Assembly (NCBI GenBank): GCA_965178125.1
Contig: OZ237759.1
Span: forward strand, 434,001-498,000
DNA from: Bilabrum cf. latius
Taxonomy: Eukaryota
DNA length: 64,000 nucleotides
Direction: 5' to 3'
Each line of letters starts with the position of its first letter. Positions within the stretch are counted from its first letter, which is position 1. The position numbers and the translations under genes were made by a program. Shown in pieces: positions 1 to 64,000 of this stretch. A model generated the notes under the pieces. The model was not told the DNA's origin, did no database searches, and saw only the letters and a list, made by a program, of their open reading frames with translations.

Positions 1-377
1 CCGCACCCAACATCCATCAGCAAATCCGAAGAGTTGAGGTCCAGGAGTTCAAACGCTATTGAAACTGCATCAGTGCGAGTTGGATTGAAGGGGGCCAAGC
101 GGTGCTCTGGAGGTATACCATGAAATGAAGCAACCGACGCCATCAAGAATGGTTGGCTTTGTCCTGAGAGTATTGAATGGTTCGGGTCAACAGTCGGTCA
201 CTGCGGTGCAGTTGCAGTTCGTGGTGATGATGATCCCTCGAAGCTCTTATGGCGCCGAGATAGCTCAAGTGGAGATTCATACAGCATAAACAATATGATG
301 GTTTACATACAACAAGTTCCTGCAGCTCTTCCTTCCGATCCCGCCCCTCACTACTAGTAGGGCAAGTAGCACGCTCG

Positions 378-3300
378 TCACCCTACAACCAACCGCGACT
401 TGGCCCGGTTTTCGGGTGAAAATCTGTCCATGCTCTGCATGTGCTTCAGCGCACTTGCCTGGGCCATCCTCTCCGCGTGTCTCTGGGTCGACTGCCGCCG
501 AAGACCGCTCACTTTCTGGGCCTGCCCCGCCATGTGGCCATGGATCCCAGCGGCGGTCCCACTCCCAGGCGACCCCTCAGGCTGCGACTGGCCCGCACCT
601 GCACCCGCACCCTCGCCGCTGCTGCTGCCGCTACTACCTCCGATTCCGATTCCGAGTTGTCTCCCCGCCTCCGCCTGCCTGGCTCGCTCCGCCTCCAGCT
701 GTGCCCTCAGCTCAACGTACTAGGCCCGGAGCGCTGCCGTAGACGCGTCCCCCGCAGCCTCGGGGGACTGGTGCTGCGGAACATCCTAATGCGCGGCGGC
801 GTTCCGGGTCCCGCCGTGCGGAGGATGATACTGCTGCTGGCCTGCCAGATAGCCTGCCGGTGCGTGCGGAACATGCTGGTGCGCGGCGCCGGCCCCCGGT
901 GCAAAGCTCTCCGGTGCCCTTGGTGAGAACACGTAGGTTGCAACCGGTTCGGCCTGCGGCTGGGGCGCGCCCCTAGGCTCTAGTGGGGGCTGGGGTTGGG
1001 GGTGGGGGTGAGATGCATGGAGCAAGTGCTCGTGCTCGCTCTGCTGAGAATGCTCGCCCTACCGTGCCGGGTATTCCGCTGGCGCAGCATGACCCATCCC
1101 TTCGTTGTCTCCTCCCCGGGTCCCTGCACCTCCATGCACTCCCGCCTTGGCACCAGCTCCTCGTCCTTGCCCCTGCTCCTGCCCCTGTCCCTGCCCCTGT
1201 CCCTGCCTGTGTTCATGCTCGTGATCGTGCCGGCCACCCGAGCTCGCTGTCCCCCGGATCTCTGCGGCGGCCGCTCCGGACCGTCTGCGGGAGGCCTCCG
1301 TGCTGGCCAAGTAGGATCCGGAGCCGGAAAACTTGCCCTGGCTCTTGGATCCGGCGCCAGAAGCCAAAGAGCCGGCGGAGGCGCCTTTTGGCACGAGTTC
1401 CGCGCTGGGCGCCTGCAGCAGAGAAGCGAGGTCTGGCGAGGCAGAGCGGCCGGTGTTGGCACTCGTCACACCGTTTCCACTATTCATCCTGCTTACCATG
1501 GGCCCCCCGACGGCGGCATCGACCTGGCTCCTGAGCGCGCCCACCATGCCGAGCAGGTCCGCTGTGCTGTCAGGGGCCGGCGCGCCTGTGGAACGTCCAA
1601 GCTCGCCATCCCCCTGCTCCATCTCCTCCTGCTCCTGCTCGTCCATCTCGTCGTCGGACAGCGTCCTCTCCCCCCCCTGCCGCAGCAGCCCGCTCACCTC
1701 CGCGCTGTACATGGACCAGGCCGTGCCCACCAGGACCTTGCTGTCCCTCCCCGCGTGGCTGTACTGGTGGTGGGCGGAGGACGACGCCGGTTTGGACACC
1801 CCGGCTGCGTGCCTTTGGCCAGGGGTCATGTCGCCTGCGCGCATGGCTGCCGTGGACTGCTTGGGATGATGATGATGATGCGTTGCGAAACCGGTCGGTG
1901 CGCGGCGCCCCGGAACAGCCCTCCCAGCACCGTTGAGAAACTCCACCGACGGAACCAGCCCGCCGGAGCTATTGCGCGGCGCCCCTCCGGAACCGTCCAG
2001 AGATCCCCCGGAGGGCACCAGGGCCACCGGCCCCGACAATTCACTCGTCACACCTACGGGACCGCTCCCACGAGGATGCTGATGCACCACGGAGCCGCTG
2101 CCAGCAAGCGACAGCCCGTCATCATCGTCGTCATACCCCCAGTCGCCTGGACCCCCACCGTGGACCGGCTGGCTGTTCCCCATAGAACTAGCGGAACCAT
2201 GCGTCTGCGCGGCGCCTTGTTGCTGGAACCCGACAAGACGCGCGTCCGTGACCCCAACAGGGGGGGAGGGGGGGCCCCTGAGAGCGTCCCCCGAGGGGGG
2301 TGACCTCACCGCGGCCTCCCTCGCCAGCCTGCTGTCCTGGTGGTGGGACAGCTGGAACTCCTTGACCGCGGTGGGTCGGCCGGTGTAGCCCCGGCCCGTG
2401 GCGTGGGGGACCTGGTTCCGCAATTCGCGCTGCGCACGGCCGTGCTCCTGCCTCTCGAGAAACTTCTCGATGCCGTCCTGCTGCAGCTCCTTGAGGTTCC
2501 GCTCCACACGGCGCCGCGCTTTTTTGGCGCGGCGGGTGGGGTTCTGCTTGAGTGTGTTCAGGTCGGGGCTCCCCTTGAAGTCCGGCTTTCGCAGTGCCCT
2601 TCGGATCTCGGGGTCGAGTCGGCTGGGCGTGGCGTTCGCGGTCTCCTCCAGCCGGGGCTTGAAAGTGCACCCTACAAACTTTGCTTTCGTGACCTCCCGG
2701 GCCTGCGCCTCAAGATGTTTCTCCCTCCGTCGCTGCCACTCGTACAGCCTGCTCACGACGCTTGTTCCCTGGGTCTTGCGCTTGCTCTCGATTGCCTTCT
2801 GCAGTCGCCGATGGGAAGGGCAAAGTGAGTGGGTGTGTTGGGGATAGCAAGGCGAGCAGAGAAGCTGCACGGCCTCTCTCTTTGCGTTTCATTACATTTC
2901 AATCTCTCTCTCTCTCTTTTTCTTTTTTCTATACCTCTCACCTTGGATAGCTTCGGCTTGAAGGTGCACTCCCCCTCCTCCCTCTTCCGCCTCTCCTGCT
3001 CCTCCTGCTGCAGCCGCACCTTCTCGTCCCTCTTCTTCCTCCATACGTCCAACCGACGCAGTAGGGGATCCTCGCCGCCCCCGGAAGCATCCACGCTGCT
3101 GCGGGTGGAGGAGGGGAGCGGGCCGTGGGGGTGCCCCCGCTCCTGCCGCCCGTACAATTGCTGCGGCTGCTGCTGCTGGGAGGAGGAGGACAACGGCAGG
3201 GAGGAAGGACGGCCGCTCCTCCCGCGACCGCTCCTACTATCCCGTGGGCCCGAGCTGCGGGAACTACGGTCAGATGCATGGTCGCCACGCCTTCGCCTGC

Positions 3301-3733
3301 GCTCAGAGCCGTCCTGGCGCTGCTCTTGCTACTACTCAAGTTGCTCGCTCCAATCCCCGTTGGCAGGCACCGAGGAGGGTGGAAGCAATGGAGGGGGTAC
3401 GTCTGAGCGCCGGTCAATTGAACGACTATCTTTAGGGCTGCGCTAGCGAGACGCCTTTCCAGTGCTGCTCCCGCTCGATTGCAGTTGCGCTTGGCGCGGA
3501 GATTGGCTGGAGGTAGGCGACCGAGAGAAGGCTGGCTGAGACGGAGCGAACAGGTCGTCAGTTTCTTCTATCATTGCGTCAACAGCGTCTTTGCTATTGC
3601 TGCTCTGAGCAGGCCGAGTTCGCTCCTTTACCGAATCGTTTGGCGTCGAATCGCTAACCATACCGGGTGGCAGGGACAAATCTGCTGAGCTGCCAGGGTC
3701 AGCAAACGCTGCTAGATCAAACTCAAATTCCAT
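378..3733 (-). CDS. Uncharacterised low-complexity/coiled-coil protein with two CTFKP-type motifs (2 exons; TAG read as Gln)
   Basis: ATG at 3733. ORF-track fragments share a frame on each side of a phase-0 GT..AG intron (2941-2799) and are separated only by TAGs (3443, 3332, 3329, 1059, 786, 720). Ends at TGA 378-380. Contains ECTFKPKL and GCTFKPRL motifs and EQLE**QEQRQ (TAG TAG in a Gln-rich run). Confidence 0.7.
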
Positions 3734-3887
3734 CTTATTGCGTGGCTTAAACAGCAGAAAAGTACGTAGCCTTGTACGTGCGGTCCACCGTACGGCAAAG
3801 TCGACTCAGAGGTATTAAATAGTGATGTTTAAATCACCACATGAATTATACCAGAGTTGTCAGAACGGCAACTCGCGTCATTTTACC

Positions 3888-4457
3888 ATGCTTCGAAGCA
3901 TATCTCGGGCAGCCCGCCGGACCTATCGCTCATCGTATGCTATTGGATCACTGAAGCAGCCTTTGGGCTAGCTGGCAAGCCACAGTTTCCGGTCGCACTA
4001 CACCACTGATTCTGCGAAGTCTTACCAGGACGTGTCCAACAAGATTGAAGAGGGCAAAGTAGTGCTGGTATCAGCCACATACTGCCCATTCTGTCATTAG
4101 GTGAAGCGCTTGGCCGACCAGGCGAAATTTTCTGACACTACGGTCTACGAGGTCGATACGCTGGATGGTGAGATGATGTGGCAGCAGTAGTTCGGCATAT
4201 CTTGCGTTGTGATTCAAGTCCGTCCTTCGCTGTGGTCATGATATAACTGCCGTTTTGCTAAGCATGATTTATCCGCAGCTGGGTCCTAGATTCGCGATGG
4301 CCTTACTGAGAGAACCGAAGGCCATTCCACGGTTCCATTCGTGTTCGTGGGCGGCTAGTTCATTGGTGGGGCCACCGAAATGATGAACCAATGGGGCATG
4401 GGACTTCTGCAAGAAAAATTGGACAAGGCTGGTGTCGCGTATGAGGACGACGAGTGA
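3888..4457 (+). CDS. Dithiol glutaredoxin with putative mitochondrial presequence (2 exons; absent from ORF track)
   Basis: MLRSISRAARRTYRSS (Arg/Ser-rich, no acidic residues), then KVVLVSATYCPFCH*VKRL, intron 4168-4278 (GTGAG..CCGCAG, phase 1), then DAGS*IRDGLTERTEGHSTVPFVFVGG*FIGG. CPFC active site, TVP and GG motifs are intact. TAGs at 3969, 4098, 4287, 4356. Stop TGA. Confidence 0.92.
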
Positions 4458-4657
4458 TGAGCAATCTGTGGTTGGGAATGCACACAGCTGATTTGATGGC
4501 AACCAAGCGAGATACGCATCACAACCTCGACGAACGGAACATTGTCGCGGCACACACACCATTTGAATTGTCTCTACCCCAAGCCAAGTCAAGTCGGGCG
4601 AAGTGCTTGCCAAGGTGGGCACTGCCAAGCAAGCAAGTAGAATCTGTCATGCTCGCC

Positions 4658-6181
4658 TCACTCCGGCTTGGGCTTGATCCGTGGAGGCCCCAGCTTGTAA
4701 TCGTCCAGGTCCTGCTTCCTCGGGTTGAAGTTCTCCAGCTCCACGATGTACTTGCCCTCCACACCGGCTGCCCTCAGTTCCCTGATCTTCCTGGCCTTGA
4801 CCTGCTCCAGCCGGTCGTAGTGGTCCGTACGGTGCTCCACCTCGTGCGCCCCCTCCGCCTGCGTCCGCTCGAACTCTTTGCGCGCCTTGGCCCGCAGCTC
4901 CTCCGCCTGCTTCTGGACCACCTTGACGTGTTCCCTGTCGCGATCGTGACGAGTGCGCCTCGCCTCCTTCTCCTCGTCCATCCACTGGCGCCGCGCGCGC
5001 ATGTTCCGCTCGAACTCCTCCTTGTCTGCCTGGATCATCATGGCGGTCCTCAGCTCCTTCTCGCGCACCTGCTCGTCTCTCACACGCTTGAGTTCCGCAG
5101 CGGCCTCTGCGCGGCGCCGCGCGTTCTCCTCGTCCTGCAGCCGCTGCTGCCTCTGCCCCTCCTCGAAGACCCTCTGGGCCCTCAGCTCGTCCACCTCGCC
5201 CCTCCTGTCCATGAACTTCTGCACGTTGCCCCGCATCTTGAAGGCCTCTTGCTCCCTCTTCTCCCGCGCGATCTCGAACTCGATCTGGGCCTGCACTGCC
5301 TCCTCGTCCATCTGCTTCTGGATCGCCTCGATCCGCCGCTCCTCCGCCACCTCGGCTTCCTTCCTGGCCTTCCTCGCCAGGATGCTCTCCTCGTTGGCCC
5401 GGAGCACCTCCTGACGGAAGACCTTTTTCCTGGCCTCCTGTCTCCTCGCCCTCTCCCTGTCCTCCTCTTCCATCCTCTTGATCACCGCCAGAGTCTCCTT
5501 GGCCTCTTTCTTCAACCTCTCCCCCCTCTGCCTCCTGACCTCCTGGGCGGCCTCCAGCTGCTCCAGGATGTCCTCCTTGGCCTTCTCCCGGATGGCCCGC
5601 TGCCTCGCGTCCCTGTCTTCCCACGTCCTCATCTGCTCCATCCTCTCAATCTCCACCTCCAGGTCCCTGATCTTCTCCTCCTCCTTCTCTCTCTCCACTC
5701 TCAGCTTCTTCTCCTTGAGCTGCCGCTCTCGCACGCTCGCGGTCTTGGCGTACTTGACCAGGCTCGTCATCTTCTTCACCTCGTCCATCGCCTCTTGGTC
5801 CATGAATCGATTCCGGATCCTCTCGCGTTCGGCATCTTCCGCCTCCTCCTGCTCCAGCTCCGACAGAGGCAGAGAGGCCAGCCGTCGCTTCTCTAGCTCC
5901 TTCATGCGATCCTTGCGGGCCGCCTGCGCCGCCCACTGCCTGTCCCTCTCCGCCTCCCGCTCCCTTGCCTCTCGCCGGATGTCTGCCTTGGTTCGAATTA
6001 TGGATTCTTTCTGCATGCGGTGCAGGTCGCTGCCGCGGAGCACGTTGGGTTTCTAGCGGTGCGCCGCTGCCGCAGCTCCTCGGCCCCGGCCCCTGCCTCG
6101 GCCTCGGGCCTGGCTGCCGCGCGTGCGGCTCGCGTCCCCTGCTCGTCCCGCCGCTCCTCCTACAGTTTCTTCTCCAGCCAT
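4658..6181 (-). CDS. CFAP45: Cilia- and flagella-associated protein 45 (TPH-domain microtubule inner protein)
   Basis: Long E/R/K coiled coil with MDEVKKMTSLVKYAKTASVRERQLKEKK and C-terminal KIRELRAAGVEGKYIVELE, typical of CFAP45/CCDC19. ATG 6181 is reached through one TAG (6053). Stop TGA. About 507 aa. Confidence 0.88.
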
Positions 6182-6795
6182 TCGTAAGGCCCTGGCTTCC
6201 GTGCCTCGGCGCTATGTCTTCGGCTTCTGCGACACGAATGCGTGGGGGTCGGAGACGAGAGGGTGCTGTTTGCACGAAGACCAGATGGCGGCGTCTGGTT
6301 TGGGTGGAGCTCAAGAACAAACGAAAAATAGACGCGCTGCTTTAGGCTGGTGGTATTCTGCATACGCATCGCCATCAATTCGGGCTGCCAACCGATACGG
6401 GGAAGGGCCTCACCTTGGAACCGAACAAGGATTCATCAACGTACGAAGTATCCGACACCTTCCTATATCGGAACCCTCTCGATCCGTGGGAACGTCCAGA
6501 GGCTACAGAAGAGGCCATGATTGGCACCGTAGTGTCTGGTCAAGTCTCCGAACGGATACCGCGGAACCATCCGGCGCGGCGCCGCGCGCGACCTCCCCAA
6601 CGGCTTGTACGCAGTAATCGCTCTACCACGGCTGATATCGTCCAGATACAAGACCCCAGTTTCAACCTTTGGTTTGTACTGAAGACTTAAAATCCCTACA
6701 TTCCGCAAATTACTGCAGAGTTGGGCAGATTCTTCAGGATCTCGACAACTTGTATTTCTACCGGATACCCTCGCGACGTTGACAGGCGTTGAAGA
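6182..6795. promoter_or_regulatory. Probable bidirectional promoter between CFAP45 and CFAP52
   Basis: A 614-bp lower-GC gap between divergent start codons. No specific site identified. Confidence 0.5.
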
Positions 6796-8886
6796 ATGGC
6801 AGCAGTAGCAAGCAAGGCATCTGTCGACGATATTTTAGATGCTGAGGTGGAAGAAGTTCCCCTCAACCTGGAGGCCGTCATTGGCTTCAATGGGAAGCTG
6901 AAGGCTGGCCTAATCCAGCACCCCGACGGCGAGCACATCCTGTACCCGCTCGGTTCCACTGTTGTGATTCGAAACATCAAGCGGAACACCTAGTCTTTTT
7001 TGCAGGGGCACACGGATCGAGTCACTTGCATCGCTATCAGCCCGGACGGCAAGTACGCTGCCAGCGGACAGGTTGCCTCGATGGGATTCAGAGCTCCCGT
7101 GATCGTATGGGACGTGGAGGCCGGTATCCGGAACGCAAACACCAGCGATAGGACCGGCGAGCTCGTGCATACCCTCATGCTGCACAAGACTAGGGTGCAG
7201 GACGTGTCTTTCTCCCACGACAACCACTACTTGGCCTCGCTTGGAGGCCAAGACGATAACACGCTCGTCGTGTGGGACATTGACGAGGGAGCGCCCATCT
7301 GCGGGTCACCAGCGGCGTCCCACGCGCAGCTCTGCGTGGAGTTTTACCACGGAGACTCTCTCAAGTTGGTCAGTGCGGGCCAGTACGCCATCAGGACATG
7401 GGAGCTGAACCCCGACACCAAGAGGCTCACCCCGGAGAAGATCAACCTCGCGGGGCTGCAGCGAACCTTCACGAGCGTTGCCATCGACGAGACGGACACG
7501 TTCGCGTGGTGCGGGACGAGGTCGGGAGACGTGCTGGAGATCAACCTTGAGTCGAGGCGCTACACGCGAGCCTCCAAGAACCGGTTCGTGCAGGGGGTGG
7601 CGCAGATCCAGCAGGTGCCCGGGCCCCCTGGAGGGGACGACTGGCTGGTCATCGGTAACGGAGACGGCAGCATCTGCCGGCTGAACACTCGCGATTTGTC
7701 CATCGACAAGGCCATGAAGCTCATGGGCGCGGTGACCTCTGTTGCCATGGACGCGATGAAGGAGGTCATTTTCGCTGGCACCTCCGACGGGAACATCTAC
7801 CGGATCCCCGTGGATACCTTTAAGCCATCCCTCCGCTCCACCGCGCACACGGACCCTATCTCTGACATCATCTTCCCGAGGGATTGCTCGGAGCTCTTCC
7901 TCACCTGCAGCAAGTCCCAGGTCAGGCTGTGGAACGCAGAGACCAGGCGGGAGCTGCTCAGGATCCAGGTGCCCAACCTGCAGTGCAACTGCGCGTGCGT
8001 GACTCCCAGGGGAGACGCCATCATCACAGGCTGGGACGACGGCAAGATTCGCGCCTTCACTCCCGAGAAGGGCAAGGTGATCTTCGTGATCCACGACGCT
8101 CACGCCGTGGCTGTGACCTCGGTGGCGGTTACTGACGACGGGTCCAGGGTTATTTCAGGGGGCCAGGACGGCCGGGTGCGGGTGTGGGACGTCAGCGGCA
8201 AGACGCAGAAGATGATGCTCTCCTTCAAGGAGCACAAGAAGGCCGTGACCTCGATCGATGTGGCTGCGGACGGGGAGGAGTGCGTGAGCTCCTCTTCAGA
8301 CGGATCGTGCGTGGTCTGGAACCTGAGGCGTGGCACGCGGCAGAACGCCCTCTTCGCGTCTACCGTGTTCGGACAGGTGCAGTACCACCCCGACGAGTCG
8401 CAGCTGGTGACCTGCGGCAGCGACCGGAAGATCGGATACTGGGACACCGTGGACTGTTCCCCCATCCGGTAGCTGGAGGCGTCCACGGGGGCACTCACGT
8501 CCCTGCACCTTGACAGGGACGCGAGGACGTTCGTAGTGGGAGGTGCAGACCGCACGGTGAAGGTGTGGATGTACGATGAGGGCGTGCCGATTGCCTTCGG
8601 GAAGGGTCACTCCGGAGCCATTGCCAAGGTGAGGAACAGCCCCGACGGCACGTACGTCGTGTCGGTGGGCGAGGAGGGGGGCATCTTCATCTGGACCGCG
8701 CCTCGGATCCCAGCCGCGTTCGGCGGAGCCGACGATGCTGCCGCTGCTGGCGAGGGTGCCAAGGCGGACGGTCGATATGCGGACGAGGAGGGCTACTACG
8801 GCGAGGAGGGCAAGGAGGAGGGCAGGTATGCGGGGGAAGGCGCTGCAGTCGGAGGGGCCGGAGGGGGCTACAGTGATGGCAGGTGA
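6796..8886 (+). CDS. CFAP52: Cilia- and flagella-associated protein 52 (WDR16), WD40 repeat protein
   Basis: LNLEAVIGFNG..HPDGEHILYPLGSTVVIR, LASLGGQDDNTLVVWD, RELLRIQVPNLQC, YHPDESQLVTCGSDRKIGYW. Three ORF fragments in one frame are joined by TAG at 6991 and 8470. Stop TGA. About 696 aa, no intron needed. Confidence 0.93.
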
Positions 8887-9168
8887 GGGGGAGGGGGAGC
8901 AGACGGCACACGGTCTACGTAGTGGAAAAAGTCCACTGATTTGTTTGTTCGGGTGGGGCTCTTGAATCTAGAGGTTGGTCAATTCAATCCGTCGCATTTC
9001 GTAGCATTCTCTGTCTTGGATCAAATTGCAGTGTCCCAGTATGCCTGCTTGTGGTTGTGCTCGCCTTCGAAAACACGTGGGTACCCTCGGCGTCGAGAAG
9101 CGCCAAACTTGGATCAAAAAGCATGAGAAGGCAAACGAGCTTGAGTACCAAATATGACTTCAGCAGAT

Positions 9169-11832
9169 TTACTTCTACGGCCTCCTGATCCGGCGCCCCC
9201 CCCCTCGCCTTCCCTTACTGCCACCACGACCGCCGCGCTTCCCCTGCGACCCGCCCTTCTTGTCCTCAGTGACCTCCTCGACCTCATCGTCATCGTCGAC
9301 ATCATCACCCTCCTCCTCGCTGATCTCTTGCACCTCCCCGCTGCTGTCCCCGTCGTCCTCCATGCTCTTTGAGGACGCGGGAGGAGGGGAGGCCTCGGGG
9401 CCCGTCGCACCGTTACTGCCGGAAGCGGCAGATGATGCTGTACTGCCACTGCCAGGCTACTTGCCATTACCGCCGTCCCCATTGCTCGTCCTGCCTCTCT
9501 TCTTAGCGTCCAGCGCCTCCCGCAGCTCAGCAGGAGTCATGCACCCCGCCAACTTGCAAAGGAGAGGGTCGAGCTTATCGATCGTGAAGCCCTTGAGTGG
9601 GTCCACGGGGACGCTTGGGTCGTCTGCAAGCACCCGCATCGCGCGCCAACGCCATCCGTCATCGTGTAAGGGGGTGGTATCAGGGTCTGCGAAGGGGTTG
9701 GATGGATCCATGGCCTCCCTGAGTTCCTTCATCAACTGCTCCCTTGGGGCCTGACTGGCCATACCCGACTCTGCGGTGGCGGTCTGCCAGGGCCTCATGA
9801 TCCCAACCGAGTCCCAGAGCCTGCGCTTCTTCGGAACCGGGGCCGCTTCCAATTCACCGTCGTCTTCCCCACCGGTTGCGTCGCCTCCAGCCCCACCCCC
9901 GAGCTGAGCCAGCATGGCAGCCTGATAGGCCTCGAAGCCTCCCTCCATGGACGGAGATGGTTCTTCGCCCCCCTTGCCGCTCGCTGCTTCCCGGGAGTCG
10001 CCCTCAGTGTCCACAAGCACCCGCTTCCGCTTGCGGCCGGGGACCATGGGCCCATCCCCGCACTCAATTCTTGTCGCTTCCATGGCAGCCTGAGACTCGG
10101 CGCGCACTATCGATACAGTGTCGGCGCTGCTGGATCCATCGATGTCCGAATCCAATGTTGCTTCGAAGCCCGGCAGGATCATACGAGGCGCGTCCGCCGC
10201 AGGAAGCTCGAACGGCCTGCTGCCTGCCCTCTTCCACTGCAGCCAACCCGCCTCCCTCTTCAGCAGCTCGCGCACCTCCCGCCCTAGTCGCTTGCCCGCC
10301 GCTGGCCCCGATCCGCGGCCCGTCCCCGTGCTTGGCACAGCCCCCCCGTGCATGCCCCTTGCTGCCATGACCACCTCCCCGCACGTGTCTACAAGCTCCA
10401 TCGCGCGCTTCGCAAGGGCCGGCGCCGTCTCTCCGAATGCTGCCTCCACCGCCGGGGTCGGGCGCCGCGCTTCCGGCAGGTTCCGCACGTGCTGCTCGAG
10501 GATGAGTACCTGCGTCGCGACCAGCAGCCTCATCTCCGGGTCCTCCAGCTGCAGGCCCAGGAGGCTTGGGGAGGCCGTGTACCTCGCGATGCTGCGGGCC
10601 GCCTGCTGGTCCTGCCTGTCCTGCTGGGACCACGTCGACGAGGATGAGGATGAGGATGAAGATGAAGATGAAGATGAAGATGAAGATGAAGATGAAGATG
10701 AAGATGAAGATGGCATGCCAGGTCCACTGCTGGCGATACCAGTAGACGATGGGGATGAGGACGATGATGTAGCAGCATCAGCCGGTGCCGCCTATGCTGA
10801 AACAGCCGCCGCAGGGCCCCGGCTGCTCCTCGCCCGGCGGTGCATCTCATCCAAGACCTCCAGCGCATCGGCAGCGAAGGTTCGCCAGCTCTCCGGCGTT
10901 TCGATGCAGGCTGCAGGATTCGCGAAGGTTCGCTGCAGCCCCCAGAACTTACCGTACATGGCCCAATCAACCTCATGCTGCTGGCCGGCAGCATCAGCCC
11001 CGCCCCCGCCCCCGCCCCCTTTCCCACCACTGGCTCTCCCCACTTCTTCTTTTTCTTCATCATCCCCATCTTTCTCTGTGTTTCCTGCTGGCGGGTTCTC
11101 AGTGACCACGCTCACGTCCATGTTGGTGGCCCCCTTGAGGTTGAGCCCGGACCGTTCCGAGAGCGGGAGAACAAAGGAGAGGAACATGAGCACCCTTCCA
11201 CGAAATGCCGTGTCCTGTGCCTCTGACAGGCGTCGGAGCAGCGCGTTGCTCAGCCGGATGAGCGCCAGCTTGCTGGCGGGGTTTCCTTTGGGGGGCACGA
11301 AGAGCGGCTGCATGATCGTCTGGCTGCGGGCCTCCAGGAGAGCGAAGAGGGACTCACAGTGGTCCGCGCTCGTGGCGTGGATGGCCTCTTCCACAAGTAA
11401 AAGAGGGAGGGATGGATCGACCGGAACGGTGCTCTTGCTCGCGCCGGGGGCGGCGGCCGCAATCGCGAAATCAAACGAGGCTTGCACGATCGGTTCCAGC
11501 AGACCGGCTCTAGAGGATGGATCCTGCGACGCAGCCGAGAATTGCACTATATTCTACAAAGCTAATCGACGCGTTGGAATCTGCTGACAGTGCGTGGGCT
11601 TGCTAGAAAACAGTCTCACTACTTTAGATACTACTTCCAGGGATGCCTTTCGTACGACTGCTTTCAGCGCCTGTGCAGCAGTTGGGCTCTAGTCCACGTT
11701 CGCCAGCCATGCCTTCTAAATAACGTCTTTGATACCGGGAACGTTTGCTTTTAATGATTGGAGTTGCTAAGCCATGGATTCCTGCGATGCAGCGGGTAGT
11801 ACTGAGGGGGATGCATCGCTGAACAGAACCAT
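9169..11832 (-). CDS. THOC1: THO complex subunit 1 (Hpr1)-like
   Basis: LIRLSNALLRRLSEAQDTAFRGRVLMFLSFVLPLSERSGLNLKG, YGKFWGLQRTFANP, LLGLQLEDPEMR, LKREAGWLQWKRAG. One frame with TAGs at 11767, 11716, 11689, 10792, 9457, 9175. Stop TAA 9169-9171. Possible 66-bp intron 11619-11554. Start may be 11832 or 11775. Confidence 0.85.
10638..10712. repeat. (GAGGAT/GAAGAT)n hexanucleotide microsatellite encoding poly-Ser in THOC1
   Basis: About 12 tandem units visible directly; reads TCA/TCT/TCC on the minus strand. Confidence 0.9.
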
Positions 11833-12050
11833 AGTATCGCTGCAAGAAGCCACACATGAACTTACTGATAGTTTTGCTGCCCATGCTTCCATTAAATACC
11901 GCACCTCAATGTCTGCATCCACAGCTTTTTGGCGGATGTTGTTGCACTCGTCACCAATTCTGCGAGATTGCAGCTAGACGCGGGATACCCTGGCAGAAGG
12001 AGCTTTTCAAGCAATACAGTGGAGTTAGACACTGTACTATCTAGCTACGT

Positions 12051-12902
12051 ATGGCTGCGAGGATCGCCCATGATGGATGGAGGGCTGCGGCGGCGGTTGC
12101 TGGAGCTGCAATGCTACATCAATATGTCGCGGGAGTTCATGTGGTCCCAAACAGGCGTAAGGTTGGAGAGCTTAGGATAAAGAAACACAACGACACGTAC
12201 TTCAGTGGGGGGAGACAACTGTCAGCGAAGCTATCAGAAGAGGACAGGCTTCCGCCGGCTGTGGACTGGCTACAAGGTAGTGCAACCGATGCATACGATG
12301 GCCCAGTCATTGTGTTGTGCGCAAGGCCAACGTTCCCACTGTGTAGGGTTGGTCCAGGTGATGTTGCTGTTCTGCGGGCTCCCTATCGGCCGGACGATAT
12401 AGACGCTTTGCGTGTAAAGCGAGCACCTGGCGGTGCCCCGATGGTGAACACCAGGAACGGCTTTTTGCAGCCGCTGAAACCAAGACAGTACTGGTTGGAG
12501 GCCGATCACGGTGCGTTGGGCTATACGGAAGATTCCGAAGCTTTCGGGCCAGTAACAAATGGGGTTGTGCTCGGCAAAGCACTTGCAGTCCTCTGGCCAC
12601 CGTCACTAGCTGGCATTGTCAGGAAACCGAATGCACAGGGATAGCAATCTCTACCACAAGCCGGAATGCCCTCTGCAGGCCCGCGCAAGATTAAAGCCTC
12701 GACCGTGGCGAGCAGCACTGTGGGATCGAGCGAGCACGGAGCAAGTGCCACATCTGCAGCTGCTCGCTCTAAATGGGAGGACCAGGCGAAAGGGGAGGAC
12801 GGGCAGTCAAGGCAGAAAGCAAGCGAAGCGATAGAAGCTGCATAGGATACTGAATTGGAATCTCACCAAGCCTAGCCAGAAGGCAGCTAGGGCAGGCAGT
12901 AA
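12051..12902 (+). CDS. Peptidase S26 (mitochondrial inner-membrane protease IMP1/IMP2)-like protein, divergent
   Basis: GDVAVLRAP, YWLEADH..EDSEAFGPVTNGVVLGKALAVLWPPS resemble the IMP C-terminal motifs. Extends through 4 TAGs to TAA 12900-12902. The catalytic SMxPT motif is not recognisable. Confidence 0.7.
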
Positions 12903-13037
12903 CACGATGCTTTCGATGAGCGGACGAGCGCGCCTCTGTCGCGGACAAACGTGGTCGCAGAGACCAGCTGTGAATTTAGCCCTTGGGCAGCTCGAAATAT
13001 TCCTGTGAGCATGTGTTCCAATTCACTTCAAATTCCA

Positions 13038-16000
13038 TCACTTTCTCCTGCGCCTGGCAGCTCTTGGAACGAAGGACAGCCCCTTCTTCGCAGCAGCTCC
13101 ACCGCCGGAACCCGTCCCCGTTCCTGTAGCAGCCCCGCTCGATTCGCTTGCCCCAGCCTTTGCCTCCGCCCCCACCTTCATCTTATGTTCCTCACTGCTC
13201 CCCACGCCAAAGGCAGCCGTGAGACCAGTCCCGGAGCCCTCTCTGCCTGTGCCTCGGAACTTGTCCACCACGGCCGACTTGCAGGGCACGGCTTTCAGGG
13301 GCCTGTCGCGGTGCACCACCGTCCCGCTCTTGGCCAGATCCATGGCCGCACGGACCGCGGCGCTCGGCGGATTTACCCCTTGTTCCGGTTTGGCGTCTCC
13401 GCCGGTGGTTGCAACCGCGTCGGGCCTCTCCTAGAAGAGCACCATGGCGGTGCCCTTGGACCTGCCCCGGGGGTCGCGGAACAGAACCACCTCCTCCACG
13501 GCCCCGCACCTGCTGAAGAGGCCCCTCAGCTCTGCGGGAGTGGTGTGGCGATTGAGGCCGGGTACGAAGACCGCGTGCGGGTGGGGCCTGTCCCCGTCCT
13601 CCGTCTTGCCACCTTGTTCCCTGGATCCTTGTTGCCTGGCATCCCCTGCGGCCCTTGCATCATGACCCGTCGCGCCTCCACCGCCGACTGAGGACTTGGA
13701 TTCGGAGCCGGATCTCGGCCGATAGGCCCGGATGTTGATGGCGCGGCCGGCGAGCACCCTCCCGTCCGCCGCGAGGCATTTTTTGGCCTCGGTTTCCGAT
13801 CGGAGCACCGCGAACCCGAAGCCCGCGTGCCCCTTGCCCCCGTCCCTCCGCTTGCTCATCTGCAGGTTCACCACCGAACCCTCGCCAGCGAACTCTTCGA
13901 GCATGCCGGTGATGACGTGGAAGGGCAGGGTGTTCTTGACGTTGCCCAGGAACAGCTTCCTCTCGGGCGAGGCTGGCCCGTGGGAGCTCTTTCCGGTGTG
14001 ACGAGTGGATTCGGATGCAGCACCACCGTGCGATGCATCCTGTTCCCCACCGTCGGTCCGGCGGCGCTTGGATGGCGGCACCACGCCCTCGCCCCTGGCA
14101 TCGCCTTCTTCCTCCCCGTTTCCATCGCCCTCCATGGCTGCCTGTGCCCTCACCCGGCCTGCCTTATCACCCTCTTTCTCTTTGGCCCCTCCCATCATGG
14201 CAGCGAATGCAGCCATGGAAAACCCACCCTTCGCTCCTGCTCCTCCTGTCCCGTCTCCGGATGCTGCGCCGGTGCTGGCCAGTTGCTCGGCTGCCTTGCT
14301 TGCTGCTGCCGCCGCGGCTGGCTTGCCCCCCTTCTTGGCCTCAGTCCCTTCGTCGACATCTATCGGTCGCGAGCGCTTGCTGCCGAGTCGAGCTGGCTCG
14401 GTCGGTCCAGTCGTCGCCCCTGCTGCCCCCGCTCTTGCCCCGGCCTCGTTGGATGCAGCGGGCTGCTGGCTGCCGGGGTGCCTGGGCGGCTGGCCCTTCT
14501 GCTTGCGAGCTGGCTTGGGCTATTTGGGCTGCTTTGGCTTGGCTCGCTTCCCGCCGGGCACCTGCTTCATCTTGGTTGCAACCTTCGCCTCGGCCTCTGC
14601 TTGTTCCCTGGCACTCCCGAAGCACGACTCAAGCCGCCCCAGGGCCAAGCCGCTCACCTCCACCTCCCCCGCGCTCCTGGCGTAGTGCAGCGCCTGACGA
14701 AAGCTCCGACGGGCGGTTGCAACCATCTCCGCGGTTGCAACCGACTGGGATGCGAGCGACAGTGCCAGATCCCCGCACCGCCGCCAGCACTCGTCACGCC
14801 TGGAGACAGGCACGAAGGACGGGTCGGCGAAACCGGGATCCTTCGCTGGTGGCTGTGCCGCCTCCCCGACCGCACTGCCGTCCTTCGTGGCATGTTTTCC
14901 GGATTCGAATCGCAGCGCAGCCTCCATGGAATTGATCGCCTCAGTAGGGCGGATCATCCCAATCGTCACACCGAGATCGGCCGCGAGATACGCGAGTTCT
15001 GCGTGCAGCTGGGAGGCACAGCCCTGGGCGTCCTCACTCGTCACACCAGACTGCGCGTCAGCCCACTTGCGCGACCACTCTACCACGGCGTGGAACACGG
15101 CCTTGGCCTGCAGCAGCGCCACTTTGTCCACCCTAGCGACAGCCTCCACGGCCCCGGCACCTCCCCCCTCCCTTTCCTCCTTGCCTCTCCCCCTCTTGCC
15201 CTTCCTCCTCCCACTGCCCTCTGCCTCGTACACGTCCCCCAGGGAACACAGGCCCACCAGCCGAGCGGCACCTCGCAGTGCTGACGCACCCACCCCCAGG
15301 GCGCCATCGGCTCCCAGCGCGGGCAGGTGCCTGGTTCTCCACAGGACGCAAAGCACCCTACCGGCATAGGTCGACACCCTCGCAGCGCTCAGTGAAGGGA
15401 CCTCTGTGGCAGAGGGGGGGCCTCGGGCAGGGGCAGGAGCTCGTGGCAGGCCGGCTGGTGGGCGGCTGGGGCCGAAGGTGCTGCCCTCCACCTCACTCGT
15501 CACATCGTCGCCGTCGTCCTGCATCGGCGTGGACCGATCCGTTCCCCACGGCCCCCAAGGGGAAATCCCCTCAGCCTAGCCGGGAGCAAGTGCGGCCAGG
15601 GCTAGGGGTAGCAGGCCATCCCAGCCCTCCATTTCACTCATCACACCTCCATCGGACCGGTGTGACTGGATGCACTGCCTTGCAGCGTCGAGGGCCTCCG
15701 CGTCCCCCGCAGGATCGCATCCTCTGGGTGCACCGCACTGCAGCAACCTCGGCACCCCCTGCGCCGGCGCCCCCGCAGGCCCGAGGAGGTCCTTGTGCGT
15801 GAGCCCAGAGGCGGCGGAGTCGATCTGCTCAACGGCTAGTTTCAGCAGGGCCGCGCTGGTGGGGACGTTGCGGGCCGCGCGGCGGCTCACGCCCAGCAGC
15901 GAGAGTTCTTGCTTGCGACCAGCAAGACACTCGACGTAGGCATGCCACAGGCGAGCAGATGCGTAGCAGTCGGTCGCAAATGCCCTCTCGAAGGCGAGCA

Positions 16001-17216
16001 TTCCACGGGACAGCCCTCCACTCGTCATCTCGTGCCGGCACAGGGTCTCCCAAGCAGCCTCCAGCCGCGCCACGGCGGCCTGCGCACTCGTCATACCCGA
16101 CTGACCCTCACCAGCTCCACCGCTGCTGCTCGAAGAGCAAACTTGTTCCCTGGCCTGCTTGACCTCTGCCTCCATCGGCTCCGAATCTTTCTGCAGCCGC
16201 AGCGTCCTCGCCCTGCCCTTGCTCGCCTTTTTCGCCTGTGGGTCGGCCGACTCTGCCACGGCCCGGGCGAGATCCTGGCTGCTGGATTTCGATTCCGGGT
16301 CGATGCTTGCCAGCTGAGCGAGCATGGCGAGGGGGTCGGTCTGTTCCCCGACCGACGGAGCGCTGCCTGAGTGCGCTGCCTCGCCAGCACCGGCGCCTCC
16401 AGCACTGGGGCCAGAGCCAGTCGCAGCTTGAGCTTGAGTGCCTGCAGCAGCTCCACCGACCGCATCGGCCTCTCTTAGGGCATTGCTCCACGCCGCAGGA
16501 AACTGTTCCCTGTCCCTAGGTTGCGACCAGTCCACGGCCACCCACCGGCCGCAGAGGGCGAGCACGGCGGATCTGGCGCCGCTGGCTGCACCCCTGCCGC
16601 CCGACTGCGCCGAGCTGGCCGCCCGTTCCATGCACGATTCTAGGGCTGCTTGCCACGCTGGGTTGCCCAGGACGGGGTGCAGCCCGCTGGCATTCGCGTG
16701 CAACGAGCGTTCGAGAATATGCGCAGCTGCTCGCTGCAGCCGAGCGTCCTCCGCGTCCTCGTCCTCGTCTGAGTCTTCGCCCTCGTCGTCGCTACCGTCA
16801 GAGCTGGATCGCAAAGAAGGGATATTTGGCGGTTCGCCAGCACTTGTCTGCAAGCGTAAACAAGGCAAGAATGGAAGCCCGTCGATCTCGGCCATTTTTG
16901 AGTAGCTCAGCCAAATGTCGGATGCCAGCGGGCAGTCGCCGAGAGCCCGCTCGAACAATTCCGTGTAATTTATATTTAATTGTTTCATGGCTTCGTCCGC
17001 TCCATCTTCGGAGACTTCGGCCAAGAACTACCGCCAATCCGAAGCTGGCAGTGGGATCCCTCGCGACAATTTCAGAAAAGCCGTCAGCTTCTGCGAGATT
17101 GGAGCGCCCTTGGTCTTCAACTGCTTGATAAGCTCCAAGTTTGCAGAGTAATCTAAGGCGGTAGCGCCTGCAATCGCTGATGCAGCGGTGTCCTATGACT
17201 AGCCTGATGCCGCCAT
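13038..17216 (-). CDS. SART3: SART3/Prp24-like U4/U6 recycling factor (HAT repeats + 2 RRMs)
   Basis: N-terminal DYSANLELIKQL..LFERALGDCPLASDIWLSY, HAT-like AFERAFATDCYASARLWHAYVE and SRRAARNVP, two RRMs (KLFLGNV..GFGFAVL; AVFVPGL..KGTAMVLF), C-terminal LSFVPRA. One frame with 6 TAGs, stop TGA. About 1392 aa. Confidence 0.82.
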
Positions 17217-17410
17217 ACTTCAAAAACAGATAGATAAAGCCTGTAGTACCCAGTCCTTGCAAGGAAGCAAAGTATTCAAGTGAATGATGGTGGCGACGAT
17301 CGACCCAATCTACTTCCAAAAAATGCTTGAATGTGGTGAGGCAGCCACCCAAACCGGAATTTAGTTGTCCACACATCCAAAGCGGCGGTCGAACACTCAA
17401 GGAGACCCGT

Positions 17411-19109
17411 TCACGCGGTTTCTTCGCCCGCAGATTCCTTGCTGTCTCCCTGGTGCTCTCCATCAGATGATGCCGCCGCCCCGTTGCCGCCCCCGCCCCT
17501 CTTGGCCCTGTAGGCCTCCATCATCTGGTCCAGCTCCTCCAGGCTGGGCGCTGGTTTGCTCTCCCTCTCTTCGCCAGACCCCTTGCCCTTGCGTCCCTTG
17601 CGACCAACCGGACCCTTGGGCACCTCGGCCTGCTGCACCTCACCGGCACGGTCGTCGTGCAACCCCCCACCGTTGCCGTTACCGTCCTCCCCTCTCCGTC
17701 CCCTGCCGCCGCGCCTGCGCCCGTCACCGCCACCATCCGCGTCCCAGTCCCGGCCCCGGCCCCGTTCGCGGTCTTGGCCGCGGCCCCGCCCGCGCCGGGA
17801 CCCGGAATCGGAATCCCCCCCGAGGAACACCTCCCTCGCCCGGGCATCATCGTCCCTGTACCCCCTAGGTGGGGGCGCACCCCCCCCACGCCCCCCTCGC
17901 GAGGACCCAAAGTCAGGTCCCCTCCTCCCCGCACCGTAGTCGATTCCCCCCCGCACCCCGGGCACGACCCGCCGGCCCCCCCCCTCTAGGGTCACCCGCC
18001 CGTCATCTCTCGTGTCACCCCCGTCAAACCAGGCGGCCGCCTCGCTGCCCGCCCCCGGACTGGTCCGCAAGCCCACCGCCCTGTTCACCACAGTTGCGTT
18101 CGAGCTCCTCAGCAGGTCTGTCTTCACATGGTCCACTGCAGATCCGACCATGAAGCACCGGATGGTCTGGCCGTCCACTTCCCTGCCGTCGAACTGAGCG
18201 ATGGCCTCCTCGGCGTCTGCCTTGCGGCGGAACACGACATCTGCCGTGCGCTGCGAGAGCATGGTAAAATAGAGTGGGAGGGTTCGCATTGGAGAAACAT
18301 TTGCAGGCTAGCGCAGAGCCAAGGGTATCTTGGTCGGATTAGCACTAGACTCTCCCAGTGGGGGCCTGCCGTGGCGACGAGGACCGAAGGCACATATGCC
18401 GCCCACAGAAAGGAATGCGAAGCCAACGTTGGAGGCAAATCGACTGAGGCATTCGCCCAACATAGAATACATCTCTGGCTTGGCTCACCTTGCTCTTGCC
18501 CCCCGCGTCCGTGTGAACCACCGCGCTCCGAACCGCTCCGATCGCACTAAACACCGCGACTAGGTCCTCAGCTGTCACATCAGGTAGCAGGTTTGTTACC
18601 ATGATGCTTGTGCCGAGTGTGATGGCGGCTGCTCCGCTGGCAGGGAGCGCAGCGCCACCATCTCTACCAATTGTTTCCACTTTGCCGACGATGTCTGAGA
18701 ATCGGTCGGATCCGCGAGCCTCTAGACCGGAGCTATTGTAGACAACCTCAAAATTCCGGGATGGCGATCCTCGACGATAGGAATCATTACCTCCCCGGTG
18801 ATCTTGCCGGTCCCGCCTGCCGCCGCGACCCCGGACACCTCCTCTACCACGATCAAACGAGCGGTCGTCAGCGCGACGAGGCTCTCTCCTATTCTATATT
18901 TTATCCTAATTTCTGCCCCTCTGTCTTCTGTCGCGATCCTGCCGCGTGCGCTCCTGTCTGCTTGGTTTGGCACCGCCTAGTGCCTCGTCGGCTGCCTTCT
19001 CAAGATCCGACTTTGGCTTCGCGTCTTTCTTCTGCCTCCGTTCAGTCTGAGCCGAACTGCGTCTCTCTTCAATGATAGCTGAAAGCGGCTTGTCGATCGC
19101 ACTTGACAT
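17411..19109 (-). CDS. ALYREF: ALY/REF (THOC4) mRNA export adaptor (2 exons)
   Basis: N-terminal AIDKPLSAIIE and C-terminal SLEELDQMMEAY motifs, RGG regions, and one RRM (SIMVTNL..GKSK|RTADVVFRRKADAEEAIAQFDGREVDG) split by phase-0 intron 18488-18251. Two TAGs near 18894-18908. Stop TGA. Confidence 0.88.
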
Positions 19110-19310
19110 GCTCACGGGTGGAAAATCTGATCGCGTACTTTCGGTTGGCCGGAACTGCCTGCAAGCGGCCTTTCGTGAACCGTGGCAACCCGCAGCCTGG
19201 GCCTATCATTGGACAAGGCAAGCGCCAACCAACCCCTCTCAACGTCCAAATCAGTCCCATTTGCTCGCCCACAACTCATCGCACGACCCTAATCAAACGA
19301 TACAGAAGTC

Positions 19311-22300
19311 TCAAGTCGCCCCTCCAAGTCCCGCTCCCAGCAGGTCTGGGATCCCCACGGGCCTCCGCACCGCGTTGCTGAACCCCTCCAAGTACGTGAA
19401 CAGCACGTCCGTCTCTGTGCTGGCCCACCACTCGTCACTACCCGCCGGGGCAGAAAACCCCCCACCAGATCCGTGGCCCAGCTAGCCCCTGCCGGTTGCA
19501 ACCGGAGCCAGCTGCCCCGCCGCGTGCAGCCGAGCCACGGCCTGCTCCTGCACCGTCCGCCGCCGCTTGCTCGGCTTCCCGTGCTCGCCCACCGGAGCAG
19601 GTGCTGCGCTGCGGCTGCCCCCAGCGAGGAAATCCGCCATCGAAGTTGCGCGGCGCCCGCCTGCGGAACCGCTCTGGGACAGCTGTGCAGCAGCAGCGGT
19701 TGTCTCGCTGCTGCTGCTGCTGCTGCTGCTCGTAGCGCTTGCCGGCGGAATCGACGGGCTCTCTGCCAACTGACTCTGCGCGGCGCCACTACCCTGGTTC
19801 CGCTGGCGCCGCGCAGTCTGCATGAGATGCTTGACATGCGCGGGCAGCTCCACTCTCTTCCTCTTCCTGCCCGCAGCACCGGGTGCAAAGCCGCCGTACC
19901 CTCCGCCCCTGCCCGACCCACGGCCCCCAGCCCCCTCCCCACCCTCGTCCCCCTCGCCGCCCCCGAGGCCCAGCGCCTCTGCAGCCAGCTGCTCGTCATC
20001 CTCACCGTCGGGCCCGTCACCCCCGGCAGACGGTAGCTCGCCTTCCGCCAGCCGCCTCGCCTCCGCCGCCCGCGCGCGAACCCTGACGAACTCCCGACGA
20101 ACCTGCTGCGCCACCACCTCCCGCACCACCCCCAGCGTGGGCTTTCTCCCGGACCCGGAATCGAAAGCGCACTGCCCCCTGTAGTCCAGCAGCGCCAGCA
20201 TGTCGGGCCTCAGCTCGAACCGCCAGTCGTCGCCCCCGTCCCGCGCCGATGTCCTGGCTCGCCTGCCGCTCCCGCCACCCGTCCCACCCAGCATCCCAGT
20301 TCCTCCGCCACCCTCTTCCTCCAGGGGTCTCGGTTCGAACCCCTTGGCTTCCCCCGACCCCCTCTCGAAGTTCATGCCGGTGGCCAGCAGCACGTCCCTG
20401 AGCCGCTCCATGTCCCTTGTCTCTCTCGAGTTGAACAGGCCCAGAGACACGGGCCTGATCTACGGATTCACGATCGTGGTCACTGAGGGAACAACGTCGA
20501 GCACCGCTGTGCGCAGCTGCAGCAAGCCCAGCCCCGCCTGGCAGCTCAGGTCGCGAGGCCCCAGGCCATGCCGCCTCCTGGCCATCTCCTTCATGTGCTC
20601 CGCCGCCGCAACGGCAACTGCGGCTTTGCCCCTCCCTAGCATGAAGCTTCTGGCCAGGTCCTCTTTGGCCACCCTGTCATATCGGACCCTGCGCTCCTCC
20701 TTTGGCCACCTGCACCTCCTCGCCGCGGATCCGTCGGGCTTGCACGCGGCGTGCACTCCCATGGCCGATGTGCCACCAACGTGCATCAGCTGGTAGGCCT
20801 GTCTGGTCTTGGCGCGGTGCAGACCAACATCGCCATACGACAGCCAGTCCGCCGCTTTGGCCGTCTGCTCCATGGTCGGGTCCTAGTACCCCATGACTGG
20901 GTAGTTGCAGCGCACGCCGTCCAGAAGCAGAGAGGAATCCACGGATCGGCTGGACAAAAGATCGAAGAGAGCCCTGGCACGGTGGTCAAAGTGGAGATGG
21001 CCACCCGCGGGCAGACCGCCGTGGTGCTTCCTGGGCGTCCTGAATTCCGGTTTCCCTTGTCCCCTGCCGCCCCCAAGGGCTCGGCTCGCCAGCCCCCCCC
21101 CACCCAGCCCAGACCCCCCCCCGCCCGAACCGGTCCCTCGGAACACCGCGTTCCACACATCGAAAGCGCTCTTTGTGTCGTCCCTTGCCCCTACTGGCAG
21201 CTGCTCCACGATGTCTGCGGTCAGCCGGAACGTCCCGCTCTTGGCCCTGCCCGTCTGCCTGGCTCGTTTCCCGATCGTCTGCAGGGTGTTGATGCACCCG
21301 CGGATGTCGTTGCCACACCGGTTCATCACCGCCTGCAGACCGTCGTGAGTGGCGAAAATCCCCTCCGCGCTGCATATCTTCTTCAGTAGGCCCAGCAATC
21401 GAGTGCTGCTGGGCCTCTCGCACTCAACCACCTGTGCGTGTTCCCTCAGCCGCCGAAGCACCGGGGCGTAGAGGTCGTTGCAGGTGCATATGACGGGCCG
21501 TGTGAGCTGCTGGCGGGTGCTTCCCTTGCCCTTCTTCTTCTTTTTGGCGCCGCCGGCGTCGTCGCCACCCGCAGCCGATGCGCCTTTCTTGCCCTTGCCC
21601 TTCCCCTTCCCCTTCCGCTGCTCCTCATCACCATCGTCTCCATCGCCCTGCCCCTTGCGTTTCGGCATGCCTGGGGCGGGTGTCTTCTCTATCATCTTCA
21701 CGAGGAAATCCACGGCAGACGCATCCAGACCGTCGATCTCGTCTAGCAGCACCATCCTAGGCCTGTCTCCCTTGGCTGAGATGGACCGGGAGTGCATGGC
21801 TGCTTCTAGGCGGGGCCGGAGCGTGGTCACGGTGCGGTCGTCCGAGGCATTCAGCTCGGTGAGCTCGTACCCACAGTGCTTGGCCACAATGTGGGCGAGC
21901 ACGGTCTTGCCCACGCCAGCGGGACCCGCCAGCAGCACGATCCGAGCGTCCCTTCGCCAGCCCCTGGGCCACACCTGCGAATAGTAATCCGATCCAGACC
22001 CTGACCCGGGCTTGCCCCCCGCGCCACCCGCAGTTCCGGTTTTCCTTTCCTGCGCGGCGCCCTGCCCTGGGGCCCCGAAGAACGACTGCGACCTCTTTTC
22101 GCTCTGCGAAGCACTTGCTCCGGCCGGGTCGCTCGCTCTCTTGCGCCTGTCCCTGCCGAATACCTGTCTGTCCCACAGGTGCACCCATTGCAGCATCTGA
22201 GGTAAAAAAGGAATTGATGGATTCACAGGCAATGTGCAGTGGCAGAGTAGCAACAACAGGATGAGAAACCCACAGTGCAGTGCACACATACAATATTGGG

Positions 22301-23253
22301 GTATGCGCCGATGTCAACGTTTTGAAACTCCGTCTCACCGATCGGTTGATGTGCTCGGCTGTTAGCAGCTGCATGAAATGCGTGGGCTGATACCTGTCGG
22401 TCCATTTCTCTGCTGACTTCCGCGCCCTCTCCCTCTGTTTCTTGGTCATCCCGCGCGCGACTGCGGCCGATGCTGCCCCGCTCCTCACCATCACCGGCAG
22501 GCTGGATCCGGAGCCGGAACCTGCCTTGGCCAGCCGTGCTCGCTCGAGAGCATCTGCTCGGCGGTCCGCCTCTACCTCTGCCAGAAGGGACTGCATGCTC
22601 TGCCCCAGCAAGGGGGCGTCTTCGGCGTGGTTGCGACCGGCTTGCGCTCGGCTGGTGCTCGGCGGGGCGGCCAGGCCCTCCGATTGCCGGAGCGCGCCTT
22701 CCGCATCGACTTCCAAGAAGAGCATCTCTCCAGATTCCGGGAGAACCATGGGCAGGCTGGGGACCCCTTCGGGGGGGCGCTCCATCAGGTATCCGAACGG
22801 GTCCAGCGGCGGAACTTCCAACTCTGAATCCTGACTTGGGCTTGCCCATGCCTGCTTCATTTCCTGCGTCAATGAAATGGCGGGGCGATCTGTATCATCG
22901 CGAAGACCAGACCCGACGTACCGCTCAGGTGCAGCAGGAGCCCCAACCTTTTCGGGCGTGCCTGCCTTGCTCGTCGTGCTATCGTACTGCAGCTGGCGTT
23001 TCGACTCGATCCCGCCCTCAAACTTTCCTGCGACGTAGCAGCCGACTCAGGCATTTCTAGACAGGCAACACGTCTTCCCAGTGGTCACGTTGTCGAGACA
23101 AGTGCAACTACTTAGCATGGATCGCAAACAGCCTGTCTCACCCTCGTCTTCAAAATCAATCATGTCTTCTTCTTCCGCATATTTATCCAAATCATCATCG
23201 TCTGGCCCATAGGCCGCAGCCATTGCCTCTTCATACTCCAAATCGGCCGCCAT
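19311..23253 (-). CDS. CHTF18: Chromosome transmission fidelity protein 18 (RFC-like AAA+ clamp loader; 3 exons)
   Basis: KWTDRYQP, NRS|MLQWVHLWD, Walker A GPAGVGKT, ELNASDDR, LLDEIDG, RPVICTCNDLYAP, DIRGCINTLQ, and C-terminal VLFTYLEGFSNAVRRPV. Introns 23141-23028 and 22338-22197. TAGs at 20883, 20460, 19482. Stop TGA 19311. Confidence 0.92.
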
Positions 23254-23374
23254 TTTCGTGTGGAATTCGAACCAATTTTTTTGAATTTCGCCGCGCATTT
23301 TGCGGAACCAGATATAGGGCCGCGCATCGAGATATTTTCTCCCCTGAATTTGTTCGCATATTGAGTCACTTATC

Positions 23375-24571
23375 ATGTCTGCTGCTGAGGTGCCCGTGTG
23401 GGGATGGCTCCTTCTGTCATTTGGGGTTCCAACTGTGCTGTTGTTATTGTGGGGATGGGCGTGCTCCCCAGTGTACTTCCAGTACACAGGAAAGGTTGTA
23501 GCGGTATTTGGAGGATCCAGTGGTATTGGGAAGTCTATCAGTCTCGAGGCGTTAAGAAGGGGGGCGCGCGTTGTTTTGATTGCGAGGAAAATCGCGGTTC
23601 TCGACGAAGCCAAGGCCTGGCTGCAAGCAGAGCTGAAGCTCTCTGCGGACGAAGCAAGCAACAAGATACAAGTGGTCTCGTGCGACTCTACAGATGAAAA
23701 GGCTTGCATTGAAGCTGCCTCCAGGGTAAAGCAGTCGATGGGCGGGGTGGACATGCTCGTCTACTCTGCAGGCATCTCGGAGCCCGCCAAGCTCGTCGAC
23801 CTCCCTGCCAGCACCTTCCGCCGCGTGCTCGACGTGAACGTATTCGGAGCTAGAAACGCCGTGGTATCTTTCCTGCCGCTGCTGCAGGCAAGCGGGCACG
23901 GGAGCGCCCAGGGCGCCAGAGTCGTCCTCGTCGGCTCGACCCTGTCCGTGTTCGGCCTCTACGGTCTGGCGGCCTACAGCGCCTCCAAGGTGGGCATCTT
24001 CGGGTTTGCGCAGGCCTTACACCAGGAGCTGCTCCCCGACAACATCCGAACGTGCCTGACCCTCCCCGCCGATACGGACACCCCTTTGCTGGCGAGGGAG
24101 AACGAGACCAAGCCGCAGCTGACCAAGGACATCTCGGGGGCGGCCTCCACGCAGTCCCCCGAAGAGGTGGCCCAGGGAACAATGGAGGGTGCGGCCAGGG
24201 GTCAGTTCCTCATCACCACGGAGTTCACCACCTGGCTCATGACCCTCACCTCCGCGGGGATGGCACCCGCCCCCACCCTGGGGGAGAAGATCCCCCAGGT
24301 GCTTCTTGCCAGCCTTGTGAGGTGCGTCGCGCTTTGGTTCCAGTGGTCCTGGGATGGAATCCTGCTGGCGGAGCGGGAGGCGGCAAGGAATAATTTTTTG
24401 GAGGGCGGGCTGCGAGCTCCTCTGATGGGTGCAGGGCAGGATGGTGCAGGAGAAGAAGCCGGCAAGCCGGCCCGTTCTCGCGGAGCAGAGGCCGCCGATG
24501 GTTCCGAGAAATAGGCGTCTCAGGAAAAGCAAGGCATCGCGGGGGTGAAAGCGTCGAAGAAAGCAGAGTGA
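23375..24571 (+). CDS. KDSR: 3-ketodihydrosphingosine reductase-like short-chain dehydrogenase
   Basis: N-terminal TM segment, GGSSGIG, YSASK, PADTDTPLLARENETKP motifs. Reading TAG 24512 extends it to TGA 24569-24571 and gives the C-terminus ASKKAE, a KKXX ER-retrieval signal. Confidence 0.88.
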
Positions 24572-24827
24572 AGCTTCAAAATCACATTACTCAGGTATCG
24601 TGTATCTATACTCATCGCCCATTTGACGTTGTCTTCCGCGGTGTTCCTGGAAATGTCCGCGCTCGTCACATAATTGTAGCTATCCGGGATATTTGTGGAG
24701 AGATGGTAAATGGTCACATTAAGCGTGGAGATTCTATAACCTGTTGCCAAAGCCTAGGCTTATCGATTGTTAGATTATACCACACCAAATAGTGCTGCTG
24801 AGGTGTGGCAACAAGCTGTGGTTGGCC

Positions 24828-27800
24828 ATGCAGGCACGCCTTACGTCCTTCGTAGACGCCGCCCTCTTTTTGGTTTCAATTTCTCAAAATGCGAGGCAGA
24901 ATTCAGACATTAAAAGGATTGAACAAGCAAATGAATTCTACCAAATGTCGAATGAGCTCATACAGCTAGGCATGTAGGATGATACGGATGAACTCAAACC
25001 GAGGTTGAAGACTTTTCGGAGACAGATTAGCGAATATCTCCGCAAAATGAAGGTCCAACCAAAGTCCAAGTGCGTATCCAGGGCATTTGGGGATGCGTTA
25101 TCAGGACGTTACTTTAACCAGGCGCAGCATGAGGATCTACGTTGCATCCAGCAGGTGTTCAAGTAGCATATCGATCTGGAGGTTCGAGCGAACGACGCGG
25201 TACTGTGTGCATTGCAACATCTGGATAGTAAGACTAGGGAGACCATGAATGCGGCGAGACAGGTGGCGTGTCGGCCGGTTTATCAAGAGGCTTCCATTGA
25301 GAGCCTGCTTTCCAAGGCCATAAAGAATATGCAGGAATACGGCGAAGCTCTGAAGAAGATGCGGGGCCACGGTGCAAAGGTGGCCTCTATAAACTGGATT
25401 GAGCTGGCGCGTGATCTGGTTCAGGCGGTCCTGTGGGATCGACAGCCTCTCGTTGAGCTGTCGATCGGAGCGATGATGCCCGAGTGGAGGCAGAAGTACG
25501 GACCCGACGGGACCGCGCCAGATGATTCAAGCAGAGAGATCGTAGCGAGCGCGGCGGGAGCTTCAGAAAACGCATGGCACGCGTCGTCGGGATCACAGGC
25601 CGCCACGGCCGGAGCCGACGCCGTGGACGACAGCGAAGACCATTGCCATGGAGTGTCCGCTCAAAGCGCTTCGGCTACCGCCCTCGCAACACTGCGGTGT
25701 GGATGCGAGTACGATCACCATGCAACAGAGTGCACTCCACCTTGTTGTTACCGAAGCGCTGCAAGGGGCTGGGTACTCGCCTTACACGAATGGGCCAAGA
25801 AGCACGCGGACGCTGTTTCTACATTGGCGGCGCCCCGCCATAGCAAGACACGAAGTGCTTCCGCAGCAGGGGCAGGGGCAGCGGCGGGAATGCGGCGCAG
25901 CCCCAGACTGAGAGCTCGCAAGACCGAGGCAGACTCTGCGGCTGCCATGGCAGACAAGGGCGCGGAAACGGCACAAGGACTCTCCGGCGCTAAGGGTAAG
26001 GCGGACAACGTGGAAGCCGAGGCTGATAGCGGCGGGAAATTGAAGACTGGGACCCGCCATGGCTAGGGATGGAGCGCTGAAACCTGGCGCGATCTTGCCA
26101 AGGATCCTAAGGGCTTAGTGCTTGAGCTGTTCCCAAGACTCTAGAACCCAGGCCGGCTGCCAAGGCAACTATGCATGCCGAACTGCTGCAGCTGGACGGA
26201 GGGCCAGTTCCATCGTGACGTCCATTCTGGTGATGCGATTAGCTGTCGCGAGACTGCGGCCAACCCTAGGTCCTCGCGTCTTGTCTTGCAGTGTATCATG
26301 GCACAAGTAATGAGACGCGAAGGCCTGGCTGGAAGGAGCAGCGAGAACGGCGGTGTAGACCATACTGGAAGCGACCCTACGACCGCTCTCGAATCTGCCC
26401 TCGTGGAAGACGCCAAGGTGGCAGATCCAGCAGGCGGGGATACCACCCATGCTGCCAGAGGAGATGTGGATGGGCGCTTGGCTGGCTCAGCGTCATCCGG
26501 GGCGGGCTATACTGACCCAGTCAGTCGGGGGTACTCGGCAGGCGTGGCTGAGACGCACACACCGAGAATAACAAATGAAAGCGGTAGCACCAGCGGGCAA
26601 GCTAATACTGGATAGAGTGATGCCAGTGGTGCAAGGGCCGACACTGACAATGACGCCAGTGGTGCAAGGGCCGACACTGACAATGGCGCCAGGGGTGCAA
26701 GGGCCGACACTGACAATGACGCCAGTGGTGCAAGGGCCGACACTGACAATGACGCCAGGGGTGCAAGGGCCGACACTGACAATGGCGCCAGGGGTGCAAG
26801 GGCCGACACTGACAATGGCGCCAGGGGTGCAGGGGCCGACACTGACAATGGCGCCAGGGGTGCAAGGGCTGACACTGACAATGGCGCCAGGGGTGCAAGG
26901 GCCGACACTGACAATGGCGCCAGTGGTGCAAGGGCCGACACTGACAGTGGCGCCAGTGGTGCAAGGGCCGACACTGACAATGGCGCCAGGGGTGCAGGGG
27001 CCGACACTGACAATGGCGCCAGTGGTGCAAGGGCTGACACTGACAGTGGCGCCAGGGGTGCAAGGGCCGACACTGACAGTGACGCCAGGGGTGCAGGGGC
27101 CGACACTGACAGTGACGCCAGGGGTGCAAGGGCCGACACTGACAGTGACGAAGATTCGGTCCTCGAAGACAGCCCCGAGGCAGAGCCAAATGGAGTGGTG
27201 CGCCTCGGTAATAGGCGTTGGGTTGGTTCTGGCAGGATGTTCCAGCGTGTCACACCTAGTGGCGGAGGGGGCATGCAGTCTGCTAGCAGCGCGGGCAGCA
27301 GCAGCATCACCGGCAGCAACAGCGGCAGCAACAGCAGCAGCAACGGCAGCAGCAACAGTGGGACTGCAGCTTGGAATGACAAGGGCAGGCCATCGCCCAT
27401 CAGGATTCGACAGTCACCGACTGAGACTAGGCAGCATAGAGAGGGGATAGCGCAACTGGATGCCACTCATGCTGCTCGAGAAGTTATGGATGGAAGTCAT
27501 GCTGGCTCGGCGTCATCCGTGGCGGGAGCTGGTGGCCTTACTGCATCGACAGGCCCTAGCGATAGTGTCGGAACTCTCTTAATTCGCACTCCACCCTCCT
27601 CACCAAGCCAAGGGGCGGCAAGGGCTGGACTGGAGCGAGCGCAGCGTTCACCAACCCGTCATGGACCAGGATCTCAAGGAGGGCTCTAGTGGTCCGACTC
27701 AGATGTACGGGTCGACAATGTACCTGCCATAGGCTCAGAGCCTCTCTCGCCGGCAGCAGCAGTCTTCCTAGACGACAATAAATCTGTGTCGAGCCAGCTG

Positions 27801-28526
27801 GATGACGCCGAGAAGAACAGTCCAAAGTGTGTCGATGACATTTGGTATCAGTCAGAAGGGTCGCTCTAGTCGAGGCCCAGCCGCAGGCCCGCGGTGGCAC
27901 CCTTGGATGGAATGCCCCTTCAAAGCAACGGGGATCTCGGCTGGACCAACAGCGCAACCACTCGGATCACGGGGCCTGCACAAGGTGCATCGGGCAGACC
28001 CTTGCATGATGTTGATGATGGTGGTGTCGGCATGGGTGTAGCCCTGATACCCCCAAGTGCGAGGCAGGGGGCCAGTCCGACTGCGGAGAGGGCGCGACGG
28101 AAGCGCAGCCGCGAGGACATGAAAGTGGGTAGCGCGAGTCCTGCAGGGTCACCGCCAGCTGCAGCTTCCGGTGGCAGTAGCTCTAGTCCAAGTGGCATAG
28201 AGTAGTCGTCTGGGCCTGGTGACCGGGGCAACGTGGCTGCGCAGCTGTCAGTGGTTGGGTCGGAGCCACATCCAAGGGAAGGATCAGCCGGTGGATCGGG
28301 AGGGCAGAAGCGCAGGAGGACAACGTCAGGCGTGCAGCACTTGCCCTCTGAGCATGGGGAGAGGGATGCAAGTGATGACAGAATCGATGAAGGGGGCTGC
28401 ATGAGCTCTGATTCAGAAGACTAGGACCCAGACACGGGTGTCAGTCGCCGAGCCAGACGACACAGACACGTGCCTGCTACTGCGGGCCCCTCCCCCGACG
28501 GTGAGGATGACCAGACCGGACAGTGA
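24828..28526 (+). CDS. Lineage-specific protein, family copy 1 (helical N-terminal domain, disordered C-terminus with 11-aa repeats)
   Basis: About 1230 codons in one frame with only TAG interruptions (9), ending at TGA. Paralogous to 29833-32989. Start uncertain. Confidence 0.7.
26622..27149 (+). repeat. 33-bp coding minisatellite, 16 copies (A[S/R]GARADTD[N/S][D/G])
   Basis: Unit gccagKggtgcaRgggcYgacactgacaRtgRc repeated head-to-tail, in frame with family copy 1. Confidence 0.95.
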
Positions 28527-29832
28527 GGGAGATGAATTCATGGCTTGCATGCCGGCTGCACAAATTCAGTCGTGGTGTGCATGCATTGCGATTGATAGAA
28601 GCACTGCATGATTTGATGCTTTAGTCGTGCGGTATCGAAGCATTTGATTTTTATCCAATCAATCCGATCTTTGAGCAGTGCCCCGCTGCTAGCAGTTGCT
28701 ATTGGATGAAAAACTGGCGAGCGCTGCCCCTCAGCGCCCGAATAGTACGCGGCTTGATTGCCGCTCGAGTCTAATTGCGACCTCTCAACTTCCACATCCG
28801 GATGTGGTCGGGTGATCCGATCCCCCCCTGATACGAGCCACTCGTAAGGTACTACACCTGCCCGTACCTCCACCTTCCCGGCCTGTGCATCCCCCTTCCA
28901 ATCCGCCGTATCAACCCGATGACCCCACCAATCATCTTCTCCTCCACTACTTCCTCCCCCTTTCCGGTGAACCGTCGTCCCTCTCCCTCCGCTCTGCCCT
29001 CCCCAACCCCTTCCATTCGCCCATCCCACCCACCCCAACCCCTCCGTTCGCCCCCCCAACCCCACCCCTGTACTTCCCTCCCTAGCCGCTCTCTCTCTCT
29101 CACTCCTTCGCATCGCTACGTCGCATCTGAGCCTGCTCTTCGAGCGGGTTCTGCGCCCACCGAGTGACCTCAATTTCAGAGACCTTGCTGGCCTCACCAA
29201 CTGAGTGCAATGCAGCCAAGAAGACGTTTCGGAAGGCATGGTGCTGCTGTATGCGCATATTTGCATCGACGTTGGTAGGTGCTCTCAGGCACACTGGTGA
29301 TACAGATGGTGCAGGAGTAGGAGCAGATTCTTCAGCAAACAGTGAAGGCCGTTCTCTAGGATTCGTAGTCATAAATTTGGTGCAAAGGGCAGCTTTTACA
29401 GAATGCAGCAGCGTTGGAGCGGATACATGGTAGGATGCAGAGCAAACTCGCCAACATCCATGGATGCCCGGAGTAGGACTGAAAATAGCCGCTTGCTGGC
29501 GCTTTTCCAAAAATTGGGAGCTAGCATGGCCCTGCAGGGATGGCTGATGCTTTTGGTTATGGAATGTGGGCAGAGCCCCCTGACTGAACCATGTGTCGAG
29601 TATATAATGGTTATTATGTGCACCGATGGATGCATGTAATCGACTGTAATGCGATTGATGCTAGATCTACACGTTGGGGAGCTTCCTGATTCTTGGTGCG
29701 CACCAAAACCGGAAACGCTCCGGCGGCTGCAGGTGGCAAGACACAGAGTCCATTCTTACAGACGCTCAGGCCATCAACCGCACCCGTTGCGACCGAATCA
29801 TTGTGTTTGACTGATATATATCGCCATCAGAG

Positions 29833-32800
29833 TTGCTGAACGAGCGGAGAACATACCAAGACTTTGCAAAACAGAGAGACATGGATCGTTTGGAGCAATG
29901 CCTTGGAGCAGCTACAGGTAGAGTGCTACTTTCGCAGCATGCCAGATGCTTCGGCAGCATAAATGATATTGAATCGTTTGATACTGTGTATCGCAATTCG
30001 TTACATCTCGCTGAGCAGAGTAAGAAAGAGCAGCCACTCAGTGAGGAGACGAAGAAAAAAATGGAAAAGTCGCGGAAAGCGATCAGTAGCTGGTTTCGCA
30101 GCTACTTCAAGAAGCGCGAGCTAAAAGGAGACGGCAAGGTATCAACAGCATACACGGATGCACTTACAGCTCACGAGCGCCTAGGTGAGCGGGCCGCTGA
30201 CATCCGAGAGTTGTTCAAGGAGCAGATCAGGCTGCAGATGCGTGCGAATGTCGCTACACTGTGTGGAAGAACTTGGAGAGTCAGCGATGAACATTTTCAA
30301 TGCGGCCAGAGAGAACATGTTTTGCGCTTGGCACGCAAATAACGCCACCGAGGCTATCCTTCGCAGCACGGTCGGCGAGATGACTGAGTACGGCAAGGTG
30401 ATGCAGAAGATCAGCCGCTGCGACAAGTCCGTCCGCCCGCTAGCCTTGAGTGAGGTGGCACTTATGATGGTCAAGGCAGTATTTTGGACTCGGCAGCCGG
30501 TCGTGGAACTCATCATGGAGGCGCTGTTGGCTGAGAGAGGAGTGCACCAACCAGCTCTAGCCGGCGCAGAGTGCGCTGCAGTGAGGCGCGCCGGCCAGCT
30601 GCAGGCAGCGAATGAGAAAGGCTCGGCGTATGACAGCTGCTCTCATCAAGCTGAATCTCTGCCATGTCGCTCCAGTGCAGCAGCAGGATCCGCCAGCATG
30701 GTGGATGCGACAAGCGGAGCCAGTGGCCAAGCTGTGACGGATGATGCTGATGGCTGCGCGAACGGCAAATGTTTGCACACCAGCAGCTCACCCCGACTTG
30801 CCACGTGCGCGTCAGGCGAACAACCCAAAGGCAGTGCGTGTGTCGGCAGTGGCGCTGCAACCGCTCCAGGCAGCACGTCGTGCTCCCATTAGATGGCAGC
30901 GATCGACTGGGTTAGCCGTTTCGAGACTTGGATCCGCTGGCAGGCGCGGCCCCTGGTGGAGAAACAGAAGAAGTTCAAAGCCAACAAGTGTACAAGGCAC
31001 GGGCGTGGATGCAGCGCGGGGGCTTATCGTGAGCTAGCAGAGACAGCTCGCTCCGCGGATGCAAGTCGGCCGTCTTTGCCGAATCTTGATGACGTGGCGC
31101 TTTCGTTGCGCATGCATGCATGTTGCAACGGTAAAGTCGACTAGTACAGCCCTGGTGGCCACAAGCCCATCAGGTGCATTGAAGTGGAGGCTAAGCCGGC
31201 ACTCGCGATGCTGTGCCTAACGTCGCAGGTGTGCAAAGCGCATTAGTCGTATTCGCTTTCGCCTGCGGCCACTTCCTCTTCATCGGAGTATAAGTTCCTA
31301 TCGTCTGTTGGCGCCTCGGGTCAGAGCGTGCCCGTGCTGAGCGCGCCGGATGGTGCTGTCGCAGGCGAGTCCCACAAGTGCGCCAGCAGTGTCGATTAGG
31401 ACATGGTTGGCTGCAACTTTGGCAAGCATCTGCAAGTGCGCAGCCGGGAGCAGGCATCATGTGCCCTCGTGGAAGACGCCAAAGCGGCAGATCCAGCAGG
31501 CGGGGATGCCACCCATGCTGCTCAAGAAGTTATGGATGGAAGTCATGCTGCTCGAGGAGTTATGGATGGAAGAAGTCATGCTGCTCAAGAAGTTATGGAT
31601 GGCAGTCATACTTGCTTGGCGTCATCCGTGGCGGTAGCTGCTGGTGGCCTTACTGCAGCTCTGCTTACCAATCGTCCGACGATAACCACGCGAGCTTAGA
31701 CTTATGCTGGCACAAATGGTGCAGCCCCGGGTGGCTTCACCACACTTGCCCGCGCCGAGTCGCAGGCTAGCAGCTCCAGCGGGCAAGCTACCATGGGGTA
31801 GAGCGAGCATCAGCCTGTGGATACCAACGGCGATGCGGACGACGAGGCATAGTCAGAGCTTGACCTTGATTTGTCCGATATAGATAATAGTGATCTCGAG
31901 GATGAGCACGAGCAGGACATCCCCGTGATCCAAGGCGGAGGCAGGCTGCATCACATGCGCCAACAGCGAGCTGCACCTGGTAGTTCTTGTTCGAGCTCGG
32001 CAAGCAGCGCTTCGGCCGCGCCACATGACAGCACCATTGCATCGACAGGCCCTTGGGATAGTGTCGGTACTCTCTCAATTCGCACTCCACCCTCCTCACC
32101 AAGCCAAGGGGCGGCAAGGGCTGGACTGGAGCGAGCGCAGCGTTCACCAACCCGTCATGGACCAGGATCTGAAGAAGGGCTCTAGCGGTCCGATTCAGAT
32201 GTATGGGTCGACAATGTACCTGCCATAGGCTCATAGCCTCTCTCGCCGGCAGCAGCAGTCTTCCTAGACGATGGAAACTCTGTGTCCAGCCAGCTGGGTG
32301 ACGCCGAGAGGGACGGTTCAAAGTGTGTCGATAATTACGGCAATGGAGCAGAAGGGATGATCTAGTCGAAGCCCAGCCACAGGGTCGCGGTGGCACCCTT
32401 GGGTAGAAGCGCCCTTCACACCAACGGGGATCTCGGATGGACCAACAGCGCAACCACCCGGATCACGGGGCCTGCACAAGGTGCATCGAGCAGACCCTAG
32501 CATGATGTTGATGATGGTGGTGTCGGCATGGGTGTAGCCCTGATATCCCCAAGTGCGAGGCAGGGGGCCAGTCCGACTCCGAAGAGGGCGCGACGAAAGC
32601 GCAGCCGCGAGGACATGAAAGTGAGCAGCGCGAGTCCTGCAGGGTCACCGCCAGCTGCAGCTTCCGGTGGCTGTAGCTCTAGGCCTAGTCCAAGTGGCAT
32701 GGAGCAGTCTTCCGGGTCTGGTGACCAGGGCAACGTGGCTGCGCAGCTGTCATTGGTTGGATCGGAGCCAGATCCAAGGGAAGGATCAGCCGGTGGATCG

Positions 32801-32989
32801 GGAGGGCAGAAGCGCAGAAGGACAACGTCAGGCGTGCAGCACTTGCCCTCTGAGCATGGGGAGAGTGATGCATGTGATGACGGTGAGGCCAATGGGACAT
32901 TTTCGAAGTAGATCTATCACCCGCTTGATGCAACCGAGCCAGAAGACAGTAGGTGGGTGGATCCGTTAGGGGCCTAGTTAATACTCTGA
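29833..32989 (+). pseudogene. Lineage-specific family copy 2, frameshifted (pseudogene or assembly error)
   Basis: IRELFKEQIRLQMRANVATLC matches copy 1 IQQVFK*HIDLEVRANDAVLC in one frame. NAARE..MTEYGKVMQK..VKAVFWTRQPVVEL matches NAARQ..MQEYGEALKK..VQAVLWDRQPLVEL in another frame, placing a frameshift near 30262. After that it is open (TAG only) to TGA 32987-32989. Confidence 0.65.
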
Positions 32990-33272
32990 ATTGTTTGGTG
33001 GCTCCATGCCCAAAACGCAAAATATCCAGCTAGCTATGTCCTGTCACTTGTAACGAAATGTAGGGGCGCACACACAATTGATGATGGTGGTGGTGGCGGT
33101 GGAAAGGCCCACCAGGTGCACCAGTGGTCCGCCGGCGAAGCTGCAGGGCACTGTACGACTACCAAGAACGACGAGGTCTTGGCCACCACGTCGAAAGCTA
33201 CCACACAGGGACGGCTTTTGCTTTGCTATCGCTGTATACCCGCATGATTTGAAGCTCTTGAACGTCTGACTG

Positions 33273-36200
33273 ATGCCAAGACGATGTTTGTCAGTAGAGC
33301 ATCGTGCTATGATATGTGGCATTGCCGTGACCAAGCTCTTCCATTACGTTTGTTACGGTGGTGACAAGGCTGAGCTTAATAGCTGCATGACATTTCTGAG
33401 GCAGGGGCAAGGGCTAGCGCTCTCATCTTACCTCGCTGAAACGCCAGAAAAATAGCTGAACCGCTAGCGCTCAACTTTCAACCGGCTGACAGGGAGCAGC
33501 ACATAGTTTGCAAGGCGGTGGAAGCAAATTATCAATGATATTGCATCTCCAGTTAATGGGGTAGCCATTTCACCCCAGAAGGTGTCTGGCTGGCTGTGTT
33601 CGTGTTTGACTGGAACTGGTTTTGCCGAAGCCCCTGGACTTGCGGCGCCTCTGAGGGAGTTAATGGCCAAGCACTTTGTCCGAATGCACAGGGTTGTAGC
33701 GGTGGTGTGGCTGTCTTTGCAAGCAGGCAAACAATGGACGGACGAGGTCAGAGCCCAGTTTCGAGACTGCATGACAGAAGGCATGGAAGGGCGTTTACAA
33801 GCATGGAGGAAGTTCTACAATGCTACTCACACGGAAGCAAAACGATTGGCAAATCAGCTCCTGCATGCACTGTTTCGGATTTGCCGTTTCCCGAAGAGCA
33901 GCTTGTCACAATCGGATCAGGACCGGCTGCAAGCAGCAAAGCAGGCAGCAAACGAGCACCCGTGGCATATGGGCGCGATAGACATGATGAGCTCTATTTT
34001 TAGACAGACCATTCTTCCTGGAAGCATTACTGATATCTTACTGCACGTAGAGATGCAGCCACAGCTACACGCTGCTAGAAGTGTGGCAGGGATATTTGGC
34101 CCTGCTGCAGGGGCTGGTCACGGTGCCAAGGCGGGGAAAGGGGCTGTATCAGTGAATATAGCCGGGGGCCGCGCCGGTGCAAGCCTACGGTCAAAGGCAG
34201 GGGCATCCGTCGGGACTGCACGGTCACGGCTTCAGGATCAGCATCCTCCCCTCGAGTGTTTCTGCAGGTGGAGCGCGGCGATCCCAAAGCACGTCCCTGG
34301 GACTTGGCTGGATCCAGAAATTACTGCTGCGCTCAAAAGACCCCGCAGTAGCATTGCGCGATATGCTGGCCCGGCAGCGCCTGCGTTGACATCTGGTTCG
34401 GGCCATCCCAGTGATCCCCTCACTGAATTTCCCTAGTTACAAATCGCTGACAAGAACCTGCCCGAGGGAGCGCCACCGCACCGCACTGCGCGTCTGGGCA
34501 TGCCATGCAGAGCGGCGGGGGCGCGGGCCGTTTGCAGAGGCAACCGCCTGCTGACGTTCGCGGACAGGATACAAGAGTGGGTGCATCACACGCTACATAG
34601 CTTGCGAAGCTGCCACAATAGGCGCTTTTAGCTCGATAAAGAGAGGCAAGAGATCAAGGAGGAGATGAACGTGGTGCCTCAGAATGCAGCTGGCAGCTCC
34701 AGCGAGGACGCCATGGATCGATACAGACGCGACTGTATCGATGTCGCCGTGAGGGTGGTCCAGACGATTCCTCGGTCAGAAGTGGACAGCTTGCAATCGC
34801 ACTGTCCATGCGGCTGCCAGTGCACGGAGGGCTCCACCAACTACAAGGACGAGTGGGACTGCCTCACCAGGCCGGTGTGTGAGCAGCTGGAGGAGAGGGT
34901 CAAGCGGGTCGTCGTGCCCCAGGTGAGGGAGCTCGGAGCGGTCGGGCTGCTGAAGAACAGCCCGTCGCGTCACCGACCGCATTGGTGGCGCAGAAGAGGG
35001 AAGGCCAATACAAGCATGCGCCCAAGGGTCGCAACTGCTGCTACCTCTGGCACTGCCTCCAGACCACCGTCGGCCAAGGGTGCGCCAATGGAGGGTGATG
35101 CAGGTGCAGCAGCTGCAACCGCTGGCTCTTCTGCTGCCATTGCCCCTCTTGAGGACCCTGTTGCAGCGTCTGGCAGTCGTGGGATTGCCGGTCCAGGCAG
35201 CGAAACCGGGTCATTTGAAGGGGTTAAGCATTTCTAGGACACCCAGCAGCTTGCTGGAGCAGGGAATGCGATGAGAGGCATGCCCGGGGGTAGAGAGCAG
35301 CTGCAGCTGCAACCGTCCATGGATGGCACCGACATTTTGCGAAGCGAGAGTCAGTTTGCAGATGCTTCGAGCGCCTCTGGTGAACCAGACATTTAGGGCA
35401 GTCTAGGTCGCAGGTAGTGGTCCTCTCAGATCTCTGAAGCGTCGTTGCCGTCCTAGGGCTCCAAGCGATCCATCACCAGTCTGATGCGGTCCATGTCGGC
35501 ACAAAGCAGCGCTTCAAGCCATGCAAGCATTCAAAATGGTGCAATGCATGCCTCGGCGGCGGCTAGCAGCAGTTATCAGCTCTCTCGATAGGGATTCGTG
35601 CTGCAGTCCTCGCACGGAGCCGGCCCCTTGCCGCCGAGACACAGGGGGGGAGGACACCGTCGGCAGACCAGAGACAGCAGGTAGCCACAGTCAGATGGTA
35701 CGCCTGCCAGAAGCCGTCGACGCAGACCTGATCGAGGAACGGCAGGGGCATTCGCACGAGCCCCGATCGTCGATGATACCACGGGCGGAACTCGATCAGG
35801 TGGAGGATGGGCAGACGGAAGTGTCATCGACCAGGAAGCGCAGCAAGAGAGGGGGCCTGCGCTTGGCCATGCAAGCGCCAGCCTAGAGGCAAGCCATGCA
35901 AGCGCCAGCCTAGAGGCAAGCCATGCAAGCGCCAGCCTAGAGGCAAGCCATGCAAGCGCCAGCCTAGAGGCAAGCCATGCAAGCGCCAGCCTAGAGGCAA
36001 GCCATGCAAGCGCCAGCCTAGAGGCAAGCCATGCAAGCGCCAGCCTAGAGGCAAGCCATGCAAGCGCCAGCCTAGAGGCAAGCCATGCAAGCGCCAGCCT
36101 AGAGGCAAGCCATGCAAGCGCCAGCCTAGAGGCAAGCCATGCCGGAGCATATAGCACAGCCGGTAGTGCTGCAGATGGAAGCAGCAGTTCCTACAGCTTG

Positions 36201-38261
36201 TCCCAACCTGCCGCAAGGCGGGGTCTAGTACTCGGGTGGGGCGGACAGCTGCCCGCCGACGGCAGTCTATCCAGCGGGGCAAGCAGCGAAGGATGCGAGG
36301 CGCCTCCAGGAGAGGCAGTCATACCACCATTTAGGTCCTTACCGCCGTCAATTTCGGCCACCGCGTCTGTTCTCACCTCGATGAAAGGAGCATTGTAGAG
36401 AACGCACGGCGAGCGCTCCGGCTCGACCGATGGCGCTGGCAATGGGACAGCTGCCCTAGCATTGCAGAGCTCAACTTCGCGCAAGAGTTGCGAGACTTCA
36501 TGCGGATCTACCAAAACTGCCTAGATAGCTGGCAGCTCAAGCCTCCCGACTGGTGAAGGTGCTATGCTAGGAGAAGCAGATAAGGCATGCCGCACTTCGG
36601 TTCGCAGCAGCCGGTCACCGTCCCGGGAGCCAAGCATCTTCAGCCTAAGGTCAATGCGGTCCCATTCAGTTGAATCTGGCACGTCGCAGCAATAGCAATA
36701 GACCTAGGGAGAACGAAGCTTTTTCTTCGGCGGTTATCTTAGCATGCATGCGACGCAGCTGCTAGCTAGGGGACTTGCGGGTCGGTACACGAGGACGATC
36801 AGTTCGTTCAACAATGCCGGTTTGGGACTGCCCGTGCACCTGGCCGGGCAGCGCAGAAGCGGGTCGGGCAATTCAGTCGTGGTAAGGCAGTCTGCTCGAG
36901 GGCACGAGGAGGAGGTCGAGCAGGGAGAGGCATTGACTGGGTCGGTGGGTGCCAGCGGTTCGGGAGAAGAGCGACCAACCGAGGCAACGGATCCATACGA
37001 TGACCTGGTAACATTAATGTCCATGGGTTCGGATGACGAAGAAGAGGACGGTGACGAGGAGGGGACGGGGCGTGTGGCAGGCAACGCATCTGGGCTGGAC
37101 AGGTTGGTGGGGTTGCCCCCCCAGCATGTGGCATCACAGGCCGTGCCGGGAGATGCCAGTGCCAGTGGCGCGTCACCACTGGTGCGATTTGGAGGCCACG
37201 GAGCCAGCATGCGGATGCCACCTGCATCTGCCTTAGCAGGTCAAGCGACCCCAGATCGCATGCAGCGGGGAAACATATATCCTTTTGCTTCGGCTGGATC
37301 GTTGAGCGGTGAGCTTGAGAGGGTTGCAATTGCTGGATCAAGGGAAGCAGCTGCAAGCAGTTCAAGCAGTTCAAGCAGTTGTGTCTCCAGCAGTGCCAAT
37401 AGCACCACTGGTGCATCTGGTTGGATCATACCTGCCAGACGCATCGGAAGGGGCAGCACACCTGCGACCCACGGCCTAGAGCAAGCACGTCGCGAGCATG
37501 ACCACGGCCTAGGACACGGAGCACCGCTGGCAGACGCGGAGGGGAGACGGAGAACTCGCCGAGGTAATGCCTCTGTGGACAGCACGTTGCATCCGTTGGA
37601 TCATAGAGCTGTCTCCAGGCGTGTCAGGACAGCCAGGCGAGCAAGGCGGGCTGGTGCCGGTGCTAGAGCCAGAGTTAGTGCCAGGGCTGCAGGCAGGGCA
37701 GTAGGCAGGGCTGTAGGCAGGGCAGTAGGCAGGACTGTGGGCAGTGGCAGAGTTAGACGCATGGCACAGTCTGCGCCGGGCGACGATTTTCTCGATAGAG
37801 GTGGTCTGGAGGAAGAGAAGTTGCCCCATGCCCAGCAGAGTGGCGCTGCCAGCAGCGCGGTGGATTCGGACGCGATGGATTCGGATGCGGAAACATTCGC
37901 GTCGGTCGCTTCATCTCTGCCGGTACGCTAGCGGCGGGGAAACAAGAGACGGAGGCCGGATCGTACATCACGCACGGGTAGTCTTGGAGGCCTTCTCGAA
38001 TCGGAGCAGCTCGGGGCATGCACGGGAGGAGCCCAAGGTCCGCTGGGGCGCGATTCCAGATCGGCGGGAAGCAGCGAGAGCTCGCAGGCCCTCGGCATAG
38101 CTGGACGATAGCTCGTCCAGCAATCGAGCGGTACATGGGAGGGTACTGGTAGCGATCGTAAGGAGCAGGACGACAGCGATGGGTCTGATGAAGAGGGTGC
38201 CAATGGCGACGGTGCGTCTACTGGCAAGAGGGTGAAGAGGAAACGGCGCAGGCGGGAGTGA
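33273..38261 (+). CDS. Large uncharacterised protein (~1660 aa) with 9-aa repeats and C-terminal basic NLS-like motif
   Basis: One frame with about 18 TAGs and no TAA/TGA for 5 kb. Contains CAG CAA TAG CAA TAG ACC TAG at 36687-36707. Ends KRVKRKRRRRE-TGA. Start uncertain (an upstream exon is possible). Confidence 0.72.
35868..36137 (+). repeat. 27-bp perfect coding minisatellite, 10 copies (HASASLEAS)
   Basis: catgcaagcgccagcctagaggcaagc x10, identical copies. Confidence 0.95.
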
Positions 38262-38505
38262 CATATAGATCTAGAAAACTCCGTATTGAAAAGGGCCGAG
38301 CGAGTCATGATGGTCCTAGATAGTGGTGGCGTGGGCTCCGTGACTAACAGGATAGTCTAGCACAACTCAATTTTGCCGAGAAGTGTGGACAGTCGTCACA
38401 CCATCACCATGATTCGATCCTAGATCTAGCTCAACAAGATTCACGACCAACAAACAAAACAATCTCACCGTACCCACCACTCTTGAACACACAACTAGAT
38501 ATCTA

Positions 38506-38844
38506 CCAGACACAGCATCGCCGTCAACGCCTCGCCCGCTTGGCTGAAGGCTCGTCTGGAGCAAGCAGGCCTGCCAGACACAGCATCGCCGTCAACGCCT
38601 CGCCCGCTTGGCTGAAGGCTCGTCTGGAGCAAGCAGGCCTGCCAGACACAGCATCGCCGTCAACGCCTCGCCCGCTTGGCTGAAGGCTCGTCTGGTGCAA
38701 GCAGGCCTGCCAGACACAGCATCGCCTTCAACGCCTCGCCCGCTTGGCTGAAGGCTCGTCTGGAGCAAGCAGGCCTGCCAGACACAGCATCGCCGTCAAC
38801 GCCTCGCCCGCTTGGCTGAAGGCTCGTCTGGAGCAAGCAGGCCT
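38506..38844. repeat. 68-bp tandem repeat, 5 copies, overlapping the stop codon of the minus-strand gene
   Basis: Unit ccagacacagcatcgccgtcaacgcctcgcccgcttggctgaaggctcgtctggagcaagcaggcctg starts at 38506, 38574, 38642, 38710 and 38778, with few substitutions and no spacers. Confidence 0.95.
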
Positions 38845-40130
38845 TCGGCTGCTCGCTTGCGGCCGCTTCCAGGGACCCCACCGTCTTCACCACCCAGGAG
38901 AGCCTTGCCCATGCCAAGCCCGGACCCCATCGGACCGTCCTCTGCCCCGTGCACGCCGGTCAGCAACGCACCTTCACGCACCTCGTGCATGCCCTCCTCG
39001 AACCCCTCCCGGTGCCTTCCCGCCTCGCCCCTCACCGACATGCCTGAGACTACCGACCCAGACTCGTCCCCGCTGCGACAGGACCCGGACCGATCGCTCT
39101 CTGCCTTGTCGGTGGGGGCCTCCCACCGCTAGAATTGCAGGCTGGGGGGCTTCTGCAGCAGGCTGGGGACACCTGATGACTGAATTGTTCCCTGGATCTG
39201 GTCGGATCCGGCTTCCGAGCATCCAGCCTGAGACTGCACCGGGGCGCCAAAGCCGCGAGACCCGCTATAGATGGCCTGGGCGCTGGCCCGCGGAGTGGCC
39301 ACCATGAGCCTCGAGATCGTGTCGTTGCCGCCGTGATGAAAGCCGTTCGATACCCGGCTTGCTCCTACCTACCGGCCCACACCCCGATCTACATCACCTG
39401 CCGCAGGTGCTGGCGCACCGCCCTCGCCTTGCCCTGAGGTCAGGCTTGCTGAAGGTTCGCTGCCGAACAGCTGGTCCCTGGACACCACCACGCTCTGCAT
39501 GTGCGCCTATGGTTGAAGAGCTTGCTTGAAAGCATAAGAGGGTGTTGGCGCGCTGGTCGAGGCAGCCCCTGCCGCGGTCCCTGCCGCGGTCGTGCGCGGG
39601 AGCAAGCTGCTGCTAGCCGGGGCGGCGGTGAAAGCAGCGGACGAAGTTGAAGACGAGGACACTGCAGCTGAAGAAGTTGCGCCCATCGCCGCGTTGGTCT
39701 CCGGCACGGGGAACGTCGTGACGAGCGTGGTCGCCACCCCCTGCTCCGAAGTCGTTGTCTTGGGCGCACCTACAGGAACAGGCGGCACCATTGACGGAAG
39801 AACGGCTGCCTGCTGCTGCGAAGGATGCTGCCCGAAAGGCCGACTCGATTGGCTTGGTACCAACTGGGCTTGACCCGCAACCGTTCCAGCGAGCGGGGCT
39901 GGCTGTACCGACGCGGCCGAGTGCGGCTGTTTGCCTGCCTGGGCCTGCGCCTGAGCCTGAGCCTGTTGCATGAAGTGCATTGCACTTGGGTGCATCATGT
40001 GGGGAGGCACTCCCGCCGGGGGAACAAACGGTACGGGTCCCCAGGGTCCCATAGCCATGGGAGGCCACATGCCACCATGCCAGTATGGCGCCTGGCCTGG
40101 AAGCGGGGCTCTTGACTGGCCAGGGGCTGG

Positions 40131-40191
<61 letters not shown>

Positions 40192-42452
40192 ACCCCCTGC
40201 TGCTACTGCTGCAGATGCTGCTGCTGCTGCAGGTGAACGGCGCCTTGATGCCCCTGCATGGGCCACGCCATGACGGGTGGCATCATGCCAGGGACACCCC
40301 ATGGTCCTGGGGCCATGGCCACCGGCATACCCATCGGCACGCCCATGCCCATGCCCATGCCCATTGGAGGCGGAACACTGGCAGTAGCCTGCTGTGGGTG
40401 CTGCATTACCTGCTGTGGCCATGCACTAGGGCCTGCGTTGGCCGGTTGCTGCCCTGCGCTGCCCGACGCCAGCACGTCCGTGCTCGGCACGGCGATCCCG
40501 TGCTTGCGGAGGACCGACAGGACCGCTCCCACGATTTTAGGCTCTGATTCCCTGATGACGGACGCGTAGAGGTGCTGCGAGAACGCCAGCAGCCCTGCGT
40601 TCTTGCGCACAGCGCGCTCCATCCGCCGGGGCAGTCCGCGGATGGACGCAGGAAACACGTCGGCGTCGAACTGGTCGCACCGAATGCTTCCAAAGGGCCA
40701 CTCGGGGTGGATCTTGCCTGCCAACGGCTTTGTTCCCTTGCCCATCTCGTCATCGTCCCCATCACTGCCCTCAACGTGTCCATCATCGTTCAGCATGTCG
40801 GTCGAGGTGCTGGCTGCTATCTTGTGCAGCAGGAGCAGGCGGCCGGCACCGGCGTCGATCGAGCCGGCAGCCAGCTGGCCTAGCCTGGCCCGGGCCCGCT
40901 GGGCAGCCGATGACGGGCTCTCTCCCCTCCGGAGGTGCACTCGCATGCGCCTGGGCCCGTTCTTTCGACGCGACCCCTCCTCCCCGTCCTCGTCCTCGTC
41001 ATCCTCGCGGTCCCTGACGGCGTGCCACGCTGTGCTCGCTTTCAGCGCCTCCGAGCCCGAGCCCAGCACGTTGACCCCGTTGAGCTGCACCTCGCCCTCC
41101 GTCCACGTCGCGGGCCGGCGGACGGCCCTCCCCCTCGACGTGCGCATCGAGATGGGACCAGTCGTGGTGTTGGTGGCGGCGGCGGGACCATGAGCGGATG
41201 GTGGCAGTGCGGTGGCAGTGCCTGTCGGGTTGATGCTCCCTCCCCGGGCGAAGTCCTCTGGCGGTTCCGCGTCATCGTCCATCGCTGGCTGTGCTGTGGG
41301 GCCGCGGTGAGGCGTGGGGACATGGGCGAGGGCCGTGAGGCTGCCCATCGCGGGCTGCTGACGCTGCTCGTGGCTGGAGCGGGGGCTGGAGCGGGGGCTG
41401 GACCCGGCGGGGGGACGCGGAATAGGGGCCAGTCCTGTCGGCGCTGAGGAGGCAGAGGCGCCAGCAGTGGCATGGATGTACAGGTTCTGGAGGGTGGTGG
41501 GCCCGGCCTGCTCTCGCGGCGTCGAATCTCCGCCGCTGCCCTGGACCACGGCCAGCGCACCGGTCGTTGCCTTCGATGCACCACCCGGTGATGGCGCCCC
41601 TGTCGGCTCCCCGCCTGCAGATGCAGGCAAACCTAGATGTATAGCATCAATCCTATGCACCATCGTTGTCTAATTGTCACTTGATCTTTTCGCTCGAGCG
41701 ATAGTTGCCGCTGTCGGAGATACTTGCAAATCGGTGTTCGCCCGTCCCACTCCCGATGCACGGCCAGAGACTTGGTCAATATTGCCACCTGCTGTTGCTT
41801 TGGTATTCCGTGACTACATTTCGTCTCGCTCAGAACCATGAAATGCCATACTTGTTGAAGGCTTTGCAATTATTCCGCCACCCCCTGTTTGCTTGCTCGC
41901 CGCGATCGCACCTTGGGATTCCCCTCCCTGAGCTGAATTCTTTGCCTACAATGATGGCATCTCAGACTATGTTGCTAAATGGGCAGCAGCCAATATATTG
42001 GCCGGTTGTGATTCCCCTGGAGCGGTATGTACATCGGTTCCAGCGCCGCGAATCACCTCCGGAACTGGGAAGTCGTTCTCACGCTCCAGGAGCTACCGCG
42101 CCCAGCGAGAAATCTAGTGTTGCGTTACCCCTGTAGTTCTCTCAATACTAGCTTCGATTTCATCTACCTTGGGACCGAGAGGGCCACGCCGCAGGGGTCG
42201 CAAAAAAGCAACAGCTTTCTTTCGGTCCCAGGGGCCATGGAGCACAGCATCACGAAACTCAGACACAAATCGTCGACCAGCCTTTCCACAGCCAGCAATA
42301 AATGAAAGCCACTACTGTGCAAGTGCACTCTTTATTGCAGGTGACACGTTGGTGGCTCTCCGGCGCTTTACGAACGGCCGAGGCTGTTTCGATTCATCGG
42401 AATCGTTACTCGGGGATACTGAGCTTCCAGAAGGATCAAAATTATTGTTCAT
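38796..42452 (-). CDS. Putative transcription regulator: divergent homeodomain-like N-terminus, Q/P/M-rich regions, C-terminal NLS-like motif
   Basis: One frame of about 1218 aa with 11 TAGs and a TGA stop. KRRRATNVSPAIKSALAQ*WLSF...PKVDEIEASIERTTGVTQH*ISRWAR*LLER resembles TALE-class homeodomain helices. Also QQQQHLQQ*QQ; ends PSAKRARR. Confidence 0.62.
40135..40191. repeat. (CTG)19 microsatellite, read as AGC poly-Ser in the coding frame
   Basis: Seen directly. Confidence 0.9.
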
Positions 42453-43315
42453 GGCAGTTGCCTTTGTAAATGACGAGAACAGACCCCGAAAGAAGGCCAA
42501 ATGTTTCTCGAAACGACGTGTCGAGTCGAGAAGGCGAGCAGAACGATCCGCAGTCCACCCTAGTATGACAGGTGGAGTGCCTCGCTGCGAGGAATCAATT
42601 AAATATTCGAGGTGCGAATTGGTCTCGTTGCTGATGACGCGACTAGTGTTGGGGAAGAGGCATGAGGGCAAACTCCGTTCGCAGCCTGCCCGCTCTCCCG
42701 CACGTGTGCCATCGGCATCACGGTATCGGTACGAGGCACACTGTGCCAGTACATACCATACCTGTTCGTGTACGATATGAACGACTCACAAAAGCTTGAC
42801 GTGACTGGGCTGGGCGCGTCCGGTAGGAGGACGATTCAAGTTCTGGTGAACATCCCGGCGACTTGAACAAAAACCGATTTGTACACGTCACAAATGATCT
42901 GCCCGGCAAACTTCGCCATCGGTGACGTATGCATCGTTAGGTGAGCAAGTTGGAGATTGACGCCGTAAGTTTATTCAAATACTAATAGTTGTACTATTCT
43001 TGTTCTGCAGCCTGCTAGGTCATGTACGAAAACTGATACTACGATGTTGCCATTGTGTATGCACTATTTTTGCAGATTGTGCGCAGTGCGCACCATCGTA
43101 GTCGTCCTGTACGAGCAAATCAGGCCGGGTTTTGCATCAATTGTGTGTAAAGCTTTGGGCAGGTCGAGGTCATGGACCTGCGGGTTTTGGCGGCTGAGCC
43201 TTATCAGAATGGTCATAGATATTGGCCTGAATGCAACTTGCTTTTCAAAATGAGTGAGCAAACAAAATACCGCTGCCACGTTGGGAGATCCAACAAGGAT
43301 CATGCCTAACCCGAT

Positions 43316-46300
43316 TCACTTGCCCTTCCTACTAGACTTGGACTTGGATTTCTTTCGCCGCTCCCTCTCCGCCTTTTTGCCCTTCTTCTTCTTGCGGCCC
43401 TTCTTCCCCTTCTTCTTCTTTTTCTTCTTCTTGCCGTAGAACTTCCTCCAGTCCCCTTCCTGCACAGCCTTGAGCTTCCTCTAAATCCTCTTCATGGCAT
43501 ACCTCTCGAGCGCCTGCTGCCTGCGCCACCGCCGATAATAGTACACCGCCCCGATCACCAGCAGAACGAAGAGCACGATCCCGAGGATGATGAACAGCCA
43601 GGGGATGGGCGGCACGTACCTCCACACGTGCACGTTCGTCCCCAGCAGCTGCAGGGGGTCCCTGTTCCCAGCGGGATCGATCGCCCTCACCTCCAGCCGG
43701 AACCACCCTCGCTCCATAAAGTCGCTCACGTCAAGCCTGGGCAAAACCCTAGACCAGTTCCTCACCTCCCGGCCGGTCCCCAGGCTGATCACGCCGCCGA
43801 AGTCCTCGGCGAAGAAGGCCCTCCACTCGAACACGCAAGCGTCCTCACTGGCGCTGAAGTCGAACACCGTATCTGGGCTGCCGGTCCGTGGGGATGCGGT
43901 GATTGCAGTGGCCGGCAGCTCATCATCCCTGACCCACAGGTCCTCGCCCAGCCTCGACTGGCCCTCGTACCCGGTCGCAACCATCACATCGCCCTTAAAG
44001 CTCGTCGCCACGCTGGAGAACCGGGGAGCCGGTGCCTGCCTGCACACCGGGTTTGTCCCATTCGCGTCGGCCTCGTACTCAGCCTCGATCCTTGCCTGCA
44101 TGAGCTTCGCCCGATCCCCACAGCCGTCCAAGCCCCCTTTAAGTTCTGCGGGGTCCACCTGCGGAGTGTCCCCGGTGAATAGAGCCGTTGAGCCCGCCTG
44201 GTCGGCCGCAGCTGCGGCAGCGAGCTCCTCGGCGGCCCGCTGCCTTGTCTCGGCATTCTCCACGGGCCGCTCGTGCTGCTCCCCGAAGATCCAGTAACCG
44301 CCGTACGCCGCGATCCGATCCGTGGCCTCGGACCCCTCCACCACGAAGAGCGAGAGCATGAATTCACCCTCGTATGGCCGCTCCCTGACCTGGCACCTGT
44401 CCATCAAGACCTCTGCCAGCTCCTTGTAGAGGCATACCTCCCTCTCACCTCCGTCTGCGTGGGGCCACCTGTCGAAGTGGTTGGGGTCCCTGAGCCTCCG
44501 GATGGAGTCCCCGCTTGCCAGCGCAAGGTCCCTCACCGTTACGATGCCCTCGGACGCCAGCGCGCGAGCCTCTCCCGCCGTGAGGTTGAGCTTCGAGATA
44601 GCCGTCTGGTTCTCGCTGAAGTAGTCCTCCTGAGGGGTGCCTTGCTCGAAGTCTCGCCTCCACAGCAGCCCAGTGGAGTCGCCCGTCTCCAGCGCGGTCA
44701 CGATGTCGGCAGAGTACACTGCATCGGTCGGCCGCAGCTGCTTGCCCGCCACCTCCTGCTGCTTCCCAAACCCCACGAGCCACGAGCCGCCACTTGCGTC
44801 GGTGAAGTCCTTCTGCATCGGGTCGTCGTCTGGCTAGTCCACAAGAACGGCGGCGGGAACCTGCCTGCCCGCCGCCTCTAGCTCTTCCGCCGCCGAGAGA
44901 ACAGCCGCGGCCGGGTCGGGCGGGGCGTTGGTGAGACCCCCGATGATGTAGACCACCCCCTGAGCCACCACCGTCTGGAAGGCAGAGGTCGGCTCGAACC
45001 CGCCCGACAGCTCCGCGTCGATGGTCCACGTCAGGCCCCCGTCCTGACTCCTCCACACGTCGTTCAGCAAGGGGCTGTCCTCGTACACCGAGGGCGCCTC
45101 GCCGCCCCTGCCACCCATCAGAATCAGAGTGGACTGCACCAGCGCCAGCCCGAATTCCGCCCTGGCAGCATAGGGGGCTGAACCCGCGCCCACGAGCTGC
45201 TCCCACAGCACACCCCCGTCGTCCGACCTCCACACGTCATCAAGCACCCGGGTGTACCCGTCCCCGCACGCGAAGGGGCCGCACATGTGGGTCTACACGT
45301 GGGTCATGCCTCCCACCACAAACACGGCCTCGCCTGACACGGCGGCCGAAAACCTCTCACGCGGTGACCAGAGGTCGCACACGCAGGCACCTCTCACGCA
45401 CGAGGCGCGGCCCAGGCGCTTGTCCTCGCAGTCCACGTTGGACCTGCACTGCTGCTCCTTGGTCCCAGGGAACAGCGTGAGGTCCTCCTGCGGCACGTAG
45501 CACCCTGGGTTGATGAGTTCCCATGTGTCCGTCTGCGGAGTCCACATCCACGTGTCGCTGGTGAGGATCGTGAGCTCCCTCCACCTGCCCCTCTCCCCGA
45601 CGATGCCCCCAACGGATTGCTCCGGTGGGACGTCCTCCAGCGCCCTCGCCCTGCCCCCCATCACTAGCACTCGGCTCGCGTCCAAGGTCACTGCCACGTG
45701 GTCCCGCCTGGGGCTGAACCGCCTTGTTCCCTGGTAGGGGTCGATGGGCTCGCAGGACACGTCCTAGCAGCGGAATCGCGCCGCGCTCAGGCAGCACAAC
45801 CATTCCCTGTACCCGATGCCGCTGGGAGGCGTGCGATCGCCCGCCAGCTGCCGCCACTGCAGGCGGGACACCACGCGGGGCATCCGGCGGCCAGTGTGGG
45901 TAGATTCAACCAGTGAGTTCACGGCTTCCGTCTCTGCGGGCAAATATGTGTGGAGGCGGCGGGGTGGGGCGGGATTCAGATGCAACGAGATGCGTGAGAG
46001 CGCCGGGGCAGGGCGCCGGATTGCATCCGGGCAGCTTGGCAGAAGCAGCAGCTCTGTGCCGGCTGGACTCACGAGGGCCAATGGTATACCAATAATCATT
46101 TCGGTAAGAGCCTTGTCCAGCCTCCACGGAATAGTCGTCGCCTCCAAAGAGGATCAGTCGAGTGACCTCGATGTCCGGCAGCTGCTCCCCAAGCTCCGGC
46201 TCTGGCCTCTCGACAACCGTAGTGGCGGCTCCAAACCTCGCCGTGAATCCACTGGGTTGGGTTGTCGTCATCTACTGCCGCTCATCGCCGCTGAGCTGAG

Positions 46301-46358
46301 CCCAGTTGGAAGCCAAAGTGCTACGATATAGCACAAAAGCAAGTGCAAGTTGGATCAT
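43316..46358 (-). CDS. Type I membrane protein: signal peptide, Kelch/BNR-like propeller repeats, Cys-rich insert, Ig/FN3-like domain, TM helix, Lys-rich tail (2 exons)
   Basis: MIQLALAFVLY.. signal-like start; repeats LILFGG, VLVMGG, VFVVGG, LILMGG, VYIIGG with DVWRSxDGG; RLEVRAIDPAGNRDP; TM WLFIILGIVLFVLLVIGAVYYY; poly-K tail after TAG 43481. Intron 46072-45934, 5 TAGs, stop TGA. Confidence 0.8.
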
Positions 46359-46574
46359 CGCCGTTCTTGTAGAAATCTGCTCAGAGTAAAGCATGGCGCC
46401 CGAATTCGTGAGAGCTTATGAATTACACTCGCTGCGAGATGATCATGGTGATAATGACGTCTTATTGAGTGGGCTTGCTGGTGCAACCGCCCCAACGCAT
46501 AGCTAGCGAGCAACACCTTACAAAGGCGTCGTGACGAGCAAACACCATTTCGCACGCCTCTGATCAGAGGTGGA

Positions 46575-47201
46575 ATGGTGATTCCAGTAATGTGTATGCT
46601 CTGTGCATTTTTAATATATACTGCTGTGGCGCAGGTGGATCCGAATGATCGTAAGGCCGTTGACCCAACATAATTTATGTCACTGACTAGCCAGCAGAAC
46701 TCGGCCATGTAGGCAGACCCATGCTTTTTATTCGCAGCGAGGTTCCAATGCGATTCATACATATCGTATGCTGGAAACTTGAGCTACTGCCAGGGATTCT
46801 TCACTCACGATATCTAGCCATCGATTGCGGCGAATGTGTCAGGGGCGGAGCAGCAAGCAATGCAGGACTACGCGGCCGATCTTGAGGCATTTGACAGAGG
46901 GGATATGTCGTCGAGCTGTCTTAGCTACTCTGCATACTATCATTGCGCCAGAAATATGCCACGATGCTATCTAAACGAGGCTTAGCCGGTATGCGAGTTC
47001 GTGTGCCGGGAGCGAGCAAGCCGCTGCGGCTCAGACCCTGATGACTGCGAGCCTGTTTGGAGCAGATGCTCGGGCACAGCATCTTAGTTTCGATTTAGCA
47101 GGATGGTGTGGCCTGCTACGCTCGCTGTGGCGGCCTTGCTCGGTTCGCTGTCGATTGGCTCGTCTGCAGCAGGCCCGGCAGACGATCGCCCGCTGTCGTG
47201 A
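46575..47201 (+). CDS. Small secreted or membrane-anchored protein with Frizzled-like cysteine-rich domain (2 exons; absent from ORF track)
   Basis: Signal-like MVIPVMCMLCAFLIYTAVA, intron 46651-46737 (GTAAG..TCGCAG), CLSYSAYYHCARNMPRCYLNEA*PVCEFVCRERASRC Cys spacing, hydrophobic C-terminal segment. 3 TAGs, stop TGA. Confidence 0.75.
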
Positions 47202-47400
47202 GCGAGGCGCCAATGCGCCGTTCCATATTGTATTGTTGTTCGTTTTAGGCACAATAGTAGCACATGCATGACATCGAGCCTGCAGCCGCTCACGGCCACC
47301 AGCCCAGCAGCAGACCTACACACACACCCGAAGCAATGGGCCAACCGGAACCCCATCACGAGACCCGGCCAAAGCACGCCCCCACATCCTTGTGGACAGC

Positions 47401-49107
47401 TCATTCCATCCGCAAGCTCCCGAACTGGTCCCTGTACATCTCCAGCATCGCCACCGCCTCCTCCACCTCGATTTCGAGCGTGGCCACCCTCCGCTTCAGC
47501 CGGCTGTTCTCCTCCCGTAGCGCGCCCACATCCCCTCCATCATCTCCACCGCTTCCCCTTCCCCTTCCCCTCCCCCGACCGCTTCCGCTGGCCCCAGCAC
47601 CCCTGTCCCCGTCTTGGCCCGAAGACAGGCCCGGAACCTCGGAATGGTCAAACTCCCTCGAACGCCCCCTCACCTACCGACCACCACTCCCCGATCCCGC
47701 GCCGCCGCTTTGTCCACCCCTTGCCTCCCGACCCCGGCGTGTCTCCGCTGCAGCGGGTGGATCTCCTCCGCCCCCCATCGCCCTCCGCTTGGCCTGCACC
47801 CTGGCCAGCTCCCGCGCCTCCCTCTCCTTCCGCATGTCCCATTCCGAATCCTCTCTCTTCTTCCTCGCCTCCCTCTCCTTCTTCTCTCTCATCTGCTCGG
47901 CCAGCTCCCGCGCGTACGCTGACCTCGCCCCCCCGCCATCATCACCGCCAGCACCCCTGCCCGAGCCCAGCCGCCTGGCAGGCGACGACACGGGGCTCAC
48001 GGGCCCGCCCCGTCTCCCGCTACTCGTCACACGACCGGGCGACCGTATCTCGGACGCCCCCGGCGTGGGCATGCCCAGCGCCCCCGCAACCCCCGCCCCG
48101 CTCTGCATCCTGGACCTATTCTAGCGAATGGATCGAGCGCCTCCCCCCCCGCCGCCGCCGTTGTTCCCTAGACCCCCCTCGTCCCCTTGCCCGGCCCCAC
48201 CAGCGCCCCTCTGCAGCTCGTCGGCCTCTCTGGCCGCCCTCTCCGCCTCCCGCAGGAACCGCTCGTCCTCCGCCCTCCTGCTCGCTTTCTCGCTCGCGTC
48301 CCGCTCCCGCTTCGCCCGGCGCTGCTCGTCCAGCTCCATGGCGTACCGCCGCGCATTCGCCTGCTTCGGGCTCAGGGCTGCGGAACCTCCGGATGGCGCG
48401 GCGCCGCCCCCACCGGGGGATCTGGACGGGAAATGGCGGGACCGTTCATCCCTGAGGACTGACGGGGACAGAGGTTCCGCTGCGCGGCGCCGCGCGTCCG
48501 CGCCGCCGTCGTCGTCGTCCAGGTCCATACCCCTCCGCCGGCTGCTTCCGCCGGGGGGAGGGCCCCTCGCCGGGCCGCGTTTGCCCACCCCGGCGGCCGC
48601 CCGCATTCTCGCCAGGTCAGACATGCGGACCGCGGCTGGCCCGGAACCCTCATCACTCGTCACACCACGGCTCCCCCGCCTGCGCTCGTCGTCCGCCCTG
48701 ATGGCCATCTCTGCCTCCGGGGAGGCGTCCTCCCTCAGTGCGCGGCGAAGTTCCGCTGCCCTCCTCTCCAAGGCCTCAAGCCTCCCCGGGCTGCCGGGGG
48801 GGGGGAGGCCCCTCTCCAGCTCAGCGATGGCGGCGTCTGCTTGTTCCTCGGGGCGGAGGCCGCGGGGCTGATGCTGGCGGTACCGAGCTGCGGAACCGTC
48901 GGCGCGGCGCCCGTGCCGTGGAGGCGAGCCCGGGGTAGGAGGGGCTGCGAGCACCTGCGGGCGAGATGAGCCGGGGCCCACGCCGGTGCCGCCGTCGCGT
49001 CGCGCCGGTGCCATCCTTGCGATTTCGTCGTCGCTCAGCCCAAGCTACTTCTGTCTTCTTCTTAGAAATTCAGCTTCCTTGCTTGCAAACTCGCCCCCGC
49101 CGTCCAT
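47401..49107 (-). CDS. Gly/Arg-rich coiled-coil protein with repeated YAxELxEQ motifs (CSPP1/CCDC66-like, tentative)
   Basis: Four ORF fragments in one frame joined by TAG at 49045, 48121 and 47674. Motifs YAMELDEQRRAKRER and YARELAEQMREKKER. Stop TGA. Confidence 0.68.
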
Positions 49108-49572
49108 TCGATCTCTGCGGCCAGCCGCAGCGCCGGAGCCGCGGGACCTTCCTCCCCTAGCAGATTCTCTCGATGGTTCATTTCGCCTGCGTTCATGAGT
49201 TTTGCACAGTGTATTTAAAAAATATCGCTGTAAATTGAAACAGGATGCGCTAGAGCTGATAGCATCCTGCGAACATTCGAATTTCAGAACGCTTCTCACT
49301 TTGCTTTTGCGGACCCTTTGCGCGATCCACGGCTAGCCCTAGGTGCACGCGAGAATTGCATATCGGTCGGCCTGCCCAACTAGTCAATGCACTCACGTGC
49401 AACGGAACACGAGGTAAGTACAATTCGCCTTCCGTTGGGATCCTTGATTGGGGTATGACGAGTGTTTGGTTACAACCATGCGACCAATCGCACGCGGAAC
49501 CGCGACCGACTTGGTGCACTAGAAAAACAAAAAAGTCGAGTGGAGAGCGACCTCAGCGATTTCCTTCCACAA

Positions 49573-52500
49573 ATGGAAGAGAATGAGCGACGGGATGGCG
49601 GCAGGCACAGCCCCATGACCGCTGCCAATGCGATCGCTGTGGACAGCTCGGCGCTGGCGTTGGATGAGCACGACGTCGACAGGCCACCATGGGACGAACA
49701 GGCCACGGCAGCATCCAACGCAGCAGCACTCGCGCTTAGATTAGCAGAAACGGTTGCGGATTCCGAAGTCGCGCAAGCTGCGTTTCTTTCCTTGGACGGA
49801 GACGGTACGACCGGCTCTGGTGCTGCCGAGGCATCCGTTCGATGGCGCACGGCGCCAGGCCCCGTCTCTACCATCGAGGCCCAATGTGGCGCGCAGATTG
49901 CCCAGTCCTTGCCGTGCTGCTCGATCCGAAAGGGCTGCGACTGCATGGGTGCCTCCAGCCGTCGGGCTGAGCTTGCGAGGTCTGGACGCGTGCGCCCAGC
50001 CATGCCAACCCAGCTTCGACGAATGCAGACTGAAGCAAGAGAGGCGGCCGAACGCACCGCATAGGAGCTATTGGAAGCCTACAAATTCAAAGGTGGCCTG
50101 ACTCCGTGCGTGCATCCCGTGCCGGGGCACGATGATTTCTTGTTCGTGGCTGTTCCAGTTTCTGCCTCAAGTACAGCGCAAAGTAAAGGCTCGTCTGTCG
50201 GACCGGGCGTGCTTAGCACTGCCACCACCAGCGATTCGAGTCGCGTTGAAGTGCACGTTCATGCCGCCGGTACGAGATCGCACTCTCCTAGTACAGCGCA
50301 GGGGAGCCAGCAGCCAGCAAAATTCGACTTGTTGGAGAAAATCGAAGAGGAGAGCAGTCACTCATCGGGACCCGGCACCACTCCGCGAGACCAACAAAAT
50401 ACAAATACGAGCTCAGGAGAAGCGAAGCCGGCGGCCGCGGGTAGCAGCGGCGTCTCCTCGGAAACATCGACCTCCGCTGCCAGAAAGCGAGCATCTTCGG
50501 CCAGGCAGGTGCTCCACCTGCAGACCGCCACGCCTTCCATGAACGACCAGGACGTCCTTTTGTTGCGACGAGCGGCGGCCTTCCGGCGCCGCAGCGCAGT
50601 GACACTCACGGCACGCTTGGCATCCATGGCCGAGGAGCTGGCCCCGGCCCTCACCGCACTCGCCGCGCAAGGGGGGCTACAGCAGCAAGCCAAGCTGCAC
50701 GCCGAATCCGCGATGCACAAGATGGAGCGGGGTGCGATTGCGGTGGGGGAGAGAGCGAGGGTGAGGCAGATGGCGAGGTCGGGGGCACAGGCGGAGGGCC
50801 GTGGACAGGAGGGCGTGAGCTCTGTGAGGTTGGCAGCTGCCCACGCGACCGTGGTACAGGAGGGCCACAGGGCAGGCAGGATGGGGGCCCGGAGGGTCAG
50901 CGCGGGGTCAGCCGTGACGGGCGGCGTGCCCTTACAGAGCGGCATGGGGATGGGGATACGCCAGCTGCATGAGCGCGCCGACAGGATGCACCACACGGTG
51001 GGACTGGAGGCTACTGTGGGCGGCCAGAGGCAGGGGGGGCACGCGGGGGGTGGGGCTGGAGAGGACCATGACGACCTCGGTCTGCCGCTCGCCACGGGAG
51101 GAAACAAGATCACCGATAGGGCGGCAGCACGGCTAGCCAAGAGGCAGCAATCTGTGTCGCCCAGCAGCAGCGCTGGGACAAGAACTGTGGCGGGAGGAGG
51201 AGGAGGAGGAGGAGGAGCAGGGATTGGTGGTTCGACTGCCGGGCCAGCTGCCGTGCCTTCGAGTGCTTCGCATCAACGAGACATTGGGCTTGGGCTTGGT
51301 CGCAAAGGCACCTCTTCGGAGGAGAGCGGCTTGCTGCGGATCGCCACCCACGGCCCAGATGGAATCTCAACGGCTAAATTACTGGCCGACTCGAAAGGAG
51401 CCGACGGTGGCAGCGACGGGCTGCAGGGTCTCGGTGCCGCAGCCATGTGGCGAGAGAGGGCGGAGGGGGTGTCTGCGGCACTGCACGAGTTCAATCGAGG
51501 ACACTACCTCGGCATGGGGCACAAGTCCAGGGCCGTCCCGTTCTGCTGCTGTTCCCTGACTCGCCAGGGCGTCGAGCAGCTGGGCGCGTTCTTCGCGCCG
51601 TGGAGGTGGCAGGTAGGCTGCTGCAGACCCCCGGGGGCCGCGGAAGATAGATCTGTCGGTGCTGCGGCCCAGGCCTGCAGGGGACACGGGGGCCGGAATG
51701 CTTCGAGCGGGCACGCCCTCCCCGCCTTGTACGAGGACGCTGCGCCCCCCATGCAGGGCGCGTCCTCTGCCGCTGTGCTGAGATCGCCGTGCTGCTGCGC
51801 GGGGCTGCTGTGCGGGCCAGGGGTGCAGCTGGATGTGGCGGATCGCTCGGCGGAAGGTGCGGGCGGGTGTGGCTGCTTCGGCTGCTCTGGGTGTGGGTTA
51901 TGCACGTACTGCGCTTGTCTGCCGGTTTGCGCGACCGTGGACTTGTTCGTGTTGCTTGGCAGGGTTCTTGTGGCCTTGCTCATGCTGGCGCTAGGACCCG
52001 CTGTGGACGTAGGCCTCGCGGCACTCAGCGTGGTGCTCTGCTTCGGAGCCTTGGCTGCGTACGAGGGAGCGTGGGCTGTGCTTGCAGCAGACGGCGCGGC
52101 GCAGGACGAGGACAGTGGTGGGCATGGGAAGGGTGGGGACAACGACTAGGATGATGATGATGATGGCCGCGGCAGCCGCCATCTGACGCGCATCTCCAAC
52201 GGACAGGTGTGCATGGCAATGCTATGCTGCAAGGGGCTATGGTTCGCGGAAGAGACGATCGGGGCATACGAGATATCTGCTCCGTTTGCGGACTGGGCGC
52301 AAGGCATGATGCGGATGCAGCTGGACACGATGGGACGGGAGAGCCGGCGCATCGCCATGCGCGAGCAGAGCCTGCTTAAGGCAAGGGAGCATGCAAGAGC
52401 GATGTACGAGTCGCAGATGGCAGCTGCCAGGGCCAGGGAACAAGCAGCCCGGGCGCAAGCCAGGCGAGAGAGGTCTGCGAGCTCGGAGAGTCGGGGGTCT

Positions 52501-55500
52501 GCCACGGGAGACGGCACGGGAGCTGACGCCGGCAGATCGCCAGCCAGCAGCAAAGGGCCTATGATGGTCGTGCGGTCGGGCGCTAACGCGCCGTCTGCCC
52601 TCCATACGCCAAATCAGGCCCATCTGCAGCGTCACGTCACTGATGGGAGCCAGGCCTGTGCAGTATCCGCCTCTGGAGTGATACCATACAGGCAGCTGTC
52701 TGTCGACTCATCTTCTGAGGCTGGCTCTGCGCATGGATCGCGCATGAGAGCTGCCGACTCTACCGCTTTGCAACTGGCGGGTACCACCGAGGCTATCAGC
52801 GGTGAATCCACTTCACATACTCCCAGCTCCCAGTCGATGCCAGCGACTGGGACAAGGCCCCTCGACTCTCCAACACCCGGAGGAGGAGAGCTTGCAGCCA
52901 GTCAGCGGGACTCGCACGGTGGCAGCAGCAGGACCCCCACCGGTGGGAGTGAGGCAGGCCTAGGCAACAGTGCCAAAGACAACAACAGCAGCTCAGGCAA
53001 TGCGCGGTCCTCCGGGGACCACCCAGGCGGGTCACGATCTGCTGACCGCAACACAGGCACAGCCAGCGGCAGCACTAGGAGCAGGGCGACCTCTTCCGTC
53101 CGGTTTGCGGAGCAGGACCAAGAGCATGGCGCCGGTATGGTACCAGGGAACAGCGCAGGGAGCAGCGCAGGGAAGCTGTCATCGACGAGTTCCCGCGTTG
53201 GATCCACGAAATCCAAGAGGGTAGGCGATGGTGAGGGCGATGGAATGGCCCAGCACAGCCACACCAAGCCTATCAGAGACTCTTCCATCCCGCCGTCAAA
53301 GCTGCCCTCCTCTGACGTCATCGTGGTCCTCGTACCCCGTGCAAAGCTCCTGCGCCGGCAGTAGCCGCGAGGACCCCCCCGCCGCACGGTCCACTGGCGC
53401 GCCCTCTCGCAGTACGCCCGCTTCATCAGCTGCTAGGAAGCCTGCTGCGCCTGCGGGCCCGGGCTGGGTGCCTTCCTGGCCCAGGATCACGTGCAAGTGG
53501 CCCAGACCGGTACCTCGGGAACCATCGCGTAGCGAACCGCGCAGAATCTTCGCGCCAGCGTGCAGGGCCTGTCTAGCTACCCCGTTAGTCCTGAGGTGCT
53601 AGCAGCAGTGGAGGCGAGACTCCCCGCATTCGCGAGTGCAGAGCCACAGGCAGGCGCCATGAAGCCCGCGGCCAACATGCCGTCACACCCGCGGGTGGCT
53701 CCCTCACCGGGAACCAAGGGCCAATCCGCAGACCTGATGCATTCCAGTGCCTTCGATGAAATTGAACGGTAGAACGCAGCGGGCGCGACCCTGTACAGAG
53801 TCATGGCAGCCGAGTCCACGCTGCCGTCCTGCTGCGATCTGGTGGGGGCGTGCTGCAGCTCGATCAGCTGCGGGGCCGTGAGCTGGGGCGCGGCCACGAC
53901 GTCCCACGCGATCGGGTCGGCCCTCTGCACACTGCTGTGCCTGCTACCGTGCACCGCATTGCCGCGCAGGTACAGACGGGATGCCGCGAGATGCCTGTGT
54001 CGGGAGGATCCAGTCGATGCCCTCATGTAGGGGGTCACCATGTGGGACCTGCAGGCAGCTCGGTGCAGCGACGACAAGGCGGTGCTCCAGAGACTTGGGA
54101 CCGGGGGGAGCGGCGGCGTGGATCCGTCGCAGGTGCCGGCACCCGGATTCGACGCCTTTCCCGAGGCGATGCCCATCGGTCCCAAGCTAGACAACATCGC
54201 GCAGCACGGCAACAAGACGCTGCGCTCTCATTTCAGCAGTGCCAGCACAGGCGTTGGCAATGATTGGCTTGGGTCGGCCCCTGGTCAACCCACCCTGGGC
54301 GAAGACACTGCAGGCATCCTGCACACGATGCAGCTGAGGGCGAGCGAAGCTCTCGTCGGAGCCATGGCGTGGATGGCGCTGCGCAAGGGCGGCAACCTTG
54401 GCCCGTCTGATTTCGCCCGCATTCGGGAGTCGCTGGGCCATTGGGGACTATTCACGAGGGACGCGGACCGCGCCTCCTTGTTGCACACCGTGCTGGACCC
54501 AGGGCAGCTGAGCAGACCTCCCAGGCTCTGGACGGCGCACGACTTCGGGACCGACCGCGCAGGTAAAGCAGAAAAGGATTCCACCGAAAGCGACGCAACG
54601 GACGCAGCAAGTGACGATGATGCCGACGCTGGCATGGGCGGGGGTGTGCTGGACACGAGCGCCAACCGATCGAGGAATACCGGCTCTCCCCACGGAACAC
54701 CTCGCGCAGGGCAACGCCATGCGTCGGGGGGAGTTGCACCTGCCCGTGGGAAGCGCCGTGCCTCATTCGTAGGCGACTCACGCGGCGTGTCCATGGGCGT
54801 TGGAACCAGTGGGAAGAAACGAAGGAGCAGCGGTGGGGTCGGAGGGGGCATTTCGGGCGGACGGTCCGCTGCAGTGCAGATGGCGCTGGACAGCGTAAAC
54901 CACCCGAACCGTCCCGCAACAGCATCGCGACATCGCGCTGCATCTGCCGCGTCGGTCACATCGGCATCCGGGCCCCGTGGCATGGTCAGAAGCAGCACTC
55001 GGTCCACAGCAGGCACCAGACACGGCAGTCCCGGTGCCAGGGCACGATCGATGGATTCTCCCAAGAGTCGGGCCGATCGGATCCTAAGCTCTACAACGGC
55101 ACAAGGCGCGGGGGAGTAGGGATCGATCACAAGCAGATCGAGAAGAAGGGAAGGGACGGGGCAGGGGAGACGAGCCGGCGGGGCTCGGTTGCGCGGCGGG
55201 CGCTCGAGCGAGAGACCGGGGTCTTCCAGCTACAGCTCAAGCGGCGGGATCCTGAAACCGCAGGGAGGCGTCATCTCGCGGGGCAATTCATCTTCTCGCC
55301 GCGCCCAGCGGAAACAGCAGCGGTTGCAGCATCGCGGCAGGTCGGGTGCCTCGCACACGTCACACACGTCACACGACTCATCGCGGTCCGTGTCGCGATC
55401 CACCCGGCAGCCCCATCACTCCGCCAGGTCGCCAACACAGGGCTCAGGGGCCGGCTTGGGTGACGGGGATGGACGTTGGGCGGGGAATGCAAAGGACATG

Positions 55501-57342
55501 GGAATGACTGTGGCAGACCAAGACGTGTCAGAGCTGATTGGAGCCTCCCTATCGCTGAGACCTGGGGGACACAGCCGGCGGAGGGCCGACTCAGGCAGCA
55601 CCGTGGACACGGTGGAGGAGGAGGAGGCGGCGCGTCAAGCAGAGGAGGAGGAGGCAATGGAGCGGTTCGGCAACTAGCGGTTCACGTTTGATGACCTGGC
55701 TATGTGCGTTGGACTGAGCTGGAGGCAGCGCCTCACCCGTTTTCAGAGGCGGCGACGGGCAGCCAGCATCATCATGTAGCAGAGCAGCGGGCGGGGGGTA
55801 TCCACCGCTGCTGCTGGAGCGAAGGAGCCGGGAGGCGAAGGGCGTGCAAAGAGTGGCGCATCCGTAGCACCGCTTCCCCAGCGTGATCTAACGCGAAGCG
55901 AGCACAGCATGGGGGCGGGTGCAGGAATGAGCATGGGCGGCATGAGCATGGGGGCGGCCAGCAGCCGCAGCGTCAAGCTCCGACCCTCCGGGGAGAGCTC
56001 GAGCAGCCTGGCCACTGGAACCTCCGGCGGGAAATACACCATGGCTGGCATGCTGTCAGGCCGGGATGCAGCCAAGATCCGATTTGCCAAGCCTTGGCCC
56101 TCTGGATCGCTGCACCCCGCCCTGCAGAAACACGTCGACACGGTGTGGCAGCAGGCACGCGTGGCCAGGCTGCGAGCCATGGTGGAGGCAGCGCCCCAGC
56201 TGCGACAGAAGCTGGCCGTGAAGGGCTTCTCGCTAGACGCTCTGCAGGATCTTCATCGCCTTGCTGAGATTGAGCTGAGGAGGATTCGGCGGACGGACAC
56301 TGCAGCGCTCAACAGGCGGGGGATCGACACGACTCGAAACGATGCAGATGACGCAGACTCGATCGACAGTATAGCGAGGAGCCCTGCCAGTCGCGCCAGG
56401 AGCGGCGGCAATATTACCGTCAAGTCTCACAGGCCGTTTGCGGGCGGTGTAGGAGGAGGAGAACAAAGTGGCGAGCCCATCGATGGGCAGGACGGTAGCA
56501 GCGGTACGGCTCTCGATCGAATCACTCGATCTAAGTCGGATGGGGCCGCGCTTCGGACCTTCGACCAAGGCCACCCTATCCTCGGTAAGGCCGGTGCTCT
56601 GGAGCACAACAGCACCGGCTTGACCGCGGCCGCCTCTGGCCATTCCCTGGTTGCAGGAGGCTCCAATTAGATGCAGCCGGCCGCGGTGCCGTCAGTGGGC
56701 AGCAAGGGGTCGAATGAGGACAGCATGCGGCTCGAGTCGGTGCGGCAGGAGGATCGCAGGTCTGTCCGCGGCGTCGCTGCCAAGGCTGATGGCAAGGACG
56801 GGGCCGTTGTTCCTCTGAGCGGGAGGAATCCCCTGCGGCGGGTCGGGTCATCCAATGAGGATGGGTCTAGTCAGCACCAGCAGGGGGGCGTGGAGCGGTC
56901 CAGCCTGGGGCAGCGGCTGCACGAGCTGTCTCATGTCAAGCTTCCGAAGCTGCTGGCGATTCCCAAAGGGGGGGGAGGCCAGGGAGTGGGCAGGAGGAGC
57001 AGCATGGGCACGGCACGAAGGGTGCCGGGGAAGAGGGCGAGCACGGGTGGGATAGGGGCGGGGAAGGGCAGGAGGGTAGTGTCCACGACCGTGGCGCGGC
57101 ACCACGCCAAGGGGAGCGGGCAGGGGCACTTCGACTTCGGGGCGAGGGTCCCAGGGAACAACGGGAGCGGGAGCGGCAGGTTCGGCGGCGGTGGTTCGGC
57201 CAAGGCGACGAAAGACGAGCTGATTTCGACTCCGGGTCCCATCGGGGCCGGTGGCACATCCTCTGGTGTTGGTGGGACGATCGCCAAAAACCCTTCCGGC
57301 AAGAGGAGGAGGGACAGGAGGCTAAGGAGGACCAGCCAGTGA
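49573..57342 (+). CDS. Very large uncharacterised protein (~2590 aa), mostly G/S/A low-complexity, with Cys-rich and hydrophobic segments
   Basis: Nine ORF-track fragments are all in one frame, separated only by about 11 TAGs over 7.8 kb. Stop TGA. Hydrophobic hairpin near 51930-52080. Confidence 0.75.
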
Positions 57343-57628
57343 CGAAGCCCGATAAATTCGATGCATTGACGGGTATTGCACTGTTATTATGGATATCTCT
57401 GCTTTTTGACTGGCTGTATGTCCACATGCAGTCCATGCACGCACCATCCAACGGATCGCAACCACGCACTCAAGGGCCTAAACTTCTATTGAATTTTGAG
57501 CCGCAGGTCGGGTCGCATCCGGGCCCTAGCAGACACCGGGCAGCACTGCACTGCACTGCAGGAATAACCAGATCGGGCGGCATAATCACAGCCCGGTGCG
57601 TGCACATCATCCAACGCCCGCAGCTTGC

Positions 57629-60217
57629 TCAGGCCTTGCTGAGGCGAAGGAACACGGCGTCATGCGTGGGCACAGACGCCGAGAACGAGCCGGTGTGCGC
57701 GCCGAGGTCCTTGTTGTTGTAGATGTCGAACACCTTGTAGCTGTCGCTGGCCGAGATGCCGATGTCGGACCACTGGGCAGTGATGGTCTGCGTGCCGCTG
57801 GAGCGGCTGATCAGAGCCACAGCGTAGTCGCCGCCGGATAGGGGCCCCGCCCAGACCTCCTGCGCCCCTGCTGGCACGTCATCGAAGGTGGACACGCACA
57901 TGTCGCTGCCGGAGGAGGCTGCAGACCTCAGCTGCTTGCTGCTCTGGTCGTACACCCACTGCTGCTGGCTGGGCTGGCCAGCGCCGCAGGGCAGAGTCTT
58001 GAGCTGCATGGCGTTGAAGCCAGCCTCCACAGCCTCAGGGTGCTTGGCAGAGGGCATGGGGACTGCGGTCAGGCACTGTCCGGTGCCCTGGCTGACGATC
58101 TTGCCGGCGTTGAAGGTCCACTGCTGGTTCTTGCCGTCGCAGCCGTCGCAGCCGAGGGGGGCACCACCTGCGTACTTCTCGTCTCCGTAGGCGTAGCCCT
58201 TGTACCCCGCGTCCGAAGAGCATGAGTACTCCTGGACGATGTTGCCTGCGGTGCTGTTGTAGCAGCAGTAGATGTCAAGGCAGTTGCCATCATCCACGTT
58301 CTTGATCTGCTGGTCCGAAGTGATCTCCCACTGCTGCTTCTGCTGACTGGGGTTGCACGACTCCACGAAGATGGCGCTGGAGCCTAGCGCGCCGAGCCTC
58401 TGCAGCTCCTTCTTGTCCATGCCAACGAAGCCGGGGTGGTTGGGGATCTCAACCTCGGTATCGGGGCTGCCAGAGGAGGCCACACGGTGTGCCTGCACGC
58501 CAAGAGGGTCTTGGTTCACGGCGATGGCGTCCTTGTTGAGCAGGATGGCCTTCGTGTCGTCGGACATGGTGGTCACGTCGCAACCAACGAGCAGGGGGGC
58601 CTTCATCATGGACCAGAGCGCGAAGTGGATGCGGTACTCGGCTGTGGTCATGCCGCCGTTGCCGACCTCGAGCATGTCTGCGTGGGGGGTAAGTTCAAGC
58701 AGGCACTGCACAAGATAATTCGATCCAAGGAAGAGACGATGGTGATGCTGTGACAGCCGGTGTCAACTTGACAAGCGGGCGATAACGTTAGAAACCCATA
58801 GAACGGGCTTGCCTTTGACGGATGTCTATACACGAGGTACAACAAGCACAGCGCAGTGCAACCTCACCGGGGTCGTTCCAACCGCCGGGGCCAGCGTACA
58901 GGTACAGGGGCTCGTTCTGGTCAAGCCTCGAGGTCATGGACTTCCAGTTGTCGGAGATGTCCCCGGTGGTCCTCCACGAGTTGCCCACTGCGGGGGCCCA
59001 AGTGGCGGGGTTGTCCACTCCCCACTGCGGTTATGGATGGGTTGGGTGGGGGTGGAGATCGGTGGTGATGGATGGGTGCGATAGGCCTAGGCAATCTTGA
59101 GGGCGAGGAAGTCGAGAGAACGAATGGAATGGCACCGCTTGGACAGGCAGACCCGTCCATGCCTTGCCTTGGGCCACCAAGCCAACAGCGCAGGAGCCCC
59201 GTGCATGGCTTGCATTAAGGAGACTCACCTCGCACATGGAGAAGAAGATCTTGTGCCCGGTGGCATTGAGCGCATCCCGCATCACCGGGTACCTTGTCTC
59301 AGGCTTGGTGCCGTCGCTGTTGCAGTTGTCCACCTTGATGTAGTCCACGGACCATGCAGCATACTGCTCGGCGTCCTTGGTCTCGTAGTGGAGGGACCCT
59401 GGGCGGCCGGCGCACGTCTTCGTGCCTGCGTGCAACATGGTGAAAAGGATCATCTTAGCTGTCGCAACCGGTGCGATTCATATGCAGCGCGTTGCCAGTC
59501 GATGCAGTTGCAACAGTTGGCTTACCGAGATCAGTGTACATGCCCCACTTGAGGCCCTTGGAGTGCACGTAGGAGGCCAGCGCGGGGATCCCCGACGGGA
59601 AAGTGGCGGGGTCTGCCTCGATGTAGCCAGTCGCATTCCGTGACTTGGCCCAGCAACTGCGGAGCGATAGCATAAGGACCATGCGAGGTACGATGATTGC
59701 TCGAAAGATACGATTCTCTGGCTTGAGATACCAATTTTGCTAGATATACAGGATGATTATGTAGTCGTTGCGAAGTCTGCATTTGGCTCGCATTCTACCA
59801 GAAGTCTCGAGGTAAGCTCACTCATCAATATTGCAGTAAATATATCCTGCATCTTTTAGCCCGGAGGATACCATAGCGTCCGCAGTGTTACGGATAAGCG
59901 TCTCATTCACGCCGCAATGGAAGTGATTCCAGGTCTGCGCGCTTAAGCTCTAAATGTCGTGAGCATGTGATTGAATCCATACGCAATAATTCACATGTAT
60001 ACTAAAATACACAAGCATCCTGTTTTCTCACATTGAATCCCATCTGGGGAGTCTTTCCGAGCCCCTGCGAAAGTAGAGAGATCCAACGGCAACTGGTCCA
60101 CGTGCGGTTCATCTCGTGATAATACAGCAATCATTGCCCTCCAGCAGAGCTTCATACATTGTCAAGGGCGTATGTGGACGCCGCAAGTGATGCTACTACC
60201 GCCAGAGCCGACAGCAT
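57629..60217 (-). CDS. Alpha-galactosidase (GH27) with inserted ricin-B lectin module (7 exons)
   Basis: Signal peptide, then [66 protein letters not shown]. QxW repeats (QQWEIT, QQWTFN, QQWVYD) precede QEVWAGPL. Six GT-AG introns, stop TGA, no TAG codons seen. Confidence 0.93.
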
Positions 60218-60419
60218 CTTGGAGAAAGATGCTTGCGTCAAACACACTTGCGAGTTAAACCGATTTCAGCACGCAACAGAACCATACTGGATCCGGAGTC
60301 TGATCCGGATTGGTCACCGCGTTTTGACCCGTTTAAACCACGGTACAGGCAGCGAAACAACAACAGTACCACGAGTATACGTGCAATCAAATACCGCGAT
60401 GTGAATCGAACAGCTCCAT

Positions 60420-63400
60420 TCACCTCCGCCTGGTCTTGAGCGCGAAGCTCGCCATCCCGAAGGGCCCCCAGCCCACCGCGTTCCTGGCCCGAACCCGGAA
60501 CACGTACTCGGTCGAAGGAGATAGACCCTCCACCGCGCACTCGCACTCGCCGCAGTCCTCCACCACCCGCCTCCAGGTGTGACGAGTGCGCAGCAGCCGC
60601 AGCCGGTCCTCGGCGCTCATCCTGGGGTCGAGTGGGCCACCCGATTCGCCGCCCTCCATGGCCATGCGGAACCGTTGCGCGGCGACGTACGAAGCGAAAC
60701 CTTCCTCTTCCGCAGCGGCAGCTTCCATCGACCCCATCGCCCTAGGCACGACCTCCATCCCCTCCACAAACTCGGAATAGAAACGAAGCAACCGCGCAGT
60801 GGTTTCCCCTCCTGATGGTGGTGATGACGACGACGAGGCCCTGGCACCCATCCCACTCGTCACATCGGGTGCGGGCAGCACCCTAGCGCTGCCCGCCTCC
60901 GCCATCTCCACACAGTAGCCCAGCACGGCCGCCCCGTTGTTCCTCCCGGGTCGCCAGCGGATCACCATGGTGGTGTCAAGGCGGGACGCCTGCACCGGGG
61001 GCAGGGGCGGGGGCAGGGGCGGCGCGGCGGGGCCGCGCACGGGAAGACTCGGAGCCGAAAACACAGAGGAGCCGGACTCCGCGACTGCTCTAACCCGGAA
61101 CTGCCAGGCGGTCCCCGGGGTCACGTCGGCCGCACGCCAGAAACACGAGTGGTGCGCGTGCAGGCCCAGGGCCCGCGCCTCGGTTGCAACCGGGTCACCA
61201 TCCAGGCACCCCTGCAGCACCGACACGACCCCATCTGCTCCGACCCTGCCCGATCCCATGGCGGCCTCCACCCCTGCAACCCCGCTGGCACCAGACAGAC
61301 CGCCGGACTGTCTCACTACCGAGACACCGCTTCCATTGCTATGCTTCTGCTGGCCCAAGTTTCGGATGGACCCACCTCTCTTCGTTGTTCCCTGCACTGC
61401 GAGGCTCTCCGTCGGTTGCAACCGCACCCCCTGCGGCAGCCCCGCCCGCCGAGTCAAAGCCCCGCTCGCAGACACGTCGTGTTCCCTGACGAACCCACCC
61501 GTAACACTCGTTACACCGGATGCACGGCCATCAGCAGGCCTGGATTCAGCAGATGAACCGCTTCCGCTGCCCACGATGTTGGCACCTGCTCCAAGCGCCG
61601 CTGCGTTCGTCCTTAGGCGGCTGCTGTCACCGCTGCTGACCGCCGCAGATGCACCGCCCGACGGGGCCAACCCTCGCTTCTAAACAACCGACTCACGGTC
61701 CTCCGCCTCCTGGCTCGTCATGTTCCCCGGCTCGTCCTCCTCCTCGTCACTGCCAATGGGAGAGTGGTCACGGGTGCCAGGTTCCGCTCGGGCGCCGCGC
61801 AATCCATCATGAGCCGCGGTGGCGCCATCGGTGCCGACGTGGGACGACTTGTCCACGCCCCGGTCGTAGCGGTCAGCGTGTGCGTTGGCGATCCCGGGAT
61901 CGAGACCCGGAGCCACACCCGCCCCGATACCCCTCCCGCCTGCCCCCCCCTTCAGCGCTGCTTCCCTCCTCTGCCTTGACATCATCTCCTTGCCCCGCGC
62001 TTTCTCGATCTCCCGGGCCAGCGCGTCCGAGACCGCCATTGGGTCCCCACCCCCTGGGGCCGCCCGCAGACTCCGGAGCCCGGGAGACACCTCCGGCGCC
62101 GCGCGGCAGTCCTCAGCGGAACATCTTGCGACGAGCCTCCACGGCATGGCGCACCTCCAGCCCCGCCTGAGCACCTCCTCCGTGTCCTCCTCCACGTCTA
62201 GGCCCCCGTGCCATACCAAGGGGGCTGAAGTTGTCCGGGCCTGGCTGGTGGAACCGCTGCCGTGCAGTGCTCCAAATGTGGCACCTTCGTGCGATGCACC
62301 CATGGTGTTTTGTTCCCCGGGGGTAGGGGAGCCCTCACCCAGCAGTGCGGCTCGCACGGATTCGGCTGTGGGCAAAGAGCCGTCAGCCCCTCCGGCGGCC
62401 CAGCGAAGCGGAGGCTGCGGCATCGCCAGCTTGACCATTTGCTCCTCCCTCTCGTCGTCGGAGGGGTTCCCCTGGTCCCCGGGTCCCACCACCCTTCGCG
62501 CGCACACCTCGTAGCAGCGAACCTTCGCTCCCCTGGACCGCGGCGCGCTCCAGCGCAGCAGCAGAGAGAAGCCCGTCCCCGCCACCACAAGGGGCTGCCC
62601 GGGGACACCTGGCTCCAGGGAGGGCAGACGCACTGCATTGCCGCGCACGGACGGCGCGGACCACTCGTCACACCGATTGCCCCTGGCAGATACCCGGAAC
62701 TCGTACCTGCGCCCCTGCCGGAGCCCCCTCACGACCGCTTGGCACAGCCTGCCCGCGATGCCCGTGGTCTCTGGTACGAGCGGGCCGGTCACGCCGGCTG
62801 TGCCCCTCCCGCTGGCCTGTCTCCTCATTAGAGCGTCCTGGATCTTGGGACCACCAATGCTGTGTGACGAGTGAGTGGCCGGGGGCAGGGGCACGAGGCC
62901 ACGTTCCAGTTCCCACGCCCTCTGCCGGTCCTTGGCAAGCAGACCCTGCCTCGCCCCTGCTGCCTCTGCCCCTGCTCCGGCATGCAGGGAGACTTGAAGG
63001 GCCGCTCCATCCGCGACGTCCTCACTCGTCACACCAGACACCCCTGTGCCGGTCCCTGTGCCACTCTATGCTGCTGCCGTGGGTAGCCCCTGGCCCTGCT
63101 CCGATGGAGCCTCTTGCGACCAGCGCAGCTGCTTGGCCTCGCGCTCGCTCAAAACCACCCATGGATTGCGGCCCCGCCCGCTTGCGAGCACTGCGGAATG
63201 CGACTGACCGTCCGAGGCGCCCGATGTGACACTGCCCGCAAGCTGCTCATCTCTCTCGACTCCTTCTCCTCCTCCTTCTTCATTTTCTTGTCCTCCCTGC
63301 AGCAGGGCAGCCTGGTCCCCTGGCTCCCTCAGGATGGCCTCCTCACCGGTTACAACCAATTCCAGCGGAACCACGGCGGCGCCGGGCACGTCCTTCCACC

Positions 63401-64000
63401 TCCCGCGCGACACGTACTCTCCTAATCCTAATCCCGGTGCAGCAGCAGCAGCAGATCTAGATGGTGACCCGGGGCGATTGCCCACCACCGCCCCGCGACC
63501 ATGTCCACCTGCGCTAGCATCGTTGACGTCGATCTCAAGGTCAGACGAACCTTCGCTCTCCGCGGCAGGTTCCTCGGGCCTCTTGGTCGCGACCGTGCTC
63601 GCCCAGCCGCACCGCACGAGCAAGTGCCTGGCTTTCTGCGCGGCCTGCAGCACCCGCTCCAGCGCGGCGCCCTCGAGTGCGGAACCTCCTCCCCCACCCC
63701 CACTGCCACCCCCTACTGTCCCGAGTGCGGCGGTCGCTCGTACCAGCTCGGCGGCTTGCTTCCTCGCCTGCTCCTCGAGCAATGCCCGGCCAGCACCCCC
63801 CTTTCCGATGGCCTCCGACCCCCCGTCACCGGCCTCACTCGTCACATGCAGAAGCTCGGAGGTAGTGGCGCTGCCGTGCGACGCTCCGGAATACCGAGGC
63901 TGTTTTCTGCGACCAGTTCCACCCAGCCCTTGGTTCCGCTCTGCGCGGCGCCTGCGGAACCTCCACCCGCCCCACGCGTCGGACTCGCGACCAAAACCCC
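60420..64000 (-). CDS. Fibronectin type III repeat protein (5' partial)
   Basis: GLRQGRRYEFRVSARG, LLLRWSAPRSRGAKVRCYEV, WQFRVRAVAESG, GLSPSTEYVFRVRARNAVGWGPF. TAGs at 63066 and 61680, stop TGA. The frame is open to the window edge. Confidence 0.85.

Follow-up and report, generated by a model that had tools for sequence, protein, structure and literature searches.

The 64,000-nucleotide stretch of DNA analyzed here (the window; 62% G+C) raises the question of whether TAG is read as an amino acid in its genome of origin, as an initial annotation had claimed, and, if so, as which one. Under the standard code, the longest open reading frame (ORF) of the window encodes 694 amino acids. When TAG is taken as a sense codon, the longest ORFs extend to 2627, 1663, 1393, and 1329 amino acids. 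Only this reading brings back long ORFs (standard code, TAG as sense, and TAA as sense were compared), and adding TAA as sense barely altered ORF lengths. Block shuffling of the window (20 replicates) gave longest TAG-sense ORFs of no more than 860 amino acids (median 524), compared with the 2627 observed.

ORF segments were set by TAA and TGA only, which yielded 20 segments comprising 17,455 codons. These contain 107 in-frame TAGs and no in-frame TAA or TGA. In-frame TAG is at background density, ∼6 per 1000 codons (6.1 per 1000 in frame, 6.6 per 1000 off-frame in the same DNA), and would account for ∼13% of the Gln codons of the window genes (CAA:CAG is 158:566 in the 20 segments). At least one TAG occurs in 18 of the 20 segments and in 18 of 19 gene models. 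The last exon of the α-galactosidase gene contains no TAG, and neither does exon 2 of the ALYREF-like gene when trimmed of its intron. Because the ORF definition itself imposes the absence of in-frame TAA and TGA, independent support for this absence is needed. The off-frame triplets of the same DNA (n = 34,910) include 101 TAA and 580 TGA, from which ∼340 TAA or TGA are expected in 17,455 unconstrained codons (hand estimate). Together with the shuffled windows and the homology across TAGs, these counts back the earlier statement that the genes are free of in-frame TAA and TGA. The genes, ORFs, and introns of the window are as follows.

378–2183, minus strand: protein ORF, 601 codons, 3 TAGs
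2753–3733, minus strand: protein ORF, 326 codons, 3 TAGs
3819–4457, plus strand: glutaredoxin in two ORF pieces (3819–4241, 4242–4457); TAGs after CPFCH, at 4287–4289, and at 4356–4358 (ORF listing, PDB matches)
4658–6181, minus strand: TPH-domain (trichohyalin-plectin-homology) ciliary-type protein, 507 codons, 1 TAG (residue 43); Pfam PF13868, 2.9e-39
6796–8886, plus strand: CFAP52, 696 codons, TGA stop; TAGs at 6991–6993 (residue 66) and 8470–8472 (residue 559)
9169–11892, minus strand: THOC1 (THO complex subunit 1), TAA stop at 9169–9171; 6 exonic TAGs and 1 intronic TAG (11554); Pfam PF11957, 6.4e-49
11781–11864 (84 nt) and 11523–11618 (96 nt), minus strand: THOC1 introns, from splice joints of RNA run X5
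11856–12902, plus strand: protein ORF, TAA stop at 12900–12902; 5 TAGs, the first probably upstream of the true start
13038–17216, minus strand: HAT-repeat and RRM protein (SART3/Prp24-like), 1392 codons, 6 TAGs, with PKQPK-TAG-PK at 14520; Pfam RRM_1, weak HAT_PRP39_C
17411–19109, minus strand: ALYREF-like RRM protein, exon 1 19109–18489, exon 2 18250–17411; exonic TAGs at 18906 and 18894
18488–18251 (238 nt, GT..AG), minus strand: ALYREF-like intron
19311–22289, minus strand: CTF18 (RFC-like AAA+ clamp-loader subunit), 992 codons, TAGs at residues 469, 610, and 936, TGA stop; Pfam AAA and RFC lid
23375–24571, plus strand: short-chain dehydrogenase, 398 codons, TGA stop with a single TAG 19 codons upstream of it; Pfam adh_short, 3.3e-39
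24828–28526, plus strand: repeat-rich protein, 1232 codons, 9 TAGs; TAG-sense ORF with no Pfam match, paralogue of 30158–32989
30158–32989, plus strand: paralogue of 24828–28526, 943 codons, 14 TAGs
33273–38261, plus strand: low-complexity protein, 1662 codons, 18 TAGs; CAG CAA TAG CAA TAG ACC TAG at ∼36687
38796–42452, minus strand: protein ORF, 1218 codons, 11 TAGs; QQQQHLQQ-TAG-QQ at 40203
43316–46099, minus strand: kelch-repeat membrane protein, 927 codons, 4 TAGs; Pfam kelch
47401–49107, minus strand: Arg/Glu-rich ORF, 568 codons, 3 TAGs
49573–57342, plus strand: longest ORF, 2589 codons from ATG, 11 TAGs, no TAA or TGA
57629–58675, minus strand: α-galactosidase last exon with ricin-B domain, 348 codons, TAG-free, TGA stop; Pfam matches to Melibiase_C, Ricin_B, and the final part of Melibiase_2
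60420–63998, minus strand: fibronectin-III-domain protein running off the window, 1192 codons, 2 TAGs; Pfam fn3

Ten genes were confirmed by Pfam across their TAGs, and TAGs within conserved domains align with homologues without a gap. CFAP52 shows WD40/β-propeller matches in Pfam and matches CFAP52/FAP52 in the PDB (E 1e-175); its residues 16–656 align with a 658-residue Cafeteria protein. The match of CTF18 to its human counterpart (PDB) includes the C-terminal EGFSNAVRR, which lies downstream of all three TAGs, and the glutaredoxin exon with the TVP and GG motifs was found at 4242–4457 on the plus strand. Protein conservation past the TAGs, as previously described, is thereby confirmed.

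Assembled contigs of three RNA runs from two studies (X5, X6, and X7) were compared with the window, alongside a DNA-like run (X2). At no point of the compared stretch was a letter reported to differ between contigs and window, a comparison of contigs in which rare editing or minority termination at TAG would go unseen. Sixteen of the 25 TAGs of this stretch lie unchanged within the listed contig pieces of the spliced runs, and five of these 16 sit in contigs bearing splice joints. The GT..AG joint 18250>18489 is present in X5, X6, and X7 and absent from X2; the joints 11522>11619 and 11780>11865 (GT..AG, appearing as CT..AC on the plus strand) are present in X5 and likewise absent from X2. 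Three TAGs (11767, 11716, and 11689) lie in the X5 contig with both THOC1 joints, and the spliced contigs of the ALYREF-like gene, whose RRM_1 halves are split over two ORFs (Pfam), include both exonic TAGs. Both CFAP52 TAGs are covered by contigs of all three spliced runs with 0 differences, four TAGs of the SART3/Prp24-like gene fall in listed contig pieces of RNA runs, and RNA-run contigs span 12133–12974 at the ORF 11856–12902. These observations support the conclusion that UAG is a sense codon present in mature nuclear mRNA.

Three in-frame TAGs do sit in real introns (11554 and one per ORF entering the ALYREF-like intron), and the TAG at 12042 probably precedes the true start, which leaves ∼103 of the 107 TAGs, in line with the roughly 100 counted previously by hand. 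Counting TAGs from long ORFs, as in the initial annotation, had therefore captured some intronic ones, although nearly all are exonic. Moreover, both THOC1 introns have lengths divisible by three and contain neither TAA nor TGA; unrecognized introns could therefore conceal a few more TAGs. That the TAGs as a whole go untranslated, through pseudogenes, assembly errors, RNA editing, or splicing of small introns, is nevertheless scarcely conceivable. The 16 unchanged TAGs come from three spliced runs of two studies, conserved domains span the TAGs without a gap, pseudogenes would gain TGA or TAA (0 in 17,455 codons), and an independent relative has TAGs elsewhere in the same genes. The RNA contigs show no editing or splicing out of TAGs except within true introns.

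That relative (L001), a syntenic one from a metagenome, gave 1421 well-aligned columns in a codon alignment with the window, in which Gln makes up 3.9% of the residues. TAG is found on one side in 10 columns, with CAG as the partner in nine and GCG (Ala) in one. CAG pairs with CAA equally often in the same columns (nine), and TAG therefore behaves as a synonymous Gln codon. In these well-aligned columns, TAG is never opposite GAG (n = 205), AAG (n = 134), TTG (22), TAC (31), TGG, TCG, or CTG; in poorly aligned parts, it falls opposite CGC, CAT, GAT, GCC, ACG, and GGG. Both TAGs of CFAP52 are CAG in L001, and three TAGs of the L001 gene are CAG in the window. Likewise, four TAGs of the L001 orthologue of the TPH-domain protein, and an L001 TAG of THOC1 within LLRRLSEAQDTAF, are opposite CAG of the window. 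The TAGs of L001 occupy other positions of the same genes than those of the window, and the trait is thus shared by one or more further species known from metagenomes.

More distant homologues point to the same residue. The log2-odds summed over eight columns are +4.25 for Gln, -1.10 for Glu, -7.67 for Lys, -9.92 for Tyr, and -11.01 for Leu, with all others below Glu. At residue 66 of CFAP52, Gln is found in 33 of the 52 homologues having a residue there. The kelch-protein TAG at 43481–43483 (residue 873) lies within the conserved motif RYAMKRI-x-RKLKAVQE, where the three closest homologues have Gln, and the glutaredoxin TAG at 4287 corresponds to Gln in poplar GrxS12 and human GLRX2 and to Ala in a third protein (PDB). 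In a closer relative, a THOC1 fragment predicted with the standard code stops exactly where the window has Gln.

Glu, Lys, Leu, and Tyr are either precedented or one mutation away, and some columns do not favor Gln, namely CFAP52 residue 559 (Glu 26, Val 18, and Gln 2 of 74), CTF18 residues 469 and 610 (at 610, Pro 8 and Lys 4 of 19, with Lys in the human protein), and kelch residues 112 and 422. The glutaredoxin TAG at 4356 (GG-x-FIGG position) is opposite Lys, Thr, and Gln in PDB matches, and in a low-complexity stretch of the closer relative TAG is once opposite Glu. The paralogues 24828–28526 and 30158–32989 pair TAG with TAG twice and a single time with each of GAG, TTG, CAG, and CGT. A residue other than Gln is highly improbable even so, considering the CAG partner in nine of 10 orthologue columns, the log-odds, and the Gln of Cafeteria at both CFAP52 TAG sites; neither Glu nor any other residue is favored. 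These alignments support glutamine as the meaning of UAG, as proposed by the initial annotation. Part of the original reasoning needs correction, however. The quoted strings at 40203, 36687, and 14520 were all found, and the paralogous TAG/CAG pair exists, but TAG is also opposite GAG, TTG, and CGT; alone, the arguments from Gln-rich context and paralogues carry no statistical weight. The ±3 neighbor context of the TAGs gives no clear Gln signal (1.28× expectation).

TGA and TAA are the sole ends of the 19 gene models, with TGA in 17 and TAA in two (9169 and 12902, as stated earlier). The three genes that have an L001 orthologue terminate at corresponding positions, in each case with TGA or TAA, and the TAA stop of THOC1 aligns with a TGA stop of L001. 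UAA and UGA are therefore supported as remaining stops, mostly UGA. It is very unlikely that UAA and UAG both encode Gln (NCBI table 6, the code of many ciliates, of hexamitid diplomonads, and of some ulvophytes), with in-frame TAA missing through GC-richness. TAA is indeed rare overall (160 and 185 by strand, compared with 451 and 398 for TAG), and the evidence for its function as a stop is thin, because it ends just two of 19 genes. However, the CAA:CAG ratio of the segments, if applied to TAA and TAG, predicts ∼30 in-frame TAAs alongside the 107 TAGs (hand calculation), 101 TAAs occur off-frame in the same DNA, and homology-confirmed genes are full-length without TAA. Reading TAA as sense lengthens no gene of the window, and the THOC1 alignment also speaks for a stop.

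A dual use of UAG, as Gln inside genes and as a stop in some contexts (e.g. near the mRNA 3′ end), is unlikely. Context-dependent codes occur in Condylostoma, karyorelictids, and Blastocrithidia (there for UAA). In the 19 gene models, four TAGs lie within 10 codons of the stop (THOC1, 2 codons from it; 11856–12902, at 4 and 9; and 30158–32989, at 4), whereas ∼1.2 are expected at 6.1 per 1000 (Poisson p ∼0.03, hand calculation); the ORF 11856–12902 has three TAGs in its last 19 codons. When ORFs are cut at TAA and TGA, a sense TAG looks no different from a TAG stop with a short chance extension behind it. The same enrichment is, however, expected from former TAG stops read through to the next TGA or TAA once UAG had been reassigned, and the sample of 19 genes is small. 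Furthermore, context-dependent codes deplete ambiguous codons near the stop (McGowan et al. 2024, PMC11687900), whereas TAG is enriched here, and the matching TGA/TAA ends of the three L001 orthologues argue against such a use.

Cafeteria roenbergensis is the best named homologue for CTF18 (49%), and C. roenbergensis/burkhardae for CFAP52 (56% identity, 845 bits; next full-length orthologue ≤627). In the CFAP52 tree, the window and L001 are sister to Cafeteria (support 0.947). These two genes and one single-gene tree support Cafeteria, a bicosoecid stramenopile, as the probable nearest named relative, which agrees with the earlier suggestion of an independent origin outside the ciliates. Because the deposited full-length CFAP52 of Cafeteria (658 residues) has Gln at both TAG sites, Cafeteria itself presumably uses the standard code. 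The window thus very probably belongs to the nuclear genome of a heterotrophic flagellate of the stramenopiles, near Cafeteria, in which UAG encodes Gln and UAA and UGA are stops (NCBI table 15). By analogy with other UAG-only codes (Panek et al. 2017, PMC5304391; McGowan et al. 2024, PMC11687900), the decoder of UAG would be a tRNA-Gln whose anticodon is CUA and whose simplest source would be tRNA-Gln(CUG); this tRNA would pair with UAG and not with UAA, and eRF1 would have lost efficient recognition of UAG while keeping UAA and UGA. No tRNA genes were found in the 64-kb window or in L001/L002.

The observation is real and represents a known rare code in a new lineage. Literature searches turned up no stramenopile case of nuclear UAG encoding Gln, and this rare code change appears not to have been described previously for the Cafeteria-related branch. 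NCBI table 15 (“Blepharisma nuclei; some phages: TAG=Q”) equals the code of the window and gave a stop-free translation when tested on CFAP52; it is a formal description, silent on lineage and mechanism.

The same code has been documented in three other lineages. According to PMC5304391 and PMC11687900, UAG encodes Gln with UAA as a stop in Iotanema and in two phyllopharyngean ciliates, respectively. In Iotanema spirale (Metamonada: Fornicata), UAA and UGA likewise terminate, and a tRNA-Gln(CUA) is predicted as it is here. It belongs to an unrelated supergroup, however, uses UAA as its main stop (compared with TGA in 17 of 19 genes and 62% G+C here), and is represented by a transcriptome only (PMC5304391), whereas genomic DNA with introns and RNA contigs is at hand for the window. 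Hartmannula sinica and Trochilia petrani reassign UAG alone to Gln and use it widely, with UAA and UAG uncoupled, but are ciliates preferring the UAA stop (PMC11687900), whereas the window organism groups with Cafeteria. The table 6 codes of many ciliates and hexamitid diplomonads (UAR = Gln) share the change from stop to Gln, with UAG one step from CAG (PMC5304391 and PMC11687900); TAA is sense in these codes and not in the window. UAG is likewise the only codon reassigned, with UAA still a stop, in the rhizarian exLh and in a clade of uncultivated phyllopharyngeans (PMC5304391 and PMC11687900), but there UAG stands for Leu, which scores -11.0 bits here, and TTG and CTG are never opposite TAG in the well-aligned L001 columns.

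The window has a G+C content of 62%, and its longest stop-to-stop ORF under the standard code spans 694 amino acids. Treating TAG alone as a sense codon extends the longest ORFs to 2627, 1663, 1393, 1329, 1267, 1192, and 1000 amino acids. Reading TAA alone as sense leaves the ORF lengths unchanged, and reading TGA alone as sense gives a maximum of 900 amino acids. In block-shuffled windows (n = 20), the longest TAG-sense ORF had a median length of 524 and a maximum of 860 amino acids.

The gene models correspond to 20 ORF segments (17,455 codons) that contain 107 in-frame TAGs and neither TAA nor TGA. Because the zero counts for TAA and TGA are built in by the delimitation of the ORFs, independent support comes from ORF lengths, shuffled windows, and homology. 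Read in the other two frames (34,910 triplets), the DNA of these segments contains 232 TAG, 101 TAA, and 580 TGA. TAG therefore occurs at similar density in frame and out of frame (6.1 versus 6.6 per 1000), with TAA and TGA being excluded in frame. A single ORF carries as many as 18 TAGs, and UAG makes up ∼13% (107/831) of all glutamine codons. After removal of three intronic TAGs and one that probably lies upstream of a start, ∼103 exonic in-frame TAGs remain, in agreement with the figure of about 100 in the initial annotation.

Several of the ORFs could be named by a Pfam scan of translations in which TAG was written as X, and by matches to solved structures.

Genes of the window named by homology
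3819-4457, plus strand: glutaredoxin (ORF listing, PDB matches)
4658-6181, minus strand: TPH-domain protein (Pfam)
6796-8886, plus strand: CFAP52 (Pfam; matches solved CFAP52/FAP52 chains over the whole length and across both TAGs, E = 1e-175)
9169-11892, minus strand: THOC1 (Pfam)
13038-17216, minus strand: HAT plus RRM protein (Pfam)
17411-19109, minus strand: ALYREF-like RRM protein, in two pieces (Pfam)
19311-22289, minus strand: CTF18 (Pfam; C-terminal motif matches human CTF18 downstream of all three TAGs)
23375-24571, plus strand: short-chain dehydrogenase (Pfam)
43316-46099, minus strand: kelch protein (Pfam)
57629-58675, minus strand: last exon of an alpha-galactosidase (Pfam)
60420-63998, minus strand: fn3 protein (Pfam)

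The other long ORFs of the window gave no Pfam match, and no Rfam family reached its gathering score in the window.

When metagenome contigs were scanned with CFAP52, L001 (7535 bp) and L002 (1681 bp) were retrieved. L001 is syntenic with positions 4661-11424 of the window (TPH, CFAP52, and THOC1) at a DNA identity of 70-79%, and its CFAP52 and THOC1 are 88 and 52% identical, respectively, to the window proteins. The contig represents a different species with in-frame TAGs at other positions, and two different metagenome records contain this type of species. The 507-amino acid THOC1 fragment (protein P0201) of a third, closer relative is 86% identical to the window protein and ends exactly where the window THOC1 continues with glutamine. 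This truncation appears to be what is expected from a standard-code gene caller that halts at TAG. Counting the L001-type species and this closer one, public environmental or assembly data contain at least two relatives of the organism.

Relatives gave the decisive evidence on the residue that UAG specifies; we used the 1421 codon columns in which the window and L001 were well aligned (nine or more of the 16 flanking residues the same). Overall amino acid identity in these columns is 82%, and glutamine makes up 3.9% of residues. TAG stands on one side only in 10 columns, where its partner is CAG in nine cases and GCG in one. CAG-CAA pairs also number nine; TAG thus acts like a codon synonymous with CAG, pairing with it as often as CAA does. 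GAG (205 occurrences), AAG (134 occurrences), TTG, TAC, TGG, and TCG never face TAG in the same columns. Where the two sequences align poorly, TAG is also found opposite CGC, CAT, GAT, GCC, ACG, and GGG.

In more distant homologues, conserved columns point to glutamine as well. For CFAP52 (75 orthologue-length matches among 150 listed), 52 homologues have a residue at position 66, which is glutamine in 33 of them, and the nearest homologue, from Cafeteria, has glutamine at both CFAP52 TAG sites. Residue 559 is glutamate in 26, valine in 18, and glutamine in two homologues. Residue 873 of the kelch protein is glutamine in all three closest homologues (5 of 10 matches aligned), and one glutaredoxin TAG lies opposite glutamine in poplar GrxS12 and human GLRX2, whereas the homologues show lysine, threonine, or glutamine at the TAG position of the GG-x-FIGG motif. 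The columns at residues 112, 269, and 422 of the kelch protein and residues 469 and 610 of CTF18 are variable or favor residues other than glutamine, the CTF18 TAG columns being variable and carrying little information (20 of 25 matches aligned). In PDB searches, neither THOC1 nor the HAT/RRM protein gave an alignment at an informative TAG position, and in the alignment with P0201 one window TAG falls opposite glutamate in a low-complexity stretch.

Summed over the eight usable columns of distant homologues, the log2-odds are +4.25 for glutamine, -1.10 for glutamate, and below -2.8 for all other residues. UAG positions correspond to glutamine in homologues, and UAG is shown to be a sense codon, predicted to be translated as glutamine at high frequency. 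Both the log-odds and the nine CAG partners in L001 bear out the initial annotation on this point, although two of the arguments that it had offered do not hold statistically. The glutamine-rich strings that it quoted at 40203, 36687, and 14520 are present in the window, but glutamine occurs among the ±3 neighbors of TAG at 1.28 times expectation, which gives no statistical support, and the context profiles of TAG in this neighbor test fit valine, isoleucine, proline, and tyrosine best, by trivial margins. Likewise, the TAG/CAG pair that it noted between paralogues yields no signal, as TAG in the alignable part stands opposite TAG twice and opposite GAG, TTG, CAG, and CGT once each.

TGA ends 17 of 19 gene models and TAA the remaining two. 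The two TAA stops in the initial annotation (at 9169 and 12902) were confirmed. In L001, a TGA stop stands opposite the TAA stop of THOC1, and CFAP52 and TPH have TGA stops in both sequences. The earlier view that UAA and UGA remain stops therefore stands, as all 19 models end with one or the other and the L001 stops match. UGA still serves for termination (no in-frame occurrence versus 580 off-frame), and so does UAA, with two TAA stops to judge by. Adding TAA to TAG as a sense codon hardly alters the ORFs, and the homology-confirmed genes are full length, none containing TAA. A code in which both UAA and UAG specify glutamine (NCBI table 6) was rejected, because in-frame TAAs, if used relative to TAG as CAA is relative to CAG (158:566), should number ∼30 alongside the 107 TAGs (hand calculation), none is observed, and a TAA aligns with an orthologous stop. 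Together with the reading of UAG as glutamine, the TAA and TGA evidence identifies the code as NCBI table 15, and translation of CFAP52 with this table is stop-free.

The initial annotation had named editing or splicing out of the TAGs as one of the findings that would overturn its reading. From a search that listed DNA-like sequencing runs and three putative RNA runs, we aligned contigs of four runs (X2, X5, X6, and X7; X5-X7 come from two studies) to positions 6700-22400 of the window. Contigs of X5, X6, and X7 share a joint at 18250>18489 that skips 238 nt with CT..AC ends on the plus strand, equivalent to GT..AG on the gene strand. X5 contains two more joints with the same CT..AC ends, at 11522>11619 (96 nt) and 11780>11865 (84 nt). 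X2, in contrast, is unbroken over 10719-22400 at even depth. X5-X7 therefore represent spliced transcripts and X2 represents DNA.

Over 6700-22400, the contigs of these four runs are listed with neither differing letters nor small insertions or deletions. At least 16 of the 25 in-frame TAGs of this region lie inside the X5-X7 contig pieces listed, all of them unchanged, and five of these, three from THOC1 exon 2 and two from ALYREF exon 1, are in contigs that also bear a splice joint. One TAG (11554) is inside a spliced-out intron, and eight exonic TAGs (10792, 9175, 12042, 15576, 13431, 20883, 20460, and 19482) are located beyond the contig pieces listed. Because TAGs remain unchanged in contigs of the spliced runs, editing or splicing is ruled out as their general explanation, the intronic exceptions amounting to 3 of 107. 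UAG is present in frame in mature cytoplasmic mRNAs, as in the UAG-only glutamine code type of Iotanema, Hartmannula, and Trochilia. The intronic cases also show that a plain ORF reading slightly over-counts in-frame TAGs. The THOC1 introns (11523-11618, 96 nt, and 11781-11864, 84 nt, minus strand) are multiples of three in length and free of TAA and TGA, so that the ORF reads through them and the RNA contigs alone reveal them. Similar short introns may be hidden in other long ORFs of the window. The CFAP52 contigs of the three RNA-like runs all stop at 8793-8835, before the TGA at 8884-8886. Since the C-terminal tail of CFAP52 is conserved in L001, the probable cause is that assembly broke off in a GA-rich repeat.

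The last 10 codons of the 19 genes contain four TAGs versus ∼1.2 expected (hand-calculated Poisson p ∼ 0.03). In THOC1, a TAG lies two codons before the TAA (9172-9177); in the ORF at 11856-12902, TAGs precede the TAA by 4, 9, and 19 codons (12873-12890); and in the ORF at 30158-32989, a TAG lies four codons before the TGA (approximately 32975-32980). This excess fits a residual stop function of UAG, which may persist at gene ends as in the context-dependent codes of Condylostoma, karyorelictids, and Blastocrithidia (UAA). The excess could equally be the footprint of stops once formed by UAG, past which translation now continues to the following UGA or UAA.

Two other explanations for the in-frame TAGs were discarded. 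Leaky readthrough without reassignment would leave almost no full-length product from ORFs with up to 18 TAGs. An origin from a phage or giant virus was considered, as table 15 occurs in phages too, and is contradicted by spliceosomal introns and nuclear housekeeping genes.

Reassignment of UAG to glutamine would most likely involve a tRNA-Gln(CUA), one anticodon change away from tRNA-Gln(CUG), that reads UAG and not UAA, and an eRF1 that would no longer recognize UAG. The window, L001, and L002 contain no tRNA gene, and eRF1 is not encoded in the window. In the available text of two reports, the same mechanism is argued for Iotanema and phyllopharyngean ciliates (PMC5304391; PMC11687900).

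Cafeteria roenbergensis/burkhardae is the best named match for both genes that returned named close matches. CTF18 shares 49% identity with its Cafeteria homologue in the conserved part, and CFAP52 shares 56% (845 bits versus at most 627 for the next full-length orthologue). The search for THOC1 homologues gave three matches, none from Cafeteria. In a FastTree phylogeny of CFAP52 (604 columns; 29 top matches picked by hand from 75 of orthologue length, together with the window and L001), the window and L001 group together (1.0) as sister to Cafeteria (0.947), followed by one further sequence (0.998), with a chrysophyte-containing group nearby. The single-gene tree and the two-gene matches, which do not amount to a phylogenomic placement, support a probable stramenopile related to bicosoecids as the source organism.

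Cafeteria is a cultivable bacterivore with sequenced genomes, for which the standard code is inferred. A reassignment in a lineage next to it would provide a close pair with and without the change and make tRNA-Gln genes, glutaminyl-tRNA synthetase, and eRF1 directly comparable. Our full-text search, which covered the main text of mostly non-subscription papers, found no nuclear reassignment of a stop codon reported for stramenopiles or bicosoecids; its sole stramenopile item was a citation on labyrinthulean mitochondria. The genome and the runs date from 2025, and a description may exist elsewhere or be in preparation. We put at about even the chance that this is the first nuclear stop-codon reassignment in Stramenopiles and an independent origin of a UAG-only glutamine code, in a bicosoecid-related clade of free-living flagellates with at least two or three species represented in environmental data. 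The code would then have arisen in a GC-rich genome with UGA rather than UAA as the main stop and with the reassigned UAG at background frequency. Such a setting argues against a route in which AT pressure simply eliminated a rare codon, and the GC-rich, UGA-terminating background would allow the capture of a probably common stop codon to be tested.

As far as the available text of the two reports goes, nuclear codes in which UAG and UAA differ in meaning are rare and confined to a single fornicate, a single rhizarian, and a few phyllopharyngean ciliates, with UAG specifying leucine in a rhizarian and in other phyllopharyngeans (PMC5304391, PMC11687900). The same text gives UAA as the dominant stop in the known UAG-only lineages, whereas UGA dominates in the GC-rich genome studied here. 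The code is of interest to specialists and not categorically new, a known code in a new lineage. In practice, annotation of genomes and metagenomes with standard-code gene callers will break up all genes of this organism and of its relatives, the THOC1 fragment in a public protein collection being an apparent example, and records of these organisms should be translated with table 15.

The ORFs at 24828-28526 and 30158-32989 (plus strand) form a tandem pair of paralogues from an unknown protein family, identical at 404 of 909 aligned residues, with a much higher similarity in the C-terminal third; the product of the former contains an extended array of ADTDN(G/D)A(R/S)GAR-like repeats. The product of 33273-38261 features about ten HASASLEAS repeats, and long poly-Ser tracts are found in THOC1 and in the product of 38796-42452. 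Short ORF pieces on the minus strand at 58676-60419 (e.g. 59031-59477), upstream of the last alpha-galactosidase exon, resemble further exons; this gene appears to be interrupted by several introns, in contrast to most of its neighbors. The TAG-sense ORF at 11856-12902 (plus strand) overlaps the first codons of THOC1 (minus strand) at 11856-11892. Its true start is probably an ATG ∼66 codons in, so that this gene and THOC1 would be divergently transcribed with a very short spacer.

What the first reader, a model, noticed from the sequence alone, without database searches (positions are those of the whole stretch)
1460..63846. Strongly over-represented 11-mer CACTCGTCACA embedded in coding sequence, independent of frame and strand
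Seen: exact copies at 1460, 2042, 15035, 15494, 48654, 60854, 62662, 63023 and 63836, and reverse complements at 13997, 60578 and 62863. One-mismatch copies at 4945, 11945, 14788, 15635, 16085, 19429, 24660, 48021, 49455 and 61505. A given 11-mer is expected about 0.03 times on both strands of 64 kb under a uniform model. It is translated as VTS, CDE, TRH or HSSH in unrelated genes, mostly in disordered regions, so the constraint looks DNA-level rather than protein-level. No exact copy was seen in the 24.7-38.3 kb orphan block. Inference: a genome-wide protein-binding, recombination or chromatin signal, loosely analogous to bacterial HIP1/DUS/Chi sites, or a mutational attractor.
Basis: partly seen in the sequence, partly recalled or inferred. 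Interest (0 to 1): 0.75.

Follow-up and report, generated by a model that had tools for sequence, protein, structure and literature searches.

The report
DNA words written into protist genes
A GC-rich single-celled eukaryote writes a 13-letter DNA word, together with at least four other short words, into the coding sequence of some of its genes by codon choice, most likely as docking sites for DNA-binding proteins, though nothing has yet been shown to bind them.

Summary
CACTCGTCACA occurs 12 times exactly, against 0.02 expected from dinucleotide shuffles.

- The organism reads TAG as glutamine. Read that way, all 12 copies lie in four long ORFs.
- The word is really 13 nt, CACTCGTCACA[C/T]C.
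- Frame and strand are not random: 8 of 12 copies encode x-V-T-S-x in one orientation. That is also the cheapest way to fit the word into codons.
- It is one of at least five over-represented words (GGTTGCAACC, GGCGCCGCGC, CAGGGAACA, GCGGAACC). These co-cluster in the same genes, recur in three gene-upstream gaps, and are absent from the 24.7-38.3 kb orphan block.

In a related metagenome contig (75-79% nucleotide identity), GGCGCCGCGC and GCGGAAC sites inside coding DNA are kept while spacers diverge. For the 11-mer itself I have only protein-level conservation.

Best reading (0.45): it is one word of a vocabulary of protein-binding DNA sites. Genome-wide enrichment could not be tested. Earlier agents of this scan noted similar words in bacteria, phages and giant viruses, but not this word.

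The parts
1460..1470 (+). Exact copy in ORF G1 (378-2888, minus strand). Sense strand reads TGTGACGAGTG and encodes G-V-T-S-A.
   Evidence: It lies inside RNA contig 290-2798 of run X5, which shows no differences.
2042..2052 (+). Exact copy in G1; encodes G-V-T-S-E.
   Evidence: same RNA contig as the 1460 copy.
13997..14007 (-). Exact copy in G7 (13038-17219, minus strand; HAT repeats plus RRM). Sense strand reads CACTCGTCACA and encodes S-T-R-H-T.
   Evidence: In the close relative the peptide is S-A-R-H-T, so 4 of 5 residues are kept.
15035..15045 (+). Exact copy in G7; encodes G-V-T-S-E. It shares 23 identical bases with the copy at 63023.
   Evidence: The peptide is kept in the relative.
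15494..15504 (+). Exact copy in G7; encodes D-V-T-S-E.
   Evidence: The peptide is kept in two related proteins while the next residue changes.
48654..48664 (+). Exact copy in G16 (47401-49383, minus strand); encodes G-V-T-S-D.
60578..60588 (-). Exact copy in G19 (60420-63998, minus strand; FN3 domains). Sense strand reads CACTCGTCACA and encodes R-T-R-H-T.
   Evidence: The peptide is kept in a 96% identical fragment.
60854..60864 (+). Exact copy in G19; encodes D-V-T-S-G.
   Evidence: It is not kept in the 61% identical relative P0036 (read by eye from the rows).
62662..62672 (+). Exact copy in G19; encodes C-D-E-W.
   Evidence: The peptide is kept in P0028.
62863..62873 (-). Exact copy in G19; encodes H-S-S-H.
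   Evidence: The peptide is kept in P0028 next to an indel.
63023..63033 (+). Exact copy in G19; encodes G-V-T-S-E.
   Evidence: The peptide is kept in P0028 next to a 13-residue indel.
63836..63846 (+). Exact copy in G19; encodes H-V-T-S-E.
14788..16095 (+). Four one-mismatch copies in G7, at 14788, 14960, 15635 and 16085. Three are in the VTS frame. The 16085 copy (G-M-T-S-A) reads G-V-T-S-A in the relative.
4929..4996 (-). A 68-nt cluster in G3. On the minus strand it reads GCGCGGCGCC, 31 nt, CACTCGTCACG (one mismatch), 7 nt, CAGGGAACA.
   Evidence: In contig L001 the first word is kept exactly, the last is kept at 8 of 9 bases, and the 11-mer-like copy is not kept (4 of 11 bases).
6561..6591 (.). 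GCGGAACC, 5 nt, then the palindrome GCGCGGCGCCGCGC, in the roughly 100-nt gap between the divergent transcripts of G3 and G4.
   Evidence: RNA contigs end at 6521 and start at 6626-6632; the relative keeps GCGGAACC, CGCCGCGC and CCCAACGGCT.
11945..11955 (+). One-mismatch copy CACTCGTCACC in non-coding DNA upstream of G5.
   Evidence: The relative has TGCACTCATCACAC at the matching place in an otherwise poorly alignable stretch. The chance of any copy at up to 1 mismatch in 700 nt is about 0.015.
49454..49501 (.). Gap between divergent G16 and G17. It reads TATGACGAGTG (11-mer, one mismatch), 3 nt, GGTTACAACC (one mismatch to GGTTGCAACC), 16 nt, GCGGAACC.
19429..19814 (.). Word cluster in the last 500 nt of the CTF18-like ORF G9, just upstream of the next gene G8. 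It holds the 11-mer (one mismatch), CGGTTGCAACCG, three copies of GGCGCCGCGC and two of GCGGAACC.
   Evidence: The RNA contig of G8 reaches 19107.
24671..38389 (.). Block free of all five words. It holds three orphan ORFs (G11-G13) with GC of 0.59, no GC3 bias and many in-frame TAG codons.

Best explanation
CACTCGTCACA[C/T]C is one word of a small vocabulary of double-stranded DNA recognition sites for sequence-specific DNA-binding proteins of this organism. The other words found are (C)GGTTGCAACC(G), GGCGCCGCGC (also seen as the 14-nt palindrome GCGCGGCGCCGCGC), CCAGGGAACA(A) and GCGGAACC.

The words stand in gene-upstream gaps. At much higher copy number they also stand inside the coding sequence of a subset of genes. 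There they are spelled through codon choice, in whichever frame and orientation costs the protein least.

**Shown:**
- a nucleotide-level constraint;
- use of both orientations;
- co-clustering of the words;
- their presence in promoter-like gaps;
- conservation of two companion words in coding DNA across species.

**Inferred:**
- that proteins read the words;
- that the 11-mer is kept by selection, as its companions are;
- what the gene-body copies do. My guess is gene-class-specific regulatory or chromatin marking of resident genes.
For: 1. **Constraint on the DNA.** 12 copies are seen against 0.20 expected when the proteins are kept and synonymous codons are permuted, and 0.40 under a dicodon-preserving shuffle. 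9 of 15 VTS tripeptides are spelled GTGACGAGT.
2. **Length.** The word extends to 13 nt in three different frames: position +11 is C in 9 and T in 3 copies, and +12 is C in 10 of 12.
3. **Both orientations.** Three exact copies have the opposite orientation to transcription, against about 0.005 expected. Frame use follows the cheapest codon path: the VTS frame is expected in 36% of copies and seen in 8 of 12. GGTTGCAACC is in its cheapest frame (VAT) in 7 of 8 copies.
4. **Companion words survive the same nulls**. Observed counts, with expectations under the codon shuffle, synonymous permutation and dicodon shuffle:
   - GGTTGCAACC: 8 against 0.03 / 0.09 / 0.36
   - GGCGCCGCGC: 21 against 0.8 / 1.1 / 1.4
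   - CAGGGAACA: 16 against 0.4 / 0.8 / 2.0
   - GCGGAACC: 17 against 2.9 / 3.6 / 5.3
5. **Co-clustering.** Across 2-kb bins the 11-mer correlates with GGTTGCAACC (Spearman 0.61, p = 2e-4). GGCGCCGCGC correlates with GCGGAACC (0.76, p = 5e-7), and those two form a composite with a 1-9 nt spacer.
6. **Words in gene-upstream gaps.** They stand at 6561-6591 and 49454-49501 between divergent genes, and at 11945 upstream of G5. Non-coding DNA holds 5 one-mismatch copies against 0.31 expected.
7. **Cross-species conservation, companion words.** In the syntenic relative L001, GGCGCCGCGC sites at 4987, 5109-5122 and 10461 are kept exactly while flanks and the spacer diverge. Empirical chances are 0.075, 0.022 and 0.030. 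In G3 these sites fall in the longest and third-longest identity runs; in G5 the word falls in one of three 11-nt runs tied for second.
8. **Cross-species conservation, the 11-mer.** In protein alignments to close relatives, residues under exact copies are identical in 32 of 33 cases, against 33 of 42 in the three residues on either side (Fisher p = 0.02). Taking the exact copies of all five words, 79 of 82 residues are identical against a background of 0.881 (p = 0.009).
9. **Gene-specific distribution.** Four of 16 ORFs hold all exact copies (p = 0.0013). Word-poor G17 has orthologues at 89-96% identity, so it is not simply a fast-evolving newcomer.
Against: - All 12 exact copies are in coding DNA and none is in the 14.6 kb outside the ORFs (p = 0.03). 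The gene-upstream copies are all one-mismatch variants, which is the reverse of what a classical promoter element shows.
- The only DNA-level comparison of a coding 11-mer-like copy (4945) shows no conservation: 4 of 11 bases in L001.
- The 60854 copy is not kept in a 61% identical relative.
- About as many exact as one-mismatch copies, with no excess at two mismatches, is more stringent than most eukaryotic transcription-factor sites.
- Two copies, 15035 and 63023, share 23 identical bases. That hints at copying rather than independent selection.
- No binding protein is known.
- Genome-wide behaviour could not be tested.
- Why a gene body would need 6-7 copies is unexplained.
Confidence: 0.45

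Rival explanations
1. Molecular drive or mutational attractor. The word is spread and homogenised by a sequence-biased repair or copying process, without any function for the individual copy. Candidates are short-patch repair that restores the word, ectopic short-patch conversion, or repair templated by an abundant small nucleic acid.
For: - Copies stay very close to the consensus: 12 exact and 15 one-mismatch, with no excess at two mismatches.
- Copies 15035 and 63023 share 23 bases, and 14788 and 60578 share 7 further bases although they are oppositely oriented to transcription.
- At 63023 the window reads S-G-V-T-S-E-D, like the G7 copy, while the relative reads Y-G-V-T-S-E-A.
- Sites turn over between close relatives: GMTSA against GVTSA, and STRHT against SARHT.
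- The orphan block lacks the word.
Against: - The word is strongly gene-specific (p = 0.0013), although word-poor G17 and G14 are long, Pfam-less ORFs of similar G+C, and G17 is conserved in a relative.
- There is no exact copy in 14.6 kb of non-coding DNA, where nothing hinders it.
- It co-clusters with unrelated words, including palindromes.
- Companion words are kept at orthologous sites while the spacers diverge.
Confidence: 0.2
2. RNA-level signal. The mRNA sequence GGUGUGACGAGUG is bound by an RNA-binding protein or a small RNA.
For: - 16 of 20 coding copies at up to 1 mismatch have the same orientation to transcription, against 56% expected from codon usage (p = 0.024).
- CAGGGAACA shows a similar bias, 13 of 16 by my own count from the rows.
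- Two exact copies lie in mature, unspliced RNA contigs.
- The 23-nt unit shared by two copies is about the size of a small RNA.
Against: - Three exact copies are in the reverse orientation, against about 0.005 expected.
- Two companion words are palindromes. GCGGAACC is used 8 to 8 in the two orientations (my count).
- The GCGGAACC/GGCGCCGCGC composite sits in the gap between two divergent transcripts.
- The orientation bias is largely what base composition predicts.
Confidence: 0.12
3. Peptide-level short linear motif. [G/D]-V-T-S-[E/D] would be, for example, a phosphorylation or docking site, with codons identical by recent common descent.
For: - 8 of 12 copies encode x-V-T-S-x, mostly followed by an acidic residue.
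- The peptides are kept in relatives.
Against: - Keeping the peptides and permuting synonymous codons gives 0.20 copies against 12.
- The rare codon AGT is fixed.
- Four exact copies encode unrelated peptides: CDE, TRH (twice) and HSS.
- The C-C extension is kept in three frames.
- A VTS in G19 that is not spelled by the word is not kept in the relative.
Confidence: 0.05
4. Core of a decayed dispersed repeat or miniature mobile element.
For: There are many copies, and one pair shares 23 bases.
Against: - Mean identity of the 24 flanking bases is 0.30 across all pairs of copies, which is at chance level.
- No terminal inverted repeats or target duplications were seen.
- The copies are in frame inside continuous ORFs and in RNA contigs.
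Confidence: 0.03

Closest known systems
Transcription-factor sites embedded in exons ('duons') and homotypic or heterotypic site clusters of eukaryotic cis-regulatory modules (from my own knowledge; no paper read here)
   Same: - The words are double-stranded DNA sequences used in both orientations.
- Several different words cluster together.
- They occur near gene starts as well as in exons.
- Codon choice bends to the DNA word.
- Two companion words are conserved across species.
   Different: - The word is about 13 nt and almost invariant.
- It is roughly 1000-fold enriched in coding DNA.
- The best copies are in gene bodies, not in promoters, with 6-7 copies per gene.
- No factor is known.
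Bacterial genome words: DUS of Neisseria, USS of Pasteurellaceae, HIP1 of cyanobacteria, Chi of E. coli (from my own knowledge; the abstract of PMC2397512 appeared in a search listing)
   Same: - It is a 10-13 nt word, hundreds-fold over-represented and nearly exact.
- It is placed in coding DNA in the permissive frames.
- It is missing from a compositionally odd block.
   Different: - This is a eukaryotic nuclear genome with spliceosomal introns.
- The distribution is strongly gene-specific rather than even.
- The word is part of a multi-word set.
- It is not palindromic, unlike HIP1.
- No uptake or RecBCD machinery applies.
PAC element (GCGATGAGCT-like) of fungal ribosome-biogenesis promoters (recalled from memory only, not checked in any call)
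   Same: The reverse strand of the word, GTGACGAGTG, and its CpG-decayed variant GTGATGAGTG (window 15635; L001 7722) resemble the GATGAG core.
   Different: - PAC sits in promoters.
- It is shorter and more degenerate.
- No link to ribosome-biogenesis genes is shown here.
- This is a lead, not a test.
Over-represented coding-embedded words noted earlier in this scan in giant viruses, phages and bacteria
   Same: The same kind of observation was made: a word written into genes by codon choice, with an unknown reader.
   Different: The words and the genomes are different. None of those notes concerns a cellular eukaryote or this word.

Membership tests
Uptake-type genome words (DUS/USS) | A 10-12 nt word that is hundreds-fold over-represented on both strands | tested here: met
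   12 copies against 0.02 and 0.01-0.40 under codon-aware nulls. This holds for this 64-kb window only.
Uptake-type genome words (DUS/USS) | Roughly even spread over the genome | tested here: not met
   4 of 16 ORFs hold all 12 copies (p = 0.0013). None lies in 14.6 kb of non-coding DNA.
Uptake-type genome words (DUS/USS) | Natural competence with a receptor that reads the word, in a bacterium | tested here: not met
   The window is eukaryotic nuclear DNA. It has GT..AG introns supported by RNA contigs and THOC1, CTF18 and FN3 genes.
HIP1-like palindromic words | The word is its own reverse complement | tested here: not met
   CACTCGTCACA is not a palindrome. Two companion words are: GGTTGCAACC and GCGCGGCGCCGCGC.
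Chi-like or strand-polar words | Orientation tied to the direction of replication | not testable with these tools
   All word-rich ORFs lie on the minus strand, so replication and transcription direction cannot be separated in 64 kb.
Protein-binding cis-regulatory DNA words | Constraint on the nucleotides beyond the encoded peptide | tested here: met
   The synonymous-permutation null gives 0.20 against 12. VTS is spelled GTGACGAGT in 9 of 15 cases.
Protein-binding cis-regulatory DNA words | Presence in promoter regions | tested here: inconclusive
   Only one-mismatch copies stand in gene-upstream gaps (11945, 24660, 49454). Companion words stand exactly in the G3/G4 gap.
Protein-binding cis-regulatory DNA words | Clustering with other words | tested here: met
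   Spearman correlations are 0.43-0.61 between the 11-mer and the other four words across 2-kb bins. Compact clusters stand at 4929-4996 and 49454-49501.
Protein-binding cis-regulatory DNA words | Conservation at orthologous positions while flanks diverge | tested here: inconclusive
   - Met for GGCGCCGCGC and GCGGAAC at the DNA level.
- For the 11-mer there is only protein-level support: 32 of 33 residues against 33 of 42 in the flanks, p = 0.02.
- One coding one-mismatch copy is not kept.
Protein-binding cis-regulatory DNA words | A protein binds the word | not testable with these tools
   This needs pull-down, DAP-seq or footprinting.
Dispersed repeat or MITE | Similar flanks, terminal repeats and target duplications | tested here: not met
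   Flank identity is 0.30 over 24 nt across all pairs. No such structure was seen.
Small-RNA target sites | One fixed orientation in transcripts | tested here: not met
   4 of 20 coding copies, 3 of them exact, are reversed.

The most novel reading that the evidence does not exclude
This eukaryote keeps a lexicon of near-invariant 8-14 nt DNA words written through codon choice into the bodies of its long-resident genes. The words are absent from orphan or newly arrived genes. The lexicon would work as a 'self' or licensing mark read by a set of DNA-binding proteins, and would be kept exact by short-patch copying between copies. That would be a nuclear counterpart of bacterial genome words such as DUS and HIP1, and of the licensing sequences of nematode germline genes.
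Probability: 0.12. Interest if true: 0.85.

Novelty: new variant of a known kind. Interest (0 to 1): 0.62.

Why it matters
If proteins read these words, a large share of this organism's regulatory or chromatin information sits inside coding sequence. It is strong enough there to override codon preference: rare codons such as AGT, GTT, GCA, GAA and CAA are fixed inside the words.

That would make this a clean natural system for studying how DNA-level and protein-level codes share one sequence. It would also give annotators a practical signature for telling resident genes from orphan blocks in this lineage.

If instead a repair or copying bias writes the words, it would be a rare eukaryotic example of a drive that shapes coding sequence at the level of whole words.

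Tried and rejected
**Searches that found nothing.**
- The whole genome is not held, so no genome-wide k-mer test was possible.
- Rfam and the tRNA scan found nothing.
- The literature search for the word and its reverse complement gave 91 papers. The 20 listed looked like primer or siRNA contexts by their titles and abstracts, and none was opened.
- A keyword search for over-represented words in eukaryotic coding DNA gave nothing relevant among the 15 listed.
- This scan has no notes for this genome or for look-alike stretches. A word search returned only other genomes.

**RNA evidence.**
- No RNA holder is on record as such. Runs X5-X7 nevertheless carry spliced contigs.
- Only window 1-20000 could be laid, so there is no RNA evidence for the copies at 48-64 kb.
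- Parts without listed contigs are not interpreted.

**Ideas rejected.**
- Splice-site mimic: the four introns begin GTGAG, and the word does not match.
- Fixed spacing between the 11-mer and other words: none was seen.
- Terminal repeats around the orphan block: none, only tandem arrays and a G11/G12 duplication.
- CpG depletion as a clue to methylation: observed/expected is 0.86 for the window and 0.77-1.01 across the ORFs, which is uninformative.

**Limits.**
- The single metagenome scan gave one 9-kb syntenic contig that holds no orthologue of any exact copy.
- DNA of the closer relatives seen as proteins could not be fetched.


Full report
**Observation.** Dinucleotide shuffles expect 0.02. 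At up to one mismatch there are 27 matches against 1.34 expected. The flanks of the copies are unrelated: mean identity over 24 flanking bases is 0.30 across all pairs. So this is a free-standing word, not the core of a repeat element. The excess is confined to exact and one-mismatch copies. Counts at 0/1/2/3 mismatches are 12/15/13/123, against 0/0.85/12.1/126 in 40 third-order Markov simulations.

**What the window is.** It is eukaryotic nuclear DNA of 62% G+C.
- It carries a THO-complex subunit 1 gene, a two-propeller WD40 gene, a CTF18-like clamp-loader gene, a trichohyalin-plectin-homology gene, an FN3 protein and a HAT-plus-RRM protein.
- Contigs of three runs from two further studies (X5-X7) carry GT..AG joints at 4166/4278, 6226/6414, 11522/11619 and 18250/18489. 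They are therefore RNA-derived, and they agree with the window letter for letter where listed.
- No whole genome is held.

**A point that changes the gene map: TAG is a sense codon.**
- Long coding frames were interrupted only by TAG (7 of 7 in-frame stops checked).
- With TAG read through, 16 ORFs of up to 2627 codons cover 49.4 of 64 kb. All 14 that reach a stop end in TGA.
- The WD40 propeller and the conserved C-terminus of CTF18 continue beyond in-frame TAGs.
- In orthologous codon comparisons with a related contig, TAG faces CAG in 10 cases, CAA in 1 and another codon in 2, of 13. TAG is therefore read as glutamine.
- A stop-to-glutamine change of UAR codons is on record for an aphelid (passage read in PMC5304391). 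I did not test whether this organism is one.

**Codon-aware tests.** The 16 ORFs were shuffled 1000 times under each of three schemes. Expected copies of the 11-mer are 0.01 (codon order shuffled), 0.20 (proteins kept, synonymous codons permuted within each gene) and 0.40 (dicodon-preserving Euler shuffle). None of the 3000 replicates reaches 12. Of 15 V-T-S tripeptides in these ORFs, 9 are spelled GTGACGAGT, which includes the rare serine codon AGT.

**Frame and strand.** All 12 exact copies are in coding DNA, in four ORFs on the minus strand: G1 (2), G7 (3), G16 (1) and G19 (6).
- Eight encode x-V-T-S-x with TGTGACGAGTG on the sense strand. One encodes C-D-E, two T-R-H and one H-S-S.
- 'Independent of frame and strand' is therefore too strong.
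- Under an independent-codon model, the V-T-S frame is the cheapest of the five open ways to fit the word. It is expected in 36% of copies and seen in 8 of 12 (p = 0.03). The sixth way contains TGA, which is a stop.
- The same holds for the palindrome GGTTGCAACC: 7 of 8 copies are in its cheapest frame, V-A-T.
- Orientation to transcription is 16 to 4 for coding copies at up to one mismatch, against 56% expected (p = 0.024).
- The word extends by two bases in three different frames: position +11 is C in 9 and T in 3 copies, and +12 is C in 10 of 12. The unit is 13 nt.

**The word is not alone.** After masking tandem repeats, the most over-represented dispersed words are the 11-mer, (C)GGTTGCAACC(G), GGCGCCGCGC(A), CCAGGGAACA(A) and GCGGAACC.
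- All survive the three codon-aware nulls.
- They co-cluster. Across 2-kb bins the 11-mer correlates with each of the other four (Spearman 0.43-0.61). GGCGCCGCGC and GCGGAACC correlate at 0.76 and form a composite with a 1-9 nt spacer.
- Further candidates, GCGAACCTTC (5 copies) and CCGTGCTCGC (7 copies), were seen but not tested.
- Distribution over genes is very uneven. G7 and G19 each carry seven copies of the 11-mer at up to one mismatch. G11-G13 (11.7 kb) carry none of the five words. G4, G14, G15, G17 and G18 carry few.
- Heterogeneity is significant: p = 0.0013 for exact copies and p = 0.0002 at up to one mismatch.
- Word-poor G17 has orthologues at 89-96% identity in a relative, so it is not merely a fast-evolving newcomer.

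**Words near gene starts.**
- The roughly 100-nt gap between the divergent transcripts of G3 and G4 holds GCGGAACC, 5 nt, then GCGCGGCGCCGCGC (6561-6591).
- The gap between divergent G16 and G17 holds, within 48 nt, one-mismatch forms of the 11-mer and of GGTTGCAACC plus an exact GCGGAACC.
- A one-mismatch 11-mer stands upstream of G5 at 11945.
- Non-coding DNA has 5 one-mismatch copies against 0.31 expected, but no exact copy (p = 0.03 given the coding density).
- A dense cluster at 19429-19814, in the last 500 nt of the CTF18-like ORF, lies just upstream of the next gene.

**Related sequences.** One metagenome scan returned L001, a contig of 8955 nt. It is syntenic with window 4.2-13.2 kb and 75-79% identical in coding DNA.
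- There, GGCGCCGCGC at 4987, the palindrome at 5109-5122 and GGCGCCGCGC at 10461 are kept exactly. The neighbouring GCGGAAC is kept while the spacer between them diverges.
- In G3 these sites fall in the longest and third-longest identity runs. In G5 the word falls in one of three 11-nt runs tied for second.
- The empirical chances of full conservation are 0.075, 0.022 and 0.030.
- The G3/G4 gap keeps GCGGAACC, CGCCGCGC and CCCAACGGCT.
- For the 11-mer, L001 gives two data points. The coding one-mismatch copy at 4945 is not kept. The non-coding copy at 11945 has a counterpart, TGCACTCATCACAC, in an otherwise poorly alignable stretch.

Proteins of closer relatives were found for G19 (P0028 at 82% identity, P0032 at 96%) and for G7 (P0178-P0182, 77-92%).
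- Residues under exact copies are identical in 32 of 33 cases, against 33 of 42 in the three residues on either side (Fisher p = 0.02).
- Taking the exact copies of all five words, 79 of 82 residues are identical against a background of 0.881 (p = 0.009).
- There is turnover. Window G-M-T-S-A is G-V-T-S-A in the relative, S-T-R-H-T is S-A-R-H-T, and the 60854 copy is not kept in a 61% identical protein.
- I could not obtain DNA for these relatives.

**Interpretation.** The findings fit a vocabulary of sites for sequence-specific DNA-binding proteins best. They are:
- use on both strands;
- palindromic companions;
- clustering of different words;
- occurrence between divergent genes;
- DNA-level conservation of two companion words inside coding sequence;
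- a strong restriction to some genes.

I put this at 0.45. The unusual parts are unexplained: near-invariance over 13 nt, the best copies standing in gene bodies, and six to seven copies per gene. A guess is that the words mark a class of resident, mostly nuclear-function genes. Binding is inferred, not shown.

**Rivals.**
- A repair or copying drive (0.20) is favoured by the exactness of the copies. It is also favoured by two copies that share 23 bases (15035 and 63023), where the window's G19 flanks match the G7 copy while the relative's differ. It is disfavoured by the gene specificity, the lack of exact non-coding copies and the conserved companions.
- An RNA-level signal (0.12) would explain the orientation bias. 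It does not explain three exact reversed copies, the palindromes, or the 8-to-8 orientation of GCGGAACC.
- A peptide motif (0.05) and a decayed repeat (0.03) are contradicted.

**Comparison with known systems.** The word behaves like bacterial genome words (DUS, USS, HIP1) in its exactness and in how it is fitted into permissive frames. It fails their defining features of even spread and uptake machinery, and it sits in a eukaryote. It works most like exon-embedded transcription-factor sites, but with far higher information content and copy number. The resemblance of its reverse strand to the fungal PAC element is recalled from memory only.

**Verdict.** 'Frame and strand independent' and the single-word, genome-wide framing need correction. 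Novelty: a new variant of a known kind. Interest: 0.62.

Noticed in passing
window, all long ORFs (e.g. 14520, 20460, 20883, 44834, 45293, 61680, 63066, 8470): TAG is a sense codon here.
- There are 93 in-frame TAGs in 16 ORFs, and every ORF that reaches a stop ends in TGA.
- Conserved domains continue past TAG.
- TAG faces CAG or CAA in 11 of 13 orthologous codons of contig L001, so it is read as glutamine.
- The status of TAA is unresolved.
   Followed up: partly
window 881-63954: Four further over-represented dispersed words: GGTTGCAACC, GGCGCCGCGC (also as the 14-nt palindrome at 5109, 6574 and 48482), CAGGGAACA and GCGGAACC. The last forms a composite with GGCGCCGCGC at a 1-9 nt spacing.
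   Followed up: yes
window 7459-7493 (G4, WD40 gene): A 35-nt stretch of coding DNA is identical in L001 against a 79% background. It contains GCGAACCTTC, a word with 5 copies in the window.
   Followed up: no
window 24723-38261: Three orphan ORFs (1267, 954 and 1663 codons).
- They have no Pfam match, no GC3 bias and 10-18 in-frame TAGs each.
- They contain in-frame tandem arrays: 33 nt x 15.8 at 26622-27144 and 27 nt x 10.3 at 35866-36142.
- G11 and G12 share 90-93% identical segments (27542-28379 against 32038-32881).
   Followed up: partly
window 38506-38844: A 68-nt unit repeated 5 times at 98% identity, at the 3' end of the G14 ORF region.
   Followed up: no
window 29662, 32909, 38266, 38421: The palindrome TAGATCTA stands at 4 sites, counted as 8 on both strands against 0.44 expected. 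Most are in AT-richer DNA just after ORF ends, so it may be a 3'-end signal.
   Followed up: no
window 15029-15051 and 63017-63039: Two copies of the 11-mer, in different genes, share 23 identical bases (CGTCCT + word + CCAGAC) and the peptide S-G-V-T-S-E-D.
   Followed up: partly
window 12730, 16558, 19579, 21895, 22534, 57037, 63593: CCGTGCTCGC has 7 copies against 0.47 expected, mostly in the same word-rich genes. It was not tested further.
   Followed up: no
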